From contig JAPKAM010000001.1 of assembly GCA_028825265.1 (NCBI GenBank), positions 386 through 64,385 of the forward strand: DNA of 64,000 bases. Reading direction: 5' to 3'. The translations under genes were made by a program, and so were the position numbers. This DNA is from Planctomycetota bacterium (GTDB lineage: Bacteria > Planctomycetota > UBA8108 > UBA1146). The notes below the pieces were generated by a model. That model was not told the DNA's origin. It did no database searches and worked only from the letters and a program-made list of their open reading frames with translations. This document shows, one piece after another, positions 1-64,000 of this stretch; position 1 is the first letter of the stretch, and the number at the start of each line of letters is the position of its first letter.

Positions 1-893
1 TCAATCCACCTTCGAGGACCCCTGAAGCGACCGCCGCTTCGATGGAACCCTGCTCGCGAATCCGATTGATGGCTCTCATGTGGTGGGAATGGCCATGCTC
101 GACGACACTTCCATCGGTCACCGATACGCCGAGACTGGTTCCATGCAGTTGTGATTCGATGTCATGGACCGCCAGTGCATTGCCGCTCAGTACCGCATCG
201 ACCCAGCCGGCAGCGACCAGTTGAGCCAGATCATTCGCGGCTCCGGTATGAACCACCACTGGACCCGGTACCCAGACGATTTTCTTGCCATTTTCCCTGG
301 CGGCTCTAGCCAGTTCAACCACCGCCCGGATTTGAACTTCGGCTCGCCGCTCGGACGAAACATCGTTGGACATGAAAGCGAATGCAGGACGAGACTCATC
401 GGCGACCTCGGCACGGATGCGCACACCATCCATTCCGATCGCCACCTCATCCCCGACCTGCACGTCGCGCAACTTGGTGCAAGCCAGGAGTCCTTCGCGG
501 CGCGTGATGCAGCCGTCCATTCGCTGCTGTGGGATGACTTGCCAGTCCGCTCCGTCGAAAACTTCAGTGTGGTGGTGAGTCGTGCTGTAGAAACCCTCGG
601 GAGCGACTCCAGCGGCGCTGGCTGGCTGCCATTTCACCGGATCTTCACTATGCTCCCCCGAATTACCGCGTTCCTCGAATCCGAGGGCGATCAGGGCGTC
701 GACCAGGGCGTTCCCGTCGGCCACATCCGTGGCGGTCACCAGAATCTGTAGATCCTCGTCGGTCAGTCGACGCACCTCGACATCGCCAGGATGCTGCCCT
801 GCGGCCTGAAAGGCAGCCGTCATCAATGAGCGGAAATCTTTTCCCGCTGCGGCGAACAGGTTCTTTTCGAAAGTAGCGGACATCGTGAGACTA
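1..893 (-). CDS. Partial CDS whose C-terminal part lies beyond the left edge. Conserved hypothetical enzyme, possibly LOR/SDH-type (TIGR00300-like). N-terminus reads MSATFEKNLFAAAGKDFRSLM...
   Basis: Reverse-complement frame is open from the ATG (complement of 891-893) to the window edge with no stops. It contains a conserved-looking block ...ENGKKIVWVPGPVVVHTGAANDLAQLVAAGWVDAVLSGNALAVHDIE. The + strand ORF 164..751 is its antisense shadow. Confidence 0.45.
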
Positions 894-1003
894 TTCCCTG
901 TGCTTCCGACCCGAGTCCCGTCACCCTGTCGGGACCGCAGGATAGCACGACTACTTGCTCAGGCGAGAAGTCCCCGCAGGTTCGCGCAGGAAAGGTAGCT
1001 CAC

Positions 1004-2797
1004 TTGCTTCCCAGTCGAAGGCACTCCCCCGGCGACACCACCGATGCGGGGAGTTCACACGACGAGACCCGGCCGTTGAAGGTTCCTCGCCTCGACCAGA
1101 TCGGTTCCTTCTCCATCGAGGAGAAGATCGGTGAGGGCGGAATGGGCGTGGTCTATCGTGCCCGCGATCCGCGGTTGCAGCGAACCGTCGCCATCAAGCG
1201 GATCCATCCTCGCTTGCAAGAGAGCGTCGACATCCGAGAGCGGTTTCTGACCGAGGCTCGAGCCATCGCTGCCGTCAGTCACCCGAACATCGGCCAGATT
1301 CACGCCATCCACGAGGATGAAGATCCTCCCTATCTGGTGATGGAATTCCTCGAGGGGCCCAGCTTCGAGATCCAGGTCGAAAAACACGGCCCCCTGTCAT
1401 CTGCGGAAACGATCCGCATCGCCATCTCTGCCGCTCATGCGCTACGTGCTGCAGTCAGAAGCGGCATCATTCACAGAGACGTGAAACCATCGAACCTGCT
1501 GCAAGATGCTCGGGGAGTCGTCAAACTGGTGGACTTCGGGCTGGCCGGAAACCTCGGCGAAAATCCTCAAGACGATCCAGAATTATTGTGCACTCCCCAG
1601 TACGGATCTCCCGAACAGATCCAGGGTTGGGCTCTCGACGAGCGCTCGGACATCTACAGTCTCGGTGCCACGATGTTTCACTTGCTCACCGGGAAGCCGC
1701 CCTTTGAACGAGAATCTCGGGTCGATTTGATGGTCGCCCAGGTCAACGAACCCGCCAAGTTTCCTTCGTCCCTTCGTTCAGACATCCATCCGGAACTGGC
1801 ACTGCTGATCCTTCGGATGCTGGAGAAGCGTCCGGAAGATCGACCCCATGACCATGGTGAACTACTGACGGAGTTGGAGCAGTTACAGCGGAAGATCGCC
1901 CCCCCCGCCAGAACTCGTCTGACCGTTAGGCAGATCTCGCTGGCAGTGACACTGCTCCTCGGCGCCATCCTGCTGGGGACCTTCTGGCCCGAACCTCGAT
2001 CAGAAACCGGGATCCAGGTCGATGGCACCCTGCGGGGGATCCTCTCCAGTGCGGCCCCCTACGAACTACTCTCCTACGATTTCGATGGGGGCGGAGATCG
2101 CATCGAACGTTTCTTCAGATTTCCCGCCCTCCCCGAGAATGCCGGGGGGCATGTCCAGATCGCTCCCGTGGTCCGCGACGGCACATTACTGTGGGCTAAT
2201 GATCCACGTGCGATCTCCTTTCCTTACCTGAAGGAACTACGCAGGTGGCGCATCGATGGACTACGTTGCCTCGGCACTCCCGATCTGGAACTGAGAACGG
2301 CTCAGGATCCGGAACGACCCGGAGATCGACTGCGGATCGGTCTGGCGGTGGGACGCGGTGTCGCTCCGCGCATCGAGGTACTTCAAGGTGGAATACCCGT
2401 TCCCATCGAGGTGGAACAGCAATCGCAACTGACATTCATCCGGGAGGGTGTCGATCATTCCATCACCCTCGATCGAAGACCCTCCGAGGACCCTACGCGG
2501 GCCAGATACCGCCTCCAGATCTCGCGTCAGGACGGTTCCACAGATCTCGAATCCGCCAATCTCAACTCCGCCAATCTCGACTCCGCCAATCTCAATCCCA
2601 CCGATCTCAATCCGACCGGACTCATTTCGACCGTGACCTTCACTTTGCCAGTCGATGCGATTCCACGGGGAGCTCCTGCGATTCGTTGTGAAGGAGATCT
2701 GGCACGCTGGAATACTCGCATCGGCAGGGTACAAATTCTTGGTCTCCTCGACCGGGATCGCATCATGCGTAGCTGGATCCTGGAGGGCGGACCTTGA
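1004..2797 (+). CDS. Membrane Ser/Thr protein kinase (Hanks type) with one TM segment and C-terminal pentapeptide repeats
   Basis: Kinase motifs are present: GEGGMGVVYRARD (Gly-rich loop), AIKRI (Lys), HRDVKPSNLL (catalytic loop), DFGLA, SPEQ. TM segment ISLAVTLLLGAILLGTFW. Pentapeptide repeats ANLNSANLDSANLNPTDLNP are encoded by 15-bp DNA tandem repeats near 2530-2620. The start (TTG at 1004) is uncertain. Confidence 0.85.
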   Translation: MLPSRRHSPGDTTDAGSSHDETRPLKVPRLDQIGSFSIEEKIGEGGMGVVYRARDPRLQRTVAIKRIHPRLQESVDIRERFLTEARAIAAVSHPNIGQIHAIHEDEDPPYLVMEFLEGPSFEIQVEKHGPLSSAETIRIAISAAHALRAAVRSGIIHRDVKPSNLLQDARGVVKLVDFGLAGNLGENPQDDPELLCTPQYGSPEQIQGWALDERSDIYSLGATMFHLLTGKPPFERESRVDLMVAQVNEPAKFPSSLRSDIHPELALLILRMLEKRPEDRPHDHGELLTELEQLQRKIAPPARTRLTVRQISLAVTLLLGAILLGTFWPEPRSETGIQVDGTLRGILSSAAPYELLSYDFDGGGDRIERFFRFPALPENAGGHVQIAPVVRDGTLLWANDPRAISFPYLKELRRWRIDGLRCLGTPDLELRTAQDPERPGDRLRIGLAVGRGVAPRIEVLQGGIPVPIEVEQQSQLTFIREGVDHSITLDRRPSEDPTRARYRLQISRQDGSTDLESANLNSANLDSANLNPTDLNPTGLISTVTFTLPVDAIPRGAPAIRCEGDLARWNTRIGRVQILGLLDRDRIMRSWILEGGP

Positions 2798-4665
2798 GCA
2801 CTAGCCTCCACATCTGTACTCCTTCCGGCGGTTTTTATGTCGTCGAGATCTCGGTCGAACAAGCGATGAATGATGGACTGGTCATCGGCCGGGATCCCGG
2901 TGCTGACGTGACCATCGACGATGACGCTGCGAGTCGCTTTCACGCCCGCTTGAGTTGTAAGGACCAACGCTGGTACATAGTCGACCTGGAGTCATCCAAC
3001 GGCACCTATCTCAACAATGATCCTGTCCGACAATCGGAACTCGCACCTGGCGACTTGCTCGCCATCGGAGATAGCGAGATCCGACTCGAAGCGGCGATCT
3101 CAACCGCCTCGGAATCCCTTTCCAGAACCCAGGTAGTGCACCGAATCGATGTCGCTCCCGAGGAGTTGGACGGCAAACGAGCCGCCCAGGTGCTGGGAGC
3201 CCTGCACTCCTGCGCCCCGCTGTTGGGTCGCTCAGCCGAGGAGAACTCAGCGCGCCTGGAGAAAGGTCTACGGCTGCTGGTCGAAGGCACGAATGCGGAT
3301 CGGGGGGCCATCTTGATCAGTGAAAAAGAAGGTTGGCTCTGTCGCTCTGCATGGTCGCGTAGCGGAACCCCGATGCATGGATTCGTTCTGAGCCACACGA
3401 TTCACAGCGAGGTGATGCAATCCCGGCGAGCCGTGATCTCGCGTGACACCACCGAAGATCTCCGATTTGCGGACCGCCGGAGCGTCGTCGGAGATGAAAT
3501 TCGCTCGGTGATCGCGGCTCCGATCCCGGTCCACGATGGAATCGGAGGGATTCTTTACCTCGACCGCCTCGACGGAGACCAAAGACCCTTCGGCGACGAG
3601 GAATTGTGGGGCTCTGGAGTCGCTGCAGGAATCATCGGAGCGGGCTTCTCGGTCGGTGAAGAATTGATCGAGTTGTCCAGCGATCGTAAAGAACTGGTTC
3701 GAACCGTGATCGACTCGATGCCCATCATCGGGAACTCGCCGCAAATCGATCAAGTTCGCAACTTCATAAGAAAAACAGCTCCGACTGAAGGCACCGTGCT
3801 GATCCGGGGAGAAACCGGCACCGGTAAGGAACTGGTCGCCAGGGCGATCCACTACCAGGGCAGTCGTGCTGCGGCTCCCTTCATCGCGATGAACTGTGCC
3901 GCAATTCCTGAAAACCTGGTCGAGAGTGAACTGTTCGGCCACGAGAAAGGTGCCTTCACCGGTGCCGATCAGCGAAAGGCTGGCAAGTTCGAGGCCGGAT
4001 CGGGAGGAACAGTCTTCCTCGATGAAATCGGGGAACTGCCCACCTCTGCACAGTCTAAGATGCTCAGGTTACTCGAGGAAAAAAGATTCGAACGAGTCGG
4101 TGGCAACAACTCCGTCGAGGTCGATGTGAGAATCGTCGCCGCCACCCACCGTGACCTGCAAGAAGAGGTCGCACAGGGTCGCTTTCGTGAAGACCTGTAC
4201 TATCGACTTGCGGTGCTCGAAGTGGTGGTGCCGCCGCTCCGTGATCGACCCGGTGACATCGACTTGCTGGCAGAACACTTTCTCGATCTCTGCTGTGGGA
4301 GAAGTCGCCAGCGCAAGCAACTTTCTCGCAATGCCATGACTGCGATGCGGTTGCATTCGTGGCCTGGCAATGTTCGCCAGTTGAGAAATGTCATCGAGAG
4401 TGCCGTGATCCTGTCTCCCTCAACATTACTGGAAGTGGATGATCTTCGTCTCGATCACACCGCCAGCCGAAAGCCAAATCCATCGCCGACCCCGGAGTGG
4501 CAACCGGTCTCGATGAAGGAACTGGAGAGAGAGCACATCGCTCGGGTGCTCAATCATGTGAACTGGAACAAGAAGCGCGCGGCAGAAATTCTTGGAATCG
4601 AACGCTCCACGCTGTACTCGAGAATTCGCAACCTGGATCTGGAGCCGAGTAAGGGTCCCTCATGA
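2794..4665 (+). CDS. Sigma-54-dependent transcriptional activator with FHA, GAF, AAA+ (sigma54 interaction) and Fis-type HTH domains
   Basis: FHA motif VIGRDPGADVTIDD...SRFHARL...SSNGTYLN. Walker A GETGTGKE. Intact GAFTGA (GHEKGAFTGA). ESELFGHEKG. C-terminal HTH AAEILGIERSTLYSRI. Its ATG overlaps the kinase stop (ATGA at 2794-2797). Confidence 0.9.
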   Translation: MSTSLHICTPSGGFYVVEISVEQAMNDGLVIGRDPGADVTIDDDAASRFHARLSCKDQRWYIVDLESSNGTYLNNDPVRQSELAPGDLLAIGDSEIRLEAAISTASESLSRTQVVHRIDVAPEELDGKRAAQVLGALHSCAPLLGRSAEENSARLEKGLRLLVEGTNADRGAILISEKEGWLCRSAWSRSGTPMHGFVLSHTIHSEVMQSRRAVISRDTTEDLRFADRRSVVGDEIRSVIAAPIPVHDGIGGILYLDRLDGDQRPFGDEELWGSGVAAGIIGAGFSVGEELIELSSDRKELVRTVIDSMPIIGNSPQIDQVRNFIRKTAPTEGTVLIRGETGTGKELVARAIHYQGSRAAAPFIAMNCAAIPENLVESELFGHEKGAFTGADQRKAGKFEAGSGGTVFLDEIGELPTSAQSKMLRLLEEKRFERVGGNNSVEVDVRIVAATHRDLQEEVAQGRFREDLYYRLAVLEVVVPPLRDRPGDIDLLAEHFLDLCCGRSRQRKQLSRNAMTAMRLHSWPGNVRQLRNVIESAVILSPSTLLEVDDLRLDHTASRKPNPSPTPEWQPVSMKELEREHIARVLNHVNWNKKRAAEILGIERSTLYSRIRNLDLEPSKGPS

Positions 4666-5435
4666 TTCCCGTGATGCTCGCCTCCTGGATCGGATTGTTG
4701 CTGCCATTGCCGCAATCCGATCAGTCGATGATTCCCGCCGGACAGATCCCGGTAGGCATCTTGCTTCAGGGCTGGAGCCTGGCCACCGATCAGCAGGTGA
4801 TCTCGGAGAGTTCAATCCTGGGCCATCGATCGATCCTGTTATTGCGACCGCTGGCCCTTTCCACCTCGACCAGCACCATGCTCCTGAGAGCACAACTGAA
4901 GCAAGCGGGCATCGAACTGAAGCCGATCCGCCGCGGACTGGTTCGTGGTCCCCACTGGGCCACCACCGATCCTGACGCAGAGCCGCCGCTGGCTCGCTAT
5001 CAGATCCGGGTGATCCCGCTCCAGCACCTGGATCCGGAACCGATCTGCCAATTACTACGAGAAGACGCTCGCAAGCGCGAGCAAGAGATCGGACCGCTCG
5101 ATCGGTACAGTCGCTTTGTTGCCGATCCTCGGACCGGCTCGGTCATCATCTCCTGTACCTCTGCTCGGCGTCTCGAACAGTACCTGAAACTGCTCTCCGC
5201 GGCAGACTGTCCACCGGTGGCGGGGACCCAAAGGCCCGTGCTCCGCAACTGGTCCACCCGCTTTGGCCGCGCCAAGGAACTGGCCCTGGAACTGGATCGA
5301 GCCTGGAAAGAGCGCGGCGGACGGCCGATTCACGTGGTCGCCCATCGAGCCTCCAATAGCCTCATGATCCGGCTGCCCAAGCACCTCTGGCCCGCCGTCG
5401 AGAAGCTCCTCGATCAACTGGATCGCCCTTCCTGA
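4662..5435 (+). CDS. Hypothetical exported protein with one Secretin_N (NolW-like) type domain; possible T2SS accessory protein
   Basis: N-terminal hydrophobic signal or anchor MIPVMLASWIGLLLPLP. The segment YQIRVIPLQHLDPEPICQLLRE...DPRTGSVIISCTSARRLEQYLKLLSAAD follows the secretin-N domain pattern. Its start overlaps the activator stop by 4 bp. Confidence 0.45.
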   Translation: MIPVMLASWIGLLLPLPQSDQSMIPAGQIPVGILLQGWSLATDQQVISESSILGHRSILLLRPLALSTSTSTMLLRAQLKQAGIELKPIRRGLVRGPHWATTDPDAEPPLARYQIRVIPLQHLDPEPICQLLREDARKREQEIGPLDRYSRFVADPRTGSVIISCTSARRLEQYLKLLSAADCPPVAGTQRPVLRNWSTRFGRAKELALELDRAWKERGGRPIHVVAHRASNSLMIRLPKHLWPAVEKLLDQLDRPS

Positions 5436-5570
5436 GAGCCACTCTTGCCGGCTCCGTTGTGTTCGATTATCAAACACTCTCCACCCCAGATCAGTCAGAA
5501 GATCTCTCGTGATGGTTACCGGAATATGCATAACTCCTTTAATAAAATAAAGTTGTGGAACTTGCCCGGT

Positions 5571-5597
5571 TGGCATGGACGGGCATTTCATTTGCGT
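5571..5597 (+). promoter_or_regulatory. Candidate sigma-54 promoter (-24 GG / -12 GC) upstream of gspD
   Basis: Sequence TTGGCATGGACGGGCATTTCATTTGCG. GG at 5582-5583 and GC at 5594-5595 are 10 nt apart (GGGCAT-N5-TTGC), and an overlapping TGGCAT lies at 5572-5577. An AT-rich tract (TTTAATAAAATAAAG) lies just upstream. The site is ~150 nt 5' of the secretin ORF. Confidence 0.35.
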
Positions 5598-5745
5598 AAT
5601 GATGCTCAGACCAGTGTTTCCTCGCACTTGAGGAACCCAGAGGTCGACAGCGCGGCCTCGTGTTGGATCTTTCCCGCCAGAGGAATCCTGGATCTCCCCG
5701 AAAGAGATTTCCCGATCCAGCCGATCAAAGGAAACAAGAGTCGCC

Positions 5746-8100
5746 ATGAACCCGACGACGGAAGGGTGTGTCATAATGGCCCGCAATTCGAAGGTCTCCA
5801 CAAGCGAGACCCTGATCTTTACCTCCTGGATGGCCCCATTGGCCCTTCTGGTACTGTTCATCACCCTCAGCATCGTACTTCCAACTGCCATGCTGGCTCA
5901 GGATCCTCCCGATCCCGTCTCCGAAGAAGAGACGAGCGAGGAAACGGCCCGCGAAGGAGCCGCCACTGCTGCCGGAGCGAACGATTCGGATGTCTCCAAC
6001 CCGGCCATGTACCGAATGGAAGAAGGCAAGTTCCCCGTTCTGAGCCTGATGCGCTTCATCCAGCGCACCTCTGGCAAGTTCGTGAACTATCCCTCCGCTG
6101 GCAAAGATCCTGCATTTGCAGAGGAAACATTTGTCGATGTGGTGGGCGATGTCGATCCGCTGACCTATCCCATCGTCCAGGCGATTCTCGAGACCAACGG
6201 TTACGAGTTGTGGGAAAGCACACTCGATGACGGCACCGTGGTGATCAACGTCCGAGCAACCACCGCACGGACCCAGCCGCCCTCTGATCCGGTCAGCCCC
6301 ATCATCGAGGCGGGTTCCGATCAGGTCTCCGAGTCCGGCGATGAACTAGCAACGCTGGTCCTGCAACTGAAGCATGTCGAGACTGCAGTGGTTCGTCAGG
6401 CTCTCCAAGAGTTGCTCGGAATCCAGGGTGCCGGAAGTCAGAGTGGCAGTCTCAAGATTGTGACCGTGACCAATAACGAAACCCTCATCATCAAGGCCAA
6501 GATGCGCGTTCTCGATCACATCCAACGACTGGTCGAATACATCGATGTCGAGGTCCGTGGTCCCGAAGAGTTGCTCGTCATTCGCGAACTTTTTTACGCC
6601 GATGCCCAAGATATCGTGAGCATTGTCCAGGAAGCACTGAGTGACACATCATCCGCTGGATCCACGGGTCGTAGGACCTCAACTCCAACCTCCCAGGCAG
6701 GACGTGGCGGCAGCACCGCCAACCGGGGTTCAGTCGGTCGCGGAACTGGGCAAGTGGGAGAATCGACCCGCTTGATCGCTGACAATCGCACCCAAAAGAT
6801 TCTGATCCAGTCCTCGGACCCGGCAGAACTCGATCTGGTTCACCAGTTGATCGACGAACTCGACACCAAGGTGAGAAACATCCGCAACACAACCTGGATC
6901 TACAAGGTCAACTACCTCAAGGCAGAGGAACTGGCGGATAACATCCGGCAATTGGTCGAAGGATCGGAAGGATCCCTGCGCCGTGGATCCTCCAGCCGTG
7001 GCGGCACGAGCCGAACCTCCGGCCGAGGAACCACTGGTGGAGCCGGCGGAGTGCAGCAACAACAACAGTTCACTCCAACGCGGATCGTGCCCCACGAACA
7101 AACCAACTCGTTGATCATCCAGGCCGAGCCGGAAGAGTACGAACAGATCGAGGCCATCCTGAAACAGATCGACAAGCGTCGTCGTCAGGTATTCCTCGAG
7201 GTCGCCCTGGTGCAGGTGAAGGACAGTTCCAGTCTCAACTACACCCTCGAATTCCTCGCCGGAAACCTCGATGACCAGGCACTGACCGGCATCCTCTTGA
7301 GCTCCTTCGGTGCCAGTGAGGTCATCCCCAATGTCGATCCCAATGGCGTGATCACTGGAGTCAACAGAATCCCCGGCATCGGCGGGGCAGGACTCAACGC
7401 AATACTCCAGCAGGACGGTCAGTTCCCGTTGATCATGAGTGCCTTGAAGTCCGATGAGGATTCCAACATCCTCGCCACGCCGTTCATCCTGGCGGACGAC
7501 AATCAGGAGAACTCGATCTCGGTTCAAAACGAGATCTTCTACACCAGTTCTAACACCACCAACGTCAACACCACCACTTCTCAGCAATCAGAAAGTGCCG
7601 GAATCACTCTGTCACTGATCCCCACCATTTCCAGTGAGGTCGTACTGCTGGAGCTAGAGTTGGAAGTGTCTTCCTTCTCAGGGGTCTCCAACTCAACCGG
7701 CGCCCTCCCCGATCGATCGACGAATATCATCAGTTCAAAGGTGACGATTCCAGACGGCGGAATGTTCATCATCGGTGGATTGGCTCAAATGGCCGAATCG
7801 GAGGTCAAGAGCAAGGTACCCCTGCTGGGAGATCTTCCCTTCATCGGCACCCTGTTCCAGTCGAGTGGCTCTAACTCTACACGTGACAACCTGTACGTGT
7901 TCCTGAGTGCACACATCCTCGATGATGATCACTTCAATAATCTCGGCGACTTCACCAAGGACGCGATCCACGGGGTCCGTTCCTTCCAGGATGATCTGAG
8001 ACTTCAGCAGTTCACCGATCCAAATAACAAACGCGACCAGCAACTCGCTCCCTTGATCCGGCCAGGACTGACAGCCACCGAGGCGGAGAAAACACCATGA
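5746..8100 (+). CDS. gspD: Type II secretion system secretin GspD (N0-N3 domains plus secretin domain)
   Basis: Signal-like N-terminus. Repeated secretin-N modules (e.g. TWIYKVNYLKAEELADNIRQL). Canonical secretin motif VPLLGDLPFIGTLFQ and ...NLYVFLSAHIL. Confidence 0.9.
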   Translation: MNPTTEGCVIMARNSKVSTSETLIFTSWMAPLALLVLFITLSIVLPTAMLAQDPPDPVSEEETSEETAREGAATAAGANDSDVSNPAMYRMEEGKFPVLSLMRFIQRTSGKFVNYPSAGKDPAFAEETFVDVVGDVDPLTYPIVQAILETNGYELWESTLDDGTVVINVRATTARTQPPSDPVSPIIEAGSDQVSESGDELATLVLQLKHVETAVVRQALQELLGIQGAGSQSGSLKIVTVTNNETLIIKAKMRVLDHIQRLVEYIDVEVRGPEELLVIRELFYADAQDIVSIVQEALSDTSSAGSTGRRTSTPTSQAGRGGSTANRGSVGRGTGQVGESTRLIADNRTQKILIQSSDPAELDLVHQLIDELDTKVRNIRNTTWIYKVNYLKAEELADNIRQLVEGSEGSLRRGSSSRGGTSRTSGRGTTGGAGGVQQQQQFTPTRIVPHEQTNSLIIQAEPEEYEQIEAILKQIDKRRRQVFLEVALVQVKDSSSLNYTLEFLAGNLDDQALTGILLSSFGASEVIPNVDPNGVITGVNRIPGIGGAGLNAILQQDGQFPLIMSALKSDEDSNILATPFILADDNQENSISVQNEIFYTSSNTTNVNTTTSQQSESAGITLSLIPTISSEVVLLELELEVSSFSGVSNSTGALPDRSTNIISSKVTIPDGGMFIIGGLAQMAESEVKSKVPLLGDLPFIGTLFQSSGSNSTRDNLYVFLSAHILDDDHFNNLGDFTKDAIHGVRSFQDDLRLQQFTDPNNKRDQQLAPLIRPGLTATEAEKTP

Positions 8101-9800
8101 GACTCTCCCTCTTCAGCGACCTGATCGAAGAAGGACTCCTCAGCGAGGATCAATTGAACGAGTGCCAGCAGGAGGAACGCTCCACCGGCAAGGCACTCGA
8201 CAAGATCCTGCGTGAGAAGGGCTATGTCACCGAGGTGGCTCTGCTGGAGGCGCTGTCGAAGAGGCTACGCATCCCGTACCTCGCTGATCTCAGCGATTGC
8301 ACTGTACCTACAGAATTCACCCACATGGTGCCGCCACAGTTTGCGCGCACCTACAACCTGGTCGCCGTCAGCGAGACCCCGGGAGTGATTCATATCGCCA
8401 CCTGTGATCCGCTCGATGTCCAACCGATGGATGACCTCGCTGCAATGGTCGGAAGAGTCATCGAGCCGGTGATCTCCCCTCGCGCGGAAATCATCGCATT
8501 GATCAACCGAGCGTTCCAAAAATCGAGTGCAGATGTGGACGAACTTCTCGAGGGTCTCGACGAAGACGACCTGATCGGAATCGCCGCAGAAATCGACGAG
8601 ACTGAAGACGTACTCGATATCGCCAACAAGGCTCCGATCATCAAACTGATGAACACGATCATGTTCGAGGCGCAAAAGAACCGAGCATCCGACATTCACC
8701 TGCAGCCTTTTTCCGATCGGCTCCAGGTCAGGTATCGCATCGATGGAATTCTTTACGACACCAAGGTTATTCCCAAGAAGATCCAGGACGCACTCGTTTC
8801 CAGGGTCAAGGTGATGGGAAAGATGGATATCGCAGAGCGAAGGCTCCCTCAGGATGGTCGAACCTCACTCAGGGTCGGAGACGGCGAACTGGACGTGAGG
8901 ATTTCCTCGGTGCCAACCAGTTACGGCGAGAGAATCGTGTTCCGCCTTCTCGACAAGACGGCACGCCTCTACGAACTTGAAGAGATCGGACTCGATCGAG
9001 AGAACTACCTGATACTCGAAAAACTGATCAACTCTTCCCACGGAATCTTGCTGGTCACAGGACCAACCGGTTCTGGAAAGACCACGACCCTCTATGCCGG
9101 CCTGGCCGAGATGGACTCGCAAGAACTGAACATCATCACCATCGAAGATCCCATCGAATACAACCTCGATACCATCAGCCAGATTCAGGTTTCGACCAAG
9201 AAGGGTCTCACCTTCGCCTCCGGACTTCGATCGCTGATGCGTCAGGATCCGGATGTGATGATGGTGGGAGAGATTCGAGACGAGGAAACAGCCGGAATCG
9301 CTGTACAGGCATCGAATACCGGACACCTAGTCTTCTCTACCCTACACACCAATGATTCCGCCGGTGCGGTGACTCGAATGATCGATCTCGGAGTCGAACC
9401 TTATCTGGTTTCATCTTCGCTGATTGGCGTGGTTGCCCAGCGACTGGTGAGAGTGATCTGTCAACGTTGCAAGGAATCCTATGAGCCAGAAGCTAGCGAG
9501 CTCGCGAATCTTGGGCTAACCCGAGATGAACTGCTCGAAGGCATGCTCTATCGCGGTCGAGGCTGTGAAAATTGCCTGGGTAGAGGCTACTACGACCGGA
9601 CCGCCATCTACGAGATCCTGACCATCAATGAAACCATTCGAGATCAGATCATCGCACGCACCAGTGCCTCGGTGATCAAGCAGGTCGCCGTCGAATCCGG
9701 TCACCTGAAAACCTTACGTATGGACGGAGCCAAGAAAGTGGCTCTGGGAATCACCACGACCGATGAAGTTTTTCGAGTCACCCAGATGGATGTCTTCTAG
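8097..9800 (+). CDS. gspE: Type II secretion ATPase GspE (GspE_N domain plus secretion NTPase)
   Basis: Walker A GPTGSGKTTTLYA. Asp/His boxes; TGHLVFSTLHTNDSAGAVTRMIDLGVEPYLV. Tetracysteine motif CQRC...CENC. ATGA overlap with gspD. Confidence 0.92.
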   Translation: MRLSLFSDLIEEGLLSEDQLNECQQEERSTGKALDKILREKGYVTEVALLEALSKRLRIPYLADLSDCTVPTEFTHMVPPQFARTYNLVAVSETPGVIHIATCDPLDVQPMDDLAAMVGRVIEPVISPRAEIIALINRAFQKSSADVDELLEGLDEDDLIGIAAEIDETEDVLDIANKAPIIKLMNTIMFEAQKNRASDIHLQPFSDRLQVRYRIDGILYDTKVIPKKIQDALVSRVKVMGKMDIAERRLPQDGRTSLRVGDGELDVRISSVPTSYGERIVFRLLDKTARLYELEEIGLDRENYLILEKLINSSHGILLVTGPTGSGKTTTLYAGLAEMDSQELNIITIEDPIEYNLDTISQIQVSTKKGLTFASGLRSLMRQDPDVMMVGEIRDEETAGIAVQASNTGHLVFSTLHTNDSAGAVTRMIDLGVEPYLVSSSLIGVVAQRLVRVICQRCKESYEPEASELANLGLTRDELLEGMLYRGRGCENCLGRGYYDRTAIYEILTINETIRDQIIARTSASVIKQVAVESGHLKTLRMDGAKKVALGITTTDEVFRVTQMDVF

Positions 9801-9819
9801 AAGTTAGCCAGGAGCGCGG

Positions 9820-11034
9820 ATGCCAATCTACTCCTACCAGGCCGTCGATAGCCGTGGTCGCAACAAGAAGGGTACCATCGATGCCGATACGGCACGCGAT
9901 GGCCGCGACAAGTTGCGTCATCAGAAACTCCGCGTCACGAAGATGCAGAGGATCGATGCCATCGCTCGTGGAGGTGGGACTGCCGGCCGCTTCCAATTGC
10001 AGCGCAAGGCCAATATTCGTGACCTGGCCATCCTGACGCGACAGTTTTCCACTCTTCTCGCTTCCGGAGTTCACCTCTCGGAAGCGTTGACAGTTCTGGT
10101 GGAGCAGATCGAGGATCGAAGGATGGAAGTAATCTTTCGCGACATTCGCGAGAAGATCACTTCGGGAACGGGACTGGCGGATGCATTTTCACTGCACCCT
10201 GCATACTTCAGTGATCTCTACATCAACATGGTCCGGGCCGGTGAGGCGAGCGGGAACCTCGATGAGGTGCTATTGAGTCTCGCGAACTACCTGCAAAAAC
10301 AAGCATCCATCCGTGGGAAGATCTCCGCAGCACTGACCTACCCAGCGATCATGGTGATGGTCGGAATCATGGTCGTGTCCTTCTTGATGACCTTCGTTGT
10401 GCCAAAGATCACCGAGATGCTGCTCAAGAAGGGCAATGTCTTGCCCCGCCCCACCGAGATCCTGATCTTCATCAGTGACATGTTCAAGGCGTACTGGTTG
10501 CCGGGAATGATCTTCGCCCTGATTGCGATGGTCTTCTTCAGGGCCTTGATCGCTACCGAGAAGGGGCGGTTGATGTACGACACCTTCCTGCTGAAAATCC
10601 CGGTCATCGGATCCCTCTTGCAACGATCCGCCATCTCTAGATTTACAGTAACCCTGTCCATTCTGCTCAAGAGTGGACTGCCGGCCCTCGACGCCCTGAA
10701 CATCGTTGGAAAGGTCGTCAACAACGCACTGATGGCCAAGACCCTCGCTCAGGTTGCAGACCGAATCGTTGAAGGTGCTGACATCTCCACGCCACTCAAG
10801 AAATCCAAGATGTTTCCGCCCATGGTAGGCTACATGATCGCCGTTGGAGAGCAGAGTGGAGAACTCGAAAGCGTACTCGATCGGATCTCAGAGGCTTACG
10901 AGGAAGAGATCGATCTCTCCATACAGCGTCTGACAGCCATGGTCGAGCCGGTCATCATCGTACTACTCGCGGTGGCCGTTGGATTCATCGTCATGGCCGT
11001 ACTGTTACCACTATTGCAGTTCAACAACCTGTAA
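9820..11034 (+). CDS. gspF: Type II secretion inner-membrane platform protein GspF
   Basis: Two GspF/PilC-type repeats with three TM segments. Typical segments EALTVLVEQIED..., GEASGNLDEVL, and C-terminal VEPVIIVLLAVAVGFIVMAVLLPLLQF. Confidence 0.9.
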   Translation: MPIYSYQAVDSRGRNKKGTIDADTARDGRDKLRHQKLRVTKMQRIDAIARGGGTAGRFQLQRKANIRDLAILTRQFSTLLASGVHLSEALTVLVEQIEDRRMEVIFRDIREKITSGTGLADAFSLHPAYFSDLYINMVRAGEASGNLDEVLLSLANYLQKQASIRGKISAALTYPAIMVMVGIMVVSFLMTFVVPKITEMLLKKGNVLPRPTEILIFISDMFKAYWLPGMIFALIAMVFFRALIATEKGRLMYDTFLLKIPVIGSLLQRSAISRFTVTLSILLKSGLPALDALNIVGKVVNNALMAKTLAQVADRIVEGADISTPLKKSKMFPPMVGYMIAVGEQSGELESVLDRISEAYEEEIDLSIQRLTAMVEPVIIVLLAVAVGFIVMAVLLPLLQFNNL

Positions 11035-11081
11035 AACCTTCCCGGCAATTCCGGGATGAAATTAATGATTAGGAGGCGGCC

Positions 11082-11501
11082 ATGAACCGTCGAGAGCACA
11101 AACCGACAGCGGGATTTTCGCTGATCGAATTGATTGTCGTTATCACGATTCTAGGAATCCTTGCCAGCACCGTGGTAGTGAGCGTGTTCGGCCGATCGGA
11201 CCAGGCGAGAGTCGCCGCCGTTCGCGCAGACTTCAGCAGCATCATGACCGCTTCACGATTGTTCAGGGAAGACCACAAGCGTTGGCCTGACAACATCGAG
11301 GAATTGCTTTCTCCGCCAGCCACTCAAAACGGTTCCAATATCGATTACCTCTCTTCAGAGCCTCTCGATCCATGGACCCTCGAGTACTACTACTACGAGT
11401 TGGGTGATCGGGGTCCGCTTCTCATCTCCTTCGGAGCCGATGGCATCGAAGGTGGTGATGAGTACAACACCGATATCTACTCCGATGAGAGTGGACGCTG
11501 A
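11082..11501 (+). CDS. gspG: Major pseudopilin GspG
   Basis: Prepilin signal ...TAGFSLIELIVVITILGIL (G|F cleavage site, Glu+5). GspG hallmark ...DPWTLEYYYYELGDRGP...SFGADG. Confidence 0.9.
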   Translation: MNRREHKPTAGFSLIELIVVITILGILASTVVVSVFGRSDQARVAAVRADFSSIMTASRLFREDHKRWPDNIEELLSPPATQNGSNIDYLSSEPLDPWTLEYYYYELGDRGPLLISFGADGIEGGDEYNTDIYSDESGR

Positions 11502-11505
11502 GCTC

Positions 11506-12036
11506 ATGACTCGGCAAGCCACGACTGCAGGTTTCACCATGATCGAGTTGATCGTCGTCGTGACGATCCTCGGCCTGCTTGCATCGGTTGTGGCCCCGAG
11601 GCTTGACGGACTTTCACCCAAGTACCGCCTCCGATCCGGAGCCCGTACTGTCGGCCAGAATATCAGCTGGGCGCGAAGTCTCGGCGGCGGTGTCGGTGAA
11701 GAATACGTGATCCAGTACGATCTGGCCCAAAATTCCTTCACCATCGTCTTGCCTCCACAAGAAGATGAAGACCCCGAACTCGAGATCGACATGCGTCAGA
11801 CGATGGGAATTCTAACGCTTCCTGATGGGATCGAGATCAGCAAGATCATGCACCCCGATGGTGGATCCGATGCGTACGGAATTGTCGACATCACTCTCGA
11901 TGAGTACGGCACAACTGGATCTCACATCGTGATTCTGACCAATGAAAATAACCAATCGATTGCGGTCCACTTCGAGGCGATCATCGGCAGTATCCAGTAC
12001 AAGCCCGGCGACGAGGCGGAGTTCCCTCGATGGTAA
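11506..12036 (+). CDS. Minor pseudopilin (GspH-like by position)
   Basis: MTRQATTAGFTMIELIVVVTILGLLAS prepilin N-terminus. I place the start at ATG 11506; the track ORF 11404 would overlap gspG. Confidence 0.7.
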   Translation: MTRQATTAGFTMIELIVVVTILGLLASVVAPRLDGLSPKYRLRSGARTVGQNISWARSLGGGVGEEYVIQYDLAQNSFTIVLPPQEDEDPELEIDMRQTMGILTLPDGIEISKIMHPDGGSDAYGIVDITLDEYGTTGSHIVILTNENNQSIAVHFEAIIGSIQYKPGDEAEFPRW

Positions 12037-12503
12037 ATCATGACTCCAGGATGCTGAGCGCTCGGGATGGATTCACTCTCATCGAACTGGTGATGGCGTT
12101 GGCCATCATCGGCGGATCCTTCCTCACCCTGCTATACATGCGAACCGATGCCGTGGATCGAGCCTTCAACTACAATCATCAACGGTTGGTCGAACGTGTT
12201 GCGAGAGAATTACTGGATGAGGCGGCTTTTGGCATCTCGGAAGGGTTGGACGGAACGGCACAACTTCCTGGCAGCGACAGTTCTTCAACTGGCTGGCCCT
12301 GGTCCGCCATTGTGACGGATCTCTCCACCGAAGAGACCGGCCCACGACTGCTCGAGATCACCTTAACCCTCGAGTATCCGGGGCCCGATCTGATCAGTTC
12401 GGAAGAGTACGTCTTGACGACTCGAGTCTTAGTCGATGCCGATGATCCACTCGCCACCAATGCCCAGACTCTGAACTCTTATGATAATGGAGCGGGATTC
12501 TGA
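12030..12503 (+). CDS. Minor pseudopilin (GspI-like by position)
   Basis: ...SARDGFTLIELVMALAIIGGSFL prepilin N-terminus. Small size (157 aa). Confidence 0.65.
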   Translation: MVNHDSRMLSARDGFTLIELVMALAIIGGSFLTLLYMRTDAVDRAFNYNHQRLVERVARELLDEAAFGISEGLDGTAQLPGSDSSSTGWPWSAIVTDLSTEETGPRLLEITLTLEYPGPDLISSEEYVLTTRVLVDADDPLATNAQTLNSYDNGAGF

Positions 12504-13420
12504 TGTCACAAAAAGGATTCACCCTCATCGAACTGATCGTGGTACTGGGGATGTTCACCATCGTGATGTCGATGTGCTACACGATCCTCGACACCACCCT
12601 TGAGGCGGATCGAAGAATCCAGAAGGCCACTCTCACCGGCAAGGTTGGAGAGGCGATTCTCGGCCAGATGAGACGCGATCTTCAGGGCGTCGCCTGGCGT
12701 GGTCTCGGAACAGATGTTTTCCGTGGTGAAGATCGTGGCCAGGATGAGAATGCCGAGGACTCGATCGATTTCATCACCACTTCACCGGTGGCTGAGCCCT
12801 CAGAGGACACCCCCAACTGGACCGGAGAACTCAGTTCCATCGGCTACGCACTGCGACCAGGAAAAGATGGAGACAGCGTGCTGTTTCGCAGGATCTCGTG
12901 GGATCTGACCGAGGATTCTTTCGATTCCGGCGAGCGAAGTGCCATCTACGACCGAGTGATGGCTCTCAACTTCGAGTTCCTCGGAGAGGAGGGCGAGTGG
13001 CTCCAGGAGTGGGACGCCTCGACCTTGCTGCCGGACCAGAATCTGACCGACTTCCCCTACCTCGATGAGAGGGCGGCCATCGCAGCGATGGAAGCGGAGG
13101 AAGCGAGTGGGTCAGGCGGCGCGACCGGCGCATCGGGCACGGAGACCGGCACGGCGCCAGGATCGGTCCTGCAGCCGGGTGATATCGACCCCGCAACTGG
13201 CGAGGAGATCGTCGAGGAGCCGCTCCCACGACCTCTCCCCAGGGCTGTCCGCATCGTTCTTTACCTGCACTACAGCAATGAACAGGGACAGATCCTCAAC
13301 AACGATGGAACCCCGTTTGAGGAAGTTTTTTCGACCATCATCCCCTTGCTCTCTGCGGAGCAGATCCTGGTCGAGGATCCTGCATCCTTGCTGCTCGAGG
13401 GGAGCAACAGCAGCTTCTGA
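12503..13420 (+). CDS. Minor pseudopilin (GspJ-like by position) with acidic low-complexity C-terminal region
   Basis: MSQKGFTLIELIVVLGMFTIV prepilin N-terminus. Follows the GspI-like gene with a 1-nt overlap. Confidence 0.65.
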   Translation: MSQKGFTLIELIVVLGMFTIVMSMCYTILDTTLEADRRIQKATLTGKVGEAILGQMRRDLQGVAWRGLGTDVFRGEDRGQDENAEDSIDFITTSPVAEPSEDTPNWTGELSSIGYALRPGKDGDSVLFRRISWDLTEDSFDSGERSAIYDRVMALNFEFLGEEGEWLQEWDASTLLPDQNLTDFPYLDERAAIAAMEAEEASGSGGATGASGTETGTAPGSVLQPGDIDPATGEEIVEEPLPRPLPRAVRIVLYLHYSNEQGQILNNDGTPFEEVFSTIIPLLSAEQILVEDPASLLLEGSNSSF

Positions 13421-13451
13421 CAACACGACCCCACCGAATGCATCAATGGAG

Positions 13452-13530
13452 GGGCCTCCGGAAGGATATGGCAAGAACTCGGATTGCGTGATCCCCAGGT
13501 TCGAGCCCCGGAGGCCCTACTTTTCTTCTC
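13452..13530 (+). terminator. Candidate complex terminator or structured RNA downstream of the gspD-J operon
   Basis: 10-bp perfect inverted repeat GGGCCTCCGG (13452-13461) / CCGGAGGCCC (13508-13517) encloses ~46 nt. It is followed by TACTTTTCTTCTCC (U-rich). Confidence 0.35.
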
Positions 13531-13653
13531 CAGATGCTCCTAGACGTACCTACAGCGGTAGAAGAGTATTTGACAGAGGGCCCTGCAACTGTGCCAAAAT
13601 CGCACATGCCCCCTCCCTAGGGCCCCATTCAAGCCTCTCCAGAGGCCCCTTTT

Positions 13654-13670
13654 TGGCACTGATGATGCTC
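13654..13670 (+). promoter_or_regulatory. Candidate sigma-54 promoter (TGGCAC-N5-ATGCT)
   Basis: TGGCACTGATGATGCTC. Perfect -24 hexamer TGGCAC at 13654-13659. GC at 13667-13668 is 10 nt after the GG. It is oriented toward the Kelch lipoprotein gene, ~450-530 nt away. Confidence 0.3.
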
Positions 13671-13730
13671 TCTATCAACTGGAGAGGGTCTTGCCGAGAG
13701 ATCGATTTGGAAATCGACTTTAGACAGCCT

Positions 13731-13870
13731 TCATCGACCTAGCAGCCATCGACCTAGCAGCCATCGACCTGGCGGCGACGGTGGACAGGGTTGCGCCGGA
13801 GAACTACAATCCGCCACTTGAGGAGAAGGTACTCCTGGAACTGAAGATACTCCTGGAACTAACGAGGAAC
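13731..13870. repeat. Short tandem repeats in an intergenic region
   Basis: AGCAGCCATCGACCT occurs in ~2.5 copies at 13735-13775. TACTCCTGGAACT x2 and GAACTAACG x2 occur at 13822-13870. Confidence 0.7.
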
Positions 13871-14116
13871 TAACGGGCCTAGGGCATCGAGCCTCGGGCG
13901 CGGTTACGGGAAATCGTGTATCGCTGGTCTGATTCGTGGTCTGCGGGGTTCCTGCCCCGACCGTTACCCGTGAAATCGCGGGCGGTCTGCAGGACAGGAC
14001 CAGATCAGATTTTACATTCTCGTCGATGAGCATCGGCAAACGATGGCGTCAAACTGAGCCCCACTTCGTATTGAGTTTGGCGACCGTCGGTCGCCACTTG
14101 GAAAGAGCAGAAACGC

Positions 14117-16018
14117 ATGAGCCCCCACGTCAGATCTCATCCGGAGTTTCACGGCTTCACCGATCGTCAAACCTCTCACTTCAGATGGATGGGTCTACTC
14201 ACCATCTGCCTTCCTATGCTGCTGGGATTCGTCGGATGTCACGGAGACATCAGCTCGGTTCCAAACATCAACAACGCTGCTGCGTTCCTCGAAGATAATG
14301 CGACATACATCGGCCCTTCGATGGTTTCTCCGCGTTATGGACACACGGCGACCACTCTTGAAGACGGAACCGTACTGGTGGTCGGTGGAAGTGATGAGAG
14401 ATTCCTCACCTCCCTCGATGTTTCAGAGATTTTTGACCAAGGAGCCAGTGTCGGTCTCAACCAAGCGATTCCCGACACGGTTTCCGGAGACTTCATCGAT
14501 ACCGATGTCGAGGGCAATCTGATGCTGCTCGCCCAAGGTGGCCGAGTCTTCCATACCTCCACCCTGCTACCCAACGGCAATGTGTTTATCTGCGGTGGAA
14601 CCGGAGATGCCCTGTTTGCCCAGGCCACCGAGGTGTCCGAGATCTACGACATCAGCAGTCGTGAATTTGCCCCGGATTTCCTCCAGTTGAACCAGGACAT
14701 GTCCATTCCGCGATTCCGCCACAGCGCCACTCTCCTGCCCAACGGCCGAGTTCTGATCGCTGGAGGCCAGGAATCAAGGTCAGAGACGATCATCGATCCG
14801 AATTTCGCACCGGGCCAACCCGGTTTCCAGGTCGATATCAACGTCTTCCCCTCTCTCAAGTCGATGGAGATTTTCGATCCCGGAGCCCTCGCCTTCATCC
14901 CCGCCATCTCGGCCAACGGTGACGATGCCGAATTCCTCAGTGCACGCGGTCGGGCGGGACACAGCATGCAAGGATTGGCTGGATTTGATGGGCTTCTGGG
15001 AACCACCGATGACATCCTCCTCAGTGCCGGGGGATTCCAGACTCTCTCGACCATCTTCGCTCCACAGTTCAAGATGCCATGGCAGCAGGACACCAGTAAC
15101 TCGGCCAATTTCGAGTACTTCGATGCCACCACAGGAGATAACCGGATCGCCGCGGGCATCGTCGCCGCTGAACGTGTCAACCAACCACAAATCATCAACC
15201 TGGGTATCCATCGCAGGTCGACCCTGGAGTTCGACTTTGATCCCGAGGATGGAATTATCGACATCCCCTCGATCGATGGATTGAACAATATCGTCCTGAT
15301 TGCAAATGGTGACAACGACGATCCTGCTTGCCCCACTGGTAGTGGAAGCAACGATCTACTGGTCGCCACTTTCAGCAATTTCGGACCTTCCAACGGACTG
15401 ACCTTTTCCCTCTTTGGCGGTGAGGCCACACTCTTCAACAACATCGAGTTGATCGTCTTCGACCCGATGAACTGTGCGTCCTTCTCTCGTAGTGAGGCAG
15501 ACCTGGTTCAGGTGCAAACTCGTCGGACTTACAATGGAGTAACGATCGCCACGACCGTTGGATTGAGCGCCGGCGGAGCCTTCGAACTTCCCACGCCCAA
15601 TGGTTGTGTCGAGTTGATGCAGGGTACCTGCGCCAACGGAATCGTCGGCGTGAGCATTTACGATCCGTTCTACAATGCGGCGAATGACCCCCCCTGGGAT
15701 CCGACCGACAACATCAATCCGATCACGCACCCGACTGGTATCTTCGGCACCTTCATCAACGTCGATGGAGTGATCGCGGATGACACCTTCGATGGGTTCG
15801 CCGACGGAAGCCTCCTGATCGCTCTGGCGCAGGCAAAGGTGCTTCACACTTTGAGTGTGGTTCCAGGTGAAGATGGCGTCCTCAACAGTGTCGATGACCG
15901 GGTCGTGTCGATCGGGGGCGGCGTCAGCTACTTCCCGAACTTTGGCGATGAACCGGCCACCATCAACTGCGAAGTGATCATGCTGCCAGGAACCAATGCG
16001 ACGAATCCGACTCCGTAA
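14117..16018 (+). CDS. Kelch-repeat beta-propeller lipoprotein
   Basis: The probable true start is M at 14189 (MGLLTICLPMLLGFVGC, lipobox LGFVGC). Kelch-type repeats: RYGHTATTLEDGTVLVVGG, FHTSTLLPNGNVFICGG, RFRHSATLLPNGRVLIAGG. Confidence 0.75.
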   Translation: MSPHVRSHPEFHGFTDRQTSHFRWMGLLTICLPMLLGFVGCHGDISSVPNINNAAAFLEDNATYIGPSMVSPRYGHTATTLEDGTVLVVGGSDERFLTSLDVSEIFDQGASVGLNQAIPDTVSGDFIDTDVEGNLMLLAQGGRVFHTSTLLPNGNVFICGGTGDALFAQATEVSEIYDISSREFAPDFLQLNQDMSIPRFRHSATLLPNGRVLIAGGQESRSETIIDPNFAPGQPGFQVDINVFPSLKSMEIFDPGALAFIPAISANGDDAEFLSARGRAGHSMQGLAGFDGLLGTTDDILLSAGGFQTLSTIFAPQFKMPWQQDTSNSANFEYFDATTGDNRIAAGIVAAERVNQPQIINLGIHRRSTLEFDFDPEDGIIDIPSIDGLNNIVLIANGDNDDPACPTGSGSNDLLVATFSNFGPSNGLTFSLFGGEATLFNNIELIVFDPMNCASFSRSEADLVQVQTRRTYNGVTIATTVGLSAGGAFELPTPNGCVELMQGTCANGIVGVSIYDPFYNAANDPPWDPTDNINPITHPTGIFGTFINVDGVIADDTFDGFADGSLLIALAQAKVLHTLSVVPGEDGVLNSVDDRVVSIGGGVSYFPNFGDEPATINCEVIMLPGTNATNPTP

Positions 16019-17141
16019 CTCGAAGCTGATCGACCGCTCACCTCATCGGCTTCCGGTGAAGTCCACCTCGAGGATTCGAGGATGGGGTCAATCGGGTCGC
16101 GTCCACAGCGCCATCCCCACCGTGCTCGCTCTGGTGGCTCTCGGCTGGGTGCTGGCGTACCTGTGGATCCCGACCCGATCACCTCAAACCAGCAGTCCCC
16201 AGACTGGGGTCACAGAAGTGATCCAGAAGAATCGATCGGGATCCCCGGCCACCGACTCCACCGGAACCACAGCTTCGGAAGCCCTCTCCCCACTCGACTC
16301 CCTCTCGCCGCAGATGAGAACCATTCGCGAGCAGTTGGACCGCTTGTTTCTTAAGACACAATGGAATCAAGCGATGGACGCGTCCACCGCTCACAGGGTG
16401 GCTCGAGCTCGTGAAGACCTGGAATCCTATCTCGATTCGCTCGCAGAAGAACATGTCCCGCTGCTGCTGGGCTTGCTGGCAGAAGAACCCGATTTCATCA
16501 ACCGCCGCTTCTTGCTTCGAGCGCTCGGGAAGATCGGGAACGATGAAGCTCTCGCAGGACTGCTGGATCATTTCAACTGGGCTGCAGGAAACTCCAAGGA
16601 AAGCGAAGTCAAGCACACCGTGGCGGCCCTCGCGGCAGCCAACAATGACCGATCTTTCCAGATTCTGAGCGACTACGCTGTCGCGGAGGAGACCGAAACC
16701 CACCGCTATCGATTTGTCGGTGCTCTCACCCAGCACTCGAGATCCGCCGATGCGATCGGGATCTACTCGGAGTTACTGACCGATTCTTCGCACTTCAGAG
16801 TGCGCCAGCGAGCCGCTTTTGGGATGAAGATCTCGGGCGGGATCGCACAGGCTCATGAGGTAGAAACAGCCCTTGTGGATGAGGGCAATCCATACGTTCG
16901 ACAATCATTCCTGGGGGCTCTCGGAGGCATACGAGATGTACGATCGGTTCCCCTGGTTAGCCGTATCCTGCAAGGGGATGAGGTTCTGGCCACCCGCGTC
17001 TCTGCAGTCAGGGCCTTGCTTCGCATCGAGGGAGATGCGGTGGTAGACGCCTTGAGGGCTGCCCGCGATGACATTTCTCAGCCACAGAGGGTCCACGAAG
17101 AAGTGCTCCGAGCCCTCGATTCGTTGGGAATCTCTGGCTAA
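15996..17141 (+). CDS. HEAT/PBS-lyase-type repeat protein with N-terminal membrane anchor
   Basis: TM segment IPTVLALVALGWVLAYLWI. Repeated ...RxxAxxALGxIG... units: RRFLLRALGKIGNDEAL, VRQRAAFGMKI, VRQSFLGALGGIRDVRSVPLVSRIL, RVSAVRALLRI. The start is uncertain (ATG 15996 overlaps the upstream gene; GTG 16057 is an alternative). Confidence 0.65.
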   Translation: MRRIRLRNSKLIDRSPHRLPVKSTSRIRGWGQSGRVHSAIPTVLALVALGWVLAYLWIPTRSPQTSSPQTGVTEVIQKNRSGSPATDSTGTTASEALSPLDSLSPQMRTIREQLDRLFLKTQWNQAMDASTAHRVARAREDLESYLDSLAEEHVPLLLGLLAEEPDFINRRFLLRALGKIGNDEALAGLLDHFNWAAGNSKESEVKHTVAALAAANNDRSFQILSDYAVAEETETHRYRFVGALTQHSRSADAIGIYSELLTDSSHFRVRQRAAFGMKISGGIAQAHEVETALVDEGNPYVRQSFLGALGGIRDVRSVPLVSRILQGDEVLATRVSAVRALLRIEGDAVVDALRAARDDISQPQRVHEEVLRALDSLGISG

Positions 17142-17256
17142 CGGGTCCGAGGCACTCTTGAGAATCGGCCGCTGCGATGTCACGATCCTACTCATGGCAG
17201 GACCCCGGTGCCTTCAGCACTGGATCACATCCCCAGAAGATGCAAGGAGAGGCTCG

Positions 17257-19401
17257 ATGATCTGGCAACTTTGGAAGCCACCATCATCTCCATCTCCGAT
17301 CGGACTGCTGCTGCCCCCGCTGCTTCTCCTGCTGCTGCTCGGTGTCATCGGCTGTCAACCGACCTCTCATCCGGCACTGATCTCGGCACGGATCGACGGC
17401 CTTCTCGAAGACGGGCTGGGTGAAGGAGATCAGATCATCCTGGTCCTCGATGCTGCGCTGGAACTGACTGCAAGCCCCCGCGTCGGTCTGATGATCGAGG
17501 GCGCCACGGGCTCGGAACAGTACTCGTTTCACAGTACAGAGGACCACAATGTACTCATCGTCGAACTCGAATCGGGGTTTGACCATCTCGACCTGATCAA
17601 TTCCGATCGCTCCGTGCTGGTCTCCCTGGACCTTGGCTTGCTGGGTCTCAAGGACGACCTTGGACAACCCCTCGAAGGTGTGGTGGGACCGGCGATTCTG
17701 CAACTCCCTGTGGCAGAACCGGCGATTCTTGAGGATGCCCGCTGGATCGATTCCGATCGCAGCTCCACCGTCAATCGGGAAGACTTGCTAGTGCTTCGCT
17801 GGAATCAACCGGTCCACTTCTCGCAGACCCTACGAGATCGCAAACTCCAGATCTCACCCAGTCTGATTCGACTTTCGGTAAAAGGGGATCAGCTGGGATC
17901 TAGCAGGATTCCTGCTCGTTTCCTCGATGGTCCTTCCTCCAGAGAAACCAGCATCCTGCTGGGAGAACTTCCCTTTCTCACGATCGATGGGATGCACGAG
18001 CACAGTCGATCGAGATTTGAAGGCTCCCCCAGTGCCATCGCCGTGACGGGCACCACCATCTTACCCTCGCTGGATCTGGTCACCGATCAGGGAGGAGGGG
18101 TGGCTTCGCCGGTAGTGGTGGATCTGGAGGGAGAATGTGCACCCTGGCAAGACCTCGAATTACCTCCGGGGTTACCGGCGCTTGCGGGGCACTCTCTGAC
18201 TCGATTGCCAGGCGGCAAGGTACTGATCGCTGGTGGCCGAGCGCTGATGGCAGGATCCTCCGGAAGGGCGCTGGCCAGCGCCTGGATCATCGATCCACTA
18301 GGAAATCACCAGGGGCCCATCTCGATGCAAGCGGCGCGTGCCGACCACTGCGCGACTTTGCTCCCCGGAGTCGACGGGTTGCTGGAAACCAATGACGATC
18401 TGGTTCTGATCACCGGCGGCTGGGATGGATCTCGGGCTCGTGATGACGCCGAAGTACTGCTTTTTTCCGCTGAAAATAGCCACTTCATTCCGGTCGAAAC
18501 CAGTGCCCCTTCCAGTGCAAGATTCGATCACTCGGCCCATCCGATTGCTCAGTTGAACACCGTGATCCTGGTGGCTGGTCGCCTCGATGGAACTTTGAAC
18601 GGACTCATCGAACAGGTCGAGATTGAAATCCTCGACAGTGACACTGGACCGAAGGCGATCAGCACGACCTACCAGATCGGTGAGTTGCGCTATCCAAGGC
18701 ACCAGCATGGTTCGATTCTGTTCGAAGATTCCGAACAACCGCTGCTGCTACTCTATGGTGGCTACGGTGGATCCCTCGGTACTCCACACGTCCAGTTTGA
18801 TACGGAGCACTGCCGGGTCCTCGACAATCCTGAAGCATTTCGGATCCGTGCCGACTCCAGGACCACTCGTGCCCTCCTGATCGATGAGCCCGAGTTAAAC
18901 TTGCCGGGACCTCGTCGCGGCTTGCGGCTCCATTCGATTGGAGATAGTTCCTCCCAGGGAAACCGGGCCTTGCTGATCGCGGGAACACGCAGAGAACCCA
19001 ATCCGGATGCGTTGACCCCATTTCAACCGACCGAATGCAGGACCAGTTATCTTCTCGAGCAACAGGATACGAAATTCGGTCGCATCCGGTTGCGTTGGAT
19101 TCCAGCGGGCAGACTTCCGGTCGAACTCTACCAGCCCAGCATCGTGGGACTTCCTGGTGGCAGGATCCTGATCGCTGGTGGCTATGACCGCGGTGGACTT
19201 CCAACATCGGAAGCGGCGATCTACGACCCCTTCTCGGGAGTTGTGGAGCGGGTGTGCAAACCTCTCAGCAGAGAATCCGCCCAGGGCGAAGAATTGCTGC
19301 TAGCACCGCAGTCCGTCGCATTGTGGGGGGGAGCACTGATTATAGCCGCTTCGCCGGAAAGCCGCACCAGTCGGGCATTGCTGTTCAAGTCAGGAAACTG
19401 A
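17257..19401 (+). CDS. Kelch-repeat beta-propeller lipoprotein, paralog of the 14189 gene
   Basis: Start M at 17257 (MIWQLWKPP...LLLLLLLGVIGCQ, lipobox). Kelch-like repeats: LTRLPGGKVLIAGG, HCATLLPG..VLITGGWDG, RHQHGSILFEDSEQPLLLLYGGYGG, LPGGRILIAGGYD. Confidence 0.75.
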   Translation: MIWQLWKPPSSPSPIGLLLPPLLLLLLLGVIGCQPTSHPALISARIDGLLEDGLGEGDQIILVLDAALELTASPRVGLMIEGATGSEQYSFHSTEDHNVLIVELESGFDHLDLINSDRSVLVSLDLGLLGLKDDLGQPLEGVVGPAILQLPVAEPAILEDARWIDSDRSSTVNREDLLVLRWNQPVHFSQTLRDRKLQISPSLIRLSVKGDQLGSSRIPARFLDGPSSRETSILLGELPFLTIDGMHEHSRSRFEGSPSAIAVTGTTILPSLDLVTDQGGGVASPVVVDLEGECAPWQDLELPPGLPALAGHSLTRLPGGKVLIAGGRALMAGSSGRALASAWIIDPLGNHQGPISMQAARADHCATLLPGVDGLLETNDDLVLITGGWDGSRARDDAEVLLFSAENSHFIPVETSAPSSARFDHSAHPIAQLNTVILVAGRLDGTLNGLIEQVEIEILDSDTGPKAISTTYQIGELRYPRHQHGSILFEDSEQPLLLLYGGYGGSLGTPHVQFDTEHCRVLDNPEAFRIRADSRTTRALLIDEPELNLPGPRRGLRLHSIGDSSSQGNRALLIAGTRREPNPDALTPFQPTECRTSYLLEQQDTKFGRIRLRWIPAGRLPVELYQPSIVGLPGGRILIAGGYDRGGLPTSEAAIYDPFSGVVERVCKPLSRESAQGEELLLAPQSVALWGGALIIAASPESRTSRALLFKSGN

Positions 19402-19432
19402 TCGGCATCAATTTCAGCGACCGTTCCTCAAC

Positions 19433-19570
19433 CACACCGTTCCTCAATCGCACAGTTCCTCAATCGCACAGTTCCTCAACCACACCGTTCCTCAATCGCA
19501 CAGTTCCTCAATCGCACAGTTCCTCAACCACACAGTGCCTCAATCGCAGCGCTCCAACTCAGCACTGATC
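19433..19570. repeat. Tandem array of ~9 copies of a 16-bp unit GTTCCTCAAYCRCACA (higher-order 48-bp period)
   Basis: Directly visible: CGTTCCTCAACCACAC / CGTTCCTCAATCGCACA / GTTCCTCAATCGCACA repeated. It lies between convergent gene ends (Kelch-2 stop 19401, GspM-like stop 19572). Confidence 0.85.
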
Positions 19571-19571
19571 T

Positions 19572-20120
19572 CTATCGCGCGGCCGTCTCACCGCTGTAAT
19601 TCACAAGCACCAGGTAGAGTTCCCATGACTCCGCCTCGGTCTCATTCTTGGCCCTGTTGGTGAGTTTCACCTTTTCGAATCCGAGGTGAGGTGCCCGCGA
19701 CTGAATATGAGCCAAAAATGTGATCTGTTCACGTAAGGGTCTATTTTCAAAGGTCGCCGCATAACTGTGCTTGGTGATGCCAGCGGTGACATCCGCATCA
19801 TTGCTTTGACTCTTGATCTCTGGCTTCGAAGAACTATTTTTCATCGATTCGATGATCTCGGCGATGGTGGTACTGATCTTGCCAGAGTTTTTCTTGCTCT
19901 CCTCGCGACGTAAATGCTCAAGAACCACCTCTTTACTCTCAGCGCTATTGAGCAAATCCTTCAGGTTCATCAGATTCTGGCTCTCTCTTACGGTAGCAGC
20001 ACGGTACTTTTCAGCACTGGTGTGAAGCCAGTACCCCCAGCCACCGAATACCGCTGAGCAAAGAAACAGGGTCAGGAGTATGATCTGCGTCAGATCACTG
20101 GTTTTTCCACGGTCTGTCAT
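19572..20120 (-). CDS. GspM/PilO-like bitopic membrane protein (putative T2SS GspM)
   Basis: 182 aa. N-terminal TM LTQIILLTLFLCSAVFGGWGYWL, then coiled-coil and periplasmic domain. Positioned immediately downstream of the GspL-like gene. Confidence 0.5.
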   Translation of the reverse strand: MTDRGKTSDLTQIILLTLFLCSAVFGGWGYWLHTSAEKYRAATVRESQNLMNLKDLLNSAESKEVVLEHLRREESKKNSGKISTTIAEIIESMKNSSSKPEIKSQSNDADVTAGITKHSYAATFENRPLREQITFLAHIQSRAPHLGFEKVKLTNRAKNETEAESWELYLVLVNYSGETAAR

Positions 20121-20122
20121 CG

Positions 20123-21865
20123 TTAGTTCCTCCCGCCAGTTCCAGTGATCGATTCCTTCAACTTCAACTTCAGGGTGACCTTTTTTCGATCTCCCGCAGG
20201 CTTGATGTCATCTTCGATGTTGAAGTATTTGGACTTCTGCTCCAGAGCCGTGATCACTCGCTCTCCGGCAGCGGCATCGGGAACCTCGAAGATCACGGTG
20301 GAGGTTCCGCCTCGTTTCTTGGCGCTATTGATCTCGATCGATTTCCAGGTCGGATAGACCTTGGGATTCGCTGCGGAGATCCCACCGGTCACATCCTTGA
20401 TCAGGTCCATTCCTGGTAAGTACTGCACAAGCCTTGCACGCTTATTGGCTCCCGTCCCGCCCTTCAATTCTGCGATCTTCAGTTCTGCACTTCGGACAAA
20501 TACAGGAGAAGAGCCCTTTGGAGCCTCTCCAAATCTAGCCATGAAGACGTCGCGTTCGTTGGCTCTCACCGTTTCAAACTCTGCTCGGCGGAGTTGCTTA
20601 CCTCGATGGCTATCGATCAACCAAGTCACGGACATGAAGCACAGGATCAAGCCCATCAACATCAGCCCCGGGAGCAACTTTGAAAATCTGCGCTCATACC
20701 GGTGCTCTTCTTTGCGTAAATCAAATCGAACTAATCCTTGCCCTGCAGACTGAAGCGCGAGTCCTACAGCCACACCTCCCGATAGGTTACAGCGATCGAC
20801 GAGATCCAGGGGCAATCCCGTTTCGATGCCGTCACAGACACGTAACTGCTGTGCGGGCACTTCATATTCCTCTGCCAAGCGATCTGCAATCCCCAGTTCA
20901 CAAGCGGCACCTCCGGCAACAACAATTCGATCGAGAGGCGATCTCATCAGGATTCCTGCAAAGGTCCGCTCGATCTCGGTGAATAATCGACCGATCACCT
21001 CATCGGGATCCGCTGGAGGAAGGGTTGGAGACGATGAGAGTTCCGCATTCAACCGCTCGAACTCTTCATCCGAAACCACCGCAATTGCGAGTTCATCTTC
21101 GGCGGCAGTTTCAGCAGCGACTCCTCCGCCTTGCATCAGATCTGCAAACTCCATCGCAGTCTCTGACTGGGCGCTGTCGGAACCACTAGCAGTCGCTCCG
21201 GCACTCCCGGTCGATGCAGTCGTCAGCGTCGGAATCGCGGAACGTTGGAGATGATTCGAGGTCGATCGAATCTTCGTGACCCTTCCTTCCTCTAGTAGGA
21301 CGAAGGTCGTATGGCCCGCTTCCATACCGATCAGAAGGGTCCTTCCGCCTCGCAGATCTGGCCTGGCTACATGAAGGGAAGTCGCCAGGGCCGTGGCATC
21401 GATCTCGATCTGGACCGGATCCACCCCACCTTCGCGAAGCATCTCCAGATGAGCTCCGACCAGTTGTTTCTGCACCGCACTGATCAGGAGCCGGCTCGAA
21501 TCTTCAGTTTCCGAACACTTGATGTATTCGATGACCAGATCATCGATGGAAGCCGAAGGAAGGTGCCCCTCGCTCTCGTACCGGATCGTCTTGGAAATGA
21601 CATCGTCATTTGTGAATGGAACCGATATCTCCCTCAAGGTAGACATACGGGTTGGGATGGAACTGACGACATCGATCGTCTTGCTTCCGTGACTATCTAG
21701 TGCACTACGAAGGATCGCTCGCAGAGACACGAGGCGCTCCTCGCTATTGTCTCCGACAATCTTTCCCTCGATGTAGTCGATGATGACGGTCTGTTTCGAA
21801 GTGGCTTCCACCACTGCGATCGAGACGTCAGGACCATCGATCTCTATTCCTGCGTGCAGGGCCAC
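20123..21865 (-). CDS. GspL-like protein (PilM-like cytoplasmic actin-fold domain + TM + PilN-like periplasmic domain)
   Basis: N-terminus MALHAGIEIDGPDVSIAVVE... (PilM/GspL cytoplasmic domain style). Internal TM LLPGLMLMGLILCFMSVTWLI. Gene order is gspK, (C-like), L-like, M-like. Confidence 0.6.
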   Translation of the reverse strand: MALHAGIEIDGPDVSIAVVEATSKQTVIIDYIEGKIVGDNSEERLVSLRAILRSALDSHGSKTIDVVSSIPTRMSTLREISVPFTNDDVISKTIRYESEGHLPSASIDDLVIEYIKCSETEDSSRLLISAVQKQLVGAHLEMLREGGVDPVQIEIDATALATSLHVARPDLRGGRTLLIGMEAGHTTFVLLEEGRVTKIRSTSNHLQRSAIPTLTTASTGSAGATASGSDSAQSETAMEFADLMQGGGVAAETAAEDELAIAVVSDEEFERLNAELSSSPTLPPADPDEVIGRLFTEIERTFAGILMRSPLDRIVVAGGAACELGIADRLAEEYEVPAQQLRVCDGIETGLPLDLVDRCNLSGGVAVGLALQSAGQGLVRFDLRKEEHRYERRFSKLLPGLMLMGLILCFMSVTWLIDSHRGKQLRRAEFETVRANERDVFMARFGEAPKGSSPVFVRSAELKIAELKGGTGANKRARLVQYLPGMDLIKDVTGGISAANPKVYPTWKSIEINSAKKRGGTSTVIFEVPDAAAGERVITALEQKSKYFNIEDDIKPAGDRKKVTLKLKLKESITGTGGRN

Positions 21866-21907
21866 GACAGGGCTCCTCTCGAATCATCCTCGGGATGGGA
21901 ATCATGA

Positions 21908-23071
21908 CTAATTTGGCTGATTTTGTTGACGGGCTCTCTGAAGTTCCTTGAGACGACGAATCGCTTCCTGAGGGTTGGACTCGACATCCACGCCGAGTGC
22001 CCCTTCCAAGGTCGTCTGCCTCACTGTTGGTTTGGGAGTCTTGGTGGATGTTCCGCCACGAAGTTTTGGCTTGACCGGATTCGGAGGGACTTGCGCTCCC
22101 CTCCTTTGGGACCTGGGATCACCTACATTTCGATTGTTACTTCTGGGATTCACCGCAGCCTTGTTGGTGGGAGACCTGGTCGCAGCGCCTCGGGGTGGAG
22201 TACCTCCGGAGGGAGGCTTGGATGCAGCGGTTCCCCGCATCTCTTTGCCGTCATTACCACGAATCCAGCCTCTCTCATCTCCGGGGATCGCTCCCACCCG
22301 ACCGGCAGCACTGACTCCGGCCCCGGAACCCGAGAGGAGTTCCATTTCCTCCGGGCTGAAGCCCCGGAGCACCAGCGTCTGGCCTTCTTCATGGATCACC
22401 GGATCGGTGATCGATTCCTGCCGAAGGGTGTAACTGCGACCGTTGTGCTCGTAAATCACCTGCTTGGGTTGGTCCTGAATTTCGACCACCATGTAGCGGT
22501 TCTCATCAATTCGAAACTCTTTCCCCTGTTCCAGGTATCGCACCCGTTGGTTCGAGACCTGGCTGCGATTCGTTCTGGAGTTGTTCAGCCGACTGGTCGG
22601 GGAAGCTCCACCACCTCTGGGGGCCCGACCACGAACACGGGTAGTTGTGGTGGCACGCCCGTTACGGCTATTCGATTTGAGGACGTTGGTTTGCCCCTTC
22701 TCCTGGATGGATGCGAATCGCTGTCCCTCAGCAGAAAAGATGACTCCAACGATCTCCCATTCTCCGATGGGGCCAGTATCGAGTGACGGAAGCGTCGACT
22801 CGACTGGTTTGACCACAGCCACAGGAGCCTGTGGTGCAGAGCGGTAAAGTTCGCCAATGATATCCCGATACTGGTTTGGAACCGGGCGAGCCGCCTGCTC
22901 CTTCAATTCAAAATCTTGCGGATTGACCAGGCGTACCTTGACCCCCTGTGGAGATTCGAGCAGCAGATCGAACAATACGAATCCGAGCAGGGTCATCGCT
23001 GAAATGTTGAAGAGCAGAATTCCGCCCCGAAGTAATTGGATGCTTACTTTTGGCATCGTCTGATCCTCCAC
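21908..23071 (-). CDS. Bitopic membrane protein with Arg/Pro/Gly-rich C-terminus; possible GspC/PilP-like T2SS component
   Basis: N-terminal TM ILLFNISAMTLLGFVLFDLLL. Lies between gspK and the gspL-like gene. I do not recognise a PDZ domain; this is a context-based call. Confidence 0.4.
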   Translation of the reverse strand: MEDQTMPKVSIQLLRGGILLFNISAMTLLGFVLFDLLLESPQGVKVRLVNPQDFELKEQAARPVPNQYRDIIGELYRSAPQAPVAVVKPVESTLPSLDTGPIGEWEIVGVIFSAEGQRFASIQEKGQTNVLKSNSRNGRATTTTRVRGRAPRGGGASPTSRLNNSRTNRSQVSNQRVRYLEQGKEFRIDENRYMVVEIQDQPKQVIYEHNGRSYTLRQESITDPVIHEEGQTLVLRGFSPEEMELLSGSGAGVSAAGRVGAIPGDERGWIRGNDGKEMRGTAASKPPSGGTPPRGAATRSPTNKAAVNPRSNNRNVGDPRSQRRGAQVPPNPVKPKLRGGTSTKTPKPTVRQTTLEGALGVDVESNPQEAIRRLKELQRARQQNQPN

Positions 23072-23078
23072 GAAATCT

Positions 23079-24674
23079 TCATCGTCGTACTTCCTTCCAG
23101 GAAATCACAACAACATGCTGGCCTTTCCTAGCGCACACCATTCTACCCGAGAGAGAGCGATCCTCGCTCGTACCTTCGATGGTAGTGGTGAAAAAACTGC
23201 TAGAAAAGACAATATGATCCTCAAGGTCTTGCTGCAGAAGTGCGAATACTGACTCGTCTGAGCCACTGTCGTCTTGCCAAGTCTCATCGACCTGCTTTAG
23301 TTGCTCGAATCGGGAGAAATACTCGAATTGCTGCACTTCCTCCTCATCCACACCGAATTCGCTGAGGAGATCCTCGAGGATTTCCCCAGTCACGTCATCG
23401 ATCTCCTGCTGGTAACTATTGCAATGATCTCGAATCTGCCAGGCGATTTCCTTGGCCTCATCGAAGTCCTCGAAAGATCGAAGCATGGCCATCAGCACCT
23501 CAGGCCTGGCGGTATTGAGGTTGATCTTGCCCGATGAGTTTGCGGTCATGACATGTCGAAGACCGATGGGAGTCGGAATTTGATCCACTCCGCCATCGAG
23601 TAACTCGAACCCGGATGACTCCAGATCGTCGAATGATCCGGGAATCAGCGACTGTAAATCTTCCATCATTCCGGGGGAATCTTCCTGGTCGTATTGGTCC
23701 TCTTCTTCCAGCGTCGCCGGATCGATGGGGCCGTAGAACAGTTCCCAGGTGACTTCTTCCAGCTGACGGATCGTATCGAGACTGCGAATTCTACGCAGAT
23801 TTTCATCGAGAACCCGCTGGTGAACCATCGAGACGATCGCCTCTGCTGTGCCCCCTGGATCAGGAGTGTCGATGTAATCGAATCCATTTTCAGTGTTGAA
23901 ATCGATGACCGCCTCGATCAACCGCTCGAGAATCACTTGGGCCTCGTCCACTTCTTCTTGCTCGGGAGGCACGAACTCTTCTAGCAGCCCCGCTTCCTGC
24001 AGTAGCCCATCAATTGCAGCGTTGCCAGCGGCCGCTTCTTCGAGGGCATCGAGATCGCTGTCCTCTTCCTCGGGCAAGGCCGCGAGCGAGAAGATGTGAT
24101 TGAGATCGATACAGGATTCTCCGTCGACCACCACTCCAACGACCTGGACGCCATTGATGGTTTCCTGGATCGGATGAGCCCAGTTATCATGGTGGGTATC
24201 CACCGGGTCATCGTCAGATGGGTTTTCACCCGTACCACCCTGGCCTCCTCCTCCACCCGATCCGGGGAGAGTGAGTCCTCCGGGAAGTTGGGTTCCGACC
24301 CCTTCCCCTGCGGTATCCATTCCAGCCAGAGCATCCTCCTCGAGATCATCCTCGAGGTAACCAAGATCTTCCATCAGGTCGGTGGAGAGTTTCAGCAGCA
24401 CCTGGCGCCCCGAGGCCTGCAAGGCATAGGAAAGAGCCGTTCTTCCCTGCCGATTGCGCGAGATCCGTTCCTCGATTTTTGTGACGAAGATCAACTGGGT
24501 GATGACGACCGTCAGGACCAGCACCAGGATCAGCACCACGAACAACGCAATCCCCCCCTCGGGGGATCGTGTCGCATTCTCGCTGGCTCGCGGCGGCTGA
24601 ATCATCAGATCTCCGGTCATCGGTTCAATTTCAAACGGGTCCAATTCAAACGAGTCGACGAAGAGTTCCCTCAT
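23079..24674 (-). CDS. gspK: Minor pseudopilin GspK (long form with acidic insertion)
   Basis: Prepilin-like N-terminus without Glu+5 (GGIALFVVLILVLVLTVVITQLIFV). GspK hallmark INLNTARPEVLMAMLRSF (helix-hairpin-helix). 531 aa with a long D/E-rich insertion. Confidence 0.7.
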   Translation of the reverse strand: MRELFVDSFELDPFEIEPMTGDLMIQPPRASENATRSPEGGIALFVVLILVLVLTVVITQLIFVTKIEERISRNRQGRTALSYALQASGRQVLLKLSTDLMEDLGYLEDDLEEDALAGMDTAGEGVGTQLPGGLTLPGSGGGGGQGGTGENPSDDDPVDTHHDNWAHPIQETINGVQVVGVVVDGESCIDLNHIFSLAALPEEEDSDLDALEEAAAGNAAIDGLLQEAGLLEEFVPPEQEEVDEAQVILERLIEAVIDFNTENGFDYIDTPDPGGTAEAIVSMVHQRVLDENLRRIRSLDTIRQLEEVTWELFYGPIDPATLEEEDQYDQEDSPGMMEDLQSLIPGSFDDLESSGFELLDGGVDQIPTPIGLRHVMTANSSGKINLNTARPEVLMAMLRSFEDFDEAKEIAWQIRDHCNSYQQEIDDVTGEILEDLLSEFGVDEEEVQQFEYFSRFEQLKQVDETWQDDSGSDESVFALLQQDLEDHIVFSSSFFTTTIEGTSEDRSLSGRMVCARKGQHVVVISWKEVRR

Positions 24675-24699
24675 CGGGAGGGCTCACTGCCCTATTGAT

Positions 24700-24716
24700 C
24701 GGCAGATCTCATGCCA
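24700..24716 (-). promoter_or_regulatory. Candidate sigma-54 promoter upstream of the gspK operon
   Basis: Minus-strand reading TGGCATGAGATCTGCCG: GG-N10-GC spacing, -24 TGGCAT, -12 CTGCC. The -12 element is ~27 nt 5' of the gspK start codon. Confidence 0.3.
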
Positions 24717-24861
24717 TTCTATAGCCCGCAGAGCCTTCCTCTGAGAACTACGATGATCCTATAAGCCTTTTCATCACAATAGTTTATGGCCATGGTCCGA
24801 AAATCTCAAATGAGGTCCGCCGGCACTCTACCCGTTTTCGAGTAATGAGTGTTCGGAATCA

Positions 24862-27800
24862 CTACATCGGAGACGATTCGGCAGCCGCTGGCGCCGGCAG
24901 ATCTGGCTTTTTCGCCTTCAGGATGAAGGAGAGCACCACCGGTAACACGATCAGGGTCAGCACGGTCGATACGGACAGCCCGCCAACGATCGCCTTCCCC
25001 AGCGTATTGAACTGGGGCCCAGTCAACATCTGGGTTCCATAGGCCATAGGAATCAATCCCAGCACCGTGGTCAGTGCGGTGATCAGAATCGGGCGCAAAC
25101 GATCACTCGCTCCCTTGCGGATCGCAAGGATGGGATCGATGCCTTCATCGAGTCGTCGACGCACCTGATCGATCAATACGATGCCGTTATTGACCACGAT
25201 ACCGCAAAGCAAGATCAAGCCGACCGCAGCCGGAGTATCGAGCGAGTCACCCTGCAGCCAGAGGGTCCAGATCACTCCAGGAATCGCCAGTAACACCGTG
25301 ACCATCAACACCAACGGCGTCCGGAGAGACTCAAACAGACAGGCGAGAACCAGGTAAACCAGGAACACCGACAGGTACAGCCCCTCGCCAAAGGAACTGC
25401 GATTCCTCCAGCGACCAGACCAGCCCTCTCCCAAGTCCCAGCTATACCCCACCGGCCAGGGATATTCAGAAAGTGCCATCTCTAGCCTCTGTTGGATCTG
25501 ATCCTTACTACTTGGATCGTACTGCGCCGACACCGTCAGGTTGGCGAGGCGCTGATCACGACGTCGTCGATTGGGAGCCTCGACCTGCTCGACCTTTCCG
25601 ATCTCCTGGATGGGAAGTTCAAGAGTATCGGTCAGAGGAAATCTCATGAAGTTCAGTTCCTGGACTGAATCGGTCTCATCCTCGTCGAGTCCGAGAGTGA
25701 TGTCGAAGTCACCAGACTGGGTTCGAAGTTGACTGAGGCGATTTCCCGCAAAGGCTGAACTGATGCTACGAGCGACCGTATCCCCCGACACCTGCAAACG
25801 ACCGAGCAGATCTTCATCGGGTTCCAGTCGCAGTTCATCGACCTCATCTTCCCCTGCAACTTCTGCTTCGATGATGCCCTCGACTCCCCTCAGGTAAGTG
25901 GCCACCTCGATTCCCAATTCATCGAGGAATGAGCTGGAATCACCGGCCAGTCGAATTCGAAAGGAACCAGCGGAAGATCGCGAGCCAGCGCCGTGGCCTC
26001 GACCGCCCCAGCCCCAACCATCGTCGGTACGGATCCTAAAGCCGGGAACCTTCGGAAGAACCTCATCGATGCGACCTCTCAACTCGGCGATGTAATCCTC
26101 CGTCGCAATCTCGGGCGGTGGATAAATCCTCGTCAGAGCGTAGCCATCTTTGTACCAGGAATAGATGTCGCCTTCCCCGATGACATCTCTACGACTCGCC
26201 AGAAGATTCTCGATATCGGTGACCGTTTTTTCCATCTCCCTGTAGTCGAGACCCTCGACCGGGCGGTATGAGATGTTCGCGTAATTGGATTTCCAGTCCG
26301 CATCGGACATGTCCATCCTGAATCCATTCTCGAATGGGATCACGACACTCAGGGTTGCTGCCACCGCTACGGTCAAAGTCGCCCTTCGATGTGTCAGCGC
26401 GGATTTCAGCAGTTTCTCGTAACCAAGACTGACCTTCTTGAACCAGGAGGATTTTCCGGGGTCGCCACCGCTATAAATTCTTGCGGCCACCATCGGTACG
26501 AGGGTCAAGGAGACAAACAAACTCGCTGCGATGGTCAGAGAGATCACCAGACCGACGCTGGCCAGGGCATCCGAGAATCCATTTCTCTCCGAAATGAAGA
26601 CCGGTAAGAACACCACCATCGTCGTCAGTGTGGCTGCGAACACGGGAGTTGCGACTTCCAGCGTTCCAGTGGTCGCTGCCGTCACCGGGTCATCTCCGAG
26701 GCCTGCACGTCGGACAATCGACTCCACCACCACAACCGCGGTATCGACCAGCATCCCGACTCCGAGCATCAATGCCATGATGGTGATGATGTTCAGTTCC
26801 TGGTCGAGAAAGTGAAGTACCGCCAGTGCAGCCAGCACCGAGATCGGGATGGTCATACCCACCAACACCGTGGCAGAAATTCGCCGCAAGAAGATCAGCA
26901 GGATCATCAGGGCCAAGCCGCCACCGATGAAGCCGGCATCTCGCAGGCGCGCCAGTGAACTGACGATCATCTGACCCTGATCCTGCCAGACCAGAAGGTT
27001 GATTCCTGCCAGTTGAGGATCCTGAGAGATCCTCTCCACTTCGGCTCTGACATTCTTGCAAACCTCGACCGTATTGGCACCGGCCTCCTGAGAGATCTCG
27101 AGGGAGACTGCATAGGAGCCATTAAGATGGCGTCCCCAGCGCAATTCTCCTTCCTTCTTCTCTATGGTCGCCACCTGCCCCAGCCGCAATCCATTCCGAT
27201 TGATCGGCAACTGGCGCATCGCTTCTATATCGGGAAGGGCATTGATCAGCCGAAGGCGACGAGTCTTCCCATCGCTCCAGACTCTTCCGATGGTGGCGTC
27301 GACATTCGAGTTTCGTATCGCCTGGGCGACCCGACCGAGTGTCAGGCCATGTCTTTCCAGGTCACCCTTGGTAAAGGAGATCCGTACCTCCTTGGGCGTC
27401 ACACCATCGAGTGCCACCTGCCCGACACCATCGAGTCGCTCAAGAGGACGCTGGATCCGATTGACCAACAGGTCGTAATTTTCTGACAGGTTGATTCCCA
27501 CCGCACTGATGCGAGCCTCCATGATGGCATCTGCATCTGCACCCCAGCCTCCGGTGCTCAATCGGATCCGATCCAGATCTTCCAATGGAAGTTGTTCCTT
27601 CGCCCGTGCCAGTCGCTCTCGTATCTCGACCTTGACCTGATCGAGGTCCTCTCCGTAATCAAAACGAAGAGTGACCCGTCCATTTCCCTCCCTCGACTCG
27701 CTGTTGAATCCACGCACCCTCCGGAGCGTAGCTAGGGCTTCCTCGAGCGGCCTCACCACCTCATTTTCAACCTGTATCGGAGAGGCATTGGGATAGGGAA

Positions 27801-27948
27801 TGTTGATATTGATGCTCATGCTGCCGAGATCTGCAGTGGCACTGAGAGGAATCCTATTGATGGAAAGGATCCCGCCGAGCACCAGCAGGATGTGCAAGGT
27901 CAGGGTGGTGATGGGTCGCTCAAGACAGAAGCGGACAAAGGTTTTCAT
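24862..27948 (-). CDS. RND family efflux permease (AcrB/MdtC-like), second of a tandem pair
   Basis: 1028 aa with 12-TM RND architecture and conserved stretches (e.g. ...LLCGIVVNNGIVLIDQ..., AIRKGASDRLRPILITALTTVLGLIPMA). Confidence 0.9.
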   Translation of the reverse strand: MKTFVRFCLERPITTLTLHILLVLGGILSINRIPLSATADLGSMSININIPYPNASPIQVENEVVRPLEEALATLRRVRGFNSESREGNGRVTLRFDYGEDLDQVKVEIRERLARAKEQLPLEDLDRIRLSTGGWGADADAIMEARISAVGINLSENYDLLVNRIQRPLERLDGVGQVALDGVTPKEVRISFTKGDLERHGLTLGRVAQAIRNSNVDATIGRVWSDGKTRRLRLINALPDIEAMRQLPINRNGLRLGQVATIEKKEGELRWGRHLNGSYAVSLEISQEAGANTVEVCKNVRAEVERISQDPQLAGINLLVWQDQGQMIVSSLARLRDAGFIGGGLALMILLIFLRRISATVLVGMTIPISVLAALAVLHFLDQELNIITIMALMLGVGMLVDTAVVVVESIVRRAGLGDDPVTAATTGTLEVATPVFAATLTTMVVFLPVFISERNGFSDALASVGLVISLTIAASLFVSLTLVPMVAARIYSGGDPGKSSWFKKVSLGYEKLLKSALTHRRATLTVAVAATLSVVIPFENGFRMDMSDADWKSNYANISYRPVEGLDYREMEKTVTDIENLLASRRDVIGEGDIYSWYKDGYALTRIYPPPEIATEDYIAELRGRIDEVLPKVPGFRIRTDDGWGWGGRGHGAGSRSSAGSFRIRLAGDSSSFLDELGIEVATYLRGVEGIIEAEVAGEDEVDELRLEPDEDLLGRLQVSGDTVARSISSAFAGNRLSQLRTQSGDFDITLGLDEDETDSVQELNFMRFPLTDTLELPIQEIGKVEQVEAPNRRRRDQRLANLTVSAQYDPSSKDQIQQRLEMALSEYPWPVGYSWDLGEGWSGRWRNRSSFGEGLYLSVFLVYLVLACLFESLRTPLVLMVTVLLAIPGVIWTLWLQGDSLDTPAAVGLILLCGIVVNNGIVLIDQVRRRLDEGIDPILAIRKGASDRLRPILITALTTVLGLIPMAYGTQMLTGPQFNTLGKAIVGGLSVSTVLTLIVLPVVLSFILKAKKPDLPAPAAAESSPM

Positions 27949-30900
27949 GAGGGATCTCCGGCGCGGATCGATCTTTGAAGTAATCGGTAGCCGGTAGGAA
28001 TCACGGCCAGCGTCATCACCGTGGCCACAGCAAGGCCCCAGACGACGGTGATCGCCAGCGGCTTGCGAAGTTCCGCCCCAGGGCCCAGGCCAAGCGCCAA
28101 CGGCATCAAACCAAGAATCGTGGTCGCGCTGGTGATGAGGATCGGACGTAATCTCTCGACCCCAGCGGTTTTTGCGGCACTGGACGGGTCATGACCCTGC
28201 TGGCTCAACTGCTGGATCCGAGCGACGAAGATGATGCCATTGTTGACCACGATTCCACACAGCAGGATCACTCCGATCATCGAAAGCACCCCGAGGGGAA
28301 TCCCAGTGAGGAACATCGCGATGACCGCTCCACAGATTCCGAGAGGTACGGTAAAGATGACGATGAACGGCAGAAGCAAGGATTCAAAGGTGCTGGCGAG
28401 CACCAGGTAAACCACGAACACAGCCAGCACCAGTGCCTCAGTAAGACTGGAGAGGGACTCCTTCATCTCCTGGTTCTGACCCGACATCTGAGCAGACGAA
28501 GTCGGCGGCAGGTAATCACCATGGATGACTGATTCCGCCCTCTCGGTGGCAGTTCCAAGATCGATACCATCGGTTCTCGCGGTGACCAGAACGGATCGCT
28601 CTCCACCGACCCGGCGAATCTCCACCGGTCCCAGCGCCTGCTCCAGTCGACCAAGAGAAGCGACCCTCAGAGGTGCGACGACTCCATCTCCTGCTAGTGT
28701 TACCGAGTCCATCTCGACATCGGAAAGGGTCTTATCCAAAGCCCCCCTCATCCGCACACGGATATCGATCGGCTTCTCGGCGTATCGATACTGCGTGGCG
28801 ACTTCTCCGATTCCCTTGGCCCTAAGGCTGTTGGCAATCTGTTCCAGGGAGAGGCCGTATGCAGCAATTCGCACCGGATCCAGCCGAACATGAACCTCCG
28901 GCACCTGATCAGAAACCTGTGCCTTGACATCGAGAAGTCCCGGAACCAATTCCAGCCGATCCTCGATGGCGAAGGCAGATGACCTCAACAGATCCAGATC
29001 TTCATCGTAAACCTCAATCTCGATGGGATCCCTGAAGGTGAACAGCGATGGTCTGCCGAGGGTATATGGACAATCAGGTACCTTATTAAACTCTCCTACG
29101 ATGCGATCGATGACCCGTTCCTCATCCGCACGGTTAGCCTCGGGGGTCAGCGTGACTGAAACCCTGGCAACATGTTCTCTTCGATCTCCCGATTGCACTT
29201 CACCCAGGACCGGAGCATCGCCGACAATCGAGGTGGTCATCGCAATCGGTAATCCCTCTTCACGGAGCCTGTCGATGGCATGTTCTAGTGCAGCCACCTT
29301 GCGATCGGTCTCCTCGAGGGGGGTCCCTTCCGCCAGTTCAACATCAAAGTGAAACTGGCCCTGAAAAAGATCCGGTACCAGTTCTGAACCGAGGTCGGTG
29401 GCCCGCGGTAGAATCGCAAAGCACAGCCCAAGAGCGAGAACAGGTGGCACCCAGGAGACCTCAAGGATTCGGTCCAGCACCCTCGCGTAGGCCTTTTGGG
29501 CCGCTTTCATGGCGACCGTAAAAACGTTGGAGAGTGGACTCAGCAACCGATCGAGCAGTTGAAACAACTTGGACAACCACCCACTACCCGAACCGGAGCC
29601 ATTGGCAATGATGGTGGGAATCACGGTGATGGCGACAAACAAACTTGCCAGTAGCGAATAGGTCACCGTCAGTGCCTGATCCCGGAAGATTTCTCCTCCG
29701 ATGCCCTGGACGAAGATCAGCGGCAAGAAGACTGCGATGGTGGTAAGGGTCGAGGCGATGATTCCCCCCATCACCTGAGCGGTTCCCTGCGTCACGGCAG
29801 TTCGCATCTCCACGCCATCGTCTCGCAAGCGCTGGATCGATTCCAGGACCACCACGCTGTTGTCCACCAGCATTCCGATTCCCAGCGCCAGTCCTCCCAG
29901 AGACAGAACATTGATGCTGACTCCGGTCAATTCCATCAGCAGAAAGGTGACCGCCACGGAGATCGGAATGGAGAGTGCAATGGTCAGGGTGCTGATTATG
30001 TTTCGAAGAAACAAGAACAGCACCAGTGCCGCCAACATCGCTCCCACCATGGCGGTGGACTCGACACTGGCGATCGATTCCTCGATGAATCGAGCCTGGT
30101 CGGCAAGGATTTCAATTTCACAGCCATTTAGACTTCGATCTTTCTCCAACGTTTCTAGCCGCGCACGAACGCCCTTGGCCACAGACACCGCGTTGGCATC
30201 GCCCTCCTTGTAGAGGTCGATCTGAACCGCCGGTTTTCCATTGACGCGCACGAGGATTTCTTCGTCCTTTGGAACGATCTCGGCAGAACCGATGTCCCTC
30301 ACCCGTACGGTTCCCGCTTCACCATGGCGGATGATGACATCTTCAATGTCCTCGAGAGATTGGAATTCCCGGACGGTCCTCAACCGGTATGCCGTCTGCT
30401 GATCCCGGATCTCTCCGCCAGAGCGATTGACATTTTCCTGTGCCAGACGCTGGGCCACTTCCGGAACCGAAATCCGCAGCACATCGAGGCGTTTGGGATC
30501 GAGTTCGACCAGCACTTCGTCCTCGGCCCCACCGATGACCCTTGCTGCAGCCACTCCATCGAGAGTCTCTAACGAACGCTTAACCCGTAATTCTGCCAGT
30601 TTTCTCAGGTCAGCGACGGAGCGTGACCCGGTCAGTGCCAATCGCATCATCGGATCGAGAGAAGGATCGAAACGGAACACCAGCGGCGCACGGGCATCAT
30701 CCGGCAGGTTGATGAGATCGAGTTTCTCTCTCACATCGAGGCTGGCCCGCTGCATATCGGTATCCCAGCTGAACTCCAGAACCACCTCTGAAACACCTGC
30801 ACGAGAATCACTGATGTACCTGCGCAAGCCCTGAACCACACCGACCACTTCTTCGATCGGCTCGGTAACCAGTTGTTCCACTTCTTGGGGGGACGCATCC

Positions 30901-31058
30901 GGCAATTCGGTCTGAACCGTCAGCGTCGGGTAGGTGATATCTGGAAGCAACTCGATGGGAAGACGTCCGAGCGAAAGAGCACCGAAGGTAAATGCGGCGA
31001 TGGTGATCATTCCCACCGTCACTGGTCTTCGGATGATTCCCTTCAGCCAGTTCTCCAT
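27945..31058 (-). CDS. RND family efflux permease (AcrB/MdtB-like), first of a tandem pair
   Basis: 1037 aa. RND motifs (GIVVNNGIIFV, AAKTAGVERLRPILITSATTILGLMPLA). Its stop overlaps the downstream RND gene start by 4 bp. Confidence 0.9.
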   Translation of the reverse strand: MENWLKGIIRRPVTVGMITIAAFTFGALSLGRLPIELLPDITYPTLTVQTELPDASPQEVEQLVTEPIEEVVGVVQGLRRYISDSRAGVSEVVLEFSWDTDMQRASLDVREKLDLINLPDDARAPLVFRFDPSLDPMMRLALTGSRSVADLRKLAELRVKRSLETLDGVAAARVIGGAEDEVLVELDPKRLDVLRISVPEVAQRLAQENVNRSGGEIRDQQTAYRLRTVREFQSLEDIEDVIIRHGEAGTVRVRDIGSAEIVPKDEEILVRVNGKPAVQIDLYKEGDANAVSVAKGVRARLETLEKDRSLNGCEIEILADQARFIEESIASVESTAMVGAMLAALVLFLFLRNIISTLTIALSIPISVAVTFLLMELTGVSINVLSLGGLALGIGMLVDNSVVVLESIQRLRDDGVEMRTAVTQGTAQVMGGIIASTLTTIAVFLPLIFVQGIGGEIFRDQALTVTYSLLASLFVAITVIPTIIANGSGSGSGWLSKLFQLLDRLLSPLSNVFTVAMKAAQKAYARVLDRILEVSWVPPVLALGLCFAILPRATDLGSELVPDLFQGQFHFDVELAEGTPLEETDRKVAALEHAIDRLREEGLPIAMTTSIVGDAPVLGEVQSGDRREHVARVSVTLTPEANRADEERVIDRIVGEFNKVPDCPYTLGRPSLFTFRDPIEIEVYDEDLDLLRSSAFAIEDRLELVPGLLDVKAQVSDQVPEVHVRLDPVRIAAYGLSLEQIANSLRAKGIGEVATQYRYAEKPIDIRVRMRGALDKTLSDVEMDSVTLAGDGVVAPLRVASLGRLEQALGPVEIRRVGGERSVLVTARTDGIDLGTATERAESVIHGDYLPPTSSAQMSGQNQEMKESLSSLTEALVLAVFVVYLVLASTFESLLLPFIVIFTVPLGICGAVIAMFLTGIPLGVLSMIGVILLCGIVVNNGIIFVARIQQLSQQGHDPSSAAKTAGVERLRPILITSATTILGLMPLALGLGPGAELRKPLAITVVWGLAVATVMTLAVIPTGYRLLQRSIRAGDPS

Positions 31059-31082
31059 CGATTCCTCCTCAGCAACGGTAAA

Positions 31083-32507
31083 TCATCCGCCGGAGCTGTT
31101 GGTTCCGCTCGCTTCGCTGGTCTTCTGAATTTGAGTCTCGACCTGCGTCGATCCTGCAGGATCGACGGCAGTGTTACCCGTAGGGATGGCTACCGATGGC
31201 GAGCGTGAGTCTTTACCCGGACGCCGGCCGGTGGACTTCCCCGCTCGGCGATCACCACGAGTCTCACCAGAGGTACCGGTCGGACCTGTCCGTGATTCCT
31301 TTATTGGATTCGGCTGCCGATCTGCGGAACCACCATCCATCCTCTCGACGGTGATGGAGTCGACTTCGACTGGAATTTCTCGGTAGACGCTAACCCGATC
31401 ACGATCGGAAAGATCGTCCAGCCCCTGGACCACGACCCGGTCACCCAGGCCCAGTCCTTCCTCGCAGACGATGATCGTCTCGTTCTCGTAACCGGTCACC
31501 ACATCGATCTCCTGAACAGTTTCACCATCTTCGAGCAGGCGAAAGATGCGTGATCGTCCTTCACCTTTCAGCACCGCCTTGCGCGGCACCACGATGCAGT
31601 TCTTCAGGGTCCTGGTGATGATGTCTATGTGGGCAAATGAACCGGGTCGTAACGTCACTCCCGCATCTGGAAATGTGGTCAACACCTCGACGGTCAAACT
31701 CTCGCGATCGACCACCGGACTGATTCGTTCGACGGTGCCTTCGGAAAGCACCGGGCCGTCGCTTTCAGAGCGCAGCACACAGCGTTGACCCAGTTCGACA
31801 TCACCCACTTCGCTCTCGGGGAGGTACAGCCGAACTCGAAGCGGCTCAAAGTCGGCGAAGGCAAATAATTCATCGCCAACTCGAACGTATTGCCCCGATT
31901 CCACCCGGCGACGAATGATGATGCCGTCGAATAAAGCCTCGGGCTGAGAATGCCCCAGGTCGATCAGGGAACGAGCATGATTCGCTTCAGTTTTCTGCAG
32001 AGTAAATCGGGAGTCTTCTAGTTCTTGATTGGTGACGCCGCGAATTTCAGACAAACCCTCGAGTCGTTCGAAACTCGCCTTGGCCTGCTCCATCTCAATT
32101 CGAGCGAGTTGTTCTGAGATCCGCAACTCCTCCTGATCGATGGTGCAGAGGGTCATCCCCTTGCTCACCTGCTGGCCCTCGACCACGTGAACGTCGTCGA
32201 CACTTCCTTCGACCCTGGAGAGGAGCGAGACCTGTCTCTCGGGCTCCAGGATTCCACTGCCGCGGACTCGTTCTCGAATCACTGCCAACATCGAGGAGGT
32301 CACTTCTACTGGCACCACTTCTTGTCGGTTGCTGGTCGCCGATGTTCCGTATTGAAATCCACCGGAACTTCGACCTCCCGAGGATCCAGGCCGTCCCATC
32401 GAACCGGCTCCAGGTGCAGAGTTTCCACCAGGAATGGCACCGTGAGAGAACCAGCCGATGGCCACCAGGGCGATCGCAGTGATCAACTGCGGCATCCATC
32501 GTTTCAT
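31083..32507 (-). CDS. RND efflux membrane fusion protein (HlyD/MdtA-like) with long Gly/Ser/Arg-rich C-terminal tail
   Basis: Lipoyl, beta-barrel and hairpin pattern (coiled-coil ...ISEQLARIEMEQAKASFERLEGL...). The C-terminal ~100 aa are low-complexity (GPTGTSGETRGDRRAGKSTGRRPGKDSRSPS...). Confidence 0.85.
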   Translation of the reverse strand: MKRWMPQLITAIALVAIGWFSHGAIPGGNSAPGAGSMGRPGSSGGRSSGGFQYGTSATSNRQEVVPVEVTSSMLAVIRERVRGSGILEPERQVSLLSRVEGSVDDVHVVEGQQVSKGMTLCTIDQEELRISEQLARIEMEQAKASFERLEGLSEIRGVTNQELEDSRFTLQKTEANHARSLIDLGHSQPEALFDGIIIRRRVESGQYVRVGDELFAFADFEPLRVRLYLPESEVGDVELGQRCVLRSESDGPVLSEGTVERISPVVDRESLTVEVLTTFPDAGVTLRPGSFAHIDIITRTLKNCIVVPRKAVLKGEGRSRIFRLLEDGETVQEIDVVTGYENETIIVCEEGLGLGDRVVVQGLDDLSDRDRVSVYREIPVEVDSITVERMDGGSADRQPNPIKESRTGPTGTSGETRGDRRAGKSTGRRPGKDSRSPSVAIPTGNTAVDPAGSTQVETQIQKTSEASGTNSSGG

Positions 32508-32836
32508 GTGCGACTCTCTTCACATTCCGGACAGGGGCATGCAGCTCTCAGCCGATCCAGCGACCAGATGCCGGTGCCATGACCGTCGGAAAAAGTCAGG
32601 TTCAATCCGTACCTGCCGGTTCGTTCAAATGAGGTGCAATGGAGATCGACAGGAAGGGATTTAGGATCGAGAATTGGCTTCCTCGACCACTCATCGATAC
32701 AGGCGGCGCATTCACAGCTCTCCCGCAGCGGTCGATGGGGAAAAAGGCTCTCATGCCCGTCTCCCCAAACGATCAGTAGCATCGCCGGCTTCAAGAGTTC
32801 GACGACATCGGCTCGAATCCTGGTGGAGAGTTCCAT
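32504..32836 (-). CDS. DUF971 (gamma-butyrobetaine hydroxylase-like N-terminal domain) family protein
   Basis: The Cys-rich motif PLRESCECAACIDEWS...CPCPECEE is typical of DUF971. It overlaps the membrane fusion protein start by 4 bp, so it is the first gene of the efflux operon. Confidence 0.65.
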   Translation of the reverse strand: MELSTRIRADVVELLKPAMLLIVWGDGHESLFPHRPLRESCECAACIDEWSRKPILDPKSLPVDLHCTSFERTGRYGLNLTFSDGHGTGIWSLDRLRAACPCPECEESRT

Positions 32837-33284
32837 GGGGTCCCTTCAGGATCCGCAAACGGCCATCATTGTACCTATGAAGAGGATATCCCTCACTCGA
32901 ATCTGGTCAGGATCCAACCGAGTCAGGGACCAGAGGTGAAGGAGTGAGCCCCCTCCGGAATTGGGTCGATCCCGGAGAGGGCCGATTTGGAAGGCAAATT
33001 CGGCTGTTCTTTCCCTCCGTGGGGCAGGAAAGAGAAAAAGGTGGGCCGGAGAGAGGTACGCCGCGTCAACTTCGGGGAAAAACCACTCCACGGGTTCGAC
33101 AACTCCCCAACTCTCTCCGGCCGTCGAACCGCCGCCAAATATACTTTGCACAATGTAAAATGTAAAGTGCATTTTCAACCTTTCTCGTAACCCCCTCGCG
33201 CTGAAGTGATTAGCAGCGTCAAAATCCTCCAGCGCAGTTCTTGCCAGGGCTGAAACGCTGCTAGAGACTCTTTCCGGAGGCTCG

Positions 33285-34208
33285 ATGAACGACCATCACC
33301 CTGCGATCTTTCAAGACTGGCTGCTTCAACTGCAACAACGGATCTGTTCCACCCTCGAGCAGCTGGAGAACGGCGCACGTTTTGATTCCACCTCCTGGGA
33401 GCGACCAGAGGGAGGAGGAGGCGAGAGTCGACTGCTTCGTGATGGGGAGTTGTTCGAGCAAGCGGGAGTCAACATCTCGATGATCGAGGGGGACTCTCTT
33501 CCGGCCAGTGCCAGTGCGGCGAGACCTCAACTCGCGGGTCGTAGTTTCAAAGCGATGGGGCTCTCTCTGGTGATCCATCCACGCAACCCATTCGTCCCCA
33601 CCACTCACATGAACGTACGGTTATTTCACGCCGAAGCGGCAGGGGAAGAACCGATCTGGTGGTTCGGAGGCGGCTACGACTTGACCCCTTACTACCCTTT
33701 CCTCGAGGACGCTCAGCACTGGCATCGCAACGCCCAGGCTGCGCTGGACCGCCATGACCCCGACTATTACCCGCGCTTCAAGGAATGGTGCGACCGTTAC
33801 TTTTTTCTTCCGCACCGAGATGAAACCCGAGGGGTCGGGGGCATCTTCTTTGATGACCTGGAGGACGGCGGCTTTACCGATGCGATGTCCATCACGCAAT
33901 CGGTCGGAGATTCTTTTCTCGCTGGTTACCTACCGATCATCGAGCGCCGTCGACATCTTCCCCACGGCGATCGAGAACGTCAGTTCCAGCTCTATCGCCG
34001 CGGCCGTTACGTCGAGTTCAACCTGTTATTCGATCGGGGCACCCTGTTCGGAATCCAGAGTGGCGGGCGGACCGAAGCGATCCTCATGTCGCTGCCGCCA
34101 GTGGTTCGCTGGCAGAGTGGCTGGAGTCCCCAGGCCGATTCCGAAGAGGCCAAACTGACCGATTTCCTCAAACCTAGAGATTGGCTGGACCTCACGGATA
34201 AGCCGTAA
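33285..34208 (+). CDS. hemF: Oxygen-dependent coproporphyrinogen III oxidase
   Basis: Matches HemF throughout: ...[22 protein letters not shown]..., [73 protein letters not shown] before the ATG. Confidence 0.9.
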
Positions 34209-34325
34209 GATCTTCTATTAAAGCAGGTTAACTCTGCCGAGTTGTTTCACCGCATCTCCCGATTGCCATTTTGGCAACCGGAGACTTGCCAAACTGACAA
34301 CTACGGTTATTCTCGTAAGTGAGGC

Positions 34326-35939
34326 ATGCTGAATGCCATCGAGATCCAGATCTGGGAACGGAGAGGTCGCCCCTTGAACCAGCAATACGAAGACGAATCG
34401 TTTGAAGAACAAGAAGAGGAAAATGATGTTGGTGGCTGGCTCACCAACACACCGTACTGGCTCATCTCCATCGCCCTTCACGTGATTGTTCTGTTCATCC
34501 TCGGCAGTGTTGTCGTTCTCGAAATTGTTGAGGAAGAGGAACAGCGCCGGACCGTGGTCAAGAAAGAGATCAAGCCACCAAAGTACGATCCGACCAAGAA
34601 GCGAGACATCGAGCGCAAGCCAGAGATCCTCGAGAAGCAAAAGAAGGATCCGGTCAAGATTCTCAAACCCGACAAGATCAGCCGGACTCCCAAGGGAACC
34701 AGCAAGAACAACAAGACCAACAAGAACATCAAGAACCAGCTCAATGATGCCTTCGGAATGACTGGCGCGGGAGCCGGTGCCTACGGAGATCGTTTCGGAA
34801 GAGGATCCCTCTCTCGTGAAGGAGGCTCCGAGGCCACCGAGAGCGCCGTGCTCGCGGCGCTCAAGTGGCTCGAACGGCATCAGCACCCCGACGGCCACTG
34901 GTCCTCGAATGGCTTCCTCCGTCCCGATGGGTGTGAAAAAGAAGATGGCGATGGATGGGATGGCTACGATGTCGGCTGCACTGCCATGGCGATGCTGGCC
35001 TACCTCGGATTTGGCCATACACACGAGAGTGGCGAGTTCCCTGAATTCGTAGTGGTGATGCGTAAAGCGATGGACTGGATGCTCAAACAGCAGGTCAAAG
35101 ACGCGGATCCCAAGATCAAAGGCTTGTTCGGATTGCCCCTCGATAATGCCGACGAGTGGATCTACAACCACGCCATCGCGACGATGGCGATGAGTGAGTT
35201 ATTGCTGCTCTCCCATGACAAGATCAAGTTGGCCAAACCGGTTGAAAATGCCACAAAATGGTGCCTGCGGGCACAGAATCCCGGATACGGGTGGAAGTAC
35301 GGTTACCAGGCAGGCCGCAACGATACCTCTGTCACCGGCTGGATGGTGCTGGCTCTGAAGACCTCCAAGGTCTGTGCCCTGTCCCGCTACATCAAGATCA
35401 AATCAAAGGACTTCCAGCCCGCCTTTGACGGTGCGCTCAAGTGGTTCGAATCCTGTACTTCTGAGCGAAGTGGAATCTGCGGCTACGAGACTCCGGGAGA
35501 CGAGGGCTCCCGTCTGCAGGCCCATGTCGAACCCTATCCGTACTCCAAGGATCTCTCCTGTATGACCGCAGTTTCGGTGCTGTGCCGCATCTTCGCCGGC
35601 GAAAAAACCAGTTCCGATGCGATCAAGTCTGGAGCTGCCGTTTTGATGGAGGAAATTCCCCGCTGGCGTGCCCAGCAGGGCAAGCGTAAGTCGAAGATCA
35701 ACCTCTACTACTGGTACTACGCCACCTACGCGATGTTCCAGATCGGCGGAAGTAAGTGGCGCGAGTGGAATGAAGCGATGATCGAAGCGCTGGTTAAAAA
35801 CCAGCGAGTCGGCGGTTGTGAAGATGGATCCTGGGATCCGGTCGGAGAATGGGGCATCGCTGGTGGACGCGTCTACAACACGGCCATCGGTGCGATGACC
35901 CTCGAAGTCTACTACCGCTTCGCCAGAGCCGGAAATTGA
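34326..35939 (+). CDS. Membrane-anchored prenyltransferase/squalene-oxidase-repeat (alpha/alpha-toroid) protein with Lys-rich linker
   Basis: TM YWLISIALHVIVLFILGSVVVL. K/E-rich linker. Repeated toroid motifs (AVLAALKWLERHQHPDGHW, GWKYGYQAGRNDTSVTGWMVLAL, YWYYATYAMFQIGG). Confidence 0.6.
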   Translation: MLNAIEIQIWERRGRPLNQQYEDESFEEQEEENDVGGWLTNTPYWLISIALHVIVLFILGSVVVLEIVEEEEQRRTVVKKEIKPPKYDPTKKRDIERKPEILEKQKKDPVKILKPDKISRTPKGTSKNNKTNKNIKNQLNDAFGMTGAGAGAYGDRFGRGSLSREGGSEATESAVLAALKWLERHQHPDGHWSSNGFLRPDGCEKEDGDGWDGYDVGCTAMAMLAYLGFGHTHESGEFPEFVVVMRKAMDWMLKQQVKDADPKIKGLFGLPLDNADEWIYNHAIATMAMSELLLLSHDKIKLAKPVENATKWCLRAQNPGYGWKYGYQAGRNDTSVTGWMVLALKTSKVCALSRYIKIKSKDFQPAFDGALKWFESCTSERSGICGYETPGDEGSRLQAHVEPYPYSKDLSCMTAVSVLCRIFAGEKTSSDAIKSGAAVLMEEIPRWRAQQGKRKSKINLYYWYYATYAMFQIGGSKWREWNEAMIEALVKNQRVGGCEDGSWDPVGEWGIAGGRVYNTAIGAMTLEVYYRFARAGN

Positions 35940-35980
35940 TGGGCGACTGCTCGATGAATGAATCCGCCGCTTCGCCATCG

Positions 35981-36184
35981 ATGATCGAGGTACGACTCAA
36001 TGGCGAGTCGCACCCCGTTCATCCGGGAACCACAGTCGCAGCACTCATCGAGGGTCTCGCCATCGAAACGACTGCGGTTGCAGTCGAACGCAATCGCAAG
36101 ATCGTTCCTCGTTCACTTCATCCCTCGACCGTCGTCGAGGCCGGAGATGAACTAGAAGTGGTCACCATCGTCGGAGGAGGTTGA
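35981..36184 (+). CDS. thiS: Thiamine biosynthesis sulfur-carrier protein ThiS
   Basis: MIEVRLNGESHPV...ELEVVTIVGGG (67 aa ending in Gly-Gly). The frame is open from 35939, so upstream in-frame ATGs (35939, 35954) are alternative starts. Confidence 0.75.
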   Translation: MIEVRLNGESHPVHPGTTVAALIEGLAIETTAVAVERNRKIVPRSLHPSTVVEAGDELEVVTIVGGG

Positions 36185-36187
36185 TCT

Positions 36188-36991
36188 TTGAATTTGGAAC
36201 TGACCCGTGTCACCGAAACAAAGCCCAAACCGCTCGAACTGGGTGGTCGTACCTTCCGCTCACGACTGCTGGTGGGAACTGGCAAGTACTCTGATCACGA
36301 GACGATGAATGCCGCTCTCGAAGCATCTGGCTGTGAGATGGTCACGGTGGCGATTCGACGTGTCGATCTCTCGAGTTCCGACAACCTGCTCTCCCACCTC
36401 GATCGGGAACGCTACTTCTTGCTCCCCAACACCGCCGGCTGTTTCAATGCCGAGGACGCCATCCGGGTTTGCCACCTGTCACGAGAATTGGGTCTAGGAG
36501 ACTGGGTAAAACTAGAGGTTCTGGGTGACAAAAAGACGCTGCTCCCCGATCCGATCGGGACTCTCGAGGCGTGCCGATCCCTCGTCTCTGAAGGTTTCAA
36601 GGTGATGGTCTACACCAGTGATGATCCTGTGCTGGCACTTCGGTTGCAAGATGCCGGAGCGACCTCGGTGATGCCCGCGGGTTCTCCCATCGGCAGCGGC
36701 CAAGGAATCCTCAATCCAAACAACATCTCCATCATCCTCGAGCAACTCGAGGTTCCTGTGATCATCGATGCCGGCGTCGGAACCGCCAGCGACGTCACCA
36801 TCGCGATGGAACTGGGAGCCGAGGGCGTGCTACTCAACACCGGCATCGCTGGAGCCCGCGATCCCGTGGCGATGGCCCATGCGATGCGAAACGCGCTCGA
36901 TGCCGGTTGGTTCGCTGCCCGAGCCGGGCGGATCCCCAAGCGTAGATATGCCCAGGCGTCCAGTCCCACCGAGGGTGTGCTGGGCGAGTGA
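36188..36991 (+). CDS. thiG: Thiazole synthase ThiG
   Basis: [36 protein letters not shown]...; ...[14 protein letters not shown]...; ThiG throughout. Apparent TTG start. Confidence 0.9.
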
Positions 36992-37944
36992 TGTTTCAGG
37001 CTGCGTTAGGAACCGAAAGTGAAGAGCGACCATTGGGGTTCGATCCGCTGGGGTCCGATCCGATGGGATCCGATCTGATCGACTCTGATCTGGTCGATTC
37101 CGCTGCTTCCGTGCCAGCGGCCAGCGAACCCGACAGCTGGATCCTCTACATGGTAGCCATTGCCATGATCTACATCTCGCTGGTCGCGCTGCGCAAGTTG
37201 GCCTCTCATTTCTTCGCTAAATCTGCTCCGCAAACAAACGTACCCCTCTTCAAGATCGAAGATCTGCTGATCATCTTTGGCCTGTGGATCTTCTCCACCA
37301 CAGCGGTGGTCTCTTTGATCCTGACTCTGTTTGACGACCGATTCCTGGCCATCCCCAGTTCGGCCATCATCAGCATCCTGATGATGGTCATGACCATCAC
37401 TGTGCACCGAAAACGATGTGTCGAGCAGAATCGGCCTACGGACTTCTTCATCGTAGACGGAACATCTGCGGGAAAATTGGTAGGTGTCGCACTGTTGGCA
37501 CTGCTTTGCTACTTGCCCGCCCACCTCGGTGTCTCCTGGTTCTGGGACTCACTCTTGCGCGTGTTCGATTTTGACAATGATGTACAGCAAGGGGTCGTCG
37601 TGATTCGTGACGCGATCCAGCAACAGAACTGGGGACTGCTGCTCTCGATGGCCTTGATGGCGGTGGTGATCGCTCCCTGCATTGAGGAAGTTCTGTTTCG
37701 TGGATTACTGTTTCGATTCCTGCGCGATCAGAATGGCTTCTTTCCTGCGGCGCTGATTTCATCGATGTTATTTGGCCTGATGCATGACGCCAGCTGGGGC
37801 CCACTGGTCGTACTTGGTTTCCTGCTCGCCTGGCTCTATCAACGAAGCGGCAATCTACTGGTCAGCATCATCTTTCATGCCACGTTCAATTCGGTGACGA
37901 TTGGCCTCCTGTTCCTGGTCGAGTACATGGGCTGGGGTGCCTGA
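36988..37944 (+). CDS. CPBP (CAAX) family intramembrane metalloprotease
   Basis: Motif 1 [10 protein letters not shown], motif 2 FGLMHD, motif 3 IFHATFN. Multiple TM segments. Confidence 0.8.
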
Positions 37945-37945
37945 G

Positions 37946-38908
37946 ATGGCGAAGATCGGAACTCTGATCCGCACCCTTCGCGAGGAGAAGGGGATCGCGG
38001 CCAAAGACCTGGCCGAACAGATCGGGCTCTCCGCATCCCAGATGAGCCGACTCGAAAGTGGCCAGCGCCGCGTCAATAGCGAGGTTCTGGCTCGGATCGC
38101 CAGGGCGCTACAGGTGACCCCTTCCGAGTTCTTCGAGGAAGGAGCGATCGCTCCCGTTCGCCCCCTCTCCAATTCATCGGCGACCCCCCTGCGAGAGGCG
38201 ATCGGCAAGGTGATCCGTTCCGCCCGTCGCCAGAAGCACTGGACCGTCGAGGACCTGGCACGAAAGACCTTCACCTCCCGGGCCTTTTGCCTATCGGTCG
38301 AGGAGGGACGAAGAAGCGGGATCGAGAACGACTTCATCAAGAAGGCCTGCCGCCTGCTCGGCTTCACGGCCATCGATCTGCTGGCCGCTGCTGAAGAGAA
38401 ATTGGACGTCACCGAACCGGAATCGATGCCCGTCGCCCATCGCACCTCCAGCGAAGGCCACGGGACCCCACTGCTGGTGGCAGAGATGAGCGCATACCCG
38501 GAAGAACTGGATGAAGAGGGAAAGCCGGCGGGAGTGGTCGAGCAGTGGCTGCAACTTCCCGGAATCCATCCGGATCGGACCTTCGCAGTTCGAGTCGACG
38601 GGGATGCGATGACCGGTCCTGGAGAGAACTGCTTTCGAAGAGGCGATGTGATCGTGCTAGGCCTCGACGAGGAGGTGACCAGCGGCTCCTATGCGTTGGT
38701 GAGAACATTGTGGAAAACTGAACAAGAGCCGCATGAAACCTCCCGGACCCTGTTCTGTCGCTACTTCGATGACGATGCGGAAGCGATCCGTTTACAGTTC
38801 TTGCGCTCCGAGTTTCCCCCCTACATACTTCCCACCGCAGAGGTGGAACGCGCCTGGAAGGTGCTCTTACACCTCCGAGATCCTGCTGGCGCTGGGTTTC
38901 GTCCCTGA
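37946..38908 (+). CDS. Transcriptional regulator with two XRE-type HTH domains and a C-terminal S24 (LexA-like) peptidase-fold domain
   Basis: HTH1 IRTLREEKGIAAKDLAEQIGLSASQMSRLESGQRRV. HTH2 IRSARRQKHWTVEDLARKT. C-terminal VRVDGDAMTGPG...GDVIVL resembles the S24 GDSM region but with Ala in place of Ser. Start taken at ATG 37946. Confidence 0.7.
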   Translation: MAKIGTLIRTLREEKGIAAKDLAEQIGLSASQMSRLESGQRRVNSEVLARIARALQVTPSEFFEEGAIAPVRPLSNSSATPLREAIGKVIRSARRQKHWTVEDLARKTFTSRAFCLSVEEGRRSGIENDFIKKACRLLGFTAIDLLAAAEEKLDVTEPESMPVAHRTSSEGHGTPLLVAEMSAYPEELDEEGKPAGVVEQWLQLPGIHPDRTFAVRVDGDAMTGPGENCFRRGDVIVLGLDEEVTSGSYALVRTLWKTEQEPHETSRTLFCRYFDDDAEAIRLQFLRSEFPPYILPTAEVERAWKVLLHLRDPAGAGFRP

Positions 38909-39027
38909 ACCTGCCCGCTCAAGATCGCAGTACCAAAGAAGTTACAACAGTTTTGGCTTTTTTTGAGTGCACCGGGAACAGATCCAGTGCCTGGGCCGTT
39001 AATTCAGCAGACACACCTCCTCACGGG

Positions 39028-39062
39028 TCGGAGGGAATTCGTTCCCTCCGGCTCTATTTCAA
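39028..39062 (+). terminator. Candidate rho-independent terminator or sRNA 3' hairpin
   Basis: Perfect 8-bp inverted repeat GGAGGGAA-TTCG-TTCCCTCC flanked by G·C pairs, followed by GGCTCTATTTC. ~120 nt after the regulator stop. Confidence 0.4.
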
Positions 39063-39081
39063 TTCCAGAGCGTCTCGTATA

Positions 39082-39130
39082 TCTATCCGCTTCATATTTC
39101 TATCCGCTTCATATTTCTTTACGCTTCAAC
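39082..39130. repeat. 18-bp direct repeat, ~2.7 copies (TCTATCCGCTTCATATTT)
   Basis: TCTATCCGCTTCATATTT CTATCCGCTTCATATTT CTTTACGCTTCAA, directly visible in a 475-bp convergent intergenic region. Confidence 0.8.
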
Positions 39131-39383
39131 AGATTCAATTCCACCGAGTTCAATCTTTGTGGGTGGAGGCGATCTTCTCCGCACTCTGGCACTTCCCTCC
39201 CCAGGAAACCAAGACAAAACCGGTGACCACCGAATCCTTGTGCAACTCCGCTTCCTTGCACAATTTTCTTGCACAACTCCTCGATGCACAAGTGCGGACG
39301 CGGGTCTTCCGGATGTGGAATTAGAATCGGCGGAGGCACGGTGATAAAAACCGAACCTCCGCCGAAGAAGAGAGGGCAAGTGC

Positions 39384-40088
39384 TCAGCGGATGTCGTGAA
39401 TCCGCAGATCGGGCTGCAACGCCTGCAAGGTTTTCATCACTTCCTTGTAGCGCTGCTGGCCTCCGATTCGAATGTAACGCTCGAAGCTAAGAATCGCTTC
39501 CTTGCGATCCTTGTGCATCATTTGCACCCGACCAATCCAGTAATGAGGTTCCGGGAAGGTCGGATCCGCTTCGAGGGCGTTCTTGAAGCAAGTGAAGGCC
39601 TTATCACTGCGCTCCATCTGCATGTAAAGCAGACCCAGTTGCATCGAGGGTCCAGAGTATTCTGTTCCGCTTGAAGTGGCCTCGATGACCGCCAGGTAGG
39701 CCTTTTCAGCAGCAGAGTAGCTGCCGATGCCCTCAAAAACCTGCGCTTCAAGGTAGTTGTAGCGTGGATTATCGGGATCCAGTTTCTTGGCGCGGGCCAG
39801 CGCCTTCAGCGACATCTTGTGGTCATTTTTTTCCCAGTGCAGGCGAGCCAGTTTCTCCTGGTATCTCGCTTCCTTGGGAAAGTCCTTCGCCAGTTCAGTG
39901 TATTTCGCCAGTTTCACATCGATGATGGTGGAACGATTTTCCTCGTCCTCGATGATCACTTGCTGGGAGATGGGGCGAATCGTCTGGGTGGTACAACCCG
40001 AGACCAGAAAAAGAATGGGCAATGTGAGAATAGCCCCGAAGATACGATGGTTCATGTTTTCAAATCCTCTCGACGAAGCGGCTCCCAC
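39384..40088 (-). CDS. TPR-repeat lipoprotein
   Basis: Signal + lipobox ...LPILFLVSGCTTQ. TPR-like helices (YQEKLARLHWEKNDHKMSLKALARAKKLDPDNP..., AEKAYLAVIEAT..., KAFTCFKNALEADPTFPEPHYWIGRV). Confidence 0.75.
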   Translation of the reverse strand: MGAASSRGFENMNHRIFGAILTLPILFLVSGCTTQTIRPISQQVIIEDEENRSTIIDVKLAKYTELAKDFPKEARYQEKLARLHWEKNDHKMSLKALARAKKLDPDNPRYNYLEAQVFEGIGSYSAAEKAYLAVIEATSSGTEYSGPSMQLGLLYMQMERSDKAFTCFKNALEADPTFPEPHYWIGRVQMMHKDRKEAILSFERYIRIGGQQRYKEVMKTLQALQPDLRIHDIR

Positions 40089-40319
40089 AGGGGTGACCTC
40101 TCTCCGTGAGGAATTGATCGGATCTTCGGCAGTGACTCTTGAGGAAATTGCCTGAATTTAGCGATTTGATCGCATTCCTCGACGGTTCCGGGCGGTTCCG
40201 GAAAAAACCTCTGCTCTCCAGCCCCCCCTGGCGAGTCCTCCAGCCCACTCGTCAGGAGCCACCACGGCTCGAGTTCTAGCGAACCAGAAGAAATCACGCG
40301 AGCCCGCCGTTTCGACCGA

Positions 40320-41630
40320 TCAGAATCGATCAAAGGGGGCCGGGTAACGGACCTCTCCCTGCCACCCCTTCAATCCTCCCGCGCTCAACTCGAGCACCTG
40401 GAAATTTGTCCCCGAATTTGGCCACTGACAATGAAGTTGCCTCTGCTGCGCCAACCGCCAACCAAAACGGCAGTAATACCCTGCATCTCCCAGGACAAAA
40501 GCCGCACCGATCCCCTGCTGCCGGCATCGATCGAGTCCGTCCCGGATCAAGGCACTACCGCATCCTTGTCGCTGCTGGGATGGACGCACTGCGATCGGCC
40601 CCAGAGCCACCGCTGGCGGGCAGTTCGATTCAGCAGTGGAACGGGTGACCGGGATGAACAAGGCATGCCCGAGGATCGAACCCGCCCTGACCGCCACCAG
40701 CGACAGCACCCCCGGCTGCCCCCGCATCTGATCGATCAGTTGTGCTTCCTCCACGCCCTCAAAGGCGGCCTGCACCAGCGATCGCACCTCGGCGTGATCC
40801 GCCGCCACTTCCTGGCGAACGACCATCGAATCCCCTCCCAGCAACAGCGCCCGCTGGATGGTGTCCATCTCGAATCCCAGTCGCCGATACAACCCCAGTG
40901 CAGGTCCCTCCCCATCGGCCATCAGCAGCAGCGCGCGGCATCCTCCTCGGCCCAGTGCGTCCTGGCCCACCGTCGACACTAGGGCCGAGCAAACCCCGCG
41001 CCGCCGAAAATCAGGATGAGTCTCGACCGCCTGGTATCTTCCCAGTCGGTCGCAACAGGAGACCCATCCGCACTGCCCCACCAATTGTTCATCGAGGAAT
41101 GCCCCCCACCAGGTGGCCATTCCCGCCCGCACTCGCCGACGCCACGATTGACGGATTCGTTCCTTGAAGAGTTTGTACTGCGAGGAACCGCTGCTCTCGT
41201 TGGGATCACACTGCTGGCTAAGTTGCTCGAACCGATCGAACTCGACCTCGAAATCCAGGGGCCGGACCTCTACATCCAGATTCTCGGGATCGATCAGTTG
41301 GGTTGCGATCATCGCGGGCGCGGAATCCTCGATCATGCCGAGGGCGCTCGCTTGCGCCTGTGCCTGCGGCGTCAGTGCGACTCCGTCCCAGCGCAGGAGT
41401 ACATGCTCCACTTCGGAATCCGACTGGAACTGCTCGCGAAACCGATCGATCCAGGATTCCAGTTGCTGCGCCTCGGGCACTGCGGGTAACAGTAGGTAGT
41501 TGCCCCAATAATAGCCGGGGTTCTGTGGAGATCTGACCTGGATCCACGACTCCAGTGATTCCACCACACCATCGACGGCCGCCATCTCGAGGTCGGTCCG
41601 AGTCAGCAATGAGTATTCTGGTCGAGGCAA
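40320..41630 (-). CDS. GNAT-family N-acetyltransferase with two tandem acyl-CoA N-acyltransferase domains
   Basis: Two GNAT core regions: ...RRGVCSALVSTVGQDALGRGGCRALLLMADGEGPALGLYRRLGFE and ...RQGCGSALIRDGLDRCRQQGIGAAFVLGD. Confidence 0.6.
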   Translation of the reverse strand: MPRPEYSLLTRTDLEMAAVDGVVESLESWIQVRSPQNPGYYWGNYLLLPAVPEAQQLESWIDRFREQFQSDSEVEHVLLRWDGVALTPQAQAQASALGMIEDSAPAMIATQLIDPENLDVEVRPLDFEVEFDRFEQLSQQCDPNESSGSSQYKLFKERIRQSWRRRVRAGMATWWGAFLDEQLVGQCGWVSCCDRLGRYQAVETHPDFRRRGVCSALVSTVGQDALGRGGCRALLLMADGEGPALGLYRRLGFEMDTIQRALLLGGDSMVVRQEVAADHAEVRSLVQAAFEGVEEAQLIDQMRGQPGVLSLVAVRAGSILGHALFIPVTRSTAESNCPPAVALGPIAVRPSQQRQGCGSALIRDGLDRCRQQGIGAAFVLGDAGYYCRFGWRLAQQRQLHCQWPNSGTNFQVLELSAGGLKGWQGEVRYPAPFDRF

Positions 41631-41714
41631 CGGTTCTCCTTCTCGGTTCCAGCGAAGCCGCGTGCCTACTGCAAGGTGCCTACTGCAAGACGGTCAGGAT
41701 GCGACTCCCCCGTG

Positions 41715-43796
41715 TCAGAAAGCGACACGCTTGCGGAAGCGACTTTCATCGACGGTGATCTTCACGATTCGGCTACCCACCTCGATCTGATCGAGGAACT
41801 GCAACCCTTCCACCACCTGACCAAACACCGTGTAACGGCCATCGAGATGGGGAGTCGGGAGGTGAGTGATGAAGATCTGAGAACCACCGGTGTCATCCCC
41901 GGCCTTCGGCATGCCGATGGTGCCGCGTCGATAGGTTCGTGGGTGGATCTCGTCGATCAGGTGCCAGCCCTCATCTCCCCAGCCGTCACCGCGGGGTCCA
42001 CCGCCCTGGGCGACAAAGGACGCGACCACCCTGTGGAAGATTCGACCGTCATAAAATTTGCGCCTGACCCCGTCGATGAAGGCGCTGACATGGCGCGGTG
42101 CCGCTGCCAGATCGAGTTCGATCACCATCGTTCCCGACTCCAGTTGGAGAAACACTCGTGGTGGTCCTTCTCCGGTCAATTGGCGAGGGGTGATCCGCTC
42201 GGCGGGACAGCGCCCCGCGAGGGGAGGAGTCGGAATCTGCAGCAGCGTTGCGGCGGCACTCCTGACGGTCCGAAACGGATCATCGAGCGCCTGACGTGCC
42301 AGCAACTCGCCGACATTGGTCTCGCCGAGATGGCCGAGCAGTTGCACTCGCAACTCCCAGCTCTCGGCATCGAGAGATCTCGCCCACAACCTCTTCAGTT
42401 GCTGCTGCCAGTTTTTGATCTTCCGGCTGGCGGCCAGTTGGGCCGCGGGCATCTTCACCGACACATCGGCGTCACGCAGTGCCCTCAGAATCAAGGCTTC
42501 AACCGCAGGATCCTCGATCGATTGCAGCGCCGAGACTGCTGCCGCACGAACACGCCGATCGGGATCGATCAGGAACCCCTCGAGGGAAGGGATGCCCACC
42601 ACTCCCAGGCTCGCGATGGCCACCGCCGAAGCACTCCGGATCCAGGGTGAATCTTCACGACTGAACTCCGCCAGAATCTCTGCACAGCGAATCGGAGTCA
42701 CCAACCCCGCTTTCGCTGCAGCGGCGAGCGCGCCGACCGCTGCCGAGCGAACCGCTTCCGAGCGCTCCCGATCGAGCGATCCGATGATGAAGGGTAACTC
42801 GACTGAGGTCGCTCCGATGCCAAGACTCTCCACCACCACCGGAGCCACCAGCGGATGTTGCTCCTGGATCAGGTGACGCAACAATACATCTCTCACCTGA
42901 TCGGCTCGCTCCCACTCCAGTTCCCGCAACTTGCCGAAGGTACGCAACGCTTCGACCCGAGCGGTCCAGGGGCTGACCGGATCGAGGAGCAAGGCATCGA
43001 GCCCGTCCACAGACCGCGGGTCGAGCGGTTGTCGACAGCCCCACGCCGCATAGGTACGGACCAGTCCCGAGCGATGGGCCAGGGCCCGTCGCAGCGGTGC
43101 CGAGGTCTCGAGATGATCAATCTTCATCAGGGCATAGGCGTAGGGCCATGGATCGGCGGAGTGCTCCTCTTCGAGTCGGCGAGCTAGCACCGAGATCCCC
43201 GCCACTGAATCGGCTCCATAGCGCCACAACGCCAGGGCTGCCTCATGGCTGAGGGTTTCTTCCGTCTCGATTTCAAGGATCTCGATCAACCTCGAAACGG
43301 CGACCGGGGCTTTACTCGCTCGGTCATCATCGCTGAAGACGATCCTCCCCAGCGCCGTGATGGCCGCCTTGCGCACCGCGATCGGCCACGGTGGAGCACT
43401 CCATTGCACCAGCGAGTCGAGCGCCCGAGAGTCGCCCAACTGGCCCAGTGAGAATGCGATGGAAGCCATCACTTGGGGATCTTGTTCCCTTCGTCCCGCC
43501 TCGATCAATGCAGCAGCGCCCTCCTTGAACCTCGATCTTCCCGCCACCTCCGCAGCCTTCTGACGAACTGCAGGGGATGGTTTTCTCAGCATCCGTTCCA
43601 GGAACACCCGTTCGAGACTGCGCTCATCCTCGGCCTTGTCGAGCAACTCGATCGACAGCGTCTCGGCTGCCCCTCTGACCCGCTCTGCGCCAGACCAACT
43701 GTTCGCTCGATCGCTAGGCCCCTGACAGGAACTCAGCAGCCATGGCAACATCAGCAGGACAGCGAATAAAATCGAAGTGAACTTCATCTGAATCAT
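41715..43796 (-). CDS. Secreted HEAT-repeat protein fused to a C-terminal cyclophilin-type peptidyl-prolyl cis-trans isomerase
   Basis: N-terminal signal MIQMKFTSILFAVLLMLPWLLSSCQG. Many HEAT-like repeats (...VRQKAAEVAGR..., VRKAAITALGRI, VRAAAVSALQSI, VRSAAATLL). C-terminal cyclophilin: FHRVVASFVAQGGGPRGDGWGDEG...GTIGMPKAGDDTGGSQIFITHLPTPHLDGRYTVFGQVVEG. Confidence 0.8.
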   Translation of the reverse strand: MIQMKFTSILFAVLLMLPWLLSSCQGPSDRANSWSGAERVRGAAETLSIELLDKAEDERSLERVFLERMLRKPSPAVRQKAAEVAGRSRFKEGAAALIEAGRREQDPQVMASIAFSLGQLGDSRALDSLVQWSAPPWPIAVRKAAITALGRIVFSDDDRASKAPVAVSRLIEILEIETEETLSHEAALALWRYGADSVAGISVLARRLEEEHSADPWPYAYALMKIDHLETSAPLRRALAHRSGLVRTYAAWGCRQPLDPRSVDGLDALLLDPVSPWTARVEALRTFGKLRELEWERADQVRDVLLRHLIQEQHPLVAPVVVESLGIGATSVELPFIIGSLDRERSEAVRSAAVGALAAAAKAGLVTPIRCAEILAEFSREDSPWIRSASAVAIASLGVVGIPSLEGFLIDPDRRVRAAAVSALQSIEDPAVEALILRALRDADVSVKMPAAQLAASRKIKNWQQQLKRLWARSLDAESWELRVQLLGHLGETNVGELLARQALDDPFRTVRSAAATLLQIPTPPLAGRCPAERITPRQLTGEGPPRVFLQLESGTMVIELDLAAAPRHVSAFIDGVRRKFYDGRIFHRVVASFVAQGGGPRGDGWGDEGWHLIDEIHPRTYRRGTIGMPKAGDDTGGSQIFITHLPTPHLDGRYTVFGQVVEGLQFLDQIEVGSRIVKITVDESRFRKRVAF

Positions 43797-44209
43797 TCCT
43801 TCTTGTTAGTCTCGCCGTGACCCAGGAGCAACTTCTGAATCTCTTCCTTCGAGTAGACCACTCCGGTTCCAGTTCCTGGACAATCCTCGACCACCTCCTG
43901 CCACTCGTCGACCGACGAGAGGTTCTGGTGCCAGAAAGGAAACGTCTTGCACTGTGGAGGGCGGACCGGATAGACGGTGCAGCCGTTATCCCAAAAGATG
44001 CACTCCAGATTTGGCTTCTCGATCAGGCTGCGCTGGCGACCCACGGTCCGGACATACTTCTTCTCGAACTCTGCCGGGGTGATGTCGAGAAACTCTGCCA
44101 TCTTGCGGATATCTTCACTTCGTACCCAGACATAGCCCTCAATCTTGCAGCATTTGCCACACTGAGTGCACTGGAAGGGCAAACCTTCATCCCACCACTT
44201 TCGTTCCAT
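43793..44209 (-). CDS. YkgJ/UPF0153 family Cys-rich (CxxCxxCC) zinc/iron-chelating domain protein
   Basis: FQCTQCGKCCKIEGYVWV...FWDNGCTVYPVRPPQCKTFPFW. Start taken at M (complement of 44207-44209) with GAAAGG RBS. Its stop overlaps the HEAT-cyclophilin start (ATGA). Confidence 0.65.
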   Translation of the reverse strand: MERKWWDEGLPFQCTQCGKCCKIEGYVWVRSEDIRKMAEFLDITPAEFEKKYVRTVGRQRSLIEKPNLECIFWDNGCTVYPVRPPQCKTFPFWHQNLSSVDEWQEVVEDCPGTGTGVVYSKEEIQKLLLGHGETNKKE

Positions 44210-44330
44210 GACACGACCTTTCTGCTGGAAACCGTAACCCGGAAGGCGGCAGGAGGGAATGGCGACGCTTCCTGTCAGTGCCCGTGGCGGTGCTGACGCA
44301 GGCTGGTTACGATCCGTTCGGAGGAAAACG

Positions 44331-44804
44331 ATGCCCCTAAAATCTGCGCTTCCGATGTTTCGACCGACGATTTTCCTGCTGCTCTGCTCGGCTCTCTTCA
44401 TCTTGCCTGGCTGCGTCGAACGATCCCTTTCGATCCGGACCGATCCGCCTGGGGCGCGGGTGTTTGTCGATGGAGTCGATGTCGGCGAAGCGCCAGTCTC
44501 CCTACCCTTCTCCCATTACGGAACCAGAGATGTCCTGGTCCGGATGGAAGAGGATGACCAGCGAGGAGTCCGATCACTCGCACCCCAACAGCGCCGGGTC
44601 CACCTCTCACCTCCCTGGTATCAAAGATTTCCCATCGACATCGTCTCCGAAGTGCTGTGGCCAGGAACCATTCAGATTGCCTACGATGAGTTGTTCGTGC
44701 TGGAGCCGCAGGACCTCGACGCATTGTCAGAGAGATTCCGGGCCACTGCCCGCGAACACGGTGTCATCGGTCCCCTCGACGATTCGGATCATGATCAGAG
44801 ATGA
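44331..44804 (+). CDS. PEGA-domain lipoprotein (putative)
   Basis: MPLKSALPMFRPTIFLLLCSALFILPGCVE (lipobox). Then SIRTDPPGARVFVDGVDVGEAPVSLPFSHYGTRDVLV, which matches a PEGA motif. Confidence 0.55.
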   Translation: MPLKSALPMFRPTIFLLLCSALFILPGCVERSLSIRTDPPGARVFVDGVDVGEAPVSLPFSHYGTRDVLVRMEEDDQRGVRSLAPQQRRVHLSPPWYQRFPIDIVSEVLWPGTIQIAYDELFVLEPQDLDALSERFRATAREHGVIGPLDDSDHDQR

Positions 44805-46263
44805 GCCTACTGTGAGCACGGAATTGGTGACTGACCTTCAATTTCAGCCGCCAGACCGGGAACCCCATCAACTCGAAGGGTTGCGGGTACTGGTACTGGG
44901 CCTCGGAAGGCATCGAGGCGGCACCGATCTGGTTCATTTCCTCCACAACCGAGGAGCCCAGGTTTCCATCTCGGATCCGGCTTCCCCAGATGAACTGGGT
45001 CCATCGCTCGATTCGATCAAGGGGATGGTTTCAGGTCCGTCTCGGATCGGAGAACCCCATCATCCGGGCGATCTCGATGAGTGCGACTGGGTGGTGGTGA
45101 ATCCTGCCATCCGACCGGGATCCCCGATCCTTGATGAGATCGCCGCAAGAAACATCTTGCCGGTCACCGAACTGGGTTTGGCTCTCTCCTGGTTACCCAG
45201 CAGCCAGATGGCTCTGGTGAGCGGAACTCACGGCAAGAGCACCACCTGCCAACTCGCCAGCCAGATGTTGACGGCATCGGGCATAAAAGCGGTGGCTGGC
45301 GGCAATCTGGGCGGCAGTTTGCTCTCAAAACTAGACGATGAAGACCTGGGACAGTTACGCCTGGTGGTCGAGATTTCTTCCTTTCAGGCGCAAAGACTAG
45401 CCAACTGCGGAGCCGGAGCGGCGGTGGTGGCCATCACCAATCTGAATGATGATCACCTCGATTGGCATGGCAGCCGCGAGGCGTACCACGAGGCCAAATT
45501 GAGTCTGCTCCGAACCTCTGGAGGGCGTGACTCCGTGGCGATTCTTCCCGACTGCGGCCCCCTCGCACAAGCAGAAACTGGCACCGAGCGGCAGGTGATT
45601 CGCTGTCGCAGCGATGGAACCGAGCCGCATTCTCGCAGAGTCGGAGATCAACTCGAGATCCGTACTCGAGATGGCGCGACGCTGACGGTCCGTTATGCAC
45701 CGACTGTTGCGCTGGAGGGTCCGACCGGGCTCGACAACGCTCTTCATTCCGCCACCGTTGCGGCGGCACTGGGGGCCACAGAGGAGGGCATCGCAAAGGC
45801 GATCGGTCTCTACGCAGGCCTTCCCCACCGCTATCAGCCTGTCGGTGAACACGACCGAGTTCAATTCATCGACGATTCCAAGGCGACCACTCTCGATGCC
45901 GTGGCATCGGCACTTGAACGCAGCGACGTCGCCGTCCACTGGCTCTGTGGTGGAAGGCCGAAGAGCGATCCGAAGTGCAATTCCCTGCAGGTCGACATGC
46001 TGTTGCAACCGCTGCAAGATCGGCAGTGCCAGATCTATTGCTTCGGTGAAGCGGCTTCACGGTGGCAACAGGCCCTCTCCTCGTTGGGGACTGCACCCAT
46101 CGAGTGTCACGAGAAGTTGGACGATGCCTTTGCCAGTGCTGTAGACCATGCCAGGCCTGGAGAAACTGTTCTTCTGAGCCCTGGCGGCACTTCCCTTGAT
46201 CACTTTCAGTCGGCAGAAGAGCGAGGAGAACATTTCCAGCGGTTGATTCAGCAGTTGAAGTGA
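44791..46263 (+). CDS. murD: UDP-N-acetylmuramoyl-L-alanine--D-glutamate ligase (MurD)
   Basis: Mur ligase motifs: VLVLGLGRHRGG, DWVVVNPAIRPGSPIL, VSGTHGKSTTCQLASQML, GGNLGGSLL, and the MurD-typical VVEISSFQ. Start at ATG 44791 or GTG 44812 (overlaps the PEGA stop by 14 nt if 44791). Confidence 0.8.
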   Translation: MIRDEPTVSTELVTDLQFQPPDREPHQLEGLRVLVLGLGRHRGGTDLVHFLHNRGAQVSISDPASPDELGPSLDSIKGMVSGPSRIGEPHHPGDLDECDWVVVNPAIRPGSPILDEIAARNILPVTELGLALSWLPSSQMALVSGTHGKSTTCQLASQMLTASGIKAVAGGNLGGSLLSKLDDEDLGQLRLVVEISSFQAQRLANCGAGAAVVAITNLNDDHLDWHGSREAYHEAKLSLLRTSGGRDSVAILPDCGPLAQAETGTERQVIRCRSDGTEPHSRRVGDQLEIRTRDGATLTVRYAPTVALEGPTGLDNALHSATVAAALGATEEGIAKAIGLYAGLPHRYQPVGEHDRVQFIDDSKATTLDAVASALERSDVAVHWLCGGRPKSDPKCNSLQVDMLLQPLQDRQCQIYCFGEAASRWQQALSSLGTAPIECHEKLDDAFASAVDHARPGETVLLSPGGTSLDHFQSAEERGEHFQRLIQQLK

Positions 46264-46349
46264 CTTACACAGCAGGGTGAGACTGTTGGCCGTCTCGGTC
46301 CGGTCTAATTTTTCTGAAATCTCTGGATCCCGGTACCTGCGATGTCACG

Positions 46350-47756
46350 ATGAACCAGGTCACTGCGGCAATGCCCACCCATACCGGAGGATTCTTGGCG
46401 AAAACTAGAACTCAATTCATGTGTCTCGAATGTGGTACCTCTCACGAACGCCACATGGGTCGCTGCCCCGATTGCGGCACCTATAACTCGCTGAAAGAAC
46501 ACCGACTCGCCCCAGAGCCGCGCCAACCACGAACTCGGCAACAGAACTCCCCAGCCGTGGCGGTACCCATCGATCAGGTCGAGGCGAACGAAGGGGATCG
46601 AATCTCCACCGGCCTCTCCGAAGTCGATCGAGTGCTCGGGGGAGGATTGGTTCCCGGCTGTGGAATGTTGCTCTCCGGTGAGCCGGGGATCGGCAAGTCG
46701 ACCTTGCTGCTCCAGATCGCCCAGGCCATCTCTCGCCAGGGGAAGAGATTTCTCTACGTCACCGGAGAGGAATCCGCAGCACAGGTTCGGCTTCGCTCCG
46801 ATCGAATCGGTACGGCAGGTTCAGAACTATGGCTGCACTCTGGTTGTGATCTCGCATCCATCGAGGATCTGATCGGGCAGCATGAACCGGTAGTGGTGGG
46901 AATCGACAGCATCCAGACCATCTGCTGGGACGAGATCCCAGCCGGTGCAGGAGGGGTGACCCAAGTCCGGGAAGTGGCTTCCCGCCTGCTGGCACTGGCC
47001 CGCAGTGTAGGATTCCCCCTCTTGCTGGTGGGGCATGTCACCAAGGACGGAACCGTCGCCGGGCCTCGAACCCTCGAACACATGGTCGATGCGGTGCTCC
47101 AATTTGAAGGGGAACGTGGTCACAGCCTCAGAATCCTGCGCGGGCTGAAGAACCGCTTCGGTTCGACCGAGGAGGTGGGAATCTTCGAGATGACATCCGA
47201 TGGTCTGAAAGAAGTGGACAACCCATCCGGACTACTTCTCTCCAACCGTCACGGCGCATCTCCCGGTTCAGCCACCGCTGCGATTCTCGAGGGAACCCGA
47301 CCGTTGCTGGTAGAAATCCAGGCGCTGGTCACCCCTGCCGCTCACGGAGCTCCCGCTCGTAAGCCATCAGGCATCGATTCCGGTCGGTTGTCGATGCTCG
47401 CCGCGGTCCTCGAAAAACGTCTCGGGATTCCTCTCGGAGGTTGCGACATTCACGCCAATGTCGTCGGCGGAGTGAAACTGAAGGGGACCGCCGCAGATCT
47501 GGCGCTCGCCGCCGCCATCCTGTCCTCCTTCCATGACCGAGCATTGCCCAAGGATGTGATCTTTACCGGCGAAGTGGGACTGCTCGGTGAAGTGCGACAG
47601 GTTCCTGGAACCCGGCAACGACTGGAAGAAGCCAGTCGCCTCGGCTTTCACTCGGCCTGTGTCGCCCCCGGAAGCCTCGATGGCCCGGGTCCTGAAGGAA
47701 TGCGAATTCATGAAACCGCCGAACTCCAGACACTGGCGGCCAGGTTCGTCCAGTGA
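46350..47756 (+). CDS. radA: DNA repair protein RadA (Sms)
   Basis: Zinc finger CLECGTSHERHMGRCPDCG. Walker A GEPGIGKSTLLLQ. KNRFG motif (LKNRFGSTEE). Lon-like C-terminal domain. Confidence 0.92.
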   Translation: MNQVTAAMPTHTGGFLAKTRTQFMCLECGTSHERHMGRCPDCGTYNSLKEHRLAPEPRQPRTRQQNSPAVAVPIDQVEANEGDRISTGLSEVDRVLGGGLVPGCGMLLSGEPGIGKSTLLLQIAQAISRQGKRFLYVTGEESAAQVRLRSDRIGTAGSELWLHSGCDLASIEDLIGQHEPVVVGIDSIQTICWDEIPAGAGGVTQVREVASRLLALARSVGFPLLLVGHVTKDGTVAGPRTLEHMVDAVLQFEGERGHSLRILRGLKNRFGSTEEVGIFEMTSDGLKEVDNPSGLLLSNRHGASPGSATAAILEGTRPLLVEIQALVTPAAHGAPARKPSGIDSGRLSMLAAVLEKRLGIPLGGCDIHANVVGGVKLKGTAADLALAAAILSSFHDRALPKDVIFTGEVGLLGEVRQVPGTRQRLEEASRLGFHSACVAPGSLDGPGPEGMRIHETAELQTLAARFVQ

Positions 47757-48589
47757 ACTCCCCCACAAGCATCCCCCAGAGTTTCGATCTGCTCGACTCC
47801 AAGGGTCAAGTCACCTGGGCATCACTGGCGCTCCTGACACTACTGCTGGTCTGCGTCGGAACTCTCTGGCCCATCTATCCCGCCGCTGACAATCCCGCTC
47901 TGGAATCACTTCTCCAGTCAGAGGACTCCCTCGACTCCACGCGCCAGTTGCCGTGGCTTCGACCCACTGACCAAAACCAGCGGCTCCCCTTCGATATCCA
48001 GGCGTTGCTATACGTCCACCAGATTCGAGGAACCCGCGCCATCTCGACCCACAATCTCTCGCCACAAGAGTGGGTCAGGACTCTGATGCTGATCTCGAAG
48101 TACACGACCGATCTCGCCAAGGGCGAGGTGGTACTGGCACTGATGCTGCTGGCGGCACTCTGGGCAAAACTGAAGCGATTTTCAGACGAGGTCCAGATGA
48201 AGATCAACAGCGGATTTGCAGGGATGGTGGTGGGCGCCATCTTGACCTGGGTGATCAAGATTGGGGTCGGTCGTGCCAGGCCCAACGGACTGTTCTATCA
48301 AGGAGATATGGACTGGAGTCCCGTCTCGCTGGAAAACTTACATCACAGTTTTCCATCGGGCCACTCCACTGCAGCGGGTGCAATGATGATGCTTCTCATC
48401 TTCCATTTCCCTCGATTCCGGTTTCTGTGGTTCGGAGCAGCGCTGTGGATCTGCGCCACTCGCGTGCTGACCGCCAACCATTGGCCCACCGATACTTTGG
48501 CCGGGCTACTGGTCGGAGCCTTCAGCGTTGCGTGGCTCAGTTCGGTCACCAGGTCGAGGATGAAGGCTCGGGTTCAAGAGCCGGCGTGA
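47753..48589 (+). CDS. PAP2 superfamily phosphatase (membrane-bound)
   Basis: PAP2 motifs KIGVGRARP, PSGHS, ATRVLTANHWPTD. Multiple TM segments. 4-bp overlap with radA. Confidence 0.8.
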   Translation: MNSPTSIPQSFDLLDSKGQVTWASLALLTLLLVCVGTLWPIYPAADNPALESLLQSEDSLDSTRQLPWLRPTDQNQRLPFDIQALLYVHQIRGTRAISTHNLSPQEWVRTLMLISKYTTDLAKGEVVLALMLLAALWAKLKRFSDEVQMKINSGFAGMVVGAILTWVIKIGVGRARPNGLFYQGDMDWSPVSLENLHHSFPSGHSTAAGAMMMLLIFHFPRFRFLWFGAALWICATRVLTANHWPTDTLAGLLVGAFSVAWLSSVTRSRMKARVQEPA

Positions 48590-50265
48590 TACCAGAGTTC
48601 GAGGGAAATCATCTCGCCTGTTGAATAGTTGAGAGTTCCCGCAGAGCCGTTGGTCCACACCTTCATGCAACCAGAGTTGTGGGGATCCAATCCGTCTCGC
48701 TCTCGCGCCCGGCGTGAAAGGAGCAGCCATGCGGGTCCGCCAGTCTGAAGCCACTGCGAGAATCCCTGTGGGTATTGATCGTGGAGTGACGGGAGTGTTT
48801 TTTGCCCCGCAACAGGATCTCGATCGAGGGCGAACACCAGGGAAGGCTCGTTGTATCCATGAACCACCAATGGCGCATCCGGCGCGTCACTCTCTGCGAT
48901 GGCTTTGACGATCTGTGGAGCCAGTTGCAAGCGTCTCTGAACTTCCCCAAGGCCGACGAAGATCAGTAGCAGGCTGATCCAGGTCGTGACCATCACAAAT
49001 CCTGGACCTTGCCAGCCCCAAAAATAAGACCCAGGCCTCATCTTCAACACCAGGATCGAAGTCGCGAGAAGTGCTGCCGTGGCCATCCACATCACCCAAA
49101 CACTGCCACCCTGATGATTCATCGATACGACCAAGCCGATCGCCAGCAGCAACAGTATCAGCATAGAAAAGCAACGACCGACGGTTCCGGCGATGCCGCC
49201 GAGTAGCCTCGATTCCACCTCGCCTTTCTCGACTCGAGTGCAAACCACGACCACCATTACGGCAATGCCGGGAAAGGCCCCAAGGATGTAATGGGGCAAC
49301 TTGGTGGCCACCACGGTCATCAACAGTAGTACCGGAAGGATCAATGCCGCCAGCAGGACTCCCTTTCCTTCACCGCCAAATAGTTGACGCCGATGGACCA
49401 CGATCGGAAATAGCAGTGCAGAGAGCGGCGCCGCCCCCAACAAGATCACCGGCAAGTAGAAAGGCAGTCCCAGGATCCAGCCGAGCCAACCGCTGGCACC
49501 ATGGCTCTCGAGTGCCGAGGTGGTTCTTTCGATCAGGTGGCGTTCGATGCCGATCTTTGCCAGTTGTCCATCGGTCGCATCATTGGCCGGGATCCCCCAG
49601 CCGAGAAAAATCACCAGCGCGAGCAAAGAAGCGATGGCCACCGTCCGCCACCACTTCCGACCCAGATCGAGGTGGTTGTTGCCGCCGATCGATGCCCAAG
49701 TCGATGCCAGCAAAAAGATGAGAGGCGCCACCGGCCCCTTGGCCAGCCACGCCCAGGCGAGAGCCAGGGTCAAGATGGGGAGGTGAGCCGGACGCCCGCC
49801 ACCGATCGCACGATCGACCAGAATGGCCAGCGAGACGGTGAGCCCTGCCATCATCGTGGCATCCGCCGTGGCCGCGCTTCCCAGCAGCAACGGCAGCGGC
49901 ATCCACGCCCCCACCAGCGCCGCCTTCCATCCAACATCACTGCCAGCGAAATTCCTTCCGATGTGGAAGGTCGCCAGTGCAGTGATGAGAGTGGCCAGGA
50001 TCGATGGGATTCGAACCGCCAGATCGGTCGCTCCCAGCCAGCCGATCCAGGGCATCATCAGCCAATAGACCAGTGGAGGCTTGTCGGGGCGAAGTTGGCC
50101 ATCGAATCGAGGGACCAGAAAATCTCCGGTCCTGACCATCTCCACCGCCGCCCGAGCAAAACGAGGCTCGTCTCGATCGAACAACTGGGTCGATGACGCC
50201 AGTTGGATGCCGCTGCCACACAACACGATCAATAACAGAGACAAGCGGAAGCCCTGCGACTTCAT
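48574..50265 (-). CDS. ArnT/PMT (GT39/GT83)-like membrane glycosyltransferase
   Basis: N-terminal FDRDEPRFARAAVEMVRTGDFLVPRFDGQLRPDKPPLVYWLM is the typical ArnT/PMT family loop. Many TM segments. 563 aa. Confidence 0.75.
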   Translation of the reverse strand: MKSQGFRLSLLLIVLCGSGIQLASSTQLFDRDEPRFARAAVEMVRTGDFLVPRFDGQLRPDKPPLVYWLMMPWIGWLGATDLAVRIPSILATLITALATFHIGRNFAGSDVGWKAALVGAWMPLPLLLGSAATADATMMAGLTVSLAILVDRAIGGGRPAHLPILTLALAWAWLAKGPVAPLIFLLASTWASIGGNNHLDLGRKWWRTVAIASLLALVIFLGWGIPANDATDGQLAKIGIERHLIERTTSALESHGASGWLGWILGLPFYLPVILLGAAPLSALLFPIVVHRRQLFGGEGKGVLLAALILPVLLLMTVVATKLPHYILGAFPGIAVMVVVVCTRVEKGEVESRLLGGIAGTVGRCFSMLILLLLAIGLVVSMNHQGGSVWVMWMATAALLATSILVLKMRPGSYFWGWQGPGFVMVTTWISLLLIFVGLGEVQRRLQLAPQIVKAIAESDAPDAPLVVHGYNEPSLVFALDRDPVAGQKTLPSLHDQYPQGFSQWLQTGGPAWLLLSRRARERDGLDPHNSGCMKVWTNGSAGTLNYSTGEMISLELWYHAGS

Positions 50266-50290
50266 CTGCGGTTGACTCCATCCGAGAGCA

Positions 50291-51394
50291 TCATGGCTGA
50301 AGAGCTGCTTTTAGCTGATCCCAGTCGATCTGAGGGACCTGTCTGGAACTGGATGGGGCCCGCTGAAGTTGCTCCCGAATCGAGTCTGCCCTGCTGCCCG
50401 GATCCGGATGGGAAGAAAGCCACGCCGGCACCGAAGATTGCAGATCTTCCGCTGCCAGTTTCTCGAAGAAGGTCGCCATCGATGAGCCATCCCAACCCGC
50501 CGATTGAACCATCCTGAGCCCGACTTGATCCGCCTCGGTTTCGTGATCCCTGCTGTATCCCTGCTGAATCAGGTACTCCAACCCACCCCCCAGAGCCGCC
50601 GTCCCGGATACATCCCCCAGGCCCGCCTGGACCAGCGCCGCCAACGAAACCGTCTGGATCAACTGGCGTACTCCATGGCGCCCAGTGGCATGAGCCAGTT
50701 CATGTGCGATCACTCCTGCCACCTCATCGGCGTTGTCAGCGGCCAGCAGTAGGCCGGTGAAGACGGTGACATAACCACCCGGAAGGCAGTAGGCATTGAC
50801 CAGTTCGCTCTCCACCACCACCAGTTCAGGCTCGATCCCTTCGACACCGAGATGGGGCCGGAGGGAATCGAGAATTCGAGTCATCGCTGAATTGACCACT
50901 TCGTCGGTACAGATGGTTTGATCGGCAAGCATCGTTTGGTGGGTTGCTTTCCCGAGACTCTGGTCGAGGGAAATGGGAACCAGATGGATCAGCATTCCGA
51001 CCGCTAGAACGACGCCAAAATAGAGCAGGGCTGCCACGCTGGAGAGGACCAGCAGAGAGACCCACAAGATCTTGCCGGCTCCCCAGCTTCGCTTGCGCAG
51101 ATTCGTGGCCATTTCATCCAGTTGATCGGAGAGTTCCAGCGGCGCGCAGGATCTCACCTCCGCGAACACAGCGGAGTCCCTCATCGAAAAGGCGAGATCT
51201 CCCTGCGATGCACGAACGCTAATACAACTGCCAAGAATCTCAGCGCGAGCAGAATTCAGATCGATGGTCGCTCGCTGGCCATCGGGCCCGTTCAAGAGCG
51301 CCCGACCCTCCTTGATCTGGAGATCTGCAGAGCCACTGACACCGAACTCACCCCCATGTGCGGTGACTGAAAGCCCGGCGGAGGCGTCGTCCAT
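50291..51394 (-). CDS. M48-family zinc metallopeptidase with N-terminal non-catalytic domain and TM segment
   Basis: HEXXH: VIAHELAHATGRHGV. Downstream Glu: ETEADQVGLRM. TM ILWVSLLVLSSVAALLYFGVVLAVGMLI. Confidence 0.8.
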   Translation of the reverse strand: MDDASAGLSVTAHGGEFGVSGSADLQIKEGRALLNGPDGQRATIDLNSARAEILGSCISVRASQGDLAFSMRDSAVFAEVRSCAPLELSDQLDEMATNLRKRSWGAGKILWVSLLVLSSVAALLYFGVVLAVGMLIHLVPISLDQSLGKATHQTMLADQTICTDEVVNSAMTRILDSLRPHLGVEGIEPELVVVESELVNAYCLPGGYVTVFTGLLLAADNADEVAGVIAHELAHATGRHGVRQLIQTVSLAALVQAGLGDVSGTAALGGGLEYLIQQGYSRDHETEADQVGLRMVQSAGWDGSSMATFFEKLAAEDLQSSVPAWLSSHPDPGSRADSIREQLQRAPSSSRQVPQIDWDQLKAALQP

Positions 51395-51397
51395 CGC

Positions 51398-54144
51398 CTA
51401 GTGATCCCGTCCGGGGCTGGCTCTCAATGCTGGCTCTGCCGCGAATCCAGTCGGCGATTCGATACGAGTCACTTCCACCGCAGCCACTTTGAACTCGGGG
51501 GTTTCCGTGATGGGATCCACATCTGGATTGGTGATGTCGTTGGTCATCGTTTCCTCAGGAAAGGCGAAACTCATGAACATGGTCCCGCGAGGGGATGTCT
51601 TTGTGACGGTCACCCGAGTCATCACCTCGCCACGACGGGAGCGGATTTTTGCCCAGTCGCCATCTTCGAGTTTCAACTTCTCGGCATCCGCTGGATGAAC
51701 TTCGAGCCATTCATTGGGAACCAGGATCCGAAATCCGCTCGACCGCCCAGTCATGGTGTTGGTGTGATAGGTCGGCAAACGACGTCCTGTGGTCAGGTAG
51801 TAGGGATACTCATCGTCTGGATTCTCCGAAGGAGGGACATACTCCAGTAACTGCAACTTGCCCTTACCATTGACGAACTCATCCTCGTGCAACACGGGAG
51901 TTCCAGGGTGGTCGAGGTGAGGAACTGGCCATGCCAGATCTCCCGATTCGATCCGATCGTAATTGAGCCCCGCATAGATGGGAGACAAGGATGCCAGTTC
52001 ATCGAAGACCTCTTCGCTACTGGAATAGTCGAAATGAACTCCGCTTTCCATCCGCTTGGCGACTTCCGCAATGATCCACCAGTCCGCCTTTGCTTCTCCC
52101 GGCGGTACAGCCGCCTGCCTCAGGCGTTGCACACGACGATCCGAATTGGTGAAGAAGCCATCGACCTCAGTGAACGCTGCCGCAGGAAAGATCACATCTG
52201 CTTTTTCCGCCGTGTCAGTGAGAAACATGTCCTGAACAACGAGGAAATCCAGAGCTTCGAGAGCCTTGGTTGTGTGCTTGACATCAGGATCGGTGACCAG
52301 TGTGTTTTCGCCGACAATCCACATCGATTTGACTCGACCATCGACTGCATGATCGAGGGCTGCGATTTTTGTGATTCCATTTTTTGGGTCCATCGGAACA
52401 CCATAGGCCTTCTCGAATTTCAGCTGGCTCGCAGGATCATCGACCGCCTGGAATCCGGGGTAGTTGTTGGGCAATGCGCCGCAATCACCGGCTCCCTGGA
52501 TGTTGTTCTGGCCACGCAAGGGATTGACTCCAGCACTGCTCTTCCCCAGGTTTCCTGTGATCAGTGCTAGATTACAGAGGCTCTGTACATTTGAGACTCC
52601 GCAGATGTGCTCCGTGATTCCAAGGGTGTAATAAATTCCAGCTCGCTCTGCTGAACCATACGCGATGGCACATTCACGAATCAAATCTGCAGGAACCCCG
52701 GTGACTCCCTCGGCATATTCGGGCGTGAAGGGCACCAAGTGATCCTTCAATTGCTCGAATCCTTCGGTACGATTCTCGATGTAATCCAGATCTGCGAGCC
52801 CTTCCTGGATGATCACATTGGCCATCGCATTGAAGAGCGCGACATCGGAACCCAGTTTCAATGGCAAGTGCCCGGTGGCGTATTGTGTCAGCGGTATCTT
52901 TCGTGGATCGACCACGTAAAGCTTGGCACCCTTTCGAACCGCCTTCTTCACACGCACCGCGATGATCGGATGGCATTCGGTCATGTTGGTACCGACACAC
53001 AGCATCATCGGGCAATCCTCGATCTCGGGGATCGAGTTCGACATCGCTCCGCGTCCAATCGAGGCCGCCAGACCGGCGACCGTTGGACTGTGTCAGCCAC
53101 GCGAACAGTTGTCGATTTGATTCGAGTTCATCACTGCTCGAGTGAACTTCTGTAACATGTAGGCACTTTCGCCAGGAGCTCTACCACTGGCGATGGCGTA
53201 AAAGGCCTTGGGGCCATGGTCCGCCTTGATGCTCTTAAGGCGTGAAGCAGTATAGTCGAGCGCCTCGTTCCAGGAGACTGGAGTCAACTTCCCCTGCTTG
53301 CGAATCAGTGGCCTGGTCAGTCGGTCATCCGAGTTGACGAAATCAAACCCAAACTGTCCCTTCACGCACAACGCTCCGGCATTGACCGGGCCGCCGAGAA
53401 CCGGCGTGACTCCGATCATCTTTCCATCCCTTGAATGGAGATTGATGGAACAACCGGTACCACAATAGGGACACACACTTCGAGTGACTTCGATCTCACC
53501 AGGAACAGATCCCTGATTGACCATCTTCTTGTCAGCAAGAGCTCCGGTGGGACAGGTGTAGATGCATTGCCCGCAGAGCGTACAGTCGCTACCCATCAAG
53601 AGACCATCAAACGCGGTGGCGATGCCCTTGTTCCAACCACGGCCAGTCATGGTGATGGCATGATCCGCTTCCACTTCATCGCAGATTCGGACACATCGAT
53701 AGCAGGAGATGCATCGGTCGTAGTCTCGCAGCAGGAAGGGATTGGAATCATCCATCGAGGCGTTGCTGGTCGCTCCCAGGAAGCGATTGCGTCCAACCTT
53801 GAATTCTGTAGCCAGGTCGTGAACTTCACAACTTCCGAGATCCCTGCACCTCGGACACTCATCACCCGGGTTTTCCGAAAGCACCATCTCGACCAAGGTA
53901 CTCTGCATCTTCCGCAGTTTGTCACTGCCAGTGCGCACCACCATGCCTTCTGCGGCCCCCAGAGTGCAGGAAGAAGCGGGCATCCGATGGCCTTCCACTT
54001 CCACCACGCACAATCGACAGGAGCCAAAGGGCTCGAGCCGTTCATCCCAACAAAGGGTCGGAACAAAGGTCCCCAGACGCCGTGCCACTTCGAGCACCGT
54101 CTCGCCCTCCTGGAAGGTCACATCTTGACCATCGAGATTCATCT
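51398..54144 (-). CDS. fdhA: Selenocysteine-containing formate dehydrogenase catalytic subunit (FdhF/FdsA-like). N-terminal NuoG-like 2Fe-2S plus 4Fe-4S domains are fused to a Mo-bisPGD domain. The in-frame TGA (complement of 53093-53095) is read as Sec.
   Basis: The two track ORFs (53093..54217 and 51398..53044) are in the same frame, separated only by TGA. The translation across the junction is ...YMLQKFTRAVMNSNQIDNCSRG-U-HSPTVAGLAASIGRGAMSNSIPEIEDCPMMLCVGTNMTECHP... It aligns with E. coli FdhF ...VDCCARV-U-HGPSVAGL...GAMSNAINEID... N-terminus CRLCVVEV (2Fe-2S), CISCYRCVRICDE and CTLCGQCIYTCP (4Fe-4S), CPYCGTGCSINL (MopB 4Fe-4S). Start at ATG (complement of 54142-54144) with AAGGAG RBS. Confidence 0.85.
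53063..53092 (-). promoter_or_regulatory. Putative bacterial SECIS element immediately 3' of the UGA-Sec codon of fdhA
   Basis: mRNA: UGA-CACAGUCCAAC-GGUCGCC-GGUCU-GGCGGCC. 7-bp stem (with one G·U pair) and GGUCU apical loop begin 11 nt after UGA. This closely mirrors the E. coli fdhF SECIS (GGUUGCAGGUCUGCACC). Confidence 0.5.
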
Positions 54145-54149
54145 TCGAC

Positions 54150-55910
54150 TCACTCAACTGAATCTCCTTTTCCTGGGTTCTTCGCACTCTGCCCGTCGAT
54201 GTAGTCTTGCACGACATCCGGCCAGTACTTCTTCATCGTCCTGGTGATGAAGGGTGCAGCCAATCCAAGTCCACAGGCGCTGGTTTCTCCCAGCACCTCT
54301 TCCAAGTCTGCCAGTTCCTCCAGTGGATTGTCGCGAATCACCGGGTTCCCAGCGGAATGCTCGATCAATTCATCGAGCAACTCGGTAACCCTGACAGTAC
54401 CGATTCGGCAGGGAAAACACTTCCCGCACGATTCCTGCGCAAGGAAGTGCATACTCTCGCGCGCCGCTTGGATCATGCACCGAGTTTCATCGTGCACGAT
54501 GATCCCTCCGGCTCCGAGCATTGCGCCGAGTTCCGTCAAGGAACCTGGATCGAGCGCCACGTCGAGATCCGCGGCTCCGACGAACCCGCCGCTGATTCCC
54601 GCCATCGTCACACCCTGGATCGCTTTTCCATCGGGTGTTCCACCGGCGTAAGTTTGCAGGAGTTCTCGCAGCGAAGTCCCCACCGGGACCTCGTAATTTC
54701 CGGGGTGGGAGATATCTCCCGAAACGCTGAAGACTCGGGTTCCGGCATTTTCTCCCAACCCGAGTGCCTGGAACCAGGCTCCCCCTTTTTCAAGGATGGC
54801 AGGGACTGCACAGAAGGTCTCGACATTGTTGACCACTGTCGGCAGATCGAACAGTCCATGAGTGGTGGGGAAAGGAGGCTTCTCCCTCGGGAATGGGTGC
54901 TTGCCCTCCAGAGAGTTCAACAGTGAGGTCTCTTCACCACAGATGTAGGCTCCGGCTCCCCGACGGATGACAATCCGAAATGGCCGACCCGTTCCACAGA
55001 CATCATCTCCCAGCAGACCCGCCTGAGTGGCTTCGTCGATGGCGACCTGCAGTGATTCAAGGATTTCAGGGTATTCCCACCGAAGATATACGATGCCAAT
55101 CTTGGCACCGGTCACCAGGCCTGCACAGGCCATTCCCTCGAGCATTGCATGGGGACTATGAGCCATCAGAAGTCGATCCTTGAAACAACCGACCTCACTC
55201 TCGTCCGCGTTGCAAATGATGTACTTCGGCCCGCGGGTCTCGCTACGAACCGCTTCCCACTTCACGCCGGTGGGAAATCCTGCCCCCCCCCTGCCAGTGA
55301 GGCCGCTTTCATTCATCTGGGCGAGCACTTCCTGAGGATCGGAGGCGGCCAGTTTGGGGCTCTCCCAGGCTCCGTGGGAAAGCGCTCCAGCGAGGGTGTC
55401 GATTCCATCTCGAATGTCTCGGAAGAGACACTCTTCCAGACCTGTTTCGGGGGGAAGCGGCATCGTCGCAGCAGTCATATTTTCGACGGCACCGGCCCGG
55501 GCACCGTGGAAAAACTTCTCGCCGATCAGAATCGGAACCGGCATATCACATCGCCCCGGGCAGGAGATCTTCTCGACCTGGCCCGAATGTGCGACTCCCA
55601 GATCCACATCGACCACCTCCCTGGAAATGGCATCCAGATCATGAAGGCAGCAAGCCGAGTTCTCACAGATACGAATATCGGGGATCGGTTTCGGCTCCAG
55701 CTGGAAGTAGTGGTAGAAGGTGACGGTGCCATAGAGGTCGCTGATGGGGATCTTGAATCGCTCAGCCACCTGTCGGAGAGCAGGTTCTGGCAGATAACCA
55801 TGATGATCCTGGATCGCATGAAGCACCTCCAGGAACGGAGCCGGCTGCTCCATCAGGCGATCGAGAATCCCATCGGTGACCGGATCCTTGACCTCGATTC
55901 CCGTCTTCAT
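54150..55910 (-). CDS. Fused NuoE-like (2Fe-2S) / NuoF-like (FMN, NADH-binding, 4Fe-4S) diaphorase subunit of NAD(P)-linked formate dehydrogenase
   Basis: NuoE part: HAIQDHHGYLPEPALRQVAERFKIPISDLYGTVTFYHYF...ICENSACCLHD. NuoF part: GRGGAGFPTGVKWE, ESCGKCFPCRIGT. Immediately upstream of fdhA (5-nt gap). Confidence 0.85.
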   Translation of the reverse strand: MKTGIEVKDPVTDGILDRLMEQPAPFLEVLHAIQDHHGYLPEPALRQVAERFKIPISDLYGTVTFYHYFQLEPKPIPDIRICENSACCLHDLDAISREVVDVDLGVAHSGQVEKISCPGRCDMPVPILIGEKFFHGARAGAVENMTAATMPLPPETGLEECLFRDIRDGIDTLAGALSHGAWESPKLAASDPQEVLAQMNESGLTGRGGAGFPTGVKWEAVRSETRGPKYIICNADESEVGCFKDRLLMAHSPHAMLEGMACAGLVTGAKIGIVYLRWEYPEILESLQVAIDEATQAGLLGDDVCGTGRPFRIVIRRGAGAYICGEETSLLNSLEGKHPFPREKPPFPTTHGLFDLPTVVNNVETFCAVPAILEKGGAWFQALGLGENAGTRVFSVSGDISHPGNYEVPVGTSLRELLQTYAGGTPDGKAIQGVTMAGISGGFVGAADLDVALDPGSLTELGAMLGAGGIIVHDETRCMIQAARESMHFLAQESCGKCFPCRIGTVRVTELLDELIEHSAGNPVIRDNPLEELADLEEVLGETSACGLGLAAPFITRTMKKYWPDVVQDYIDGQSAKNPGKGDSVE

Positions 55911-56056
55911 CAGGCTCCTCTTCCAGGATAGTGGCTCATGGTGACTCCGAACCAGGAGCCGCGACCATCACCAAGGTATCTGGAACCGACAACTTCAACA
56001 AGGCGAGGGTTCTTCAGATTACCCCCCTCCATAGAAAAGAAGGCATCCGTACGACT

Positions 56057-56092
56057 AAAAAAGCGGCCCCGCTGCGTGTACAGCGGGGCCGC
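56057..56092 (-). terminator. Rho-independent terminator downstream of the S8-PKD protease gene
   Basis: 12-bp perfect inverted repeat GCGGCCCCGCTG / CAGCGGGGCCGC with a 6-nt loop. It is followed on the - strand by TTTTTT (AAAAAA at 56057-56062 on +). Confidence 0.6.
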
Positions 56093-56118
56093 AATCCAAC
56101 GAAACGATCGAGTCGATG

Positions 56119-59100
56119 TCAGCGAATCGAGAGTCCGTCGATATCCTCACTGGCGTTGATCCCGAGTGCACTCATATCGAGAATCAACTCTGCAAGCCCC
56201 GATGTCGCGCTTCCAAAACTACCGGTGAATCGCGAGACATCCTCGTCCGCACCGGCCGATCCCGAGGCGGAGTAAGATCCCTGGGTCGAGAAGAGCAAGG
56301 ATCCATCAAAATCGAGACTGATGGCATTGAGATCTTCACCACCGCTGTTGGAAAAACCAACATCACTCCCATCGAAGAAAGTGGTCCAGGAACCACCGCT
56401 GGCAGAGCCTACGGATGTGGGGGTGAAGAGCATCACATCTTCATCGCGGTTGGTCGGCCCACCGCCACGAGCCGTGCCCAGCGTCGACATCAACAAGGTG
56501 CCATCATCTAGATAACAAACCCCATCGATATCCTCACCGTTGGTCGTGAGTGCACAGTCCGAACCATCGAGGTAGAAGGACCATGAGCCCGCGCTGCTGG
56601 AGCCGGTCATGGTGGGCGTGAACAGAACCAGGTCACTATCTTCCACCGTGTTTCCGGAGGGCCCACCTATGAGTCCCGACAATGAGAACGAGCCGGAGTT
56701 AAAGGAAACCAGCACGCTACCATCCGCAAGGACGCTGAGAGCATTGATGTCGGTACTACCGATACCGACATCGCTACCGTCCAAATACCAGTCCCAGGAA
56801 TCGGTCGCTGGATCGTAGGTCACGATGTCTTCATCCCGAACCGTTCCCAGTCCAGGTACCGTGGTGGTCGACAGGAATGAGATGTAGTACAGCGTTGACG
56901 AAGGAGGCGGTGGGGGCGGCGGAGGAGGATCGGTCACAACGATGCAAGAGTTGCAAGTGACGGTGTCAGAGCCCCCCGGTCCGGTCACCGTCAAACTCAC
57001 GGTGTAGGTCCCGGCACTGGTATAGGTGTGCGACGGGTTCAGTGCCGACGATCCATTTCCATCACCAAAGTCCCACGAGTAACCGGTGATGTCTCCGATC
57101 GACGAATTACTGAAGGAGACGGTCACCGGCGCTTCGCCCCCCGATGAATCGTGGATGAAGCCAGCCACCGGAGCGGGTGGCGGCGGCGGCGGATCGGTCA
57201 CCACGATGCACGAGTTACAGGTCGCGGTGTCCGAGCCCCCCGGTCCAGTCGCCGTCAGGGTCACGGTGTAGGTGCCTGCACTGGTATAGGTGTGCGATGG
57301 GTTCTGCGCGGTCGAGGCGCCGCCATCGCCAAAGGTCCACGAGTATCCACTGATATCTCCCGTCGACGAATTGCTGAAGGAGACGGTCACCGGTGCTTCA
57401 CCACCGGAGGAATCGGCCGAGAAACCGGCCACCGGAGCGGTCGGCGGGGGTGGCGGCGGATCGGTCACCACGATGCACGAGCCACAAGTTGCCGTGTCGG
57501 AGCCCCCCGCGCCGGTGGCGGTCAAGGTCACGGTGTAGGTGCCAGCACTGGTGTAGGTGTGCGACGGGTTCAGTGCCGTCGAGCCCCCTCCATCGCCAAA
57601 GTCCCACGAGTATCCGCTGATGTCTCCGGTCGACGAATTATTGAAGGAGACGGTCACCGGTGCTTCACCACCGGATGAACTGGGCGTGAAGCCCGCCGCC
57701 GGTGGTGGCGGTGGCGGATCGGTCACCACGATGCACGAGCCACAAGTTGCCGTGTCCGAACCCCCCGGACCGGTCACCGTCAAGATCACGGTGTAGGTGC
57801 CAGCACTGCTATAGGTGTGCGACGGATTCTGCGCCGTCGATGCGCCACCATCGCCAAAGGTCCACGAGAATCCACTGATGTCTCCGGTCGACGAATTGCT
57901 GAAGGAGACGCTCACCGGCGCTTCTCCGCCGGATGAACTGGGCGTGAAGCCCGCCACCGGTGGTGGCGGCGGCGGATCGGTCACCACGATGCACGAGTTA
58001 CAGGTTGCGGTGTTGGAGCCCCCCGGTCCAGTTGCGGTCAAGGTCACCGTGTAGGTGCCCGCACTGGTGTAACTGTGGGACGGGTTCAGTGCCGTCGATC
58101 CACCCCCGTCGCCGAAGTTCCACAAATAGCCGGTGATGTCTCCGGTCGACGAATTACTGAAGGAAACAGTCACCGGCGCTTCACCACTGGTCGGCGATGG
58201 CACGAAGCCGGCTACCGGTGCGGGAGGAGGGGGCGGGGGTGATCCGATGAAGCAATTGAGGATCGCACCGACCAGACCTGCCCGGGTCGATGCGCCATCG
58301 ACGAGCCCACCGATCTCGAATGAAGTTCCGAAGGTACGATAGGTGCCGGCATCATTGAACACCCCGACATCGTAGGCTGCAGTCGGATTGGTCAGGGTGA
58401 CCACTGCACTGCCCGTCGTTCCGAGACGATCGATCCAACTGTTCTCACCGCTATAGCTCCAACTACTGCCCACAAGGCTGCAGCCGGCTCCGGCGGCTCC
58501 GTTAACGGTCGAAAGGTCACTGGTTCCATCGGACAGTCCGCTGATCCCAAAGTGCGAATGAACCGCGGTCGCACTGTCGTAGGCCCAGGTATCGCCTCCC
58601 TCCATGTAGAGGAAGGATCCACCGACACCATTGGTCAGGTAGGTCTCGAGAGTGGTGCCCTCTGCGGCCGACAGTACATGGCCCGATGGGTAAATGCCCA
58701 GATTGACCCAGACCGTCTCGAAGGCGTCGAGACTCGCGACGGCATCGAGGGTGGTGACCACCAGTGGCGAACGACCATTGGCGGTGAGTGCCGCAGAGAT
58801 GGCACTTCCCCCCGCCACGGCACCGCCCGCTGCCGATGGAGCCCAGACCAGATCGGTCGCTCCTCCGGTGAGGAAAATGGAGCAACTGACCTGAGGACTT
58901 TGGTCCGAGCCGACGAAGCCTCGAACTCCGTAGGAGATGTTTCCCACTCCTGCGGCGGAATCGGTGTACGAGGTGGCAGATCCGGAAAGAGTGGCGATGA
59001 CGCTACCGCCGCGGCTCACCTGTACCTGTGAATAACTCTCGCCATTGGTCCAAGAGAGGAGCGCATCGGCACCGGAGCTGCTACAGCTGAGATTGGTCGG

Positions 59101-60720
59101 CGCGCTCACGGAACTCGCCACCGTCAGCAGCAACGCCTCGCAGTTGATCCGTCCGTAGCCCATGTATTGATCAAAACCGGCCGTATCTTCCGAGGGCGGC
59201 CCAACTTGGTCATCAGCGGTCTGTCGCATGTAAGTTCGAACTTGATCGTGGGTCAAGCCCGGCGCCACCGCCAGCAACAGTGCTCCAGCACCCGCAGCGT
59301 GAGGGGTGGCCGAAGATGTACCGTTGAAACTGGAAGTGTAGTCGGTTGAAGAGTAGCCACCGCTGCCGGAGATATCGACGGTGGTCGTCAACGGACCCGG
59401 TGCGACAAAGTCGAGAGCAGATCCGTAGTTACTGCCCCACCAGGTTTCTCCATCGCAAGACGATGGACTCTTGCGTTCATCACAGGGGCTGGAAGCACCC
59501 ACGGCGATCGCTTCTGGATAGAGTGCCGGATAAGAGACCGCAGAGTTGTCATTCCCTGAAGCGAAGAAAACCGGGCAACCCAGTCCCCCTCTTCCGTTGG
59601 TGTTGCCGTAAGCGACCGCATTCTGGATGGCGCTACTGGCCGATCCTCCCCCCCAGCTATTGGAGAGAACATCCGCACCATGGTCGACCGGCCAGGTCAG
59701 TCCATCGACGAGCCAATCGGTCTGAGTCCAGAAACTTCCGAATCCGATGCGCACCGGCATGATCTTGCTGTTCCACGTGACACCCGTGACACCGATTCCG
59801 TTGTTTCCCACCGCTGCGATGATGCCTGCACAGCAGGTTCCATGGCCGTCTGTGGAGTTGGCATTTCCGGGGATCCCTCCCGGTGTGGGGTCAGCAGTGA
59901 CGGCATCGTAGCCCGCCACCATGTTGGCTTGCAGGTCCGCATGATTCACATCGACACCTTCGTCGATGACCGCCACCACGATGCTCGAAGAACCGGTCGA
60001 GATGTCCCAGGCGGCGGCGGCTTTCATGTCCGCACCGATGGTGCCGCCGGTTTGTCCGGTATTCTGCATGTCCCACTGATCTGGGAAGAGCGGATCGTTA
60101 GGAGTCGCCATTTCTGGCAAATCGTGGATAAAATTGGGCTCCGCAACCCAGACTTCCTCCAGTTGCGTCAGGGCGTCAGAGATTTCGAAACCGAGCGATG
60201 TGGGTCCATCGAAACCCAGCATGTAGGTCGGATCGATGGCCGGAAACTCCCTGAGAAAGCGCAGTCCTGACTGTCGAATCACGCTTCGGATCTCATCAGC
60301 GTCGACCGAACCATCGAAAGTCACGATGACTTCCGGCCGTGGAATCATGACCGCTTCTTGGTACCCGAGGACCGGGCCGGCAAACTCGACGACGGCCGCA
60401 CTCGATAGTTGTGCGAGGATCTCTTGCTGCATCCTTGCATCGACTCGCTTCTCGAGAGGGACGTACCACAGTCCAGGGTACTCCTGCAGGTCCTTTTCAC
60501 TGACCTTGCCGACTCCTCGGATCGATCGCAGTTCGGCCCGCAGGGAACCCAACTCATCTTCCAGTCCGTCGATCATCTTGACCGCAACGATCCCATCCAC
60601 CTGAACCAGGGATGCTCGTCCTTCTCCGTAGGGATAGGACCACTTCTGCCCTGTCTCCTGAGCGCTGGAAAGAAGGGGGGAAAACAGCACAAAGAGCAGT
60701 GCCGGGAAAATTCGAAGCAT
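56119..60720 (-). CDS. Giant secreted subtilisin-like serine protease (S8) with 5 tandem PKD domains and a C-terminal triple-repeat domain of unknown function
   Basis: Signal peptide MLRIFPALLFVLFSPLLSSAQE (start at complement of 60718-60720, AGGAGG RBS 5 nt upstream; an in-frame ATG 15 nt further upstream is an alternative). S8 triad regions VAVIDEGVDVNHADL (Asp), HGTCCAGIIAA (His), GTSSATPHAAGAGALL (Ser). Five ~88-aa PKD repeats (...EAPVTVSFSNSSTGDISGYSWTFGDGG.STA.NPSHTY.SAGTYTVTLTATGPGGSDTATC.SCIVVT) are separated by poly-Pro linkers. Confidence 0.85.
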   Translation of the reverse strand: MLRIFPALLFVLFSPLLSSAQETGQKWSYPYGEGRASLVQVDGIVAVKMIDGLEDELGSLRAELRSIRGVGKVSEKDLQEYPGLWYVPLEKRVDARMQQEILAQLSSAAVVEFAGPVLGYQEAVMIPRPEVIVTFDGSVDADEIRSVIRQSGLRFLREFPAIDPTYMLGFDGPTSLGFEISDALTQLEEVWVAEPNFIHDLPEMATPNDPLFPDQWDMQNTGQTGGTIGADMKAAAAWDISTGSSSIVVAVIDEGVDVNHADLQANMVAGYDAVTADPTPGGIPGNANSTDGHGTCCAGIIAAVGNNGIGVTGVTWNSKIMPVRIGFGSFWTQTDWLVDGLTWPVDHGADVLSNSWGGGSASSAIQNAVAYGNTNGRGGLGCPVFFASGNDNSAVSYPALYPEAIAVGASSPCDERKSPSSCDGETWWGSNYGSALDFVAPGPLTTTVDISGSGGYSSTDYTSSFNGTSSATPHAAGAGALLLAVAPGLTHDQVRTYMRQTADDQVGPPSEDTAGFDQYMGYGRINCEALLLTVASSVSAPTNLSCSSSGADALLSWTNGESYSQVQVSRGGSVIATLSGSATSYTDSAAGVGNISYGVRGFVGSDQSPQVSCSIFLTGGATDLVWAPSAAGGAVAGGSAISAALTANGRSPLVVTTLDAVASLDAFETVWVNLGIYPSGHVLSAAEGTTLETYLTNGVGGSFLYMEGGDTWAYDSATAVHSHFGISGLSDGTSDLSTVNGAAGAGCSLVGSSWSYSGENSWIDRLGTTGSAVVTLTNPTAAYDVGVFNDAGTYRTFGTSFEIGGLVDGASTRAGLVGAILNCFIGSPPPPPPAPVAGFVPSPTSGEAPVTVSFSNSSTGDITGYLWNFGDGGGSTALNPSHSYTSAGTYTVTLTATGPGGSNTATCNSCIVVTDPPPPPPVAGFTPSSSGGEAPVSVSFSNSSTGDISGFSWTFGDGGASTAQNPSHTYSSAGTYTVILTVTGPGGSDTATCGSCIVVTDPPPPPPAAGFTPSSSGGEAPVTVSFNNSSTGDISGYSWDFGDGGGSTALNPSHTYTSAGTYTVTLTATGAGGSDTATCGSCIVVTDPPPPPPTAPVAGFSADSSGGEAPVTVSFSNSSTGDISGYSWTFGDGGASTAQNPSHTYTSAGTYTVTLTATGPGGSDTATCNSCIVVTDPPPPPPAPVAGFIHDSSGGEAPVTVSFSNSSIGDITGYSWDFGDGNGSSALNPSHTYTSAGTYTVSLTVTGPGGSDTVTCNSCIVVTDPPPPPPPPPSSTLYYISFLSTTTVPGLGTVRDEDIVTYDPATDSWDWYLDGSDVGIGSTDINALSVLADGSVLVSFNSGSFSLSGLIGGPSGNTVEDSDLVLFTPTMTGSSSAGSWSFYLDGSDCALTTNGEDIDGVCYLDDGTLLMSTLGTARGGGPTNRDEDVMLFTPTSVGSASGGSWTTFFDGSDVGFSNSGGEDLNAISLDFDGSLLFSTQGSYSASGSAGADEDVSRFTGSFGSATSGLAELILDMSALGINASEDIDGLSIR
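56930..58250. repeat. Five near-identical ~264-bp tandem DNA repeats (encoding PKD domains plus PPPPPP linkers)
   Basis: Strong DNA periodicity. The + strand shadow ORFs at 57086, 57290, 57557, 57815 and 58133 have near-identical sequences (…SPVDELLKETVTGASPP…GGGGGG…). Confidence 0.85.
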
Positions 60721-60955
60721 AAGTTCCTCCTGCATTCGGCGATGCCGAAAACCAACTCGGGAGTCCCGAGTCATGACATGACGGGGCAAATCAAAAGAAC
60801 CCAATCTCGCAGGCGGGAGCGAGGAACGAGCAGTTTGATCGAGAGAATCGACCACATCAACCATGTGCCTTCCTCCTCGAGGATGGGCTATCCTGCCACA
60901 GTGAATTCTGTAGGACTCTTTGGAAACAACCCAACATCTCGATGAAGGAGCACTG

Positions 60956-61996
60956 ATGAATACCCTGATCGTATTGATCACAATTATGGCCACGGCTGTC
61001 CCGACAATGGACGATTCATCTCCATGGCTCACCTTCAATGGCACCAAGGGCGCGGGAGTGGGAAAGCACATCGTATTGATCACGGGCGATGAGGAGTACC
61101 GATCGGAACAAGGGATGCCCCAGATGGCTCAGGTCCTCGCCAAGCACCACGGCTTCCGCTGCACGGTCCTCTTTTCCATCGATCCCGAAACCGGTTGTAT
61201 AGATCCGCAGGTCAATGACAACATTCCCGGAATGGAGCTCATCGATGGAGCCGACCTGGTGATTCTCTTCACCCGCTTCCGAAATCTTCCAGACGAACAG
61301 ATGAAACACTTCGTCAATTTCGTCAATTCGGGCAAACCTGTGATCGGACTACGAACATCGACTCACGCCTTCGATATCCCGGGTGACCGGGAGTATCACC
61401 GCTGGTCGTGGCGGAATGGCCAGTGGGACGGCGGGTTTGGACGCCAGGTGATGGGTGAGACATGGATCGATCATCATGGAGGCCATGGCTGGCAAAGTAG
61501 TAGCGGCATCATCGTCGAAGGGGCCAGCGATCATCCGATCCTCCAGGGGATCAAGAACGGCGATGTCTGGGACCCTTCCGATGTCTACACGGTACGGTTA
61601 CCACTCCCCAAGGGCTGCACCCCTCTATTGAACGGTCGAGTGCTGTCGGGGATGGACCCCGATGACGGACCCTGTGAGGTGGAGAAGAAAGACGACCAGA
61701 CCACATTCGACAAGAACGATCCGATGATGCCGATCGCCTGGACCCATGTACGCCGATCTGAAAGCGGCAAGAAGCAGCGGGTCTTCTCCTCGACCTTTGG
61801 AGCATCGCGTTCCTTTACCCGGGAAGGCTCGAGAAGGCTGCTGGTCAACGCCTGCTACTGGTGCCTCGGCATGCAGGGGCAGATCAAACCGAACTTGACG
61901 GTCGATCTGGTCGGCGACTATCAACCGACCCAGTTCGGATTCGGCAAGCACACCCCCGATCTGAAGCCAGCGGACATGGTCAAGACGGCTCAATGA
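60956..61996 (+). CDS. ThuA-like (trehalose-utilisation / class-I glutamine amidotransferase-like) protein
   Basis: HIVLITGDEEYRSEQGMPQMAQVLAKHHGFRCTVLFS...ELIDGADLVILFTRFRNLPDEQMKHFVNFVNSGKPVIGLRTSTHAF is the ThuA family pattern. AAGGAG RBS before ATG 60956. Confidence 0.75.
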   Translation: MNTLIVLITIMATAVPTMDDSSPWLTFNGTKGAGVGKHIVLITGDEEYRSEQGMPQMAQVLAKHHGFRCTVLFSIDPETGCIDPQVNDNIPGMELIDGADLVILFTRFRNLPDEQMKHFVNFVNSGKPVIGLRTSTHAFDIPGDREYHRWSWRNGQWDGGFGRQVMGETWIDHHGGHGWQSSSGIIVEGASDHPILQGIKNGDVWDPSDVYTVRLPLPKGCTPLLNGRVLSGMDPDDGPCEVEKKDDQTTFDKNDPMMPIAWTHVRRSESGKKQRVFSSTFGASRSFTREGSRRLLVNACYWCLGMQGQIKPNLTVDLVGDYQPTQFGFGKHTPDLKPADMVKTAQ

Positions 61997-64000
61997 TTGC
62001 AGCGATCTTCTTGCTGACATCCTTCGCCGGGGAGATCACCGGATCGGATCAAGAGCCGCCCTTCATCGGCGCCTACTCCACCGAGTACCGCAATGGAACC
62101 TCTCCATCGATCTCTGGCGGATTGCTGCTGCTGGGTGAACTGGGTTGCACGGCGTGTCACTCGACCACGGATGGTTCTTCTCGCTGGATCCTCCCGAGGC
62201 AGGCACCTCGCCTCGAGCGTATCGCCCAGCGGGTCGATCCGAAGCACCTGCACCAGTTGATCCTCGATCCCGCCACGACCCATCCGGGCACCGTGATGCC
62301 GTCGCTGCTGGATGACCACCCCGAGCGGCAGCAAGCGGCCTTCGATCTGGTCGAGTACCTGCTCTCGCGATCGCCCGCCGATTCGCACTGGCAACCGACA
62401 GCACCGGATCAGGTGGCCATCGATGAAGGCGAGCGCCTCTACCATCAGGTCGGTTGCGTCAGCTGTCATGAACCGCTTCGCGAGGGAGCGATCCAGCCAC
62501 TCCACTCGAATCGGCTCGCCGGCCGGGTCGAACACTGGTCGCAACCACAGTTGACAAAATTCCTGAAGGATCCGCATCAGGTCAGGCCCTCCGGGCGGAT
62601 GCCCTCCCTTGGGCTTCAGCACGGTGAAGCCAATGCCCTCGCACACTACCTGCTGCGCAGCACCAGAGTTGCCGCCCCGCTCGACCTCGCCATCGATTGG
62701 GGACATCGAAAAGGCCTCGACGATTCCTCTCGTTCACGACCGAGAAACACGACGATCACCGGTAGTTTCTCGCTACCCGATCAGCAGCGCAGAAACGATG
62801 TCACCACTCACTTCTCTGGCTGGCTTCGCATCGAACAAGCGGGAGATTACCAGTTCTTCCTGAAGGTCGATGACATCGGCAGGTTACGGATCGACGAGAA
62901 GGATGTCATCGATCTGGGAGGCAAGAAAAATTATCAGCGTAAGAAGGTGATGGAGAGCCAAGCCTCCATCGATCTTGAATCGGGGTTGCATCGCATCGAG
63001 GTGTCTCACTTCCAGTGGGTCGATGATGCCATCCTGGAACTGGAGTGGCTCGGCCCCGGGATCGATCGTGGACCGATCGACTCCAGCTTATTGACCAACT
63101 CCAGGGAACCCCTGCCGCCGGTTCTCAGCTGGAATCACCAGCGTGGCGATGCCAAGCGGGGCGAGGACCTCTACCTGAAGCTGGGCTGTGCTCAGTGCCA
63201 CGAAGATGGGAACGCAGCCACCGTAGACAGCGTAAATACCTTAGAGCAGTTGTCTGGTCCACTTCCTGGCCACCATCATCCTCGTTATCCCCTCTCTGCA
63301 CGGCAAACCGCTGACCTCGAGGCCGCTCTCCACTTTCTGCAGGATCGTCCAGAGGCACCCGCTGCGCAGCAGCGAGTCGATCACACTCTTCGCTCCTTTC
63401 GATGCACCGCCTGCCATTCAAGGGGAGACCTCGGTGGCGTCGCACAAGATCGAAACGATTTTTTCACCGGTACCGAGCCGCTGCTCGGTGACGAAGGGCG
63501 TCTTCCCCCACCGCTAGCGGGAGTGGGTGACAAACTGGTGCTCGATTGGCTCGATGCAGTGATTCGATCGGGGCGTAGCTTGCGAAGTTACTTCCACACT
63601 CGCATGCCGACCTTCGATCACCCACAAACCCGGTCCCTCGCGGCAGATCTGATCGCTGTGGATCGTCATGTCACAGGCGTGCCTCGCATGATCCATGACG
63701 ATGATGCCATGAAGGCCGCAGGGCATCAGATGGCGGGCAGCAACATGCTGCAGTGTGTTCTCTGTCACGACTTCAATCAGAAACATTCGGTGGGGATGCG
63801 AGCGATGGATCTGGTCACCACCACCGAACGACTCAACCGAGACTGGTTTCATCGCTACATGCTCGACCCGGAATCGCTTCGCCCCGGCACCCAGATGCTG
63901 GCCTTCTGGCCTGAAGGCCGCAGCATGGTTCCAGAACTACTCGGCGGAGATGCCGGACAGCAGGTGCAGGCTCTCTGGCGCTATCTCGAAGATGGTGATC
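61993..64000 (+). CDS. Partial (3'-truncated) c-type cytochrome / PA14-domain protein, of the Planctomycete PSCyt type
   Basis: Haem-binding CxxCH motifs: LGCTACHST, LGCAQCHED, FRCTACHSR, LQCVLCHDF. PA14-like segment GDYQFFLKVDDIGRLRIDEKDVIDLGG...HFQWVDDAILELEW. Its ATG overlaps the ThuA stop (ATGA). The frame is open to the window end. Confidence 0.7.
   Translation, partial: MIAAIFLLTSFAGEITGSDQEPPFIGAYSTEYRNGTSPSISGGLLLLGELGCTACHSTTDGSSRWILPRQAPRLERIAQRVDPKHLHQLILDPATTHPGTVMPSLLDDHPERQQAAFDLVEYLLSRSPADSHWQPTAPDQVAIDEGERLYHQVGCVSCHEPLREGAIQPLHSNRLAGRVEHWSQPQLTKFLKDPHQVRPSGRMPSLGLQHGEANALAHYLLRSTRVAAPLDLAIDWGHRKGLDDSSRSRPRNTTITGSFSLPDQQRRNDVTTHFSGWLRIEQAGDYQFFLKVDDIGRLRIDEKDVIDLGGKKNYQRKKVMESQASIDLESGLHRIEVSHFQWVDDAILELEWLGPGIDRGPIDSSLLTNSREPLPPVLSWNHQRGDAKRGEDLYLKLGCAQCHEDGNAATVDSVNTLEQLSGPLPGHHHPRYPLSARQTADLEAALHFLQDRPEAPAAQQRVDHTLRSFRCTACHSRGDLGGVAQDRNDFFTGTEPLLGDEGRLPPPLAGVGDKLVLDWLDAVIRSGRSLRSYFHTRMPTFDHPQTRSLAADLIAVDRHVTGVPRMIHDDDAMKAAGHQMAGSNMLQCVLCHDFNQKHSVGMRAMDLVTTTERLNRDWFHRYMLDPESLRPGTQMLAFWPEGRSMVPELLGGDAGQQVQALWRYLEDGD

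Follow-up and report, generated by a model that had tools for sequence, protein, structure and literature searches.

How would a planctomycetal cell decide when to express its T2SS? This question is raised by a locus of a Planctomycetota bacterium in which the genes of a membrane Ser/Thr kinase and of a bacterial enhancer-binding protein (EBP) overlap each other upstream of a T2SS operon. We studied it within a stretch of 64,000 nucleotides (hereafter, the window). Planctomycetota are abundant marine polysaccharide degraders and their secretion biology is almost unstudied, while accounts of T2SS regulation elsewhere mostly invoke quorum sensing, two-component systems or global regulators. The first-pass annotation of the window had proposed a phosphothreonine relay running from the kinase to the EBP and on to sigma-54. 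Judging from domain content and comparative genomics, we consider it rather probable that a three-gene regulatory operon, linked to the T2SS, works through such a relay. The kinase gene comprises the following features:

1004..2797, + strand: membrane Ser/Thr kinase of the Hanks type (597 aa, TTG start)
1988..2794, + strand: periplasmic sensor domain of the kinase (aa 329–597), a predicted ConA-like lectin/glucanase beta-sandwich
2544..2633, + strand: 15-bp in-frame tandem repeat (~5–6 copies), encoding ANLNS/ANLDS/ANLNP/TDLNP

The assignment to membrane Hanks-type kinases, already made in the first-pass annotation, is well founded: Pfam recovers a cytoplasmic Pkinase domain (PF00069, E 3.8e-49, 167.9 bits; aa 37–282, i.e., nt 1112–1849), followed by a single hydrophobic/TM segment (~aa 309–326) and a C-terminal domain of ~270 aa. 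The Gly-rich loop, the VAIK lysine and the HRD...N, DFG and (S/A)PE motifs can all be recognized, and the residues G43/G45, K65, E84, HRD157–159, N164, DFG177–179 and P203-E204 are invariant in eight orthologs. The kinase thus looks catalytically active. The small number of threonines in its activation loop and the lack of a neighbouring PP2C gene, on the other hand, count against the proposed relay. Full-length orthologs fall into ~55 clusters, whose sources are all Planctomycetota or metagenomes. A weak promoter match 5' of the kinase gene (AGGTAGCTCACTTGCT, at 993) was rejected, because it coincides in part with the TTG start and lacks conservation.

The extracytoplasmic part had been described as a pentapeptide-repeat domain, a description that we reject: the kinase has no Pfam match to the Pentapeptide family at E ≤ 0.01, the repeat amounts to only ~5 units, it is missing from all seven aligned orthologous kinases and from an 85%-identical homolog (P0125), and it corresponds to a low-confidence, disordered loop of the structure model (pLDDT 49–59). 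What had been seen is a 15-bp tandem repeat of the DNA (Tandem Repeats Finder: period 15, 4.8 copies at 2544–2614 and 2.9 copies at 2591–2633), and the ANLNS-type stretch is a lineage-specific insertion in a loop of the predicted lectin-fold sensor domain. The domain itself is modelled with confidence as a two-sheet jelly-roll that superposes on legume/L-type lectins, i.e., a predicted concanavalin-A-like lectin/glucanase fold. As this fold also serves protein–protein contacts, glycan sensing is a guess. The proposed regulatory wiring is unaffected by the correction. A word-indexed search with the sensor domain returned three matches, and an exhaustive profile search was used instead.

The two other genes of the regulatory operon have the following features:

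2794..4665, + strand: EBP (623 aa, TTG start)
2881–3069, + strand: FHA domain of the EBP (aa 30–92; Pfam PF00498, 66.9 bits)
3256–3606, + strand: GAF domain of the EBP (aa 155–271; Pfam)
3724–4224, + strand: Sigma54_activat AAA+ domain of the EBP (aa 311–477; PF00158, 242.3 bits; AAA_lid_14 also present)
3949–3966, + strand: GAFTGA loop of the EBP (aa 386–391)
4513–4629, + strand: HTH_8 of the EBP (aa 574–612; Pfam, 47.3 bits)
4662..5435, + strand: ORF3, third gene of the operon (257 aa; its ATG overlaps the EBP stop)

The TTG start of the EBP, with GGAGG 8–12 nt upstream, overlaps the TGA stop of the kinase gene (ccTTGAgc). The overlap had been reported as a 4-bp ATGA; the overlap stands, while the junction is TTGA and it is the EBP and ORF3 that are joined by ATGA. 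The FHA and GAF domains previously proposed as its input are confirmed by Pfam, and the GAFTGA loop is intact. The FHA domain shows the Gly-Arg, Ser-x-x-His and Asn signature, and its phosphothreonine-binding residues (G32, R33, S47, R48, H50, S67, N69, T71) are present in 103–111 of 111 homologs, which predicts that it reads phosphothreonine; such an input in an EBP implies a signal from Ser/Thr kinases. All the hallmarks of a sigma-54 activator (AAA+, GAFTGA, Walker A/B and HTH) are found as well, the GAFTGA and the Walker motifs (GETGTGKE, LDEIGE) being near-invariant among the 111 homologs. No rpoN lies within the 64-kb window; the gene has been reported in Rhodopirellula baltica (PMC2754498). 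NtrC-type EBPs adjoin the module in two related loci (L001 and L002).

A different input could nonetheless dominate, the EBP being governed mainly by a GAF ligand, in the manner of NifA, NorR and FhlA, with the kinase and the FHA domain only modulating it or ensuring membrane localisation. Like NifA-type activators, the EBP has a GAF-AAA+-HTH_8 core and a candidate TGT-N11-ACA site (see below), close to the TGT-N10-ACA type of NifA, ~100–150 bp from a -24/-12 element, and its best NCBIfam match is NifA (TIGR01817) over the GAF-AAA+-HTH region. An identity as NifA was nevertheless rejected: the match covers aa 142–582 only and scores 376.9 bits, below the equivalog cut-off of 528.85, an N-terminal FHA domain is added, nif genes are absent and the predicted target is a T2SS. 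Although most orthologs still have the GAF domain, it is their least conserved region, and Pfam does not detect it in the group of locus L088 (P0061–P0080, 586 aa), which keeps the kinase, the FHA domain, the upstream site and a perfect promoter, whereas the phosphothreonine-binding residues of the FHA domain hardly vary. Control by a GAF ligand thus appears unlikely to us, and phosphothreonine is the input that we retain.

The pair had also been placed immediately 5' of gspD, which is inexact since ORF3, overlooked in the text of the first-pass annotation though lying within its coordinates, stands between the EBP gene and gspD. ORF3 combines an N-terminal hydrophobic signal-like segment with two Secretin_N-type domains (Pfam, E 2.4e-15, two stretches) without a secretin barrel, and is predicted to be a small periplasmic protein. 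Its counterpart occupies the same position in all orthologous loci and can be aligned over its full length (19–66% identity). Further downstream come the genes of the secretion machine, where the earlier claim of a T2SS operon is upheld, gspDEFG being followed by pseudopilin genes:

5746..13420, + strand: T2SS operon (Pfam, NCBIfam)
5746–8100, + strand: gspD
8097–9800, + strand: gspE
9820–11034, + strand: gspF
11082–11501, + strand: gspG
~11404–12036, 12030–12503 and 12503–13420, + strand: three N-methyl pseudopilin genes (the last GspJ-like)

GspE (TIGR02533: 635.1 vs. a cut-off of 630.25) and GspF (TIGR02120: 425.8 vs. 424) exceed the T2SS equivalog thresholds of NCBIfam, and for both the T2SS models outscore those of PilB/PilC. 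GspD (273.8 vs. 351.35) and GspG (85.9 vs. 88.85) remain below theirs; the T2SS model is nevertheless their best-scoring family. By their sequences, these are divergent planctomycetal versions, with a predicted function in secretion.

The same order (kinase, FHA-GAF-EBP, small periplasmic protein, secretin-gspE-gspF-gspG) was found in 11 of 11 distinct orthologous loci (the window, L001, L007, L002/L003, L004, L005, L087, L088, L089, L091 and L092), for EBP identities of 41–100% and with differing genes upstream of the kinase. In none of them does the pair adjoin unrelated genes, an arrangement that the first-pass annotation would have held against its own reading. The three paralogs that are at most 39% identical (L006, L090, L093) have neither the kinase nor the T2SS, from which it follows that kinase and EBP travel as a pair. 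The two genes overlap by 4–23 bp in seven of eight lineages; in L004, they are separated by 261 bp. For 18 further pairs of kinase and EBP clusters, the longest contigs are of equal size. A profile search of genome contigs with the FHA-GAF alignment selected only a generic FHA motif (DL[GED]S[SR]N...) and yielded mostly unrelated FHA proteins (Acidobacteriota, Gemmatimonadota, Myxococcota and others), with L007 as the sole ortholog. The carriers of the cassette are a clade of uncultured marine Planctomycetota.

Such linkage might simply reflect a shared target, if the kinase acted mainly post-translationally on the secretion machinery (like PpkA/Fha1) and the EBP worked separately, its FHA domain being a scaffold or the reader of another kinase. 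Planctomycetota encode many kinases, and the secretin could be a partner of ORF3 as well as of the kinase's periplasmic domain. T6SS loci provide a precedent: the Ser/Thr kinase, the FHA module and the sigma-54 EBP (VasH, Sfa/Sfa2) that belong to them are separate proteins acting at different levels, the kinase and FHA protein in post-translational assembly and the EBP, independently, in transcription (PMC10482370). Here, in contrast, the machine is a T2SS and the FHA domain is part of the EBP polypeptide rather than of a structural component; neither the window nor the orthologous loci contain a PP2C phosphatase or a stand-alone FHA gene, so that the PpkA/PppA/Fha pathway of threonine phosphorylation is not recognizable. 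In addition, the frequent gene overlap and the joint absence of kinase and T2SS next to the paralogs speak against separate roles, which we regard as improbable in comparison with a relay from the kinase to the EBP.

If this relay exists, it should end at a sigma-54 promoter. The 310-bp gap before gspD contains:

5459..5477, + strand: candidate enhancer (UAS), 19-bp palindrome GTGTTCGATTATCAAACAC of the TGT-N11-ACA type, 123 bp upstream of the -24 GG
5514..5537, + strand: second conserved non-coding block, GGTTACCGGAATATGCATAACTCC then AT-rich AAATAAAGTTG, between the UAS and the promoter
5581..5596, + strand: sigma-54-type promoter element GGGCATTTCATTTGCG (GGGCAT-TTCAT-TTGCG; GG 5582–5583, GC 5594–5595)

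The sigma54-like promoter announced before gspD does have an element in this gap, while the TGGCAT at 5571 was rejected as its -24 part, GG-N9-GC being the wrong spacing; the true spacing is found at 5581–5596. The predicted transcript would start near 5607 and have a gspD leader of ~140 nt. This leader contains no known riboswitch, given that neither the Rfam nor the tRNA scan gave any match over the full length of the window. The element matches the extended sigma-54 consensus at 8 of 12 positions (G not T at -26, T not C at -21). Taken alone, the window is weak evidence for a promoter, as the core GGCA-N6-TTGC has two matches in 128 kb (both strands) for 2.04 expected; within that gap and on that strand, a match to the core pattern has a chance of ~0.005, and P is ~0.24 with an equal-weight 12-position score, which is not significant for L004 and L087 either. 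For this reason, we rely on the GG-N8-TTGC core and on its conservation across lineages, a choice that is partly post hoc. In seven of seven independent lineages, the coding strand carries this core 5' of the secretin gene, with a joint chance of ~2e-7 for a pattern that was defined after inspecting some of the loci. The element is identical in L001 and L007, reads GGGCATTTGATTTGCT in L002 and reaches the perfect 12/12 consensus in L088 (TGGCACGGCCCTTGCT); in the held-out loci, it reads TGGCATAGGCATTGCA (L092, 11/12) and TGGCCTGACGTTTGCT (L091). Its position is conserved across nine loci spanning EBP identities of 41–100%. Such conservation makes the predicted promoter convincing. A perfect sigma-54 consensus also occurs within thiG, where it is probably meaningless.

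The palindrome (consensus GTGTTYGATnnTnAAMCAC) is conserved in L001, L007, L002 and L088, has variants in L005 and L089, and is weak or non-significant in L004 and L087; in nine loci, it precedes the -24 GG by 123–149 bp. A PWM of the palindrome, built once some loci had been viewed (which leaves L005, L089, L091 and L092 as its only out-of-sample loci), has its top nine matches in ~190 kb all in gaps upstream of the secretin or of the kinase gene. In the held-out L091 and L092, the top two matches of each are again in those gaps, 141–146 bp upstream of the -24 element. The palindrome would be bound by the EBP, whose HTH recognition helix reads IER[S/C]TLY[S/A][K/R] in T2SS-linked orthologs vs. 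IERSTLDRK in unlinked paralogs; as this difference tracks the presence of the palindrome, we count it as support for the pairing. In silico, the gspD operon thus has both the promoter and the upstream activator site of a sigma-54 target. Between them, the GGTTACCGGAATATGCATAACTCC block stands out by invariant columns in a four-way alignment of the gap, and a similar TACCGGAA...GCATAA string was spotted by eye in L005, at a comparable distance from the -24 element; this block might be another activator site, or else serve to bend the DNA.

These observations also allow one to weigh whether the T2SS might be read from a sigma-70-type promoter, with the EBP regulating distant genes and the -24/-12 match and palindrome being fortuitous. 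The imperfect element of the window, the chance-level number of core matches and the perfect match inside thiG would all fit. Against this, the element is conserved in position in the nine loci, with nearly or fully perfect versions in L092 and L088, its spacing from the palindrome is constant, and the gap yielded no sigma-70-like promoter. We consider a sigma-70 origin highly improbable, and sigma-54 control of gspD is what we assume hereafter.

The EBP may have other targets nearby, as a second combination of promoter and palindrome is found upstream of a Kelch-repeat gene (14117–16018):

13590..13669, + strand: second candidate sigma-54 promoter, with TGGCACTGATGATGCT at 13654–13669 (10/12 match)
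13590–13606, + strand: TGT-N11-ACA palindrome TGTGCCAAAATCGCACA, conserved in the alignment

This promoter is kept at the same position in L001 (TGGCACTGATGATGCA), L002 (TGGCACCACAATTGCA) and L004 (TGGCTCGTACAATGCA). Together with a possible third one on the opposite strand, it would suggest a small local regulon. Autoregulation is suggested by the more distant lineages, in which the kinase gene, too, is preceded by the palindrome. In Planctomycetia, COG2165 pseudopilin genes show a minor enrichment of sigma-54 promoters, according to an in-silico survey of sigma-54 regulons published in 2025 (PMC12316311).

Conserved linkage, sigma-54 site and candidate enhancer together make the kinase the probable switch for the secretion machine, and the steps that we infer would be as follows. 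The lectin-fold domain would sense an extracytoplasmic cue in the periplasm, possibly a glycan or the assembly state of the secretin and ORF3. Once activated, the kinase would autophosphorylate on threonine and/or phosphorylate the EBP. The FHA domain would then read phosphothreonine, carried by the kinase itself or by a conserved T-Q/T-I/V motif located just after the FHA domain. This reading would relieve an inhibition or promote the assembly of the AAA+ ring, while a small molecule may provide a second input through the GAF domain. Bound to the palindrome ~125–150 bp upstream of the -24/-12 promoter, the EBP would remodel the sigma-54 RNA polymerase through its GAFTGA loop and turn on gspDEFG and the pseudopilin genes.

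Several parts of this scheme are familiar from other systems. Knowledge of FHA-containing sigma-54 activators, gained from genome analysis, dates back to 2005. Jelsbak, Givskov and Kaiser (2005, PNAS 102:3010, cited in PMC12288465 and PMC4320627) reportedly described FHA-domain EBPs in Myxococcus xanthus. The latter are likewise AAA+ activators in which an N-terminal FHA domain replaces the response-regulator receiver; our EBP differs by its extra GAF domain, the conserved cognate kinase gene that overlaps its own, a T2SS operon as target instead of developmental genes, a host belonging to Planctomycetota, and an HTH signature and UAS specific to its orthologous group. In PilS-PilR, a sigma-54 EBP controls type IV pilin genes, PilR being a receiver-domain regulator driven by a histidine kinase. 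It shares with our module an EBP dedicated to a machine of the type IV filament family, but PilR controls the pilin gene rather than a secretin/ATPase operon. Finally, in Mycobacterium tuberculosis, the kinase PknH phosphorylates EmbR in an FHA-dependent manner (PMC8636726, PMC9239209). PknH, too, is a Hanks kinase of the membrane whose sensor is extracytoplasmic, and its gene adjoins that of an FHA-containing transcription factor, but EmbR is of the SARP/OmpR type, acts at sigma-70 promoters, has its FHA domain at the C-terminus and targets arabinosyltransferase genes.

While FHA-EBPs, regulators linking a kinase to an FHA domain and secretion loci with their own EBP were already known, the probable link from a kinase to the T2SS is, as far as we know, without an earlier description. 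To our knowledge, in the literature that we searched, no cognate kinase has been tied to an FHA-containing sigma-54 activator, nor has the switching of an AAA+ activator by phosphothreonine been explained. A bolder reading, which we put forward with some hesitation, is that the locus encodes the first cognate, linked pair of a Ser/Thr kinase and a sigma-54 activator, in which phosphothreonine read by FHA would replace the aspartyl phosphate of a receiver for AAA+ assembly. The pair may also form a substrate- or assembly-sensing loop, the lectin-fold domain detecting either a polysaccharide (likely substrate of the secreted enzymes) or ORF3 docked on the secretin, and inducing the whole T2SS and the Kelch-repeat genes. 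With its cleanly paired and overlapping genes, and with both the target promoter and the candidate enhancer delimited, the module allows one to test how phosphothreonine might control an AAA+ activator, for which three purified proteins and one DNA fragment would suffice. For the Planctomycetota themselves, the module offers a first concrete hypothesis on how T2SS expression would be controlled, and its predicted lectin-fold sensor points to environmental glycans as a possible cue.

On the forward strand, window positions 1004-13420 hold a tight gene array, which begins with the following genes:

1004-2797, + strand: kinase gene, TTG start, 597 aa, protein kinase domain at aa 37-282 (Pfam, E 3.8e-49)
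2794-4665, + strand: enhancer-binding protein (EBP) gene, 623 aa, with FHA (30-92), GAF (155-271) and sigma-54 AAA+ (311-477) domains (Pfam)
4662-5435, + strand: ORF3, 257 aa, signal-like N-terminus, two Secretin_N domains (Pfam)
5746-8100, + strand: gspD, starting after a 310-bp gap

gspE, gspF, gspG and three genes for N-methyl pseudopilins lie downstream of gspD. The NCBIfam equivalog cut-offs for the type II secretion system (T2SS) are passed by GspE and GspF, which score above the type IV pilus models, while GspG and GspD fall below the cut-offs but nonetheless have a T2SS model as best match. ORF3 lacks a secretin barrel according to Pfam. The EBP also carries an AAA+ lid, a Fis-type HTH (aa 574-612, Pfam) and the GAFTGA motif (aa 386-391), so that its description in the first-pass annotation, as a sigma-54 AAA+ activator with FHA and GAF as sensory input, is borne out. 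An assignment to NifA was rejected (376.9 bits vs. an NCBIfam cut-off of 528.85). A sequence identical to the EBP is already known from a Planctomycetota MAG (73-kb contig). GspE (8097-9800) has an N-terminal MshEN domain (aa 9-55 and 57-143); its score of 39.5 bits narrowly exceeds the cut-off (38 bits) of the NCBIfam model for the c-di-GMP-binding motif, so that, besides transcriptional control, this T2SS ATPase may be subject to cyclic di-GMP.

The observation made in the first-pass annotation is confirmed in part; three of its details had to be corrected. The kinase gene does overlap the EBP gene, yet at TTGA (ggaccTTGAgc) and not at ATGA, with a GGAGG located 8-12 nt upstream of the EBP TTG start. 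The ATGA overlap is instead the EBP/ORF3 junction; the regulatory unit is therefore made of three genes, and ORF3 intervenes between the kinase/EBP pair and gspD, which had been regarded as immediately adjacent.

In the kinase, the catalytic residues (K65, E84, HRD157-159, N164, DFG177-179) are invariant across eight orthologs. The kinase domain is followed by a single hydrophobic segment (~aa 309-326) and a C-terminal domain of ~270 aa (aa 329-597) without any Pfam match. What had been taken for a pentapeptide-repeat domain is not a domain: it has no Pfam Pentapeptide match and corresponds to a 15-bp in-frame tandem DNA repeat (2544-2633, about 5-6 copies) encoding ANLNS-ANLDS-ANLNP-TDLNP. 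Such repeats are absent from all seven aligned orthologous kinases, as well as from the 85%-identical ortholog P0125, and form a lineage-specific disordered loop inserted in the sensor domain; this loop may lie at the surface and be hypervariable or prone to slippage. AlphaFold2, run with 27 orthologs, modelled the C-terminal domain with confidence (pLDDT 87.4, pTM 0.85), apart from the repeat, which came out as a low-confidence loop. When 1.84 billion representative proteins were searched with a profile of the sensor domain, only 35 clusters were retrieved; nearly all of them share this kinase's architecture, which makes the sensor specific to this family of kinases.

Across 111 full-length EBP homologs, there is essentially no variation in the phosphothreonine-binding residues of the FHA domain (G32 R33, S47 R48 H50, S67 N69 T71), in the GAFTGA loop or in Walker A/B. 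A (T/S)-(Q/T)-(I/V) motif, conserved ~15 residues after the FHA domain in the same homologs, is no more than a candidate phospho-acceptor or FHA ligand; the candidate threonine in the EBP is T112, within S-R-T-Q-V-V.

We then turn to genomic context, which was looked up for EBP homologs at decreasing identity: L001 (78%), L007 (70%), L002 and L003 (57%, Planctomycetia bacterium TMED53), L004 (54%), L005 (44%, 7.87-Mb contig), L091 (44%), L087, L088 and L092 (42%) and L089 (41%). Assemblies with the module include GCA_036338595.1, GCA_002167285.1 (TMED53), GCA_050246115.1 and ERZ25072999 (the 7.87-Mb contig). The search for co-occurrence of the kinase/EBP pair with gsp loci, advised in the first-pass annotation, gave a positive answer: T2SS linkage is kept in all of these loci, down to 41% EBP identity, always in the order kinase, EBP, small periplasmic protein, secretin, gspE, gspF, gspG and pseudopilins. 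The refuting observation named in the first-pass annotation, a kinase/EBP pair beside unrelated genes in related genomes, was not made at these loci. Every orthologous locus encodes an ORF3-like protein, which can be aligned throughout the set at 19-66% identity. In seven of eight lineages, the kinase gene overlaps the EBP gene by 4-23 bp; in L004, a 261-bp gap separates them. In the L088 group, the GAF domain has degenerated beyond Pfam detection, everything else of the module being kept. Because the upstream neighbours of the kinase vary by lineage (ArgZ-like in some, glycosyltransferase and leuA-type genes in others) while the order from kinase to T2SS is kept, the linkage is not just an inherited neighbourhood. 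For 18 further kinase clusters, the longest contig is equal in size to that of an EBP cluster, which suggests as many additional pairs on the same contigs.

Conversely, three sampled paralogs of at most 39% identity (L006 from Gimesia aquarii; L090; L093 from a Gemmataceae) have neither kinase nor T2SS genes nearby. The recognition helix of the HTH reads IER[S/C]TLY[S/A][K/R] in T2SS-linked orthologs vs. IERSTLDRK in unlinked paralogs, a difference that fits a predicted binding specificity common to the orthologs only. In the L006 region 10001-14383 (CP037920.1), the kinase-less FHA-GAF-EBP lies between N_methyl/SBP_bac_10 (DUF1559-type) prepilin-like genes, a hint that genes related to type IV filaments are regulated by other planctomycetal FHA-EBPs as well. 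Acidobacteriota MAGs (L008, L011, L018, L021, L026, L030) also encode FHA-GAF-sigma-54 EBPs in which the domain order is the same, but neither a kinase nor secretion genes adjoin them in the flanks that were fetched.

The candidate regulatory elements of the window are:

5459-5477: 19-bp palindrome GTGTTCGATTATCAAACAC, TGT-N11-ACA type, 123 bp upstream of the -24 GG
5581-5596, + strand: sigma-54-type element GGGCAT-TTCAT-TTGCG, GG at 5582-5583 and GC at 5594-5595
13654-13669: second sigma-54-like element TGGCACTGATGATGCT, after the last pseudopilin gene and before a Kelch-repeat gene (14117-16018)
24716-24701, - strand: third sigma-54-like candidate TGGCATGAGATCTGCC, ~30 nt before the ATG of a divergent operon

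A correctly spaced sigma-54-like element before gspD lies at 5581-5596, whereas TGGCAT at 5571 was rejected as a -24/-12 element owing to its wrong spacing. Because the core GGCA-N6-TTGC occurs twice in the window, as expected by chance, the evidence from the window alone is weak, and the equal-weight promoter score for the gspD-upstream gap has a P of ~0.24. The second copy, a perfect sigma-54 consensus TGGCACTTCGGTTGCA (36633-36648), falls within the coding region of thiG, 355 nt ahead of the gene for an Rce1-like CAAX protease, and probably matches by chance. Conservation among relatives lends the gspD-upstream element more weight: it is part of a conserved non-coding block, with the same sequence in L001 and L007 and a nearly identical one in L002. 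The secretin-upstream gap contains TGGCACGGCCCTTGCT (12/12) in L088, TGGCCCCGCCTTTGCT in L005 and GG-N8-TTGC elements in L004, L087 and L089. Altogether, GG-N8-TTGC is present in this gap in all seven independent lineages, for which the chance is ~2e-7, the core pattern having been fixed after the first loci were seen. No sigma-70-like promoter was found in the 310-bp gap.

The palindrome has close matches at the equivalent place in L001, L007, L002 and L088, and also occurs upstream of the kinase gene in L087 (8085), L088 (8153), L005 (8143), L091 (7984) and L092 (8046), but not in the window's own lineage (window, L001, L002). This distribution suggests possible autoregulation of the regulatory operon in distant lineages. 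When a position weight matrix (PWM) built from seven sites was scanned over ~190,000 positions in orthologous loci, the nine best positions, including two out-of-sample sites (both in L005), all fell in secretin-upstream or kinase-upstream gaps; the L089 palindrome is weaker (P 0.03) and matches in L004 and L087 are not significant. L091 and L092, fetched after the PWM was built, provided held-out loci: of ~22 kb scanned in each, the two best hits fall in the secretin-upstream region and the kinase-upstream gap (chance by region size ~1e-3 per locus). On the secretin side, the palindrome precedes a strong -24/-12 element (TGGCCTGACGTTTGCT in L091, TGGCATAGGCATTGCA in L092) by 141-146 bp. Across nine loci, palindrome and GG are 123-149 bp apart, which is a typical enhancer distance.

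Other elements may make up a small regulon. Further downstream, TGGCACTGATGATGCT is conserved in L001 (20911), L002 (20977) and L004 (21407), and a conserved TGT-N11-ACA palindrome (13590-13606) also precedes the Kelch-repeat gene, whose ~450-nt leader bears three direct 15-mer repeats catcgacctagcagc (13733-13777). After the pseudopilin genes, positions 14117-19401 encode two large Kelch/beta-propeller proteins and a HEAT-repeat protein, which may be accessory parts or cargo of the T2SS; Kelch genes are also downstream in L001, L002 and L004. The divergent operon (24674-19572) encodes PilX_N, unknown, PilM-like and unknown proteins, and a candidate palindrome-like site (24849-24867, PWM rank 10 of ~190,000) lies ~150 bp upstream of TGGCATGAGATCTGCC. 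An RND efflux operon (24862-32507, - strand) with two tandem AcrB-type pumps and an HlyD-type adaptor adjoins the T2SS-accessory operon. A 1654-aa subtilase with five PKD domains (56119-61083, - strand) is a plausible secreted substrate of the T2SS.

FHA-containing EBPs were reportedly described in Myxococcus xanthus by Jelsbak et al. in 2005, as cited in PMC12288465. In PknH-EmbR, a kinase acts on an adjacent FHA-containing transcription factor (PMC8636726), while in T6SS loci, kinase, FHA protein and sigma-54 EBP are separate modules with different levels of action (PMC10482370). According to a 2025 in-silico survey, the pseudopilin genes of Planctomycetia show a minor enrichment in sigma-54 promoters (PMC12316311). 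Full-text literature searches yielded no description of a kinase/FHA-EBP cassette tied to T2SS. Judging from sequence comparisons, the kinase/FHA-EBP/T2SS module is real and conserved; it consists of parts of known kinds and is not categorically new.

The putative wiring of the T2SS from kinase to FHA-EBP to sigma-54, as first proposed, is supported by every available computational test. Domain content, synteny, motifs and predicted fold are observed; every biochemical step of the model is one that we infer and might proceed as follows. A periplasmic cue would be sensed by the lectin-fold domain of the kinase, thereby made active; the FHA domain would read phosphothreonine carried either by the kinase or by the EBP linker, causing the AAA+ ring to be released or assembled; and the EBP at the palindrome would activate sigma-54 RNA polymerase at P(gspD), probably also at P(kelch), while the GAF domain may contribute metabolite input. 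In another planctomycete, rpoN is known (PMC2754498). The module offers a clean, testable cognate kinase/EBP pair for how FHA-EBPs are switched, as well as a first hypothesis on how planctomycetal type II secretion is regulated.

Follow-up and report, generated by a model that had tools for sequence, protein, structure and literature searches.

Putative sigma-54 promoters, including one upstream of gspD, in a planctomycete type II secretion cluster

The element at 5581–5596, upstream of gspD in the 64-kb window (the whole stretch of Planctomycetota DNA that was analysed), is likely to be the -24/-12 element of a sigma-54 promoter, PgspD, serving gspD-E-F-G and the pseudopilin genes. It is very probably one of three sigma-54 promoters around the type II secretion cluster. 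From the inverted repeats found upstream of each, the three promoters probably share an upstream activator site. As a bacterial switch this is coherent, if of a fairly ordinary sort.

The gspD element, GGGCATTTCATTTGCG, is on the forward strand and consists of GGGCAT, the spacer TTCAT, and TTGCG. The GG at 5582–5583 and the GC at 5594–5595 give the spacing GG-N10-GC, and the -12 element is TTGC; both features had been claimed in an earlier note on this DNA and are confirmed. The element lies in the 310-nt gap (5436–5745) between a gene encoding Secretin_N domains (4662–5435) and gspD (5746–8100), on the same strand as gspD and 150 nt before its ATG at 5746. The match to TGGCAC-N5-TTGCW is moderate, with 8 of the 11 specified positions in agreement. 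There is a G rather than a T at -26, a T rather than a C at -21, and a G at -11, and because of these three mismatches the element is missing among window matches with two or fewer. Positions -26, -21 and -11 are weakly conserved in the consensus.

A scan with a sigma-54 weight matrix, a check that had been proposed in the earlier note, gave the gspD element a moderate score of 10.5 out of a maximum of 20.9, which places it only at about rank 15 of 128,000 window positions; the matrix is approximate, being modelled on the published consensus. A total of 16 sites in the window score 10.5 or more, against 8.9 ± 2.9 in Markov-1 simulations, and most of those that outscore the gspD element are within genes. 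The probability of one match scoring at least 10.5 on the forward strand of 310 nt of the same composition is about 0.017. The single-sequence evidence alone is therefore suggestive. The overlapping TGGCAT that had been pointed out is present at 5571–5576, but can be dismissed as a -24 element: the partner is one base out of register, its matrix score is -2.8, and its GG is not conserved, with TGCCAT, TGCCGT or TGGTGT in many loci.

Related loci were collected by a scan with GspD, taking one genome per species. This gave 25 loci, nearly all from metagenome-assembled genomes labelled as marine Planctomycetota, in which GspD is 56–90% identical to that of the window. Six more, at least one of them a duplicate, came from searching metagenomes with an alignment of the small Secretin_N protein, and all six fall inside the diversity already sampled by the genome loci. 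Exactly one GGC[AG]T-N5-TTGC is found per gap in 23 out of 23 genome loci and in 6 out of 6 metagenome loci that include the gap, although these amount to perhaps 6–8 independent lineages rather than 29, since many of the loci are close relatives. Where the start codon could be located, the motif is 115–204 nt from it. There are seven sequence variants of the element, with the spacers TTCAT, TCCAT, TTCTT, TTGAT, CCAGT and CCTGT; the -11 position can be G, T, A or C, and one locus has TGGCGT.

An alignment of the intergenic gap (24 sequences, 545 columns, mean column identity 54%) shows the element to be its densest invariant stretch, with 9 of 15 columns invariant; the next best 15-column stretch has 5. 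The invariant columns read GGC.T....TTTGC and there are no insertions or deletions between the GG and the GC in any of the 24 sequences. Within the element the spacer varies, as do positions -11, -22 and -26, which is also the pattern of sigma-54 promoters. Even in L020 and L022, the most diverged of the loci, where the flanks cannot be aligned, GGCAT or GGCGT followed by N5-TTGC is still there. The core positions are thus invariant even though GspD itself varies, in keeping with the earlier reading of a sigma-54 promoter for the secretin operon. Four coding-region matches of equal or higher score (at 1941, 2412, 4750 and 6099) served as controls in the same loci. Their GG and GC survive in only 3/21, 4/21, 4/22 and 7/17 orthologues, with a negative median score. 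It is the conservation that settles the case for the predicted gspD promoter element. In the main clade the 60 nt at 5544–5604 are nearly invariant, which means that part of this conservation does not come from sigma-54 contacts.

Upstream of the element is a candidate enhancer, the dyad GTGTTCGAT-T-ATCAAACAC at 5459–5477, which has the form TGT-N11-ACA. It is a near-perfect 19-bp palindrome in which the TGT and the ACA are invariant in 24 sequences. The distance from the dyad to the GG is 122–123 nt in 22 loci and 130–132 nt in L022 and L020, about one helical turn further, and the centre of the dyad is about 139 nt upstream of the predicted transcription start. This is the sole instance of GTGT-N11-ACAC in the window. 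Neither GTGTTC-N7-GAACAC nor TGT-N11-ACAC is enriched in the window as a pattern; the weight of the dyad patterns comes from their position and conservation.

Three further blocks lie between this dyad and the element. The box CACCCCAGATCAG (5482–5494, forward strand) is situated between the dyad and a second repeat, 98–99 nt from the GG. The second repeat is an imperfect dyad, GTTACCGGAATATGCATAAC (TTACCGGA..TAAC), at 5515–5534, also at a fixed distance from the GG: TTACCGGA is 65–66 nt away in 22 loci and absent from L020 and L022. This dyad is a candidate for a second activator site or for the site of a bending protein, and a block resembling it, TTTTCGGACCATGGCCATAAAC, is found upstream of the promoter at 24716 described below. 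Nearest to the element is an A-rich block, AAAATAAAGTTGTGGAACTT (5544–5563, forward strand, approximately -63 to -44), which is partly conserved and has 5 invariant columns. Between the conserved blocks the sequence varies freely, yet there are almost no insertions or deletions from the first dyad to the element. Blocks held at fixed distances with few indels suggest a constraint on spacing, such as enhancer DNA looping would impose.

An AT-rich tract in this region had been described as a possible site for IHF or for an upstream activator. The tract is present at about 5538–5552 and is partly conserved (AAATAAAGTTG), but when 5530–5580 was compared by eye on both strands with the IHF consensus WATCAANNNNTTR the best match was about 6 of 9 positions, which is not convincing. 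As an enhancer, the dyad at 5459–5477 is the better candidate, and it lies further upstream than the region (5521–5600) to which the note had been confined.

The genes preceding gspD encode a potential regulatory system. A Hanks-type Ser/Thr protein kinase (1004–2797) is followed by an enhancer-binding protein with FHA, GAF, AAA+ (Sigma54_activat) and HTH_8 domains according to Pfam (2794–4665), and then by a small protein with Secretin_N domains only (4662–5435). All are on the forward strand, the stop of the kinase gene overlapping the start of the activator gene and the start of the small gene overlapping the activator stop. The secretin gene, gspD (5746–8100, forward strand, from Pfam), is the first of gspDEFG and the pseudopilin genes, which extend to 13420. 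Pfam matches in this operon are to Secretin, Secretin_N, T2SSE, T2SSF, T2SSG and N_methyl, with a weak match to T2SSJ. The earlier note had placed a sigma-54 activator next door; it is indeed nearby, but one gene removed, with the Secretin_N gene between.

The Sigma54_activat match of the activator has an E value of 2.8e-72. Its translation reads GETGTGKE, DEIGE and GAFTGA, the last beginning at nt 3949, so that the GAFTGA and Walker motifs are intact. It is the only protein in the window with GAFTGA, and GAFTGA or GSFTGA is present in 20 out of 20 covered activator orthologues. By a published criterion, an intact GAFTGA loop marks a true sigma-54 activator and not a sigma-70-dependent look-alike (PMC3162934). 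In each of the 20 loci whose flanks extend far enough, the genes follow the order kinase, activator, SecN, gspDEFG. This synteny, the intact GAFTGA or GSFTGA, the dyad at a fixed distance and two more promoters of the same build bear out the proposal that promoter and activator may form a coherent module. A search for an RpoN box in the window and in L001–L025 was negative, which carries little weight given the roughly 20 kb covered per genome. The related, cultured planctomycete R. baltica carries rpoN (RB6491; PMC2754498).

The second sigma-54-type site is TGGCACTGATGATGCT at 13654–13669 on the forward strand, made up of TGGCAC, TGATG and ATGCT, with a matrix score of 13.3. Its neighbours are gspJ on one side and a Kelch-repeat gene at 14117 on the other. 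Of 21 loci, 18 have TGGCAC-N5-nTGC in the corresponding position and three have variant sites. A TGT-N11-ACA dyad, TGTGCCAAAATCGCACA (13590–13606), is 65 nt upstream of the GG, and in 16 loci with a site of this type a TGT-N11-AC[AG] dyad is 65–89 nt upstream of it. Rfam returned nothing relevant on 13380–14150, and ARAGORN nothing on 13300–14200.

The third site is on the reverse strand at 24716–24701: TGGCATGAGATCTGCC, made up of TGGCAT, GAGAT and CTGCC, with a matrix score of 14.1. The gap that holds it separates an AcrB-like gene from an operon on the minus strand (24674 down to 19572), whose products are a PilX_N/GspK-like protein, an unknown protein, a PilM_2/GspL-like protein and a small protein. 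Orthologous regions were fetched through homologues of the GspK-like protein. In 7 out of 7 of these sequences TGGC-N8-TGCC is invariant, as is a dyad of the form [GT]GTAG[TC]G...ACAC. The dyad in the window, TGTAGTGATTCCGAACAC (24849–24866, reverse strand), again has the TGT-N11-ACA form, with 151 nt separating it from the GG downstream. L038 and L039 share this layout, with a downstream protein of only 40% and 34% identity.

The TGT-N11-ACA pattern occurs 7 times in the 64-kb window, against 8.7 expected, and 3 of the 7 are upstream of the three promoters, 65–151 nt from their sites. If 7 sites were placed at random, the probability of 3 falling within the approximately 300 nt concerned is estimated at about 1e-5. 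The half-site TGTAGCGAT is common to the 24849–24866 dyad and the gspD dyads of L020 and L022. In addition, TGTAGTGATTCCGAACAC closely resembles the dyad upstream of gspD in L020, TGTAGCGATCTCGAACA, a likeness suggesting that one DNA-binding protein may act at both promoters. We infer rather than demonstrate a common activator, since the spacing between dyad and promoter differs (122 nt for gspD, 65–89 nt for the 13654 site and about 150 nt for the 24716 site) and the dyads share little beyond TGT and ACA.

It is unlikely that the conserved block upstream of gspD is instead the promoter of another sigma factor, housekeeping or ECF, or the site of an unrelated regulator, its likeness to a -24/-12 element being coincidental. 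The promoters of planctomycetes are poorly characterised, the conservation in the main clade spans 60 nt and so extends well past the sigma-54 core, and GGAACTT at 5558–5564 resembles an ECF -35 element. An ECF-type reading of this heptamer is only weakly possible, because the C of GGAAC is variable (about 8 loci have a G instead), and the diverged loci L020 and L022 lack the block but retain GGC.T-N4-TTTGC. A scan of 4400–6000 found no sigma-70-like -35/-10 pair. Against another sigma factor there are also the conserved GG-N10-GC at the two other cluster promoters, where the flanks are unrelated, and the constant linkage of a dedicated GAFTGA activator.

No terminator was found between the upstream operon and gspD, so read-through from the kinase-activator-SecN operon could also feed gspD. 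The sequence downstream of the element appears to form a structured leader. With the usual sigma-54 geometry, approximately 12 nt past the C of the -12 element, the predicted transcription start is at 5606–5609 on the forward strand. Single-sequence folds place the start of the structured gspD leader at 5609–5645 on the same strand, with GACC...GGUC around a hairpin; the GACC is at 5609–5612 and the hairpin, UUCCUC-loop-GAGGAA, is at 5618–5635. A hairpin is found at nt 11–30 of the predicted transcript in every main-clade locus. Its stem sequences differ between the loci and include UUCCUC/GAGGAA, CCUCCCG/CGGGAGG, UCCCUC/GAGGGA and UCUCUC/GAGAGA, this covariation having been judged by eye from single-sequence folds. 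RNAalifold gave a weak consensus, since the hairpins are out of register in the MAFFT alignment. Compared with shuffled sequences, the single-sequence fold of the leader shows no significant gain in stability (z = -1.2). It is the sequence that is conserved upstream of about 5606, whereas downstream the sequence varies while the structure stays. A switch from DNA-type to RNA-type conservation at this point would fit a start near 5606–5609.

The missing terminator and the conserved leader hairpins could also be taken to mean that the motif is a piece of a conserved RNA element within a read-through leader, and not a DNA signal. This is very unlikely, as conservation of the structural type starts only at about 5609, and what lies upstream of about 5606 is palindromic DNA dyads in which no compensatory changes were seen by eye. 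Furthermore, the exact sigma-54 spacing is present in every locus, and no Rfam family matched 5380–5830. A chance GG-N10-GC in intergenic DNA is least credible: although about 16 window sites, mostly coding, score as well or better and the single-sequence probability is only about 0.02, the motif is in 29 out of 29 orthologous gaps as the densest invariant block, and the chance matches in coding DNA decay among the same loci.

If 5581–5596 is the sigma-54 element that its motif and pattern of conservation suggest, sigma-54 RNA polymerase would sit on the GG (-24) and TTGC (-12) in a closed complex that does not open by itself. An oligomer of the FHA-GAF-AAA+-HTH protein would bind the dyad at 5459–5477, as suggested by the presence of this site at its fixed spacing, and may also occupy the second dyad at 5515–5534. 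From what is known of the family, DNA looping would then allow the GAFTGA loop to meet sigma-54, and ATP hydrolysis would open the promoter. Transcription starting near 5606–5609 would, from the pattern of structure, produce a leader about 140 nt long with the conserved hairpin at its beginning. The co-transcribed membrane Ser/Thr kinase probably sets the state of the activator through recognition of phospho-threonine by the FHA domain, a role suggested by domains and synteny, and a ligand of the GAF domain may likewise tune it, on the same grounds. The same activator probably fires the promoters at 13654, for the Kelch-repeat and HEAT genes, and at 24716, for the gspK/L-like genes, in which case one activator at three promoters would make the whole secretion cluster one regulon. 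The Kelch-repeat and HEAT proteins are possible secreted cargo.

A more comprehensive reading is held tentatively, and we regard it as about as open to doubt as to belief, with doubt slightly the heavier. The kinase and the FHA-GAF activator would be the dedicated master switch of a type II secretion regulon with three promoters sharing the TGT-N11-ACA enhancer, the machine being encoded in two convergent operons and the Kelch-repeat and HEAT proteins encoded between them being its probable cargo. The arrangement of kinase, FHA activator, three promoters and type II secretion was not found described in the literature searched.

Several known systems resemble parts of it. NifA-type promoters, such as that of nifH, combine a -24/-12 element with an upstream activator sequence TGT-N10-ACA. 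They are like the predicted gspD promoter in the GG-N10-GC core, in a TGT...ACA dyad about 100–150 nt upstream, and in an activator of the GAF-AAA+(GAFTGA)-Fis-type HTH build. They differ in the spacing of the dyad, which is N10 for NifA and N11 at all three promoters here, in the activator, which here has an FHA domain at its N terminus as well as a partner Ser/Thr kinase, and in the target, which is nitrogenase there and a secretion machine here. The gspD dyad therefore resembles a NifA-type activator sequence but, because of the N11 spacing and the FHA domain, is not classed as one.

PilR/PilS and sigma-54 control type IV pilin genes in Pseudomonas, Myxococcus and Geobacter. This is a likeness in that sigma-54 and a dedicated activator act on the type IV filament superfamily, which includes type II secretion. 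PilR is however a two-component response regulator and acts mainly on the pilin gene, whereas the activator here is of a kinase/FHA type and the promoters precede the secretin-ATPase-platform operon, the gspK/L-like operon and the Kelch-repeat genes. FHA-domain enhancer-binding proteins are known from Myxococcus xanthus and share the fusion of FHA, sigma-54 AAA+ and HTH domains, with a presumed input from a Hanks-type kinase. In the literature searched, neither target promoters nor a link to type II secretion were described for these proteins. Type VI secretion clusters use sigma-54 with cluster-encoded activators (VasH, Sfa-type), and separately a kinase-FHA control by PpkA and Fha1. They have a secretion cluster with its own activator, sigma-54 promoters, a Ser/Thr kinase and an FHA protein in common with the present case. 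Their FHA protein, however, acts post-translationally on the machine and is not the activator; in the present type II system the FHA domain is part of the activator itself.

For type II secretion itself, expression of T2SS-2 of Plesiomonas shigelloides falls in an rpoN mutant, which was described as a first report (PMC9743648). The evidence in that case is transcriptomic only and defines neither a promoter nor an enhancer nor a dedicated activator, so an indirect effect is possible (PMC9743648). The literature searched yielded nothing on sigma-54 control of type II secretion in Planctomycetes and almost nothing on gene regulation in Planctomycetota, on which little appears to have been published. 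The activators of Pirellula/Rhodopirellula were surveyed in silico by Studholme and Dixon in 2004, a study drawn on here as it is cited in PMC2754498.

Were the master-switch reading true, this would be the first defined direct control of a type II secretion system by sigma-54 and an enhancer, as well as the first case of a Hanks kinase feeding into it. The planctomycete lineage concerned is marine, widespread and uncultured, and is known only from metagenome-assembled genomes. With the putative promoter, the candidate enhancer and the linked activator defined to the nucleotide, the circuit is a testable one that could be rebuilt in E. coli. The Kelch-repeat genes, having the same type of promoter, may encode secreted cargo. 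The three promoters also provide a first lineage-specific view of sigma-54 sites, GGCA[CT]-N5-nTGC, which is usable for genome scans.

A hairpin element of approximately 75 nt lies directly 3' of gspJ (13448–13524, + strand). On folding it forms a long hairpin of about -41 kcal/mol with a closing stem of GGGGCCTCCGG/CCGGAGGCCCC; GGTTCGAGCC is found within the hairpin and a T-run follows 3' of it. The element is near-invariant among loci whose proteins are merely 55–90% identical. No covariation was present in the element across the loci, a search of Rfam with it returned no match, and the tRNA/tmRNA search made no call. The loops are too conserved for a plain terminator, and the element is therefore a candidate small RNA or protein-binding terminator.

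A conserved σ54-type promoter, TGGCACTGATGATGCT, is located at 13654–13669 (+), with a TGT-N11-ACA dyad, a candidate enhancer, at 13590–13606. The sequence TTGACA is invariant approximately 25 nt upstream of this dyad. Downstream of the promoter, in the interval that separates the secretion cluster's two halves, are the Kelch-repeat, HEAT, and Kelch-repeat genes (14117–19401), the products of which may be cargo of the secretion system. The other half of the cluster, the gspK-like/gspL-like operon running from 24674 down to 19572, is likewise preceded by a conserved σ54-type promoter, TGGCATGAGATCTGCC (24701–24716, - strand), with its dyad at 24849–24866. The first protein of this operon has an N-terminus that is approximately 27 residues longer than in most homologues, and the real start codon may therefore be downstream of 24674.

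Matches to the σ54 consensus are also found within genes. The perfect match TGGCACTTCGGTTGCA at 36633–36648 (+) is within the thiG coding sequence (36188–36991), with the next gene approximately 355 nt further on, and may be either a chance occurrence or an internal promoter. The one-mismatch sequence TGGCACTGATGCTGCT at 48135–48150 (+), which is within the ORF at 47753–48589 and scores 13.9 out of a maximum of 20.9 on an approximate σ54 weight matrix, is identical to the 13654 promoter in its first ten bases.

There are two in-frame ATG codons of gspD, at 5746 and 5776 (+). Across clades, the 30 nt separating them (ATGAACCCGACGACGGAAGGGTGTG..., region 5746–5790, +) are conserved at the nucleotide level, synonymous positions included. 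This suggests a role for these bases at the RNA level, for example as a ribosome-binding site (GGAAGGG) serving the second ATG.

Between the σ54 activator gene and gspD there is always a gene for a small protein, here of 257 residues (4662–5435, +), that has Secretin_N-type domains only. An ATGA overlap couples its translation to that of the activator gene. Possible functions of the protein are as a GspC-like partner, as a decoy, or in regulation of the secretin. In the Ser/Thr kinase, the extracytoplasmic C-terminal part contains a short repetitive stretch, ESANLNSANLDSANLNPTDLNPTGL (2450–2620, +), and the DNA of this region has a strongly negative GC skew of -0.27 to -0.29. One of the orthologous loci with the kinase-activator-SecN-gspD arrangement, L007 (QNYK01000009.1), comes from a record titled 'Bacillota bacterium', yet it is 67–80% identical to the planctomycete loci; the bin is probably mislabelled or contaminated.

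Follow-up and report, generated by a model that had tools for sequence, protein, structure and literature searches.

A predicted Kelch-HEAT-Kelch envelope module conserved inside a type II secretion-type gene cluster of Planctomycetota

The window analyzed, a 64-kb stretch of DNA from an uncultured marine planctomycete, contains a cluster of type II secretion-type genes in which two Kelch lipoproteins and a HEAT-repeat protein are embedded (table 1). All genes that a sequence-only reading had described between positions 5746 and 24674 were recovered at the same coordinates. The functional start of the locus lies further upstream, at ~1004, in a unit of kinase, FHA activator, and secretin N-domain genes, which that reading had missed and which are assigned here to the system.

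Table 1. Genes and sequence elements of the locus in the window
Feature	Position	Strand	Evidence
Ser/Thr protein kinase, first gene of the kinase-activator-SecN unit	1004..2797	+	Pfam Pkinase E 3.8e-49
Sigma-54 enhancer-binding protein (FHA, GAF, AAA+, HTH_8)	2794..4665	+	Pfam Sigma54_activat 2.8e-72, FHA 2.1e-18, GAF, HTH_8
SecN, signal peptide and two secretin N-domains only	4662..5435	+	Pfam Secretin_N 2.4e-15, two stretches
Inverted repeat GTGTTC-N7-RAACAC, putative activator-binding site of gspD promoter	5458..5478	+	9/10 loci
Sigma-54-type -24/-12 element GGGCATTTCATTTGCG before gspD	5581..5596	+	
Secretin, GspD-type	5746..8100	+	Pfam Secretin 5.6e-37, three Secretin_N
GspE-type assembly ATPase, MshEN N-terminal domain	8097..9800	+	TIGR02533 635.1 bits (cut-off 630.25)
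GspF platform protein	9820..11034	+	TIGR02120 425.8 bits (cut-off 424)
Major pseudopilin, GspG-type	11082..11501	+	Pfam T2SSG 3.4e-15, N_methyl; TIGR01710 85.9 bits (cut-off 88.85)
Minor pseudopilin, GspH-like	11506..12036	+	N_methyl; weak TIGR01708 4.4e-6
Minor pseudopilin, GspI-like	12030..12503	+	N_methyl; weak TIGR01707 8.7e-4
Minor pseudopilin, GspJ-like	12503..13420	+	N_methyl; TIGR01711 8.2e-10; Pfam T2SSJ 1.1e-3
Terminator-like structured element after gspJ	13448..13524	+	11-bp stem, ~50-nt conserved interior with invariant TTGCGTGATCC, U tract
Inverted repeat TGTGCCAAAATCGCACA upstream of Kelch1 promoter	13590..13606	+	10/10 loci
Sigma-54-type -24/-12 element TGGCACTGATGATGCT before Kelch1	13654..13669	+	One mismatch to consensus
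Kelch1 lipoprotein, large Kelch beta-propeller	14189..16018 (alternative start 14117)	+	
HEAT protein	15996..17141	+	Pfam HEAT_2 1.5e-16
Kelch2 lipoprotein, two N-terminal beta-sandwich domains and 6-bladed Keap1/KLHL12-like Kelch propeller	17257..19401	+	
16-nt tandem repeat, 7.9 copies	19423..19548		Fills convergent gap between Kelch2 and gspM-like gene
GspM/PilO-like	19572..20120	-	Position, size, N-terminal TM helix only
GspL-like fusion (PilM-type cytoplasmic domain, TM helix, periplasmic domain)	20123..21865	-	Pfam PilM_2
"GspC-like" bitopic protein	21908..23071 (likely start M6 at 23056)	-	Position, size, N-terminal TM helix
GspK-like minor pseudopilin	23079..24674 (start possibly 24605)	-	NF037980 3.7e-9, PilX_N, T2SSK 0.014
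Sigma-54-type -24/-12 element TGGCATGAGATCTGCC before gspK	24701..24716	-	8/8 loci
19-bp inverted repeat (G/A)TGTAGTGATT..AACAC upstream of gspK promoter	24848..24866	-	7/8 loci

On the plus strand, gspD, E, F, and G and three minor pseudopilins with a prepilin signal had been proposed, and this agrees with the family matches and with the motifs read directly in the translations (AGFSLIEL, AGFTMIEL, DGFTLIEL, and KGFTLIEL; GspH-like start taken at M35 of the ORF). The best NCBIfam match of the secretin is GspD (TIGR02517), with 274 bits under a cut-off of 351, and PilQ reaches 145 bits. The ATPase carries a c-di-GMP motif (NF053729, 39.5 bits, above the cut-off of 38).

On the minus strand, the gspK gene and its GKINLNTARPEVL motif are present, with GIALFVVL at the N-terminus of the product. 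Its matches to GspK families are weak, and the best PDB sequence match, XcpX/GspK (5vtm, E 0.19), spans both motif regions. The C-, L-, and M-like genes were also found, although the C and M labels reflect position, size, and a TM helix. The GspC-like protein gave no Pfam, NCBIfam, or PDB match and has no PDZ domain; besides its TM helix, it has two small conserved domains, and long stretches of it are basic and disordered. Family models and PDB sequences gave no match to the GspM/PilO-like protein, whose gene adjoins the L-like gene in relatives too. The best PDB profile match of the L-like protein is PilM (3jc8, 2.5e-13), next to a weak match to the Amuc_1101 family. With its PilM-type actin-fold domain, TM helix, and periplasmic domain, it is therefore GspL-like in architecture and PilM-like in sequence.

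The cluster had been called a complete type II secretion system. The D, E, F, G, and H/I/J-like components are indeed there, but completeness is not strictly demonstrable, because the C- and M-like proteins are unverifiable, the L-like protein resembles PilM in sequence, and both GspO and GspN are missing. As had been noted, no Peptidase_A24 prepilin peptidase (GspO) is encoded within the 64 kb. Similarly, no recognizable pilotin, GspN, GspA/B, or PDZ-bearing GspC was found at the locus.

In the upstream unit, the end of the kinase gene overlaps the start of the activator gene. In the 10 relatives for which the fetched sequence extends far enough (L011, L012, L015-L019, and L021-L023), the 3′ end of the kinase gene immediately precedes the activator gene. 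Both the activator gene and SecN are also found upstream of gspD in relatives. SecN is a periplasmic protein paralogous to the N-domains of GspD, with which it aligns locally at GspD positions 160-263.

Sigma-54-like promoters had been suggested to be shared, and conserved motifs before gspD, Kelch1, and gspK, with an activator gene adjacent, bear this out (motif background 0.08 per kb per strand at scores of at least 9). The gspD promoter has the form GGGCAT-N5-TTTGC in 15 of the 16 loci covering the region, whereas L032 has a different sigma-54-like motif; motifs of this type are found in the deeper clade too. The Kelch1 motif is kept in most relatives, with a perfect consensus in several. 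Variants before gspK are TGGCAT-N5-CTGCC or TGGCCC-N5-TTTGCC, and the promoter is additionally found in L036, L039, L050, and L077. An inverted repeat lies upstream of the -24 element in each case: at 122-123 nt for gspD (9 of 10 loci), at 64-110 nt for Kelch1 (64-65 in six loci, 86-88 in three, and 110 in one), and at 125-152 nt for gspK (146-152 in six, 125 in one). The gspK and gspD repeats share one form. In this regulatory model, which is built on motifs only, the locus seems to form a small sigma-54 regulon of three units (gspD-E-F-G-H-I-J, kelch1-heat-kelch2, and gspK-'C'-'L'-'M'), and co-regulation of the gsp units and the island by sigma-54 is apparently supported.

The terminator-like element, whose stem shows some compensatory changes, gave no match in Rfam and tRNA searches. 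In 24 loci, an exact 11-mer stands just 3′ of gspJ as the sole copy there. One further chance copy lies within the HEAT gene of L025, and L003, L021, and L023 have the 11-mer with one mismatch at the same place.

The HEAT-repeat membrane protein described between two Kelch lipoproteins was confirmed. It is built of an N-in TM anchor, a Pro/Ser/Thr-rich linker, and a HEAT solenoid of ~270 aa, predicted to be periplasmic; nine orthologues keep both the TM helix and the linker. Translational coupling to Kelch1 is suggested by the overlap of the HEAT start with the stop codon of Kelch1. For Kelch2, the start at 17257 was preferred over 17068, and its AF2 model (pLDDT 71) gave a Foldseek TM of ~0.65 against Kelch domains. 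The Kelch proteins had been regarded as paralogous; they are similar within the Kelch repeats (BLASTP E 3e-6) but only there, and their architectures differ. The Kelch folds are generic and offer no hint of function. Both proteins keep the lipobox Cys in every orthologue (nine checked for Kelch2), and the residues after it are rich in Gly, Ser, and Asp (HGD, NGS, SGS, and GGGS). The gap between Kelch2 and gspM is filled in L001 by tandem repeats unrelated to the 16-nt repeat of the window.

In total, ~60 related loci were compared, drawn from 23 species-level genomes, nine metagenome contigs identified by their L-like protein, two more, and ~30 of the 44 loci retrieved through Kelch1. The named records are Planctomycetota MAGs, apart from one that bears the title Bacillota and two that bear just "bacterium." Every sufficiently long contig has the order D-J > Kelch1-HEAT-Kelch2 > < M-L-C-K, down to ~30% identity in Kelch1 and ~25% in L/K. 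The sequence-only reading had made its proposal depend on whether relatives carry the island inside their gsp loci. Wherever the flank of an orthologous locus is long enough, the island is found between gspJ and gspM, and the proposal therefore stands on this point. Flanking genes vary between relatives, while the island position is constant. By comparative genomics, Kelch1-HEAT-Kelch2 is inherited together with this system as an obligatory envelope module.

The RND pump genes beside the locus are likewise syntenic across much of the clade, and a functional link of the island to secretion would rest on context. An envelope module unrelated to secretion could have stayed beside the gsp genes in the same way, through inherited synteny. 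This is hardly probable: the RND genes are replaced in the distant L009, L035, and L036, whereas the gspJ-island-gspM position never breaks, the island promoter is of the same type as those of both gsp units, and genes of a single machine stand on both sides.

Several features recall type IV pili. The platform protein encoded by the L-like gene resembles PilM, the K-like protein has a PilX_N domain, and the ATPase has the MshEN-type c-di-GMP-binding N-terminus that occurs in MSHA pili. Furthermore, a beta-propeller gene directly follows the minor pseudopilin genes, as pilY1 follows minor pilin genes in fimU-pilVWXY1E. The machine could accordingly be a short pilus-like surface filament whose adhesin partners at the tip or base would be the Kelch propellers, much as PilY1 partners minor pilins. 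This seems quite improbable, since GspE and GspF exceed the NCBIfam equivalog cut-offs for T2SS but fall short with the PilB and PilC models, the major subunit has a T2SSG domain, and the locus has no PilT-type retraction ATPase. In addition, the Kelch propellers belong to lipoproteins whose genes have a promoter of their own, they do not match PilY1/PilC models (Pfam E <= 0.01), and the 50-60 best structural matches listed include no PilY1 structure.

The preferred reading, with a probability of roughly 45% for the explanation as a whole, is that the locus may be a Planctomycetota-specific variant of a type II secretion/type IV filament machine, serving one or more lipoprotein passengers with a membrane-tethered adaptor. 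It is favored over new structural or assembly parts by the behavior of Kelch1, which is the only island gene tandemly duplicated (L007 and L008) and the only one with stand-alone paralogues elsewhere. One of these is a lipoprotein (L054), and two (P0065 and P0066) are fused to a signal peptide and He_PIG Ig-like domains, which are typical of extracellular proteins; for Kelch2 and HEAT, no paralogues were detected outside the locus. The stand-alone paralogues show the propeller to be able to function outside the locus; secretion does not follow from them. The conservation of Kelch1 is similar to that of the secretin (median identity of 73% in a tier with GspE at 84% and GspD at 75%), an enzyme-like or receptor-like level, which also favors cargo. 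The residues after the lipobox may point the same way by their likeness to the sorting motif that T2SS-dependent lipoproteins carry there (PMC12802150), with the reservation that Planctomycetota sorting rules may differ from those of the compared systems.

On the other hand, a module that is always present, in the same order and at 1:1:1 stoichiometry even between deeply diverged loci, looks more like machine parts than cargo, and three linker-tethered membrane proteins would fit a trans-envelope scaffold as well. Gly/Ser-rich tethers after the lipobox are, moreover, common in lipoproteins generally. The three proteins might be new structural or assembly parts, a reading considered somewhat unlikely. 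On the model of GspA/B-GspS and PilF/Tgl, the Kelch lipoproteins would be outer-membrane pilotin-like or secretin-associated scaffolds, reached across the periplasm by HEAT, and the trio would serve to anchor the secretin, or to assemble it, in the unusual envelope of planctomycetes. The single copy in nearly all loci, the island promoter of the machine type, the membrane tethers with linkers or stalks suited to spanning the periplasm, and the lack of detected Kelch2 and HEAT paralogues elsewhere are all consistent with this. Pilotin, GspN, GspA/B, and PDZ-bearing GspC are unrecognized, so some roles are vacant, and SecN, another lineage-specific periplasmic part, shows that the machine was remodeled in the lineage. 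However, Kelch1 and Kelch2 have 609 and 714 aa, whereas known pilotins are small lipoproteins of ~100-250 aa, and no Kelch or HEAT protein appears as a T2SS or T4P component in the literature searched. The duplication of Kelch1 and its stand-alone and fused paralogues would also be unusual for a stoichiometric core part.

Under the cargo and adaptor explanation, the kinase-activator-SecN operon would drive all three sigma-54 units, with phosphorylation by the kinase being passed through the FHA domain to the activator and thence to the promoters. Kelch1, possibly also Kelch2, would be made as a lipoprotein, passed to the pseudopilus and secretin, and displayed on the cell surface. The HEAT solenoid, tethered to the inner membrane on its long linker, would act as a periplasmic adaptor or chaperone holding the passenger, and the stalked Keap1-like propeller of Kelch2 may do so too. 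HEAT, and perhaps Kelch2, would replace the missing GspN and GspC-PDZ functions.

Membrane-bound T2SS chaperones encoded beside their substrate are known (PMC4713064). PulA and InvL (PMC12802150) and SslE (PMC5012682, PMC3707838) are known lipoprotein cargoes whose genes lie with those of a dedicated T2SS. The island is real and conserved, but to call it a previously undescribed secretion-plus-cargo module overstates the category, as these systems precede it. The surface lipoprotein logic of PulA, SslE, and InvL is proposed for Kelch1, and possibly Kelch2, by analogy.

By gene content the locus carries the ATPase, the platform protein, the secretin and the major pseudopilin by which a type II secretion system (T2SS) is predicted (see table). 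The PilB and PilC models of NCBIfam remain under their cut-offs for the ATPase and the platform protein. The top NCBIfam match of the secretin is GspD, with 274 bits, below the equivalog cut-off of 351, and the gspG-type gene falls narrowly under its own equivalog cut-off (85.9 vs. 88.85). The three genes which follow gspG have prepilin-type N-termini, and their weak top matches are GspH, GspI, and GspJ, in that order. Counting the K-like gene, four minor-pseudopilin-like genes with such N-termini are found, H-I-J being contiguous and K placed elsewhere, with family scores that are all under the cut-off (4e-6 for H, 9e-4 for I, 8e-10 for J, and 4e-9 for K). The genes gspD, E, F, and G and the three minor-pseudopilin-like genes, which the sequence-only reading had placed on the plus strand, are all present according to Pfam, NCBIfam, and the translations. 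An assignment of the machine to the Akkermansia Amuc_1098-1102 type was rejected, as the family models gave weak matches only. At the N-terminus of GspE lies an MshEN-type domain, for which the c-di-GMP-binding motif model NF053729 scores 39.5 against a cut-off of 38; the motif RLSLFSDLIEEGLLSEDQL is readable in the translation, and this suggests a control of the machine by c-di-GMP.

Features of the locus and of its surroundings (window positions)
Feature	Position	Strand	Remarks
Ser/Thr kinase	1004-2797	+	
FHA-GAF-AAA+-HTH sigma-54 activator	2794-4665	+	
SecN	4662-5435	+	257 aa; signal peptide and two secretin N-domains only; periplasmic
Predicted sigma-54 element upstream of gspD	5581-5596	+	GGGCAT-N5-TTTGC form in 15/16 loci covering the region
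Secretin	5746-8100	+	Pfam Secretin 5.6e-37, 3x Secretin_N
GspE-type ATPase	8097-9800	+	TIGR02533 635.1 vs. cut-off 630.25 (passes)
MshEN-type domain of GspE	8097-8260	+	
GspF platform protein	9820-11034	+	TIGR02120 425.8 vs. cut-off 424 (passes)
Major pseudopilin GspG	11082-11501	+	Pfam T2SSG 56.5 bits vs. cut-off 21; N_methyl
Structured element	13448-13524	+	
Predicted sigma-54 element upstream of Kelch1	13654-13669	+	most loci; several with perfect consensus
Kelch1	14189-16018	+	
HEAT	15996-17141	+	
Kelch2	17257-19401	+	OSB09_00070 (NCBI MAG protein, 100% identity)
Tandem repeat	19423-19548		
M-L-C-K block	19572-24674	-	
K-like gene	23079-24674	-	GIALF N-terminus, KINLNTA motif
L-like gene		-	OSB09_00080 (NCBI MAG protein, 100% identity)
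Predicted sigma-54 element upstream of gspK	24716-24701	-	8/8 loci
RND efflux operon	24862-32507	-	membrane-fusion protein and two AcrB-type pumps
Perfect sigma-54 consensus	36633-36648	+	inside thiG coding region
Molybdopterin oxidoreductase, formate-dehydrogenase type	51398-54217	-	ORFs 53093-54217 and 51398-53044
Subtilase	56119-61083	-	1654 aa, five PKD domains
PA14 + cytochrome c protein	62602-63999	+	runs off window end

On the minus strand, the K-like protein gives weak but consistent matches to the GspK models, and its top PDB sequence match is XcpX/GspK (E 0.19). The L-like protein is built like GspL, with an actin-fold domain of PilM type leading into a TM helix and then a periplasmic domain, but its sequence is nearest to PilM (PDB PilM, 2.5e-13), with Pfam T2SSL reached only at E 0.17. 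The gene in the C position encodes a TM helix and two small conserved domains; the HR domain with a PDZ or coiled-coil of GspC was not found in it. Its product has no match in Pfam (blank also at E <= 10), NCBIfam or PDB, where a profile search of the sequences gave nothing meaningful, and no PDZ domain. The M-like protein is without a match in Pfam at E <= 10 and in the profile search of PDB sequences. Neither GspN nor a recognizable pilotin is found at the locus. The absence of a GspO prepilin peptidase, already noticed in the sequence-only reading, extends over the whole 64 kb, and GspO may sit elsewhere in the genome. From the labels of that reading, K, the GspL-like architecture and the gene positions stand, but C and M match nothing and L is PilM-like by sequence. 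The "complete" T2SS it had proposed is not demonstrable, with GspC and GspO lacking and the family support of L and M weak or nil. A T2SS-type machine whose platform has diverged is the most fitting name for the locus, because of the PilM-like L, the unmatched C and M genes and the missing prepilin peptidase; secretion itself is a prediction.

The locus also exceeds the bounds first drawn for it, as three further genes, for the kinase, the activator, and SecN, stand directly 5′ of the gspD block with overlapping stop and start codons. SecN is kept directly 5′ of gspD in all relatives with sequence past gspD and a SecN detectable by tblastn, and it may act as an extra periplasmic ring or as a substitute for GspC.

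Relatives of the locus were reached in three ways, through homologs of the L-like protein, a GspJ-like profile, and a Kelch1 profile, and ±10 kb around each match was viewed; all of them are MAGs or metagenome contigs. The contigs of the L-like homologs, which range from 81% down to 31% identity, show the gene arrangement of the locus. The GspJ-like profile, with one genome per species, gave 23 loci, which belong to Planctomycetota where named, save for one Bacillota and two "bacterium" titles, and the Kelch1 profile gave 44 loci in metagenomes. The contig titled "Bacillota bacterium MAG 7" (L014, QNYK01000082.1) carries a planctomycete-type locus at 70-90% protein identity and is probably misbinned or mislabeled.

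According to the tblastn maps and two look-ups, every contig with enough flank shows the order (kinase-activator-SecN)-D-E-F-G-H-I-J followed by Kelch1-HEAT-Kelch2, with M-L-C-K converging from the opposite strand. The island of Kelch1, HEAT, and Kelch2 is thus kept inside the gsp loci of the relatives, also where the identity of Kelch1 is just 29-34% and that of GspD about 36-44%. A profile search of a 1.8-billion-protein library, clustered at 50% identity, gave ~48 full-length Kelch2-type proteins in its 150 best cluster representatives, which indicates that the variant is widespread and old. The most distant L-like homolog (L010, 28% identity) belongs to a K?-C?-L-M-like block without the island. 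It was rejected as a counterexample, since gspD-J are not adjacent to it either and it represents the edge of the family.

That the island stands next to the gsp genes by mere synteny is very improbable, more so than any of the other readings. The RND efflux genes directly upstream of gspK and codirectional with it are syntenic in most, nearer relatives; in three distant loci (L009, L035, and L036) other genes take their place, so the linkage of the island is tighter than the background synteny. In loci whose GspE is 80-90% identical to that of the window, the median identities to the window are 84% for GspE, 81% for GspF, and 75% for GspD; 73% for Kelch1, 55% for HEAT, and 45% for Kelch2; 65%, 62%, 60%, and 57% for the pseudopilins G, H, J, and I; and 57% for L, 56% for M, 49% for K, and 43% for C. 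The constraint on Kelch1 is therefore about equal to that on the secretin. We give a probability of roughly 85% to the island being a functional part of this secretion-type system.

In Kelch1 (609 aa counted from M25) a short tether links the conserved lipobox, GC-H/N/S-G-D/S, to a large Kelch propeller. Its AF2 model (pLDDT 84, pTM 0.85) has galactose oxidase/GlxA and Kelch domains as the nearest structures. A radical copper oxidase of this kind (AA5; Cys-Tyr cofactor, Cu site of two His and two Tyr) was considered and dropped, as the Kelch1 family is without an invariant Cys and has just one invariant Tyr, which excludes radical-copper chemistry. The Kelch1 stop codon lies within the start of the HEAT gene. 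In the HEAT protein a basic N-terminus precedes the single TM helix, after which come a Pro/Ser/Thr-rich linker of 60-80 aa and ~270 aa of HEAT repeats, a solenoid predicted to be periplasmic by the positive-inside rule. In Kelch2 (714 aa) the conserved lipobox is followed by a pair of beta-sandwich domains, a disordered linker and, in a model of moderate confidence, a six-bladed Keap1/KLHL12-like propeller. In both Kelch proteins the lipobox, [LVAF]-x-[GA]-C after a hydrophobic stretch, is kept in all orthologs; this pattern, like the other lipoprotein and topology calls, was read from the sequence without a dedicated predictor. The two proteins had been called paralogous, which holds at the level of the repeats, but nothing beyond these is shared. 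PilY1/PilC tip adhesins were rejected as an identity for them, since Pfam at E <= 0.01 gives Kelch families only and both are lipoproteins.

Two related loci contain a tandem duplicate of Kelch1 (L007, 18753-20462; L008, 18624-20354) and have three Kelch genes, with HEAT and Kelch2 in single copy. Paralogs of the Kelch1 family also occur away from gsp genes in L034 (8320-10845), L054 (9755-11773; a stand-alone lipoprotein of 672 aa), L055, L057, and L058. Two proteins of the Kelch1 family, P0065 and P0066, combine a Sec signal peptide with a pair of He_PIG Ig-like domains and a D-x-N-x-D-G motif, dockerin-like to the eye but without confirmation by Pfam; L034, with its He_PIG-fused paralogs, and the canonical locus L033 belong to one MAG. 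A dockerin-like N-terminus of P0065, seen by eye, was unconfirmed by Pfam.

We favor, at somewhat under even odds, a model of passenger plus adaptor for the island. Kelch1, and perhaps Kelch2 too, would be a lipoprotein put on the cell surface by the machine, and HEAT, perhaps also Kelch2, a membrane-tethered periplasmic adaptor or chaperone. The model is based on the copy number and domain shuffling of Kelch1, which alone among the island genes behaves like an effector, and on its high conservation, which suits a ligand-binding or catalytic passenger. In addition, the lipidated Cys of Kelch1 is followed by Gly/Ser/Asp-rich residues similar to a T2SS-dependent lipoprotein sorting motif (PMC12802150), and there are precedents in operon-encoded lipoprotein cargo (PulA, SslE, and InvL) and in membrane-bound chaperones beside their substrates. 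The main rival, which takes all three proteins for new components of the machine's structure or assembly, is the less probable of the two and would explain the invariant presence and order of the island, the tethering to both membranes, the lack of paralogs of HEAT and Kelch2, and the vacant roles of pilotin, GspN, and GspC-PDZ. A scaffold of beta-propellers and alpha-solenoid across the envelope, formed by Kelch1-HEAT-Kelch2 with SecN as a new class of T2SS component, is rather unlikely. Tethered to both membranes, it could stand in for pilotin, GspN, and GspC-PDZ in Planctomycetota and could, for example, gate or anchor the secretin or handle lipidated substrates.

An exact scan of the window for the sigma-54 consensus gave a single site, TGGCACTTCGGTTGCA, and none upstream of the gsp and Kelch genes; the site, in thiG, is probably a chance match. 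Promoter candidates (type GG-N10-GC, TGGCAC-N5-TTGC; background of scores >= 9, 0.08 per kb per strand) came from a relaxed pattern with a conservation check in the relatives. In agreement with the shared sigma-54 promoters of the sequence-only reading, conserved motifs accompanied by inverted repeats precede gspD, Kelch1, and gspK. The repeat at the gspD promoter is GTGTTC-N7-RAACAC at -122/-123, and that of gspK, 19 bp of the same form, lies at about -146 to -152 in 6/7 loci having it. At the Kelch1 promoter the repeat is TGTGYCA-N5-CGCACR, placed at -64/-65 in six loci, at -86 to -88 in three and at -110 in one. Similar sigma-54-type motifs reappear in the deepest-branching loci. Promoter motifs, an adjacent AAA+ activator and repeats at conserved distances give good in silico support, at the motif level, to a predicted sigma-54 regulon. 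The activator would be the regulator of the three promoters, and its FHA input domain implies a control by Ser/Thr phosphorylation.

Directly after the gspJ stop lies a structured element with an 11-bp stem (GGGGCCTCCGG/CCGGAGGCCCC), a U tract, and a conserved interior of ~50 nt with an invariant TTGCGTGATCC. The exact 11-mer is found at that position in 24 loci and a one-mismatch version in three more, and the element is conserved above the flanking coding DNA. A tRNA-like reading was dropped because Rfam (gathering scan of the window; E-value scan of 13380-14200) gave no match and ARAGORN no tRNA. The element may separate the gspD-J and Kelch units as a conditional terminator. Between Kelch2 and the convergent gspM-like gene, the gap is filled by 7.9 copies of a 16-nt tandem repeat, GTTCCTCAATCGCACA; the same gap in the related locus L001 (12284-12397) has tandem repeats of unrelated units, the array being conserved as a feature and not as a sequence.

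Elsewhere in the window, a molybdopterin oxidoreductase adjoining a NuoF-like gene is split into two ORFs, which could be due to an in-frame selenocysteine codon or a frameshift. The subtilase and the PA14/cytochrome c protein look exported by their domains and might be substrates of a secretion system.

To our knowledge, what is known of T2SSs comes almost entirely from Proteobacteria. Literature searches returned no link of Kelch or HEAT to T2SS, T4P or pseudopilins and no T2SS loci in Planctomycetes, and the T2SS machinery of Planctomycetota is essentially uncharacterized. The locus represents a widespread lineage-specific T2SS variant with four invariant extra envelope proteins and a kinase/FHA/sigma-54 control circuit. 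Should the Kelch lipoproteins be cargo, abundant marine bacteria would have here a machine tightly coupled to its passenger, and a route to lipoprotein display that does not depend on GspN; if they are parts, the locus would show a new way to build the outer half of a T2SS. In both cases it gives concrete testable candidates.

In PilS-PilR, a sigma-54 enhancer-binding protein controls pilA, and FHA-domain activators are present in Myxococcus. The locus resembles these, at the motif level, in its -24/-12 promoters and adjacent AAA+ activator, but all three of its units carry such predicted promoters, not the pilin gene alone, and the predicted input is an adjacent Ser/Thr kinase instead of a histidine kinase.

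The type IVa pilus combines a minor-pilin/PilY1 module with a PilMNOP platform and has a propeller gene after the minor pilins. The same position of a propeller gene and a platform cytoplasmic domain nearest to PilM (PDB 3jc8) would suit a pilus with a PilY1-like partner in place of a secretion system. This is improbable, and less likely than the structural-parts explanation: Gsp-type proteins serve as ATPase, platform protein and major subunit, PilM is fused to a membrane and a periplasmic part in the fashion of GspL, PilT is absent from the locus, and the propellers are Kelch-type lipoproteins, not PilY1.

With the pilotins GspS/AspS, the TPR lipoproteins PilF/Tgl, and GspA/GspB, the locus shares an outer-membrane lipoprotein and a bitopic protein of the inner membrane whose linker is Pro-rich, and with PilF/Tgl an alpha-solenoid fold, here of HEAT type. 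In contrast to all of these, the folds are Kelch and HEAT and the proteins far larger. An inner-membrane anchor, not a lipid, holds the solenoid, and there is no peptidoglycan-binding or AAA+ partner.

Membrane-anchored T2SS chaperones are encoded beside their substrates, LipB/Lif for LipA and CpaB for CpaA (PMC4713064). Like Lif and CpaB, HEAT is a bitopic inner-membrane protein with a largely helical periplasmic domain and adjoins a candidate substrate gene, to which it is probably translationally coupled. Unlike them, it is flanked on either side by a candidate substrate, contains a long disordered linker and is without sequence relationship to either chaperone; a chaperone role for HEAT is purely putative.

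Surface lipoprotein cargo is encoded in the T2SS operon in Klebsiella Pul (PulA), E. coli T2SS-beta (SslE), and the Acinetobacter T2SS (InvL), and GspN is required for it (PMC12802150, PMC5012682, PMC3707838). The locus differs from these systems in having no GspN, recognizable pilotin, PDZ-bearing GspC or locus-encoded prepilin peptidase, and its candidate passengers are Kelch propellers without an enzyme signature, not a pullulanase, mucinase or adhesin. Common to both are GspD/E/F/G with genes of minor-pseudopilin type, large lipobox proteins whose genes lie within or next to those for secretion and share their regulation (here at the motif level), and a Gly/Ser/Asp-rich stretch after the lipidated Cys. 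The association of the genes is kept over a far deeper divergence than in the PulA, SslE, and InvL systems.
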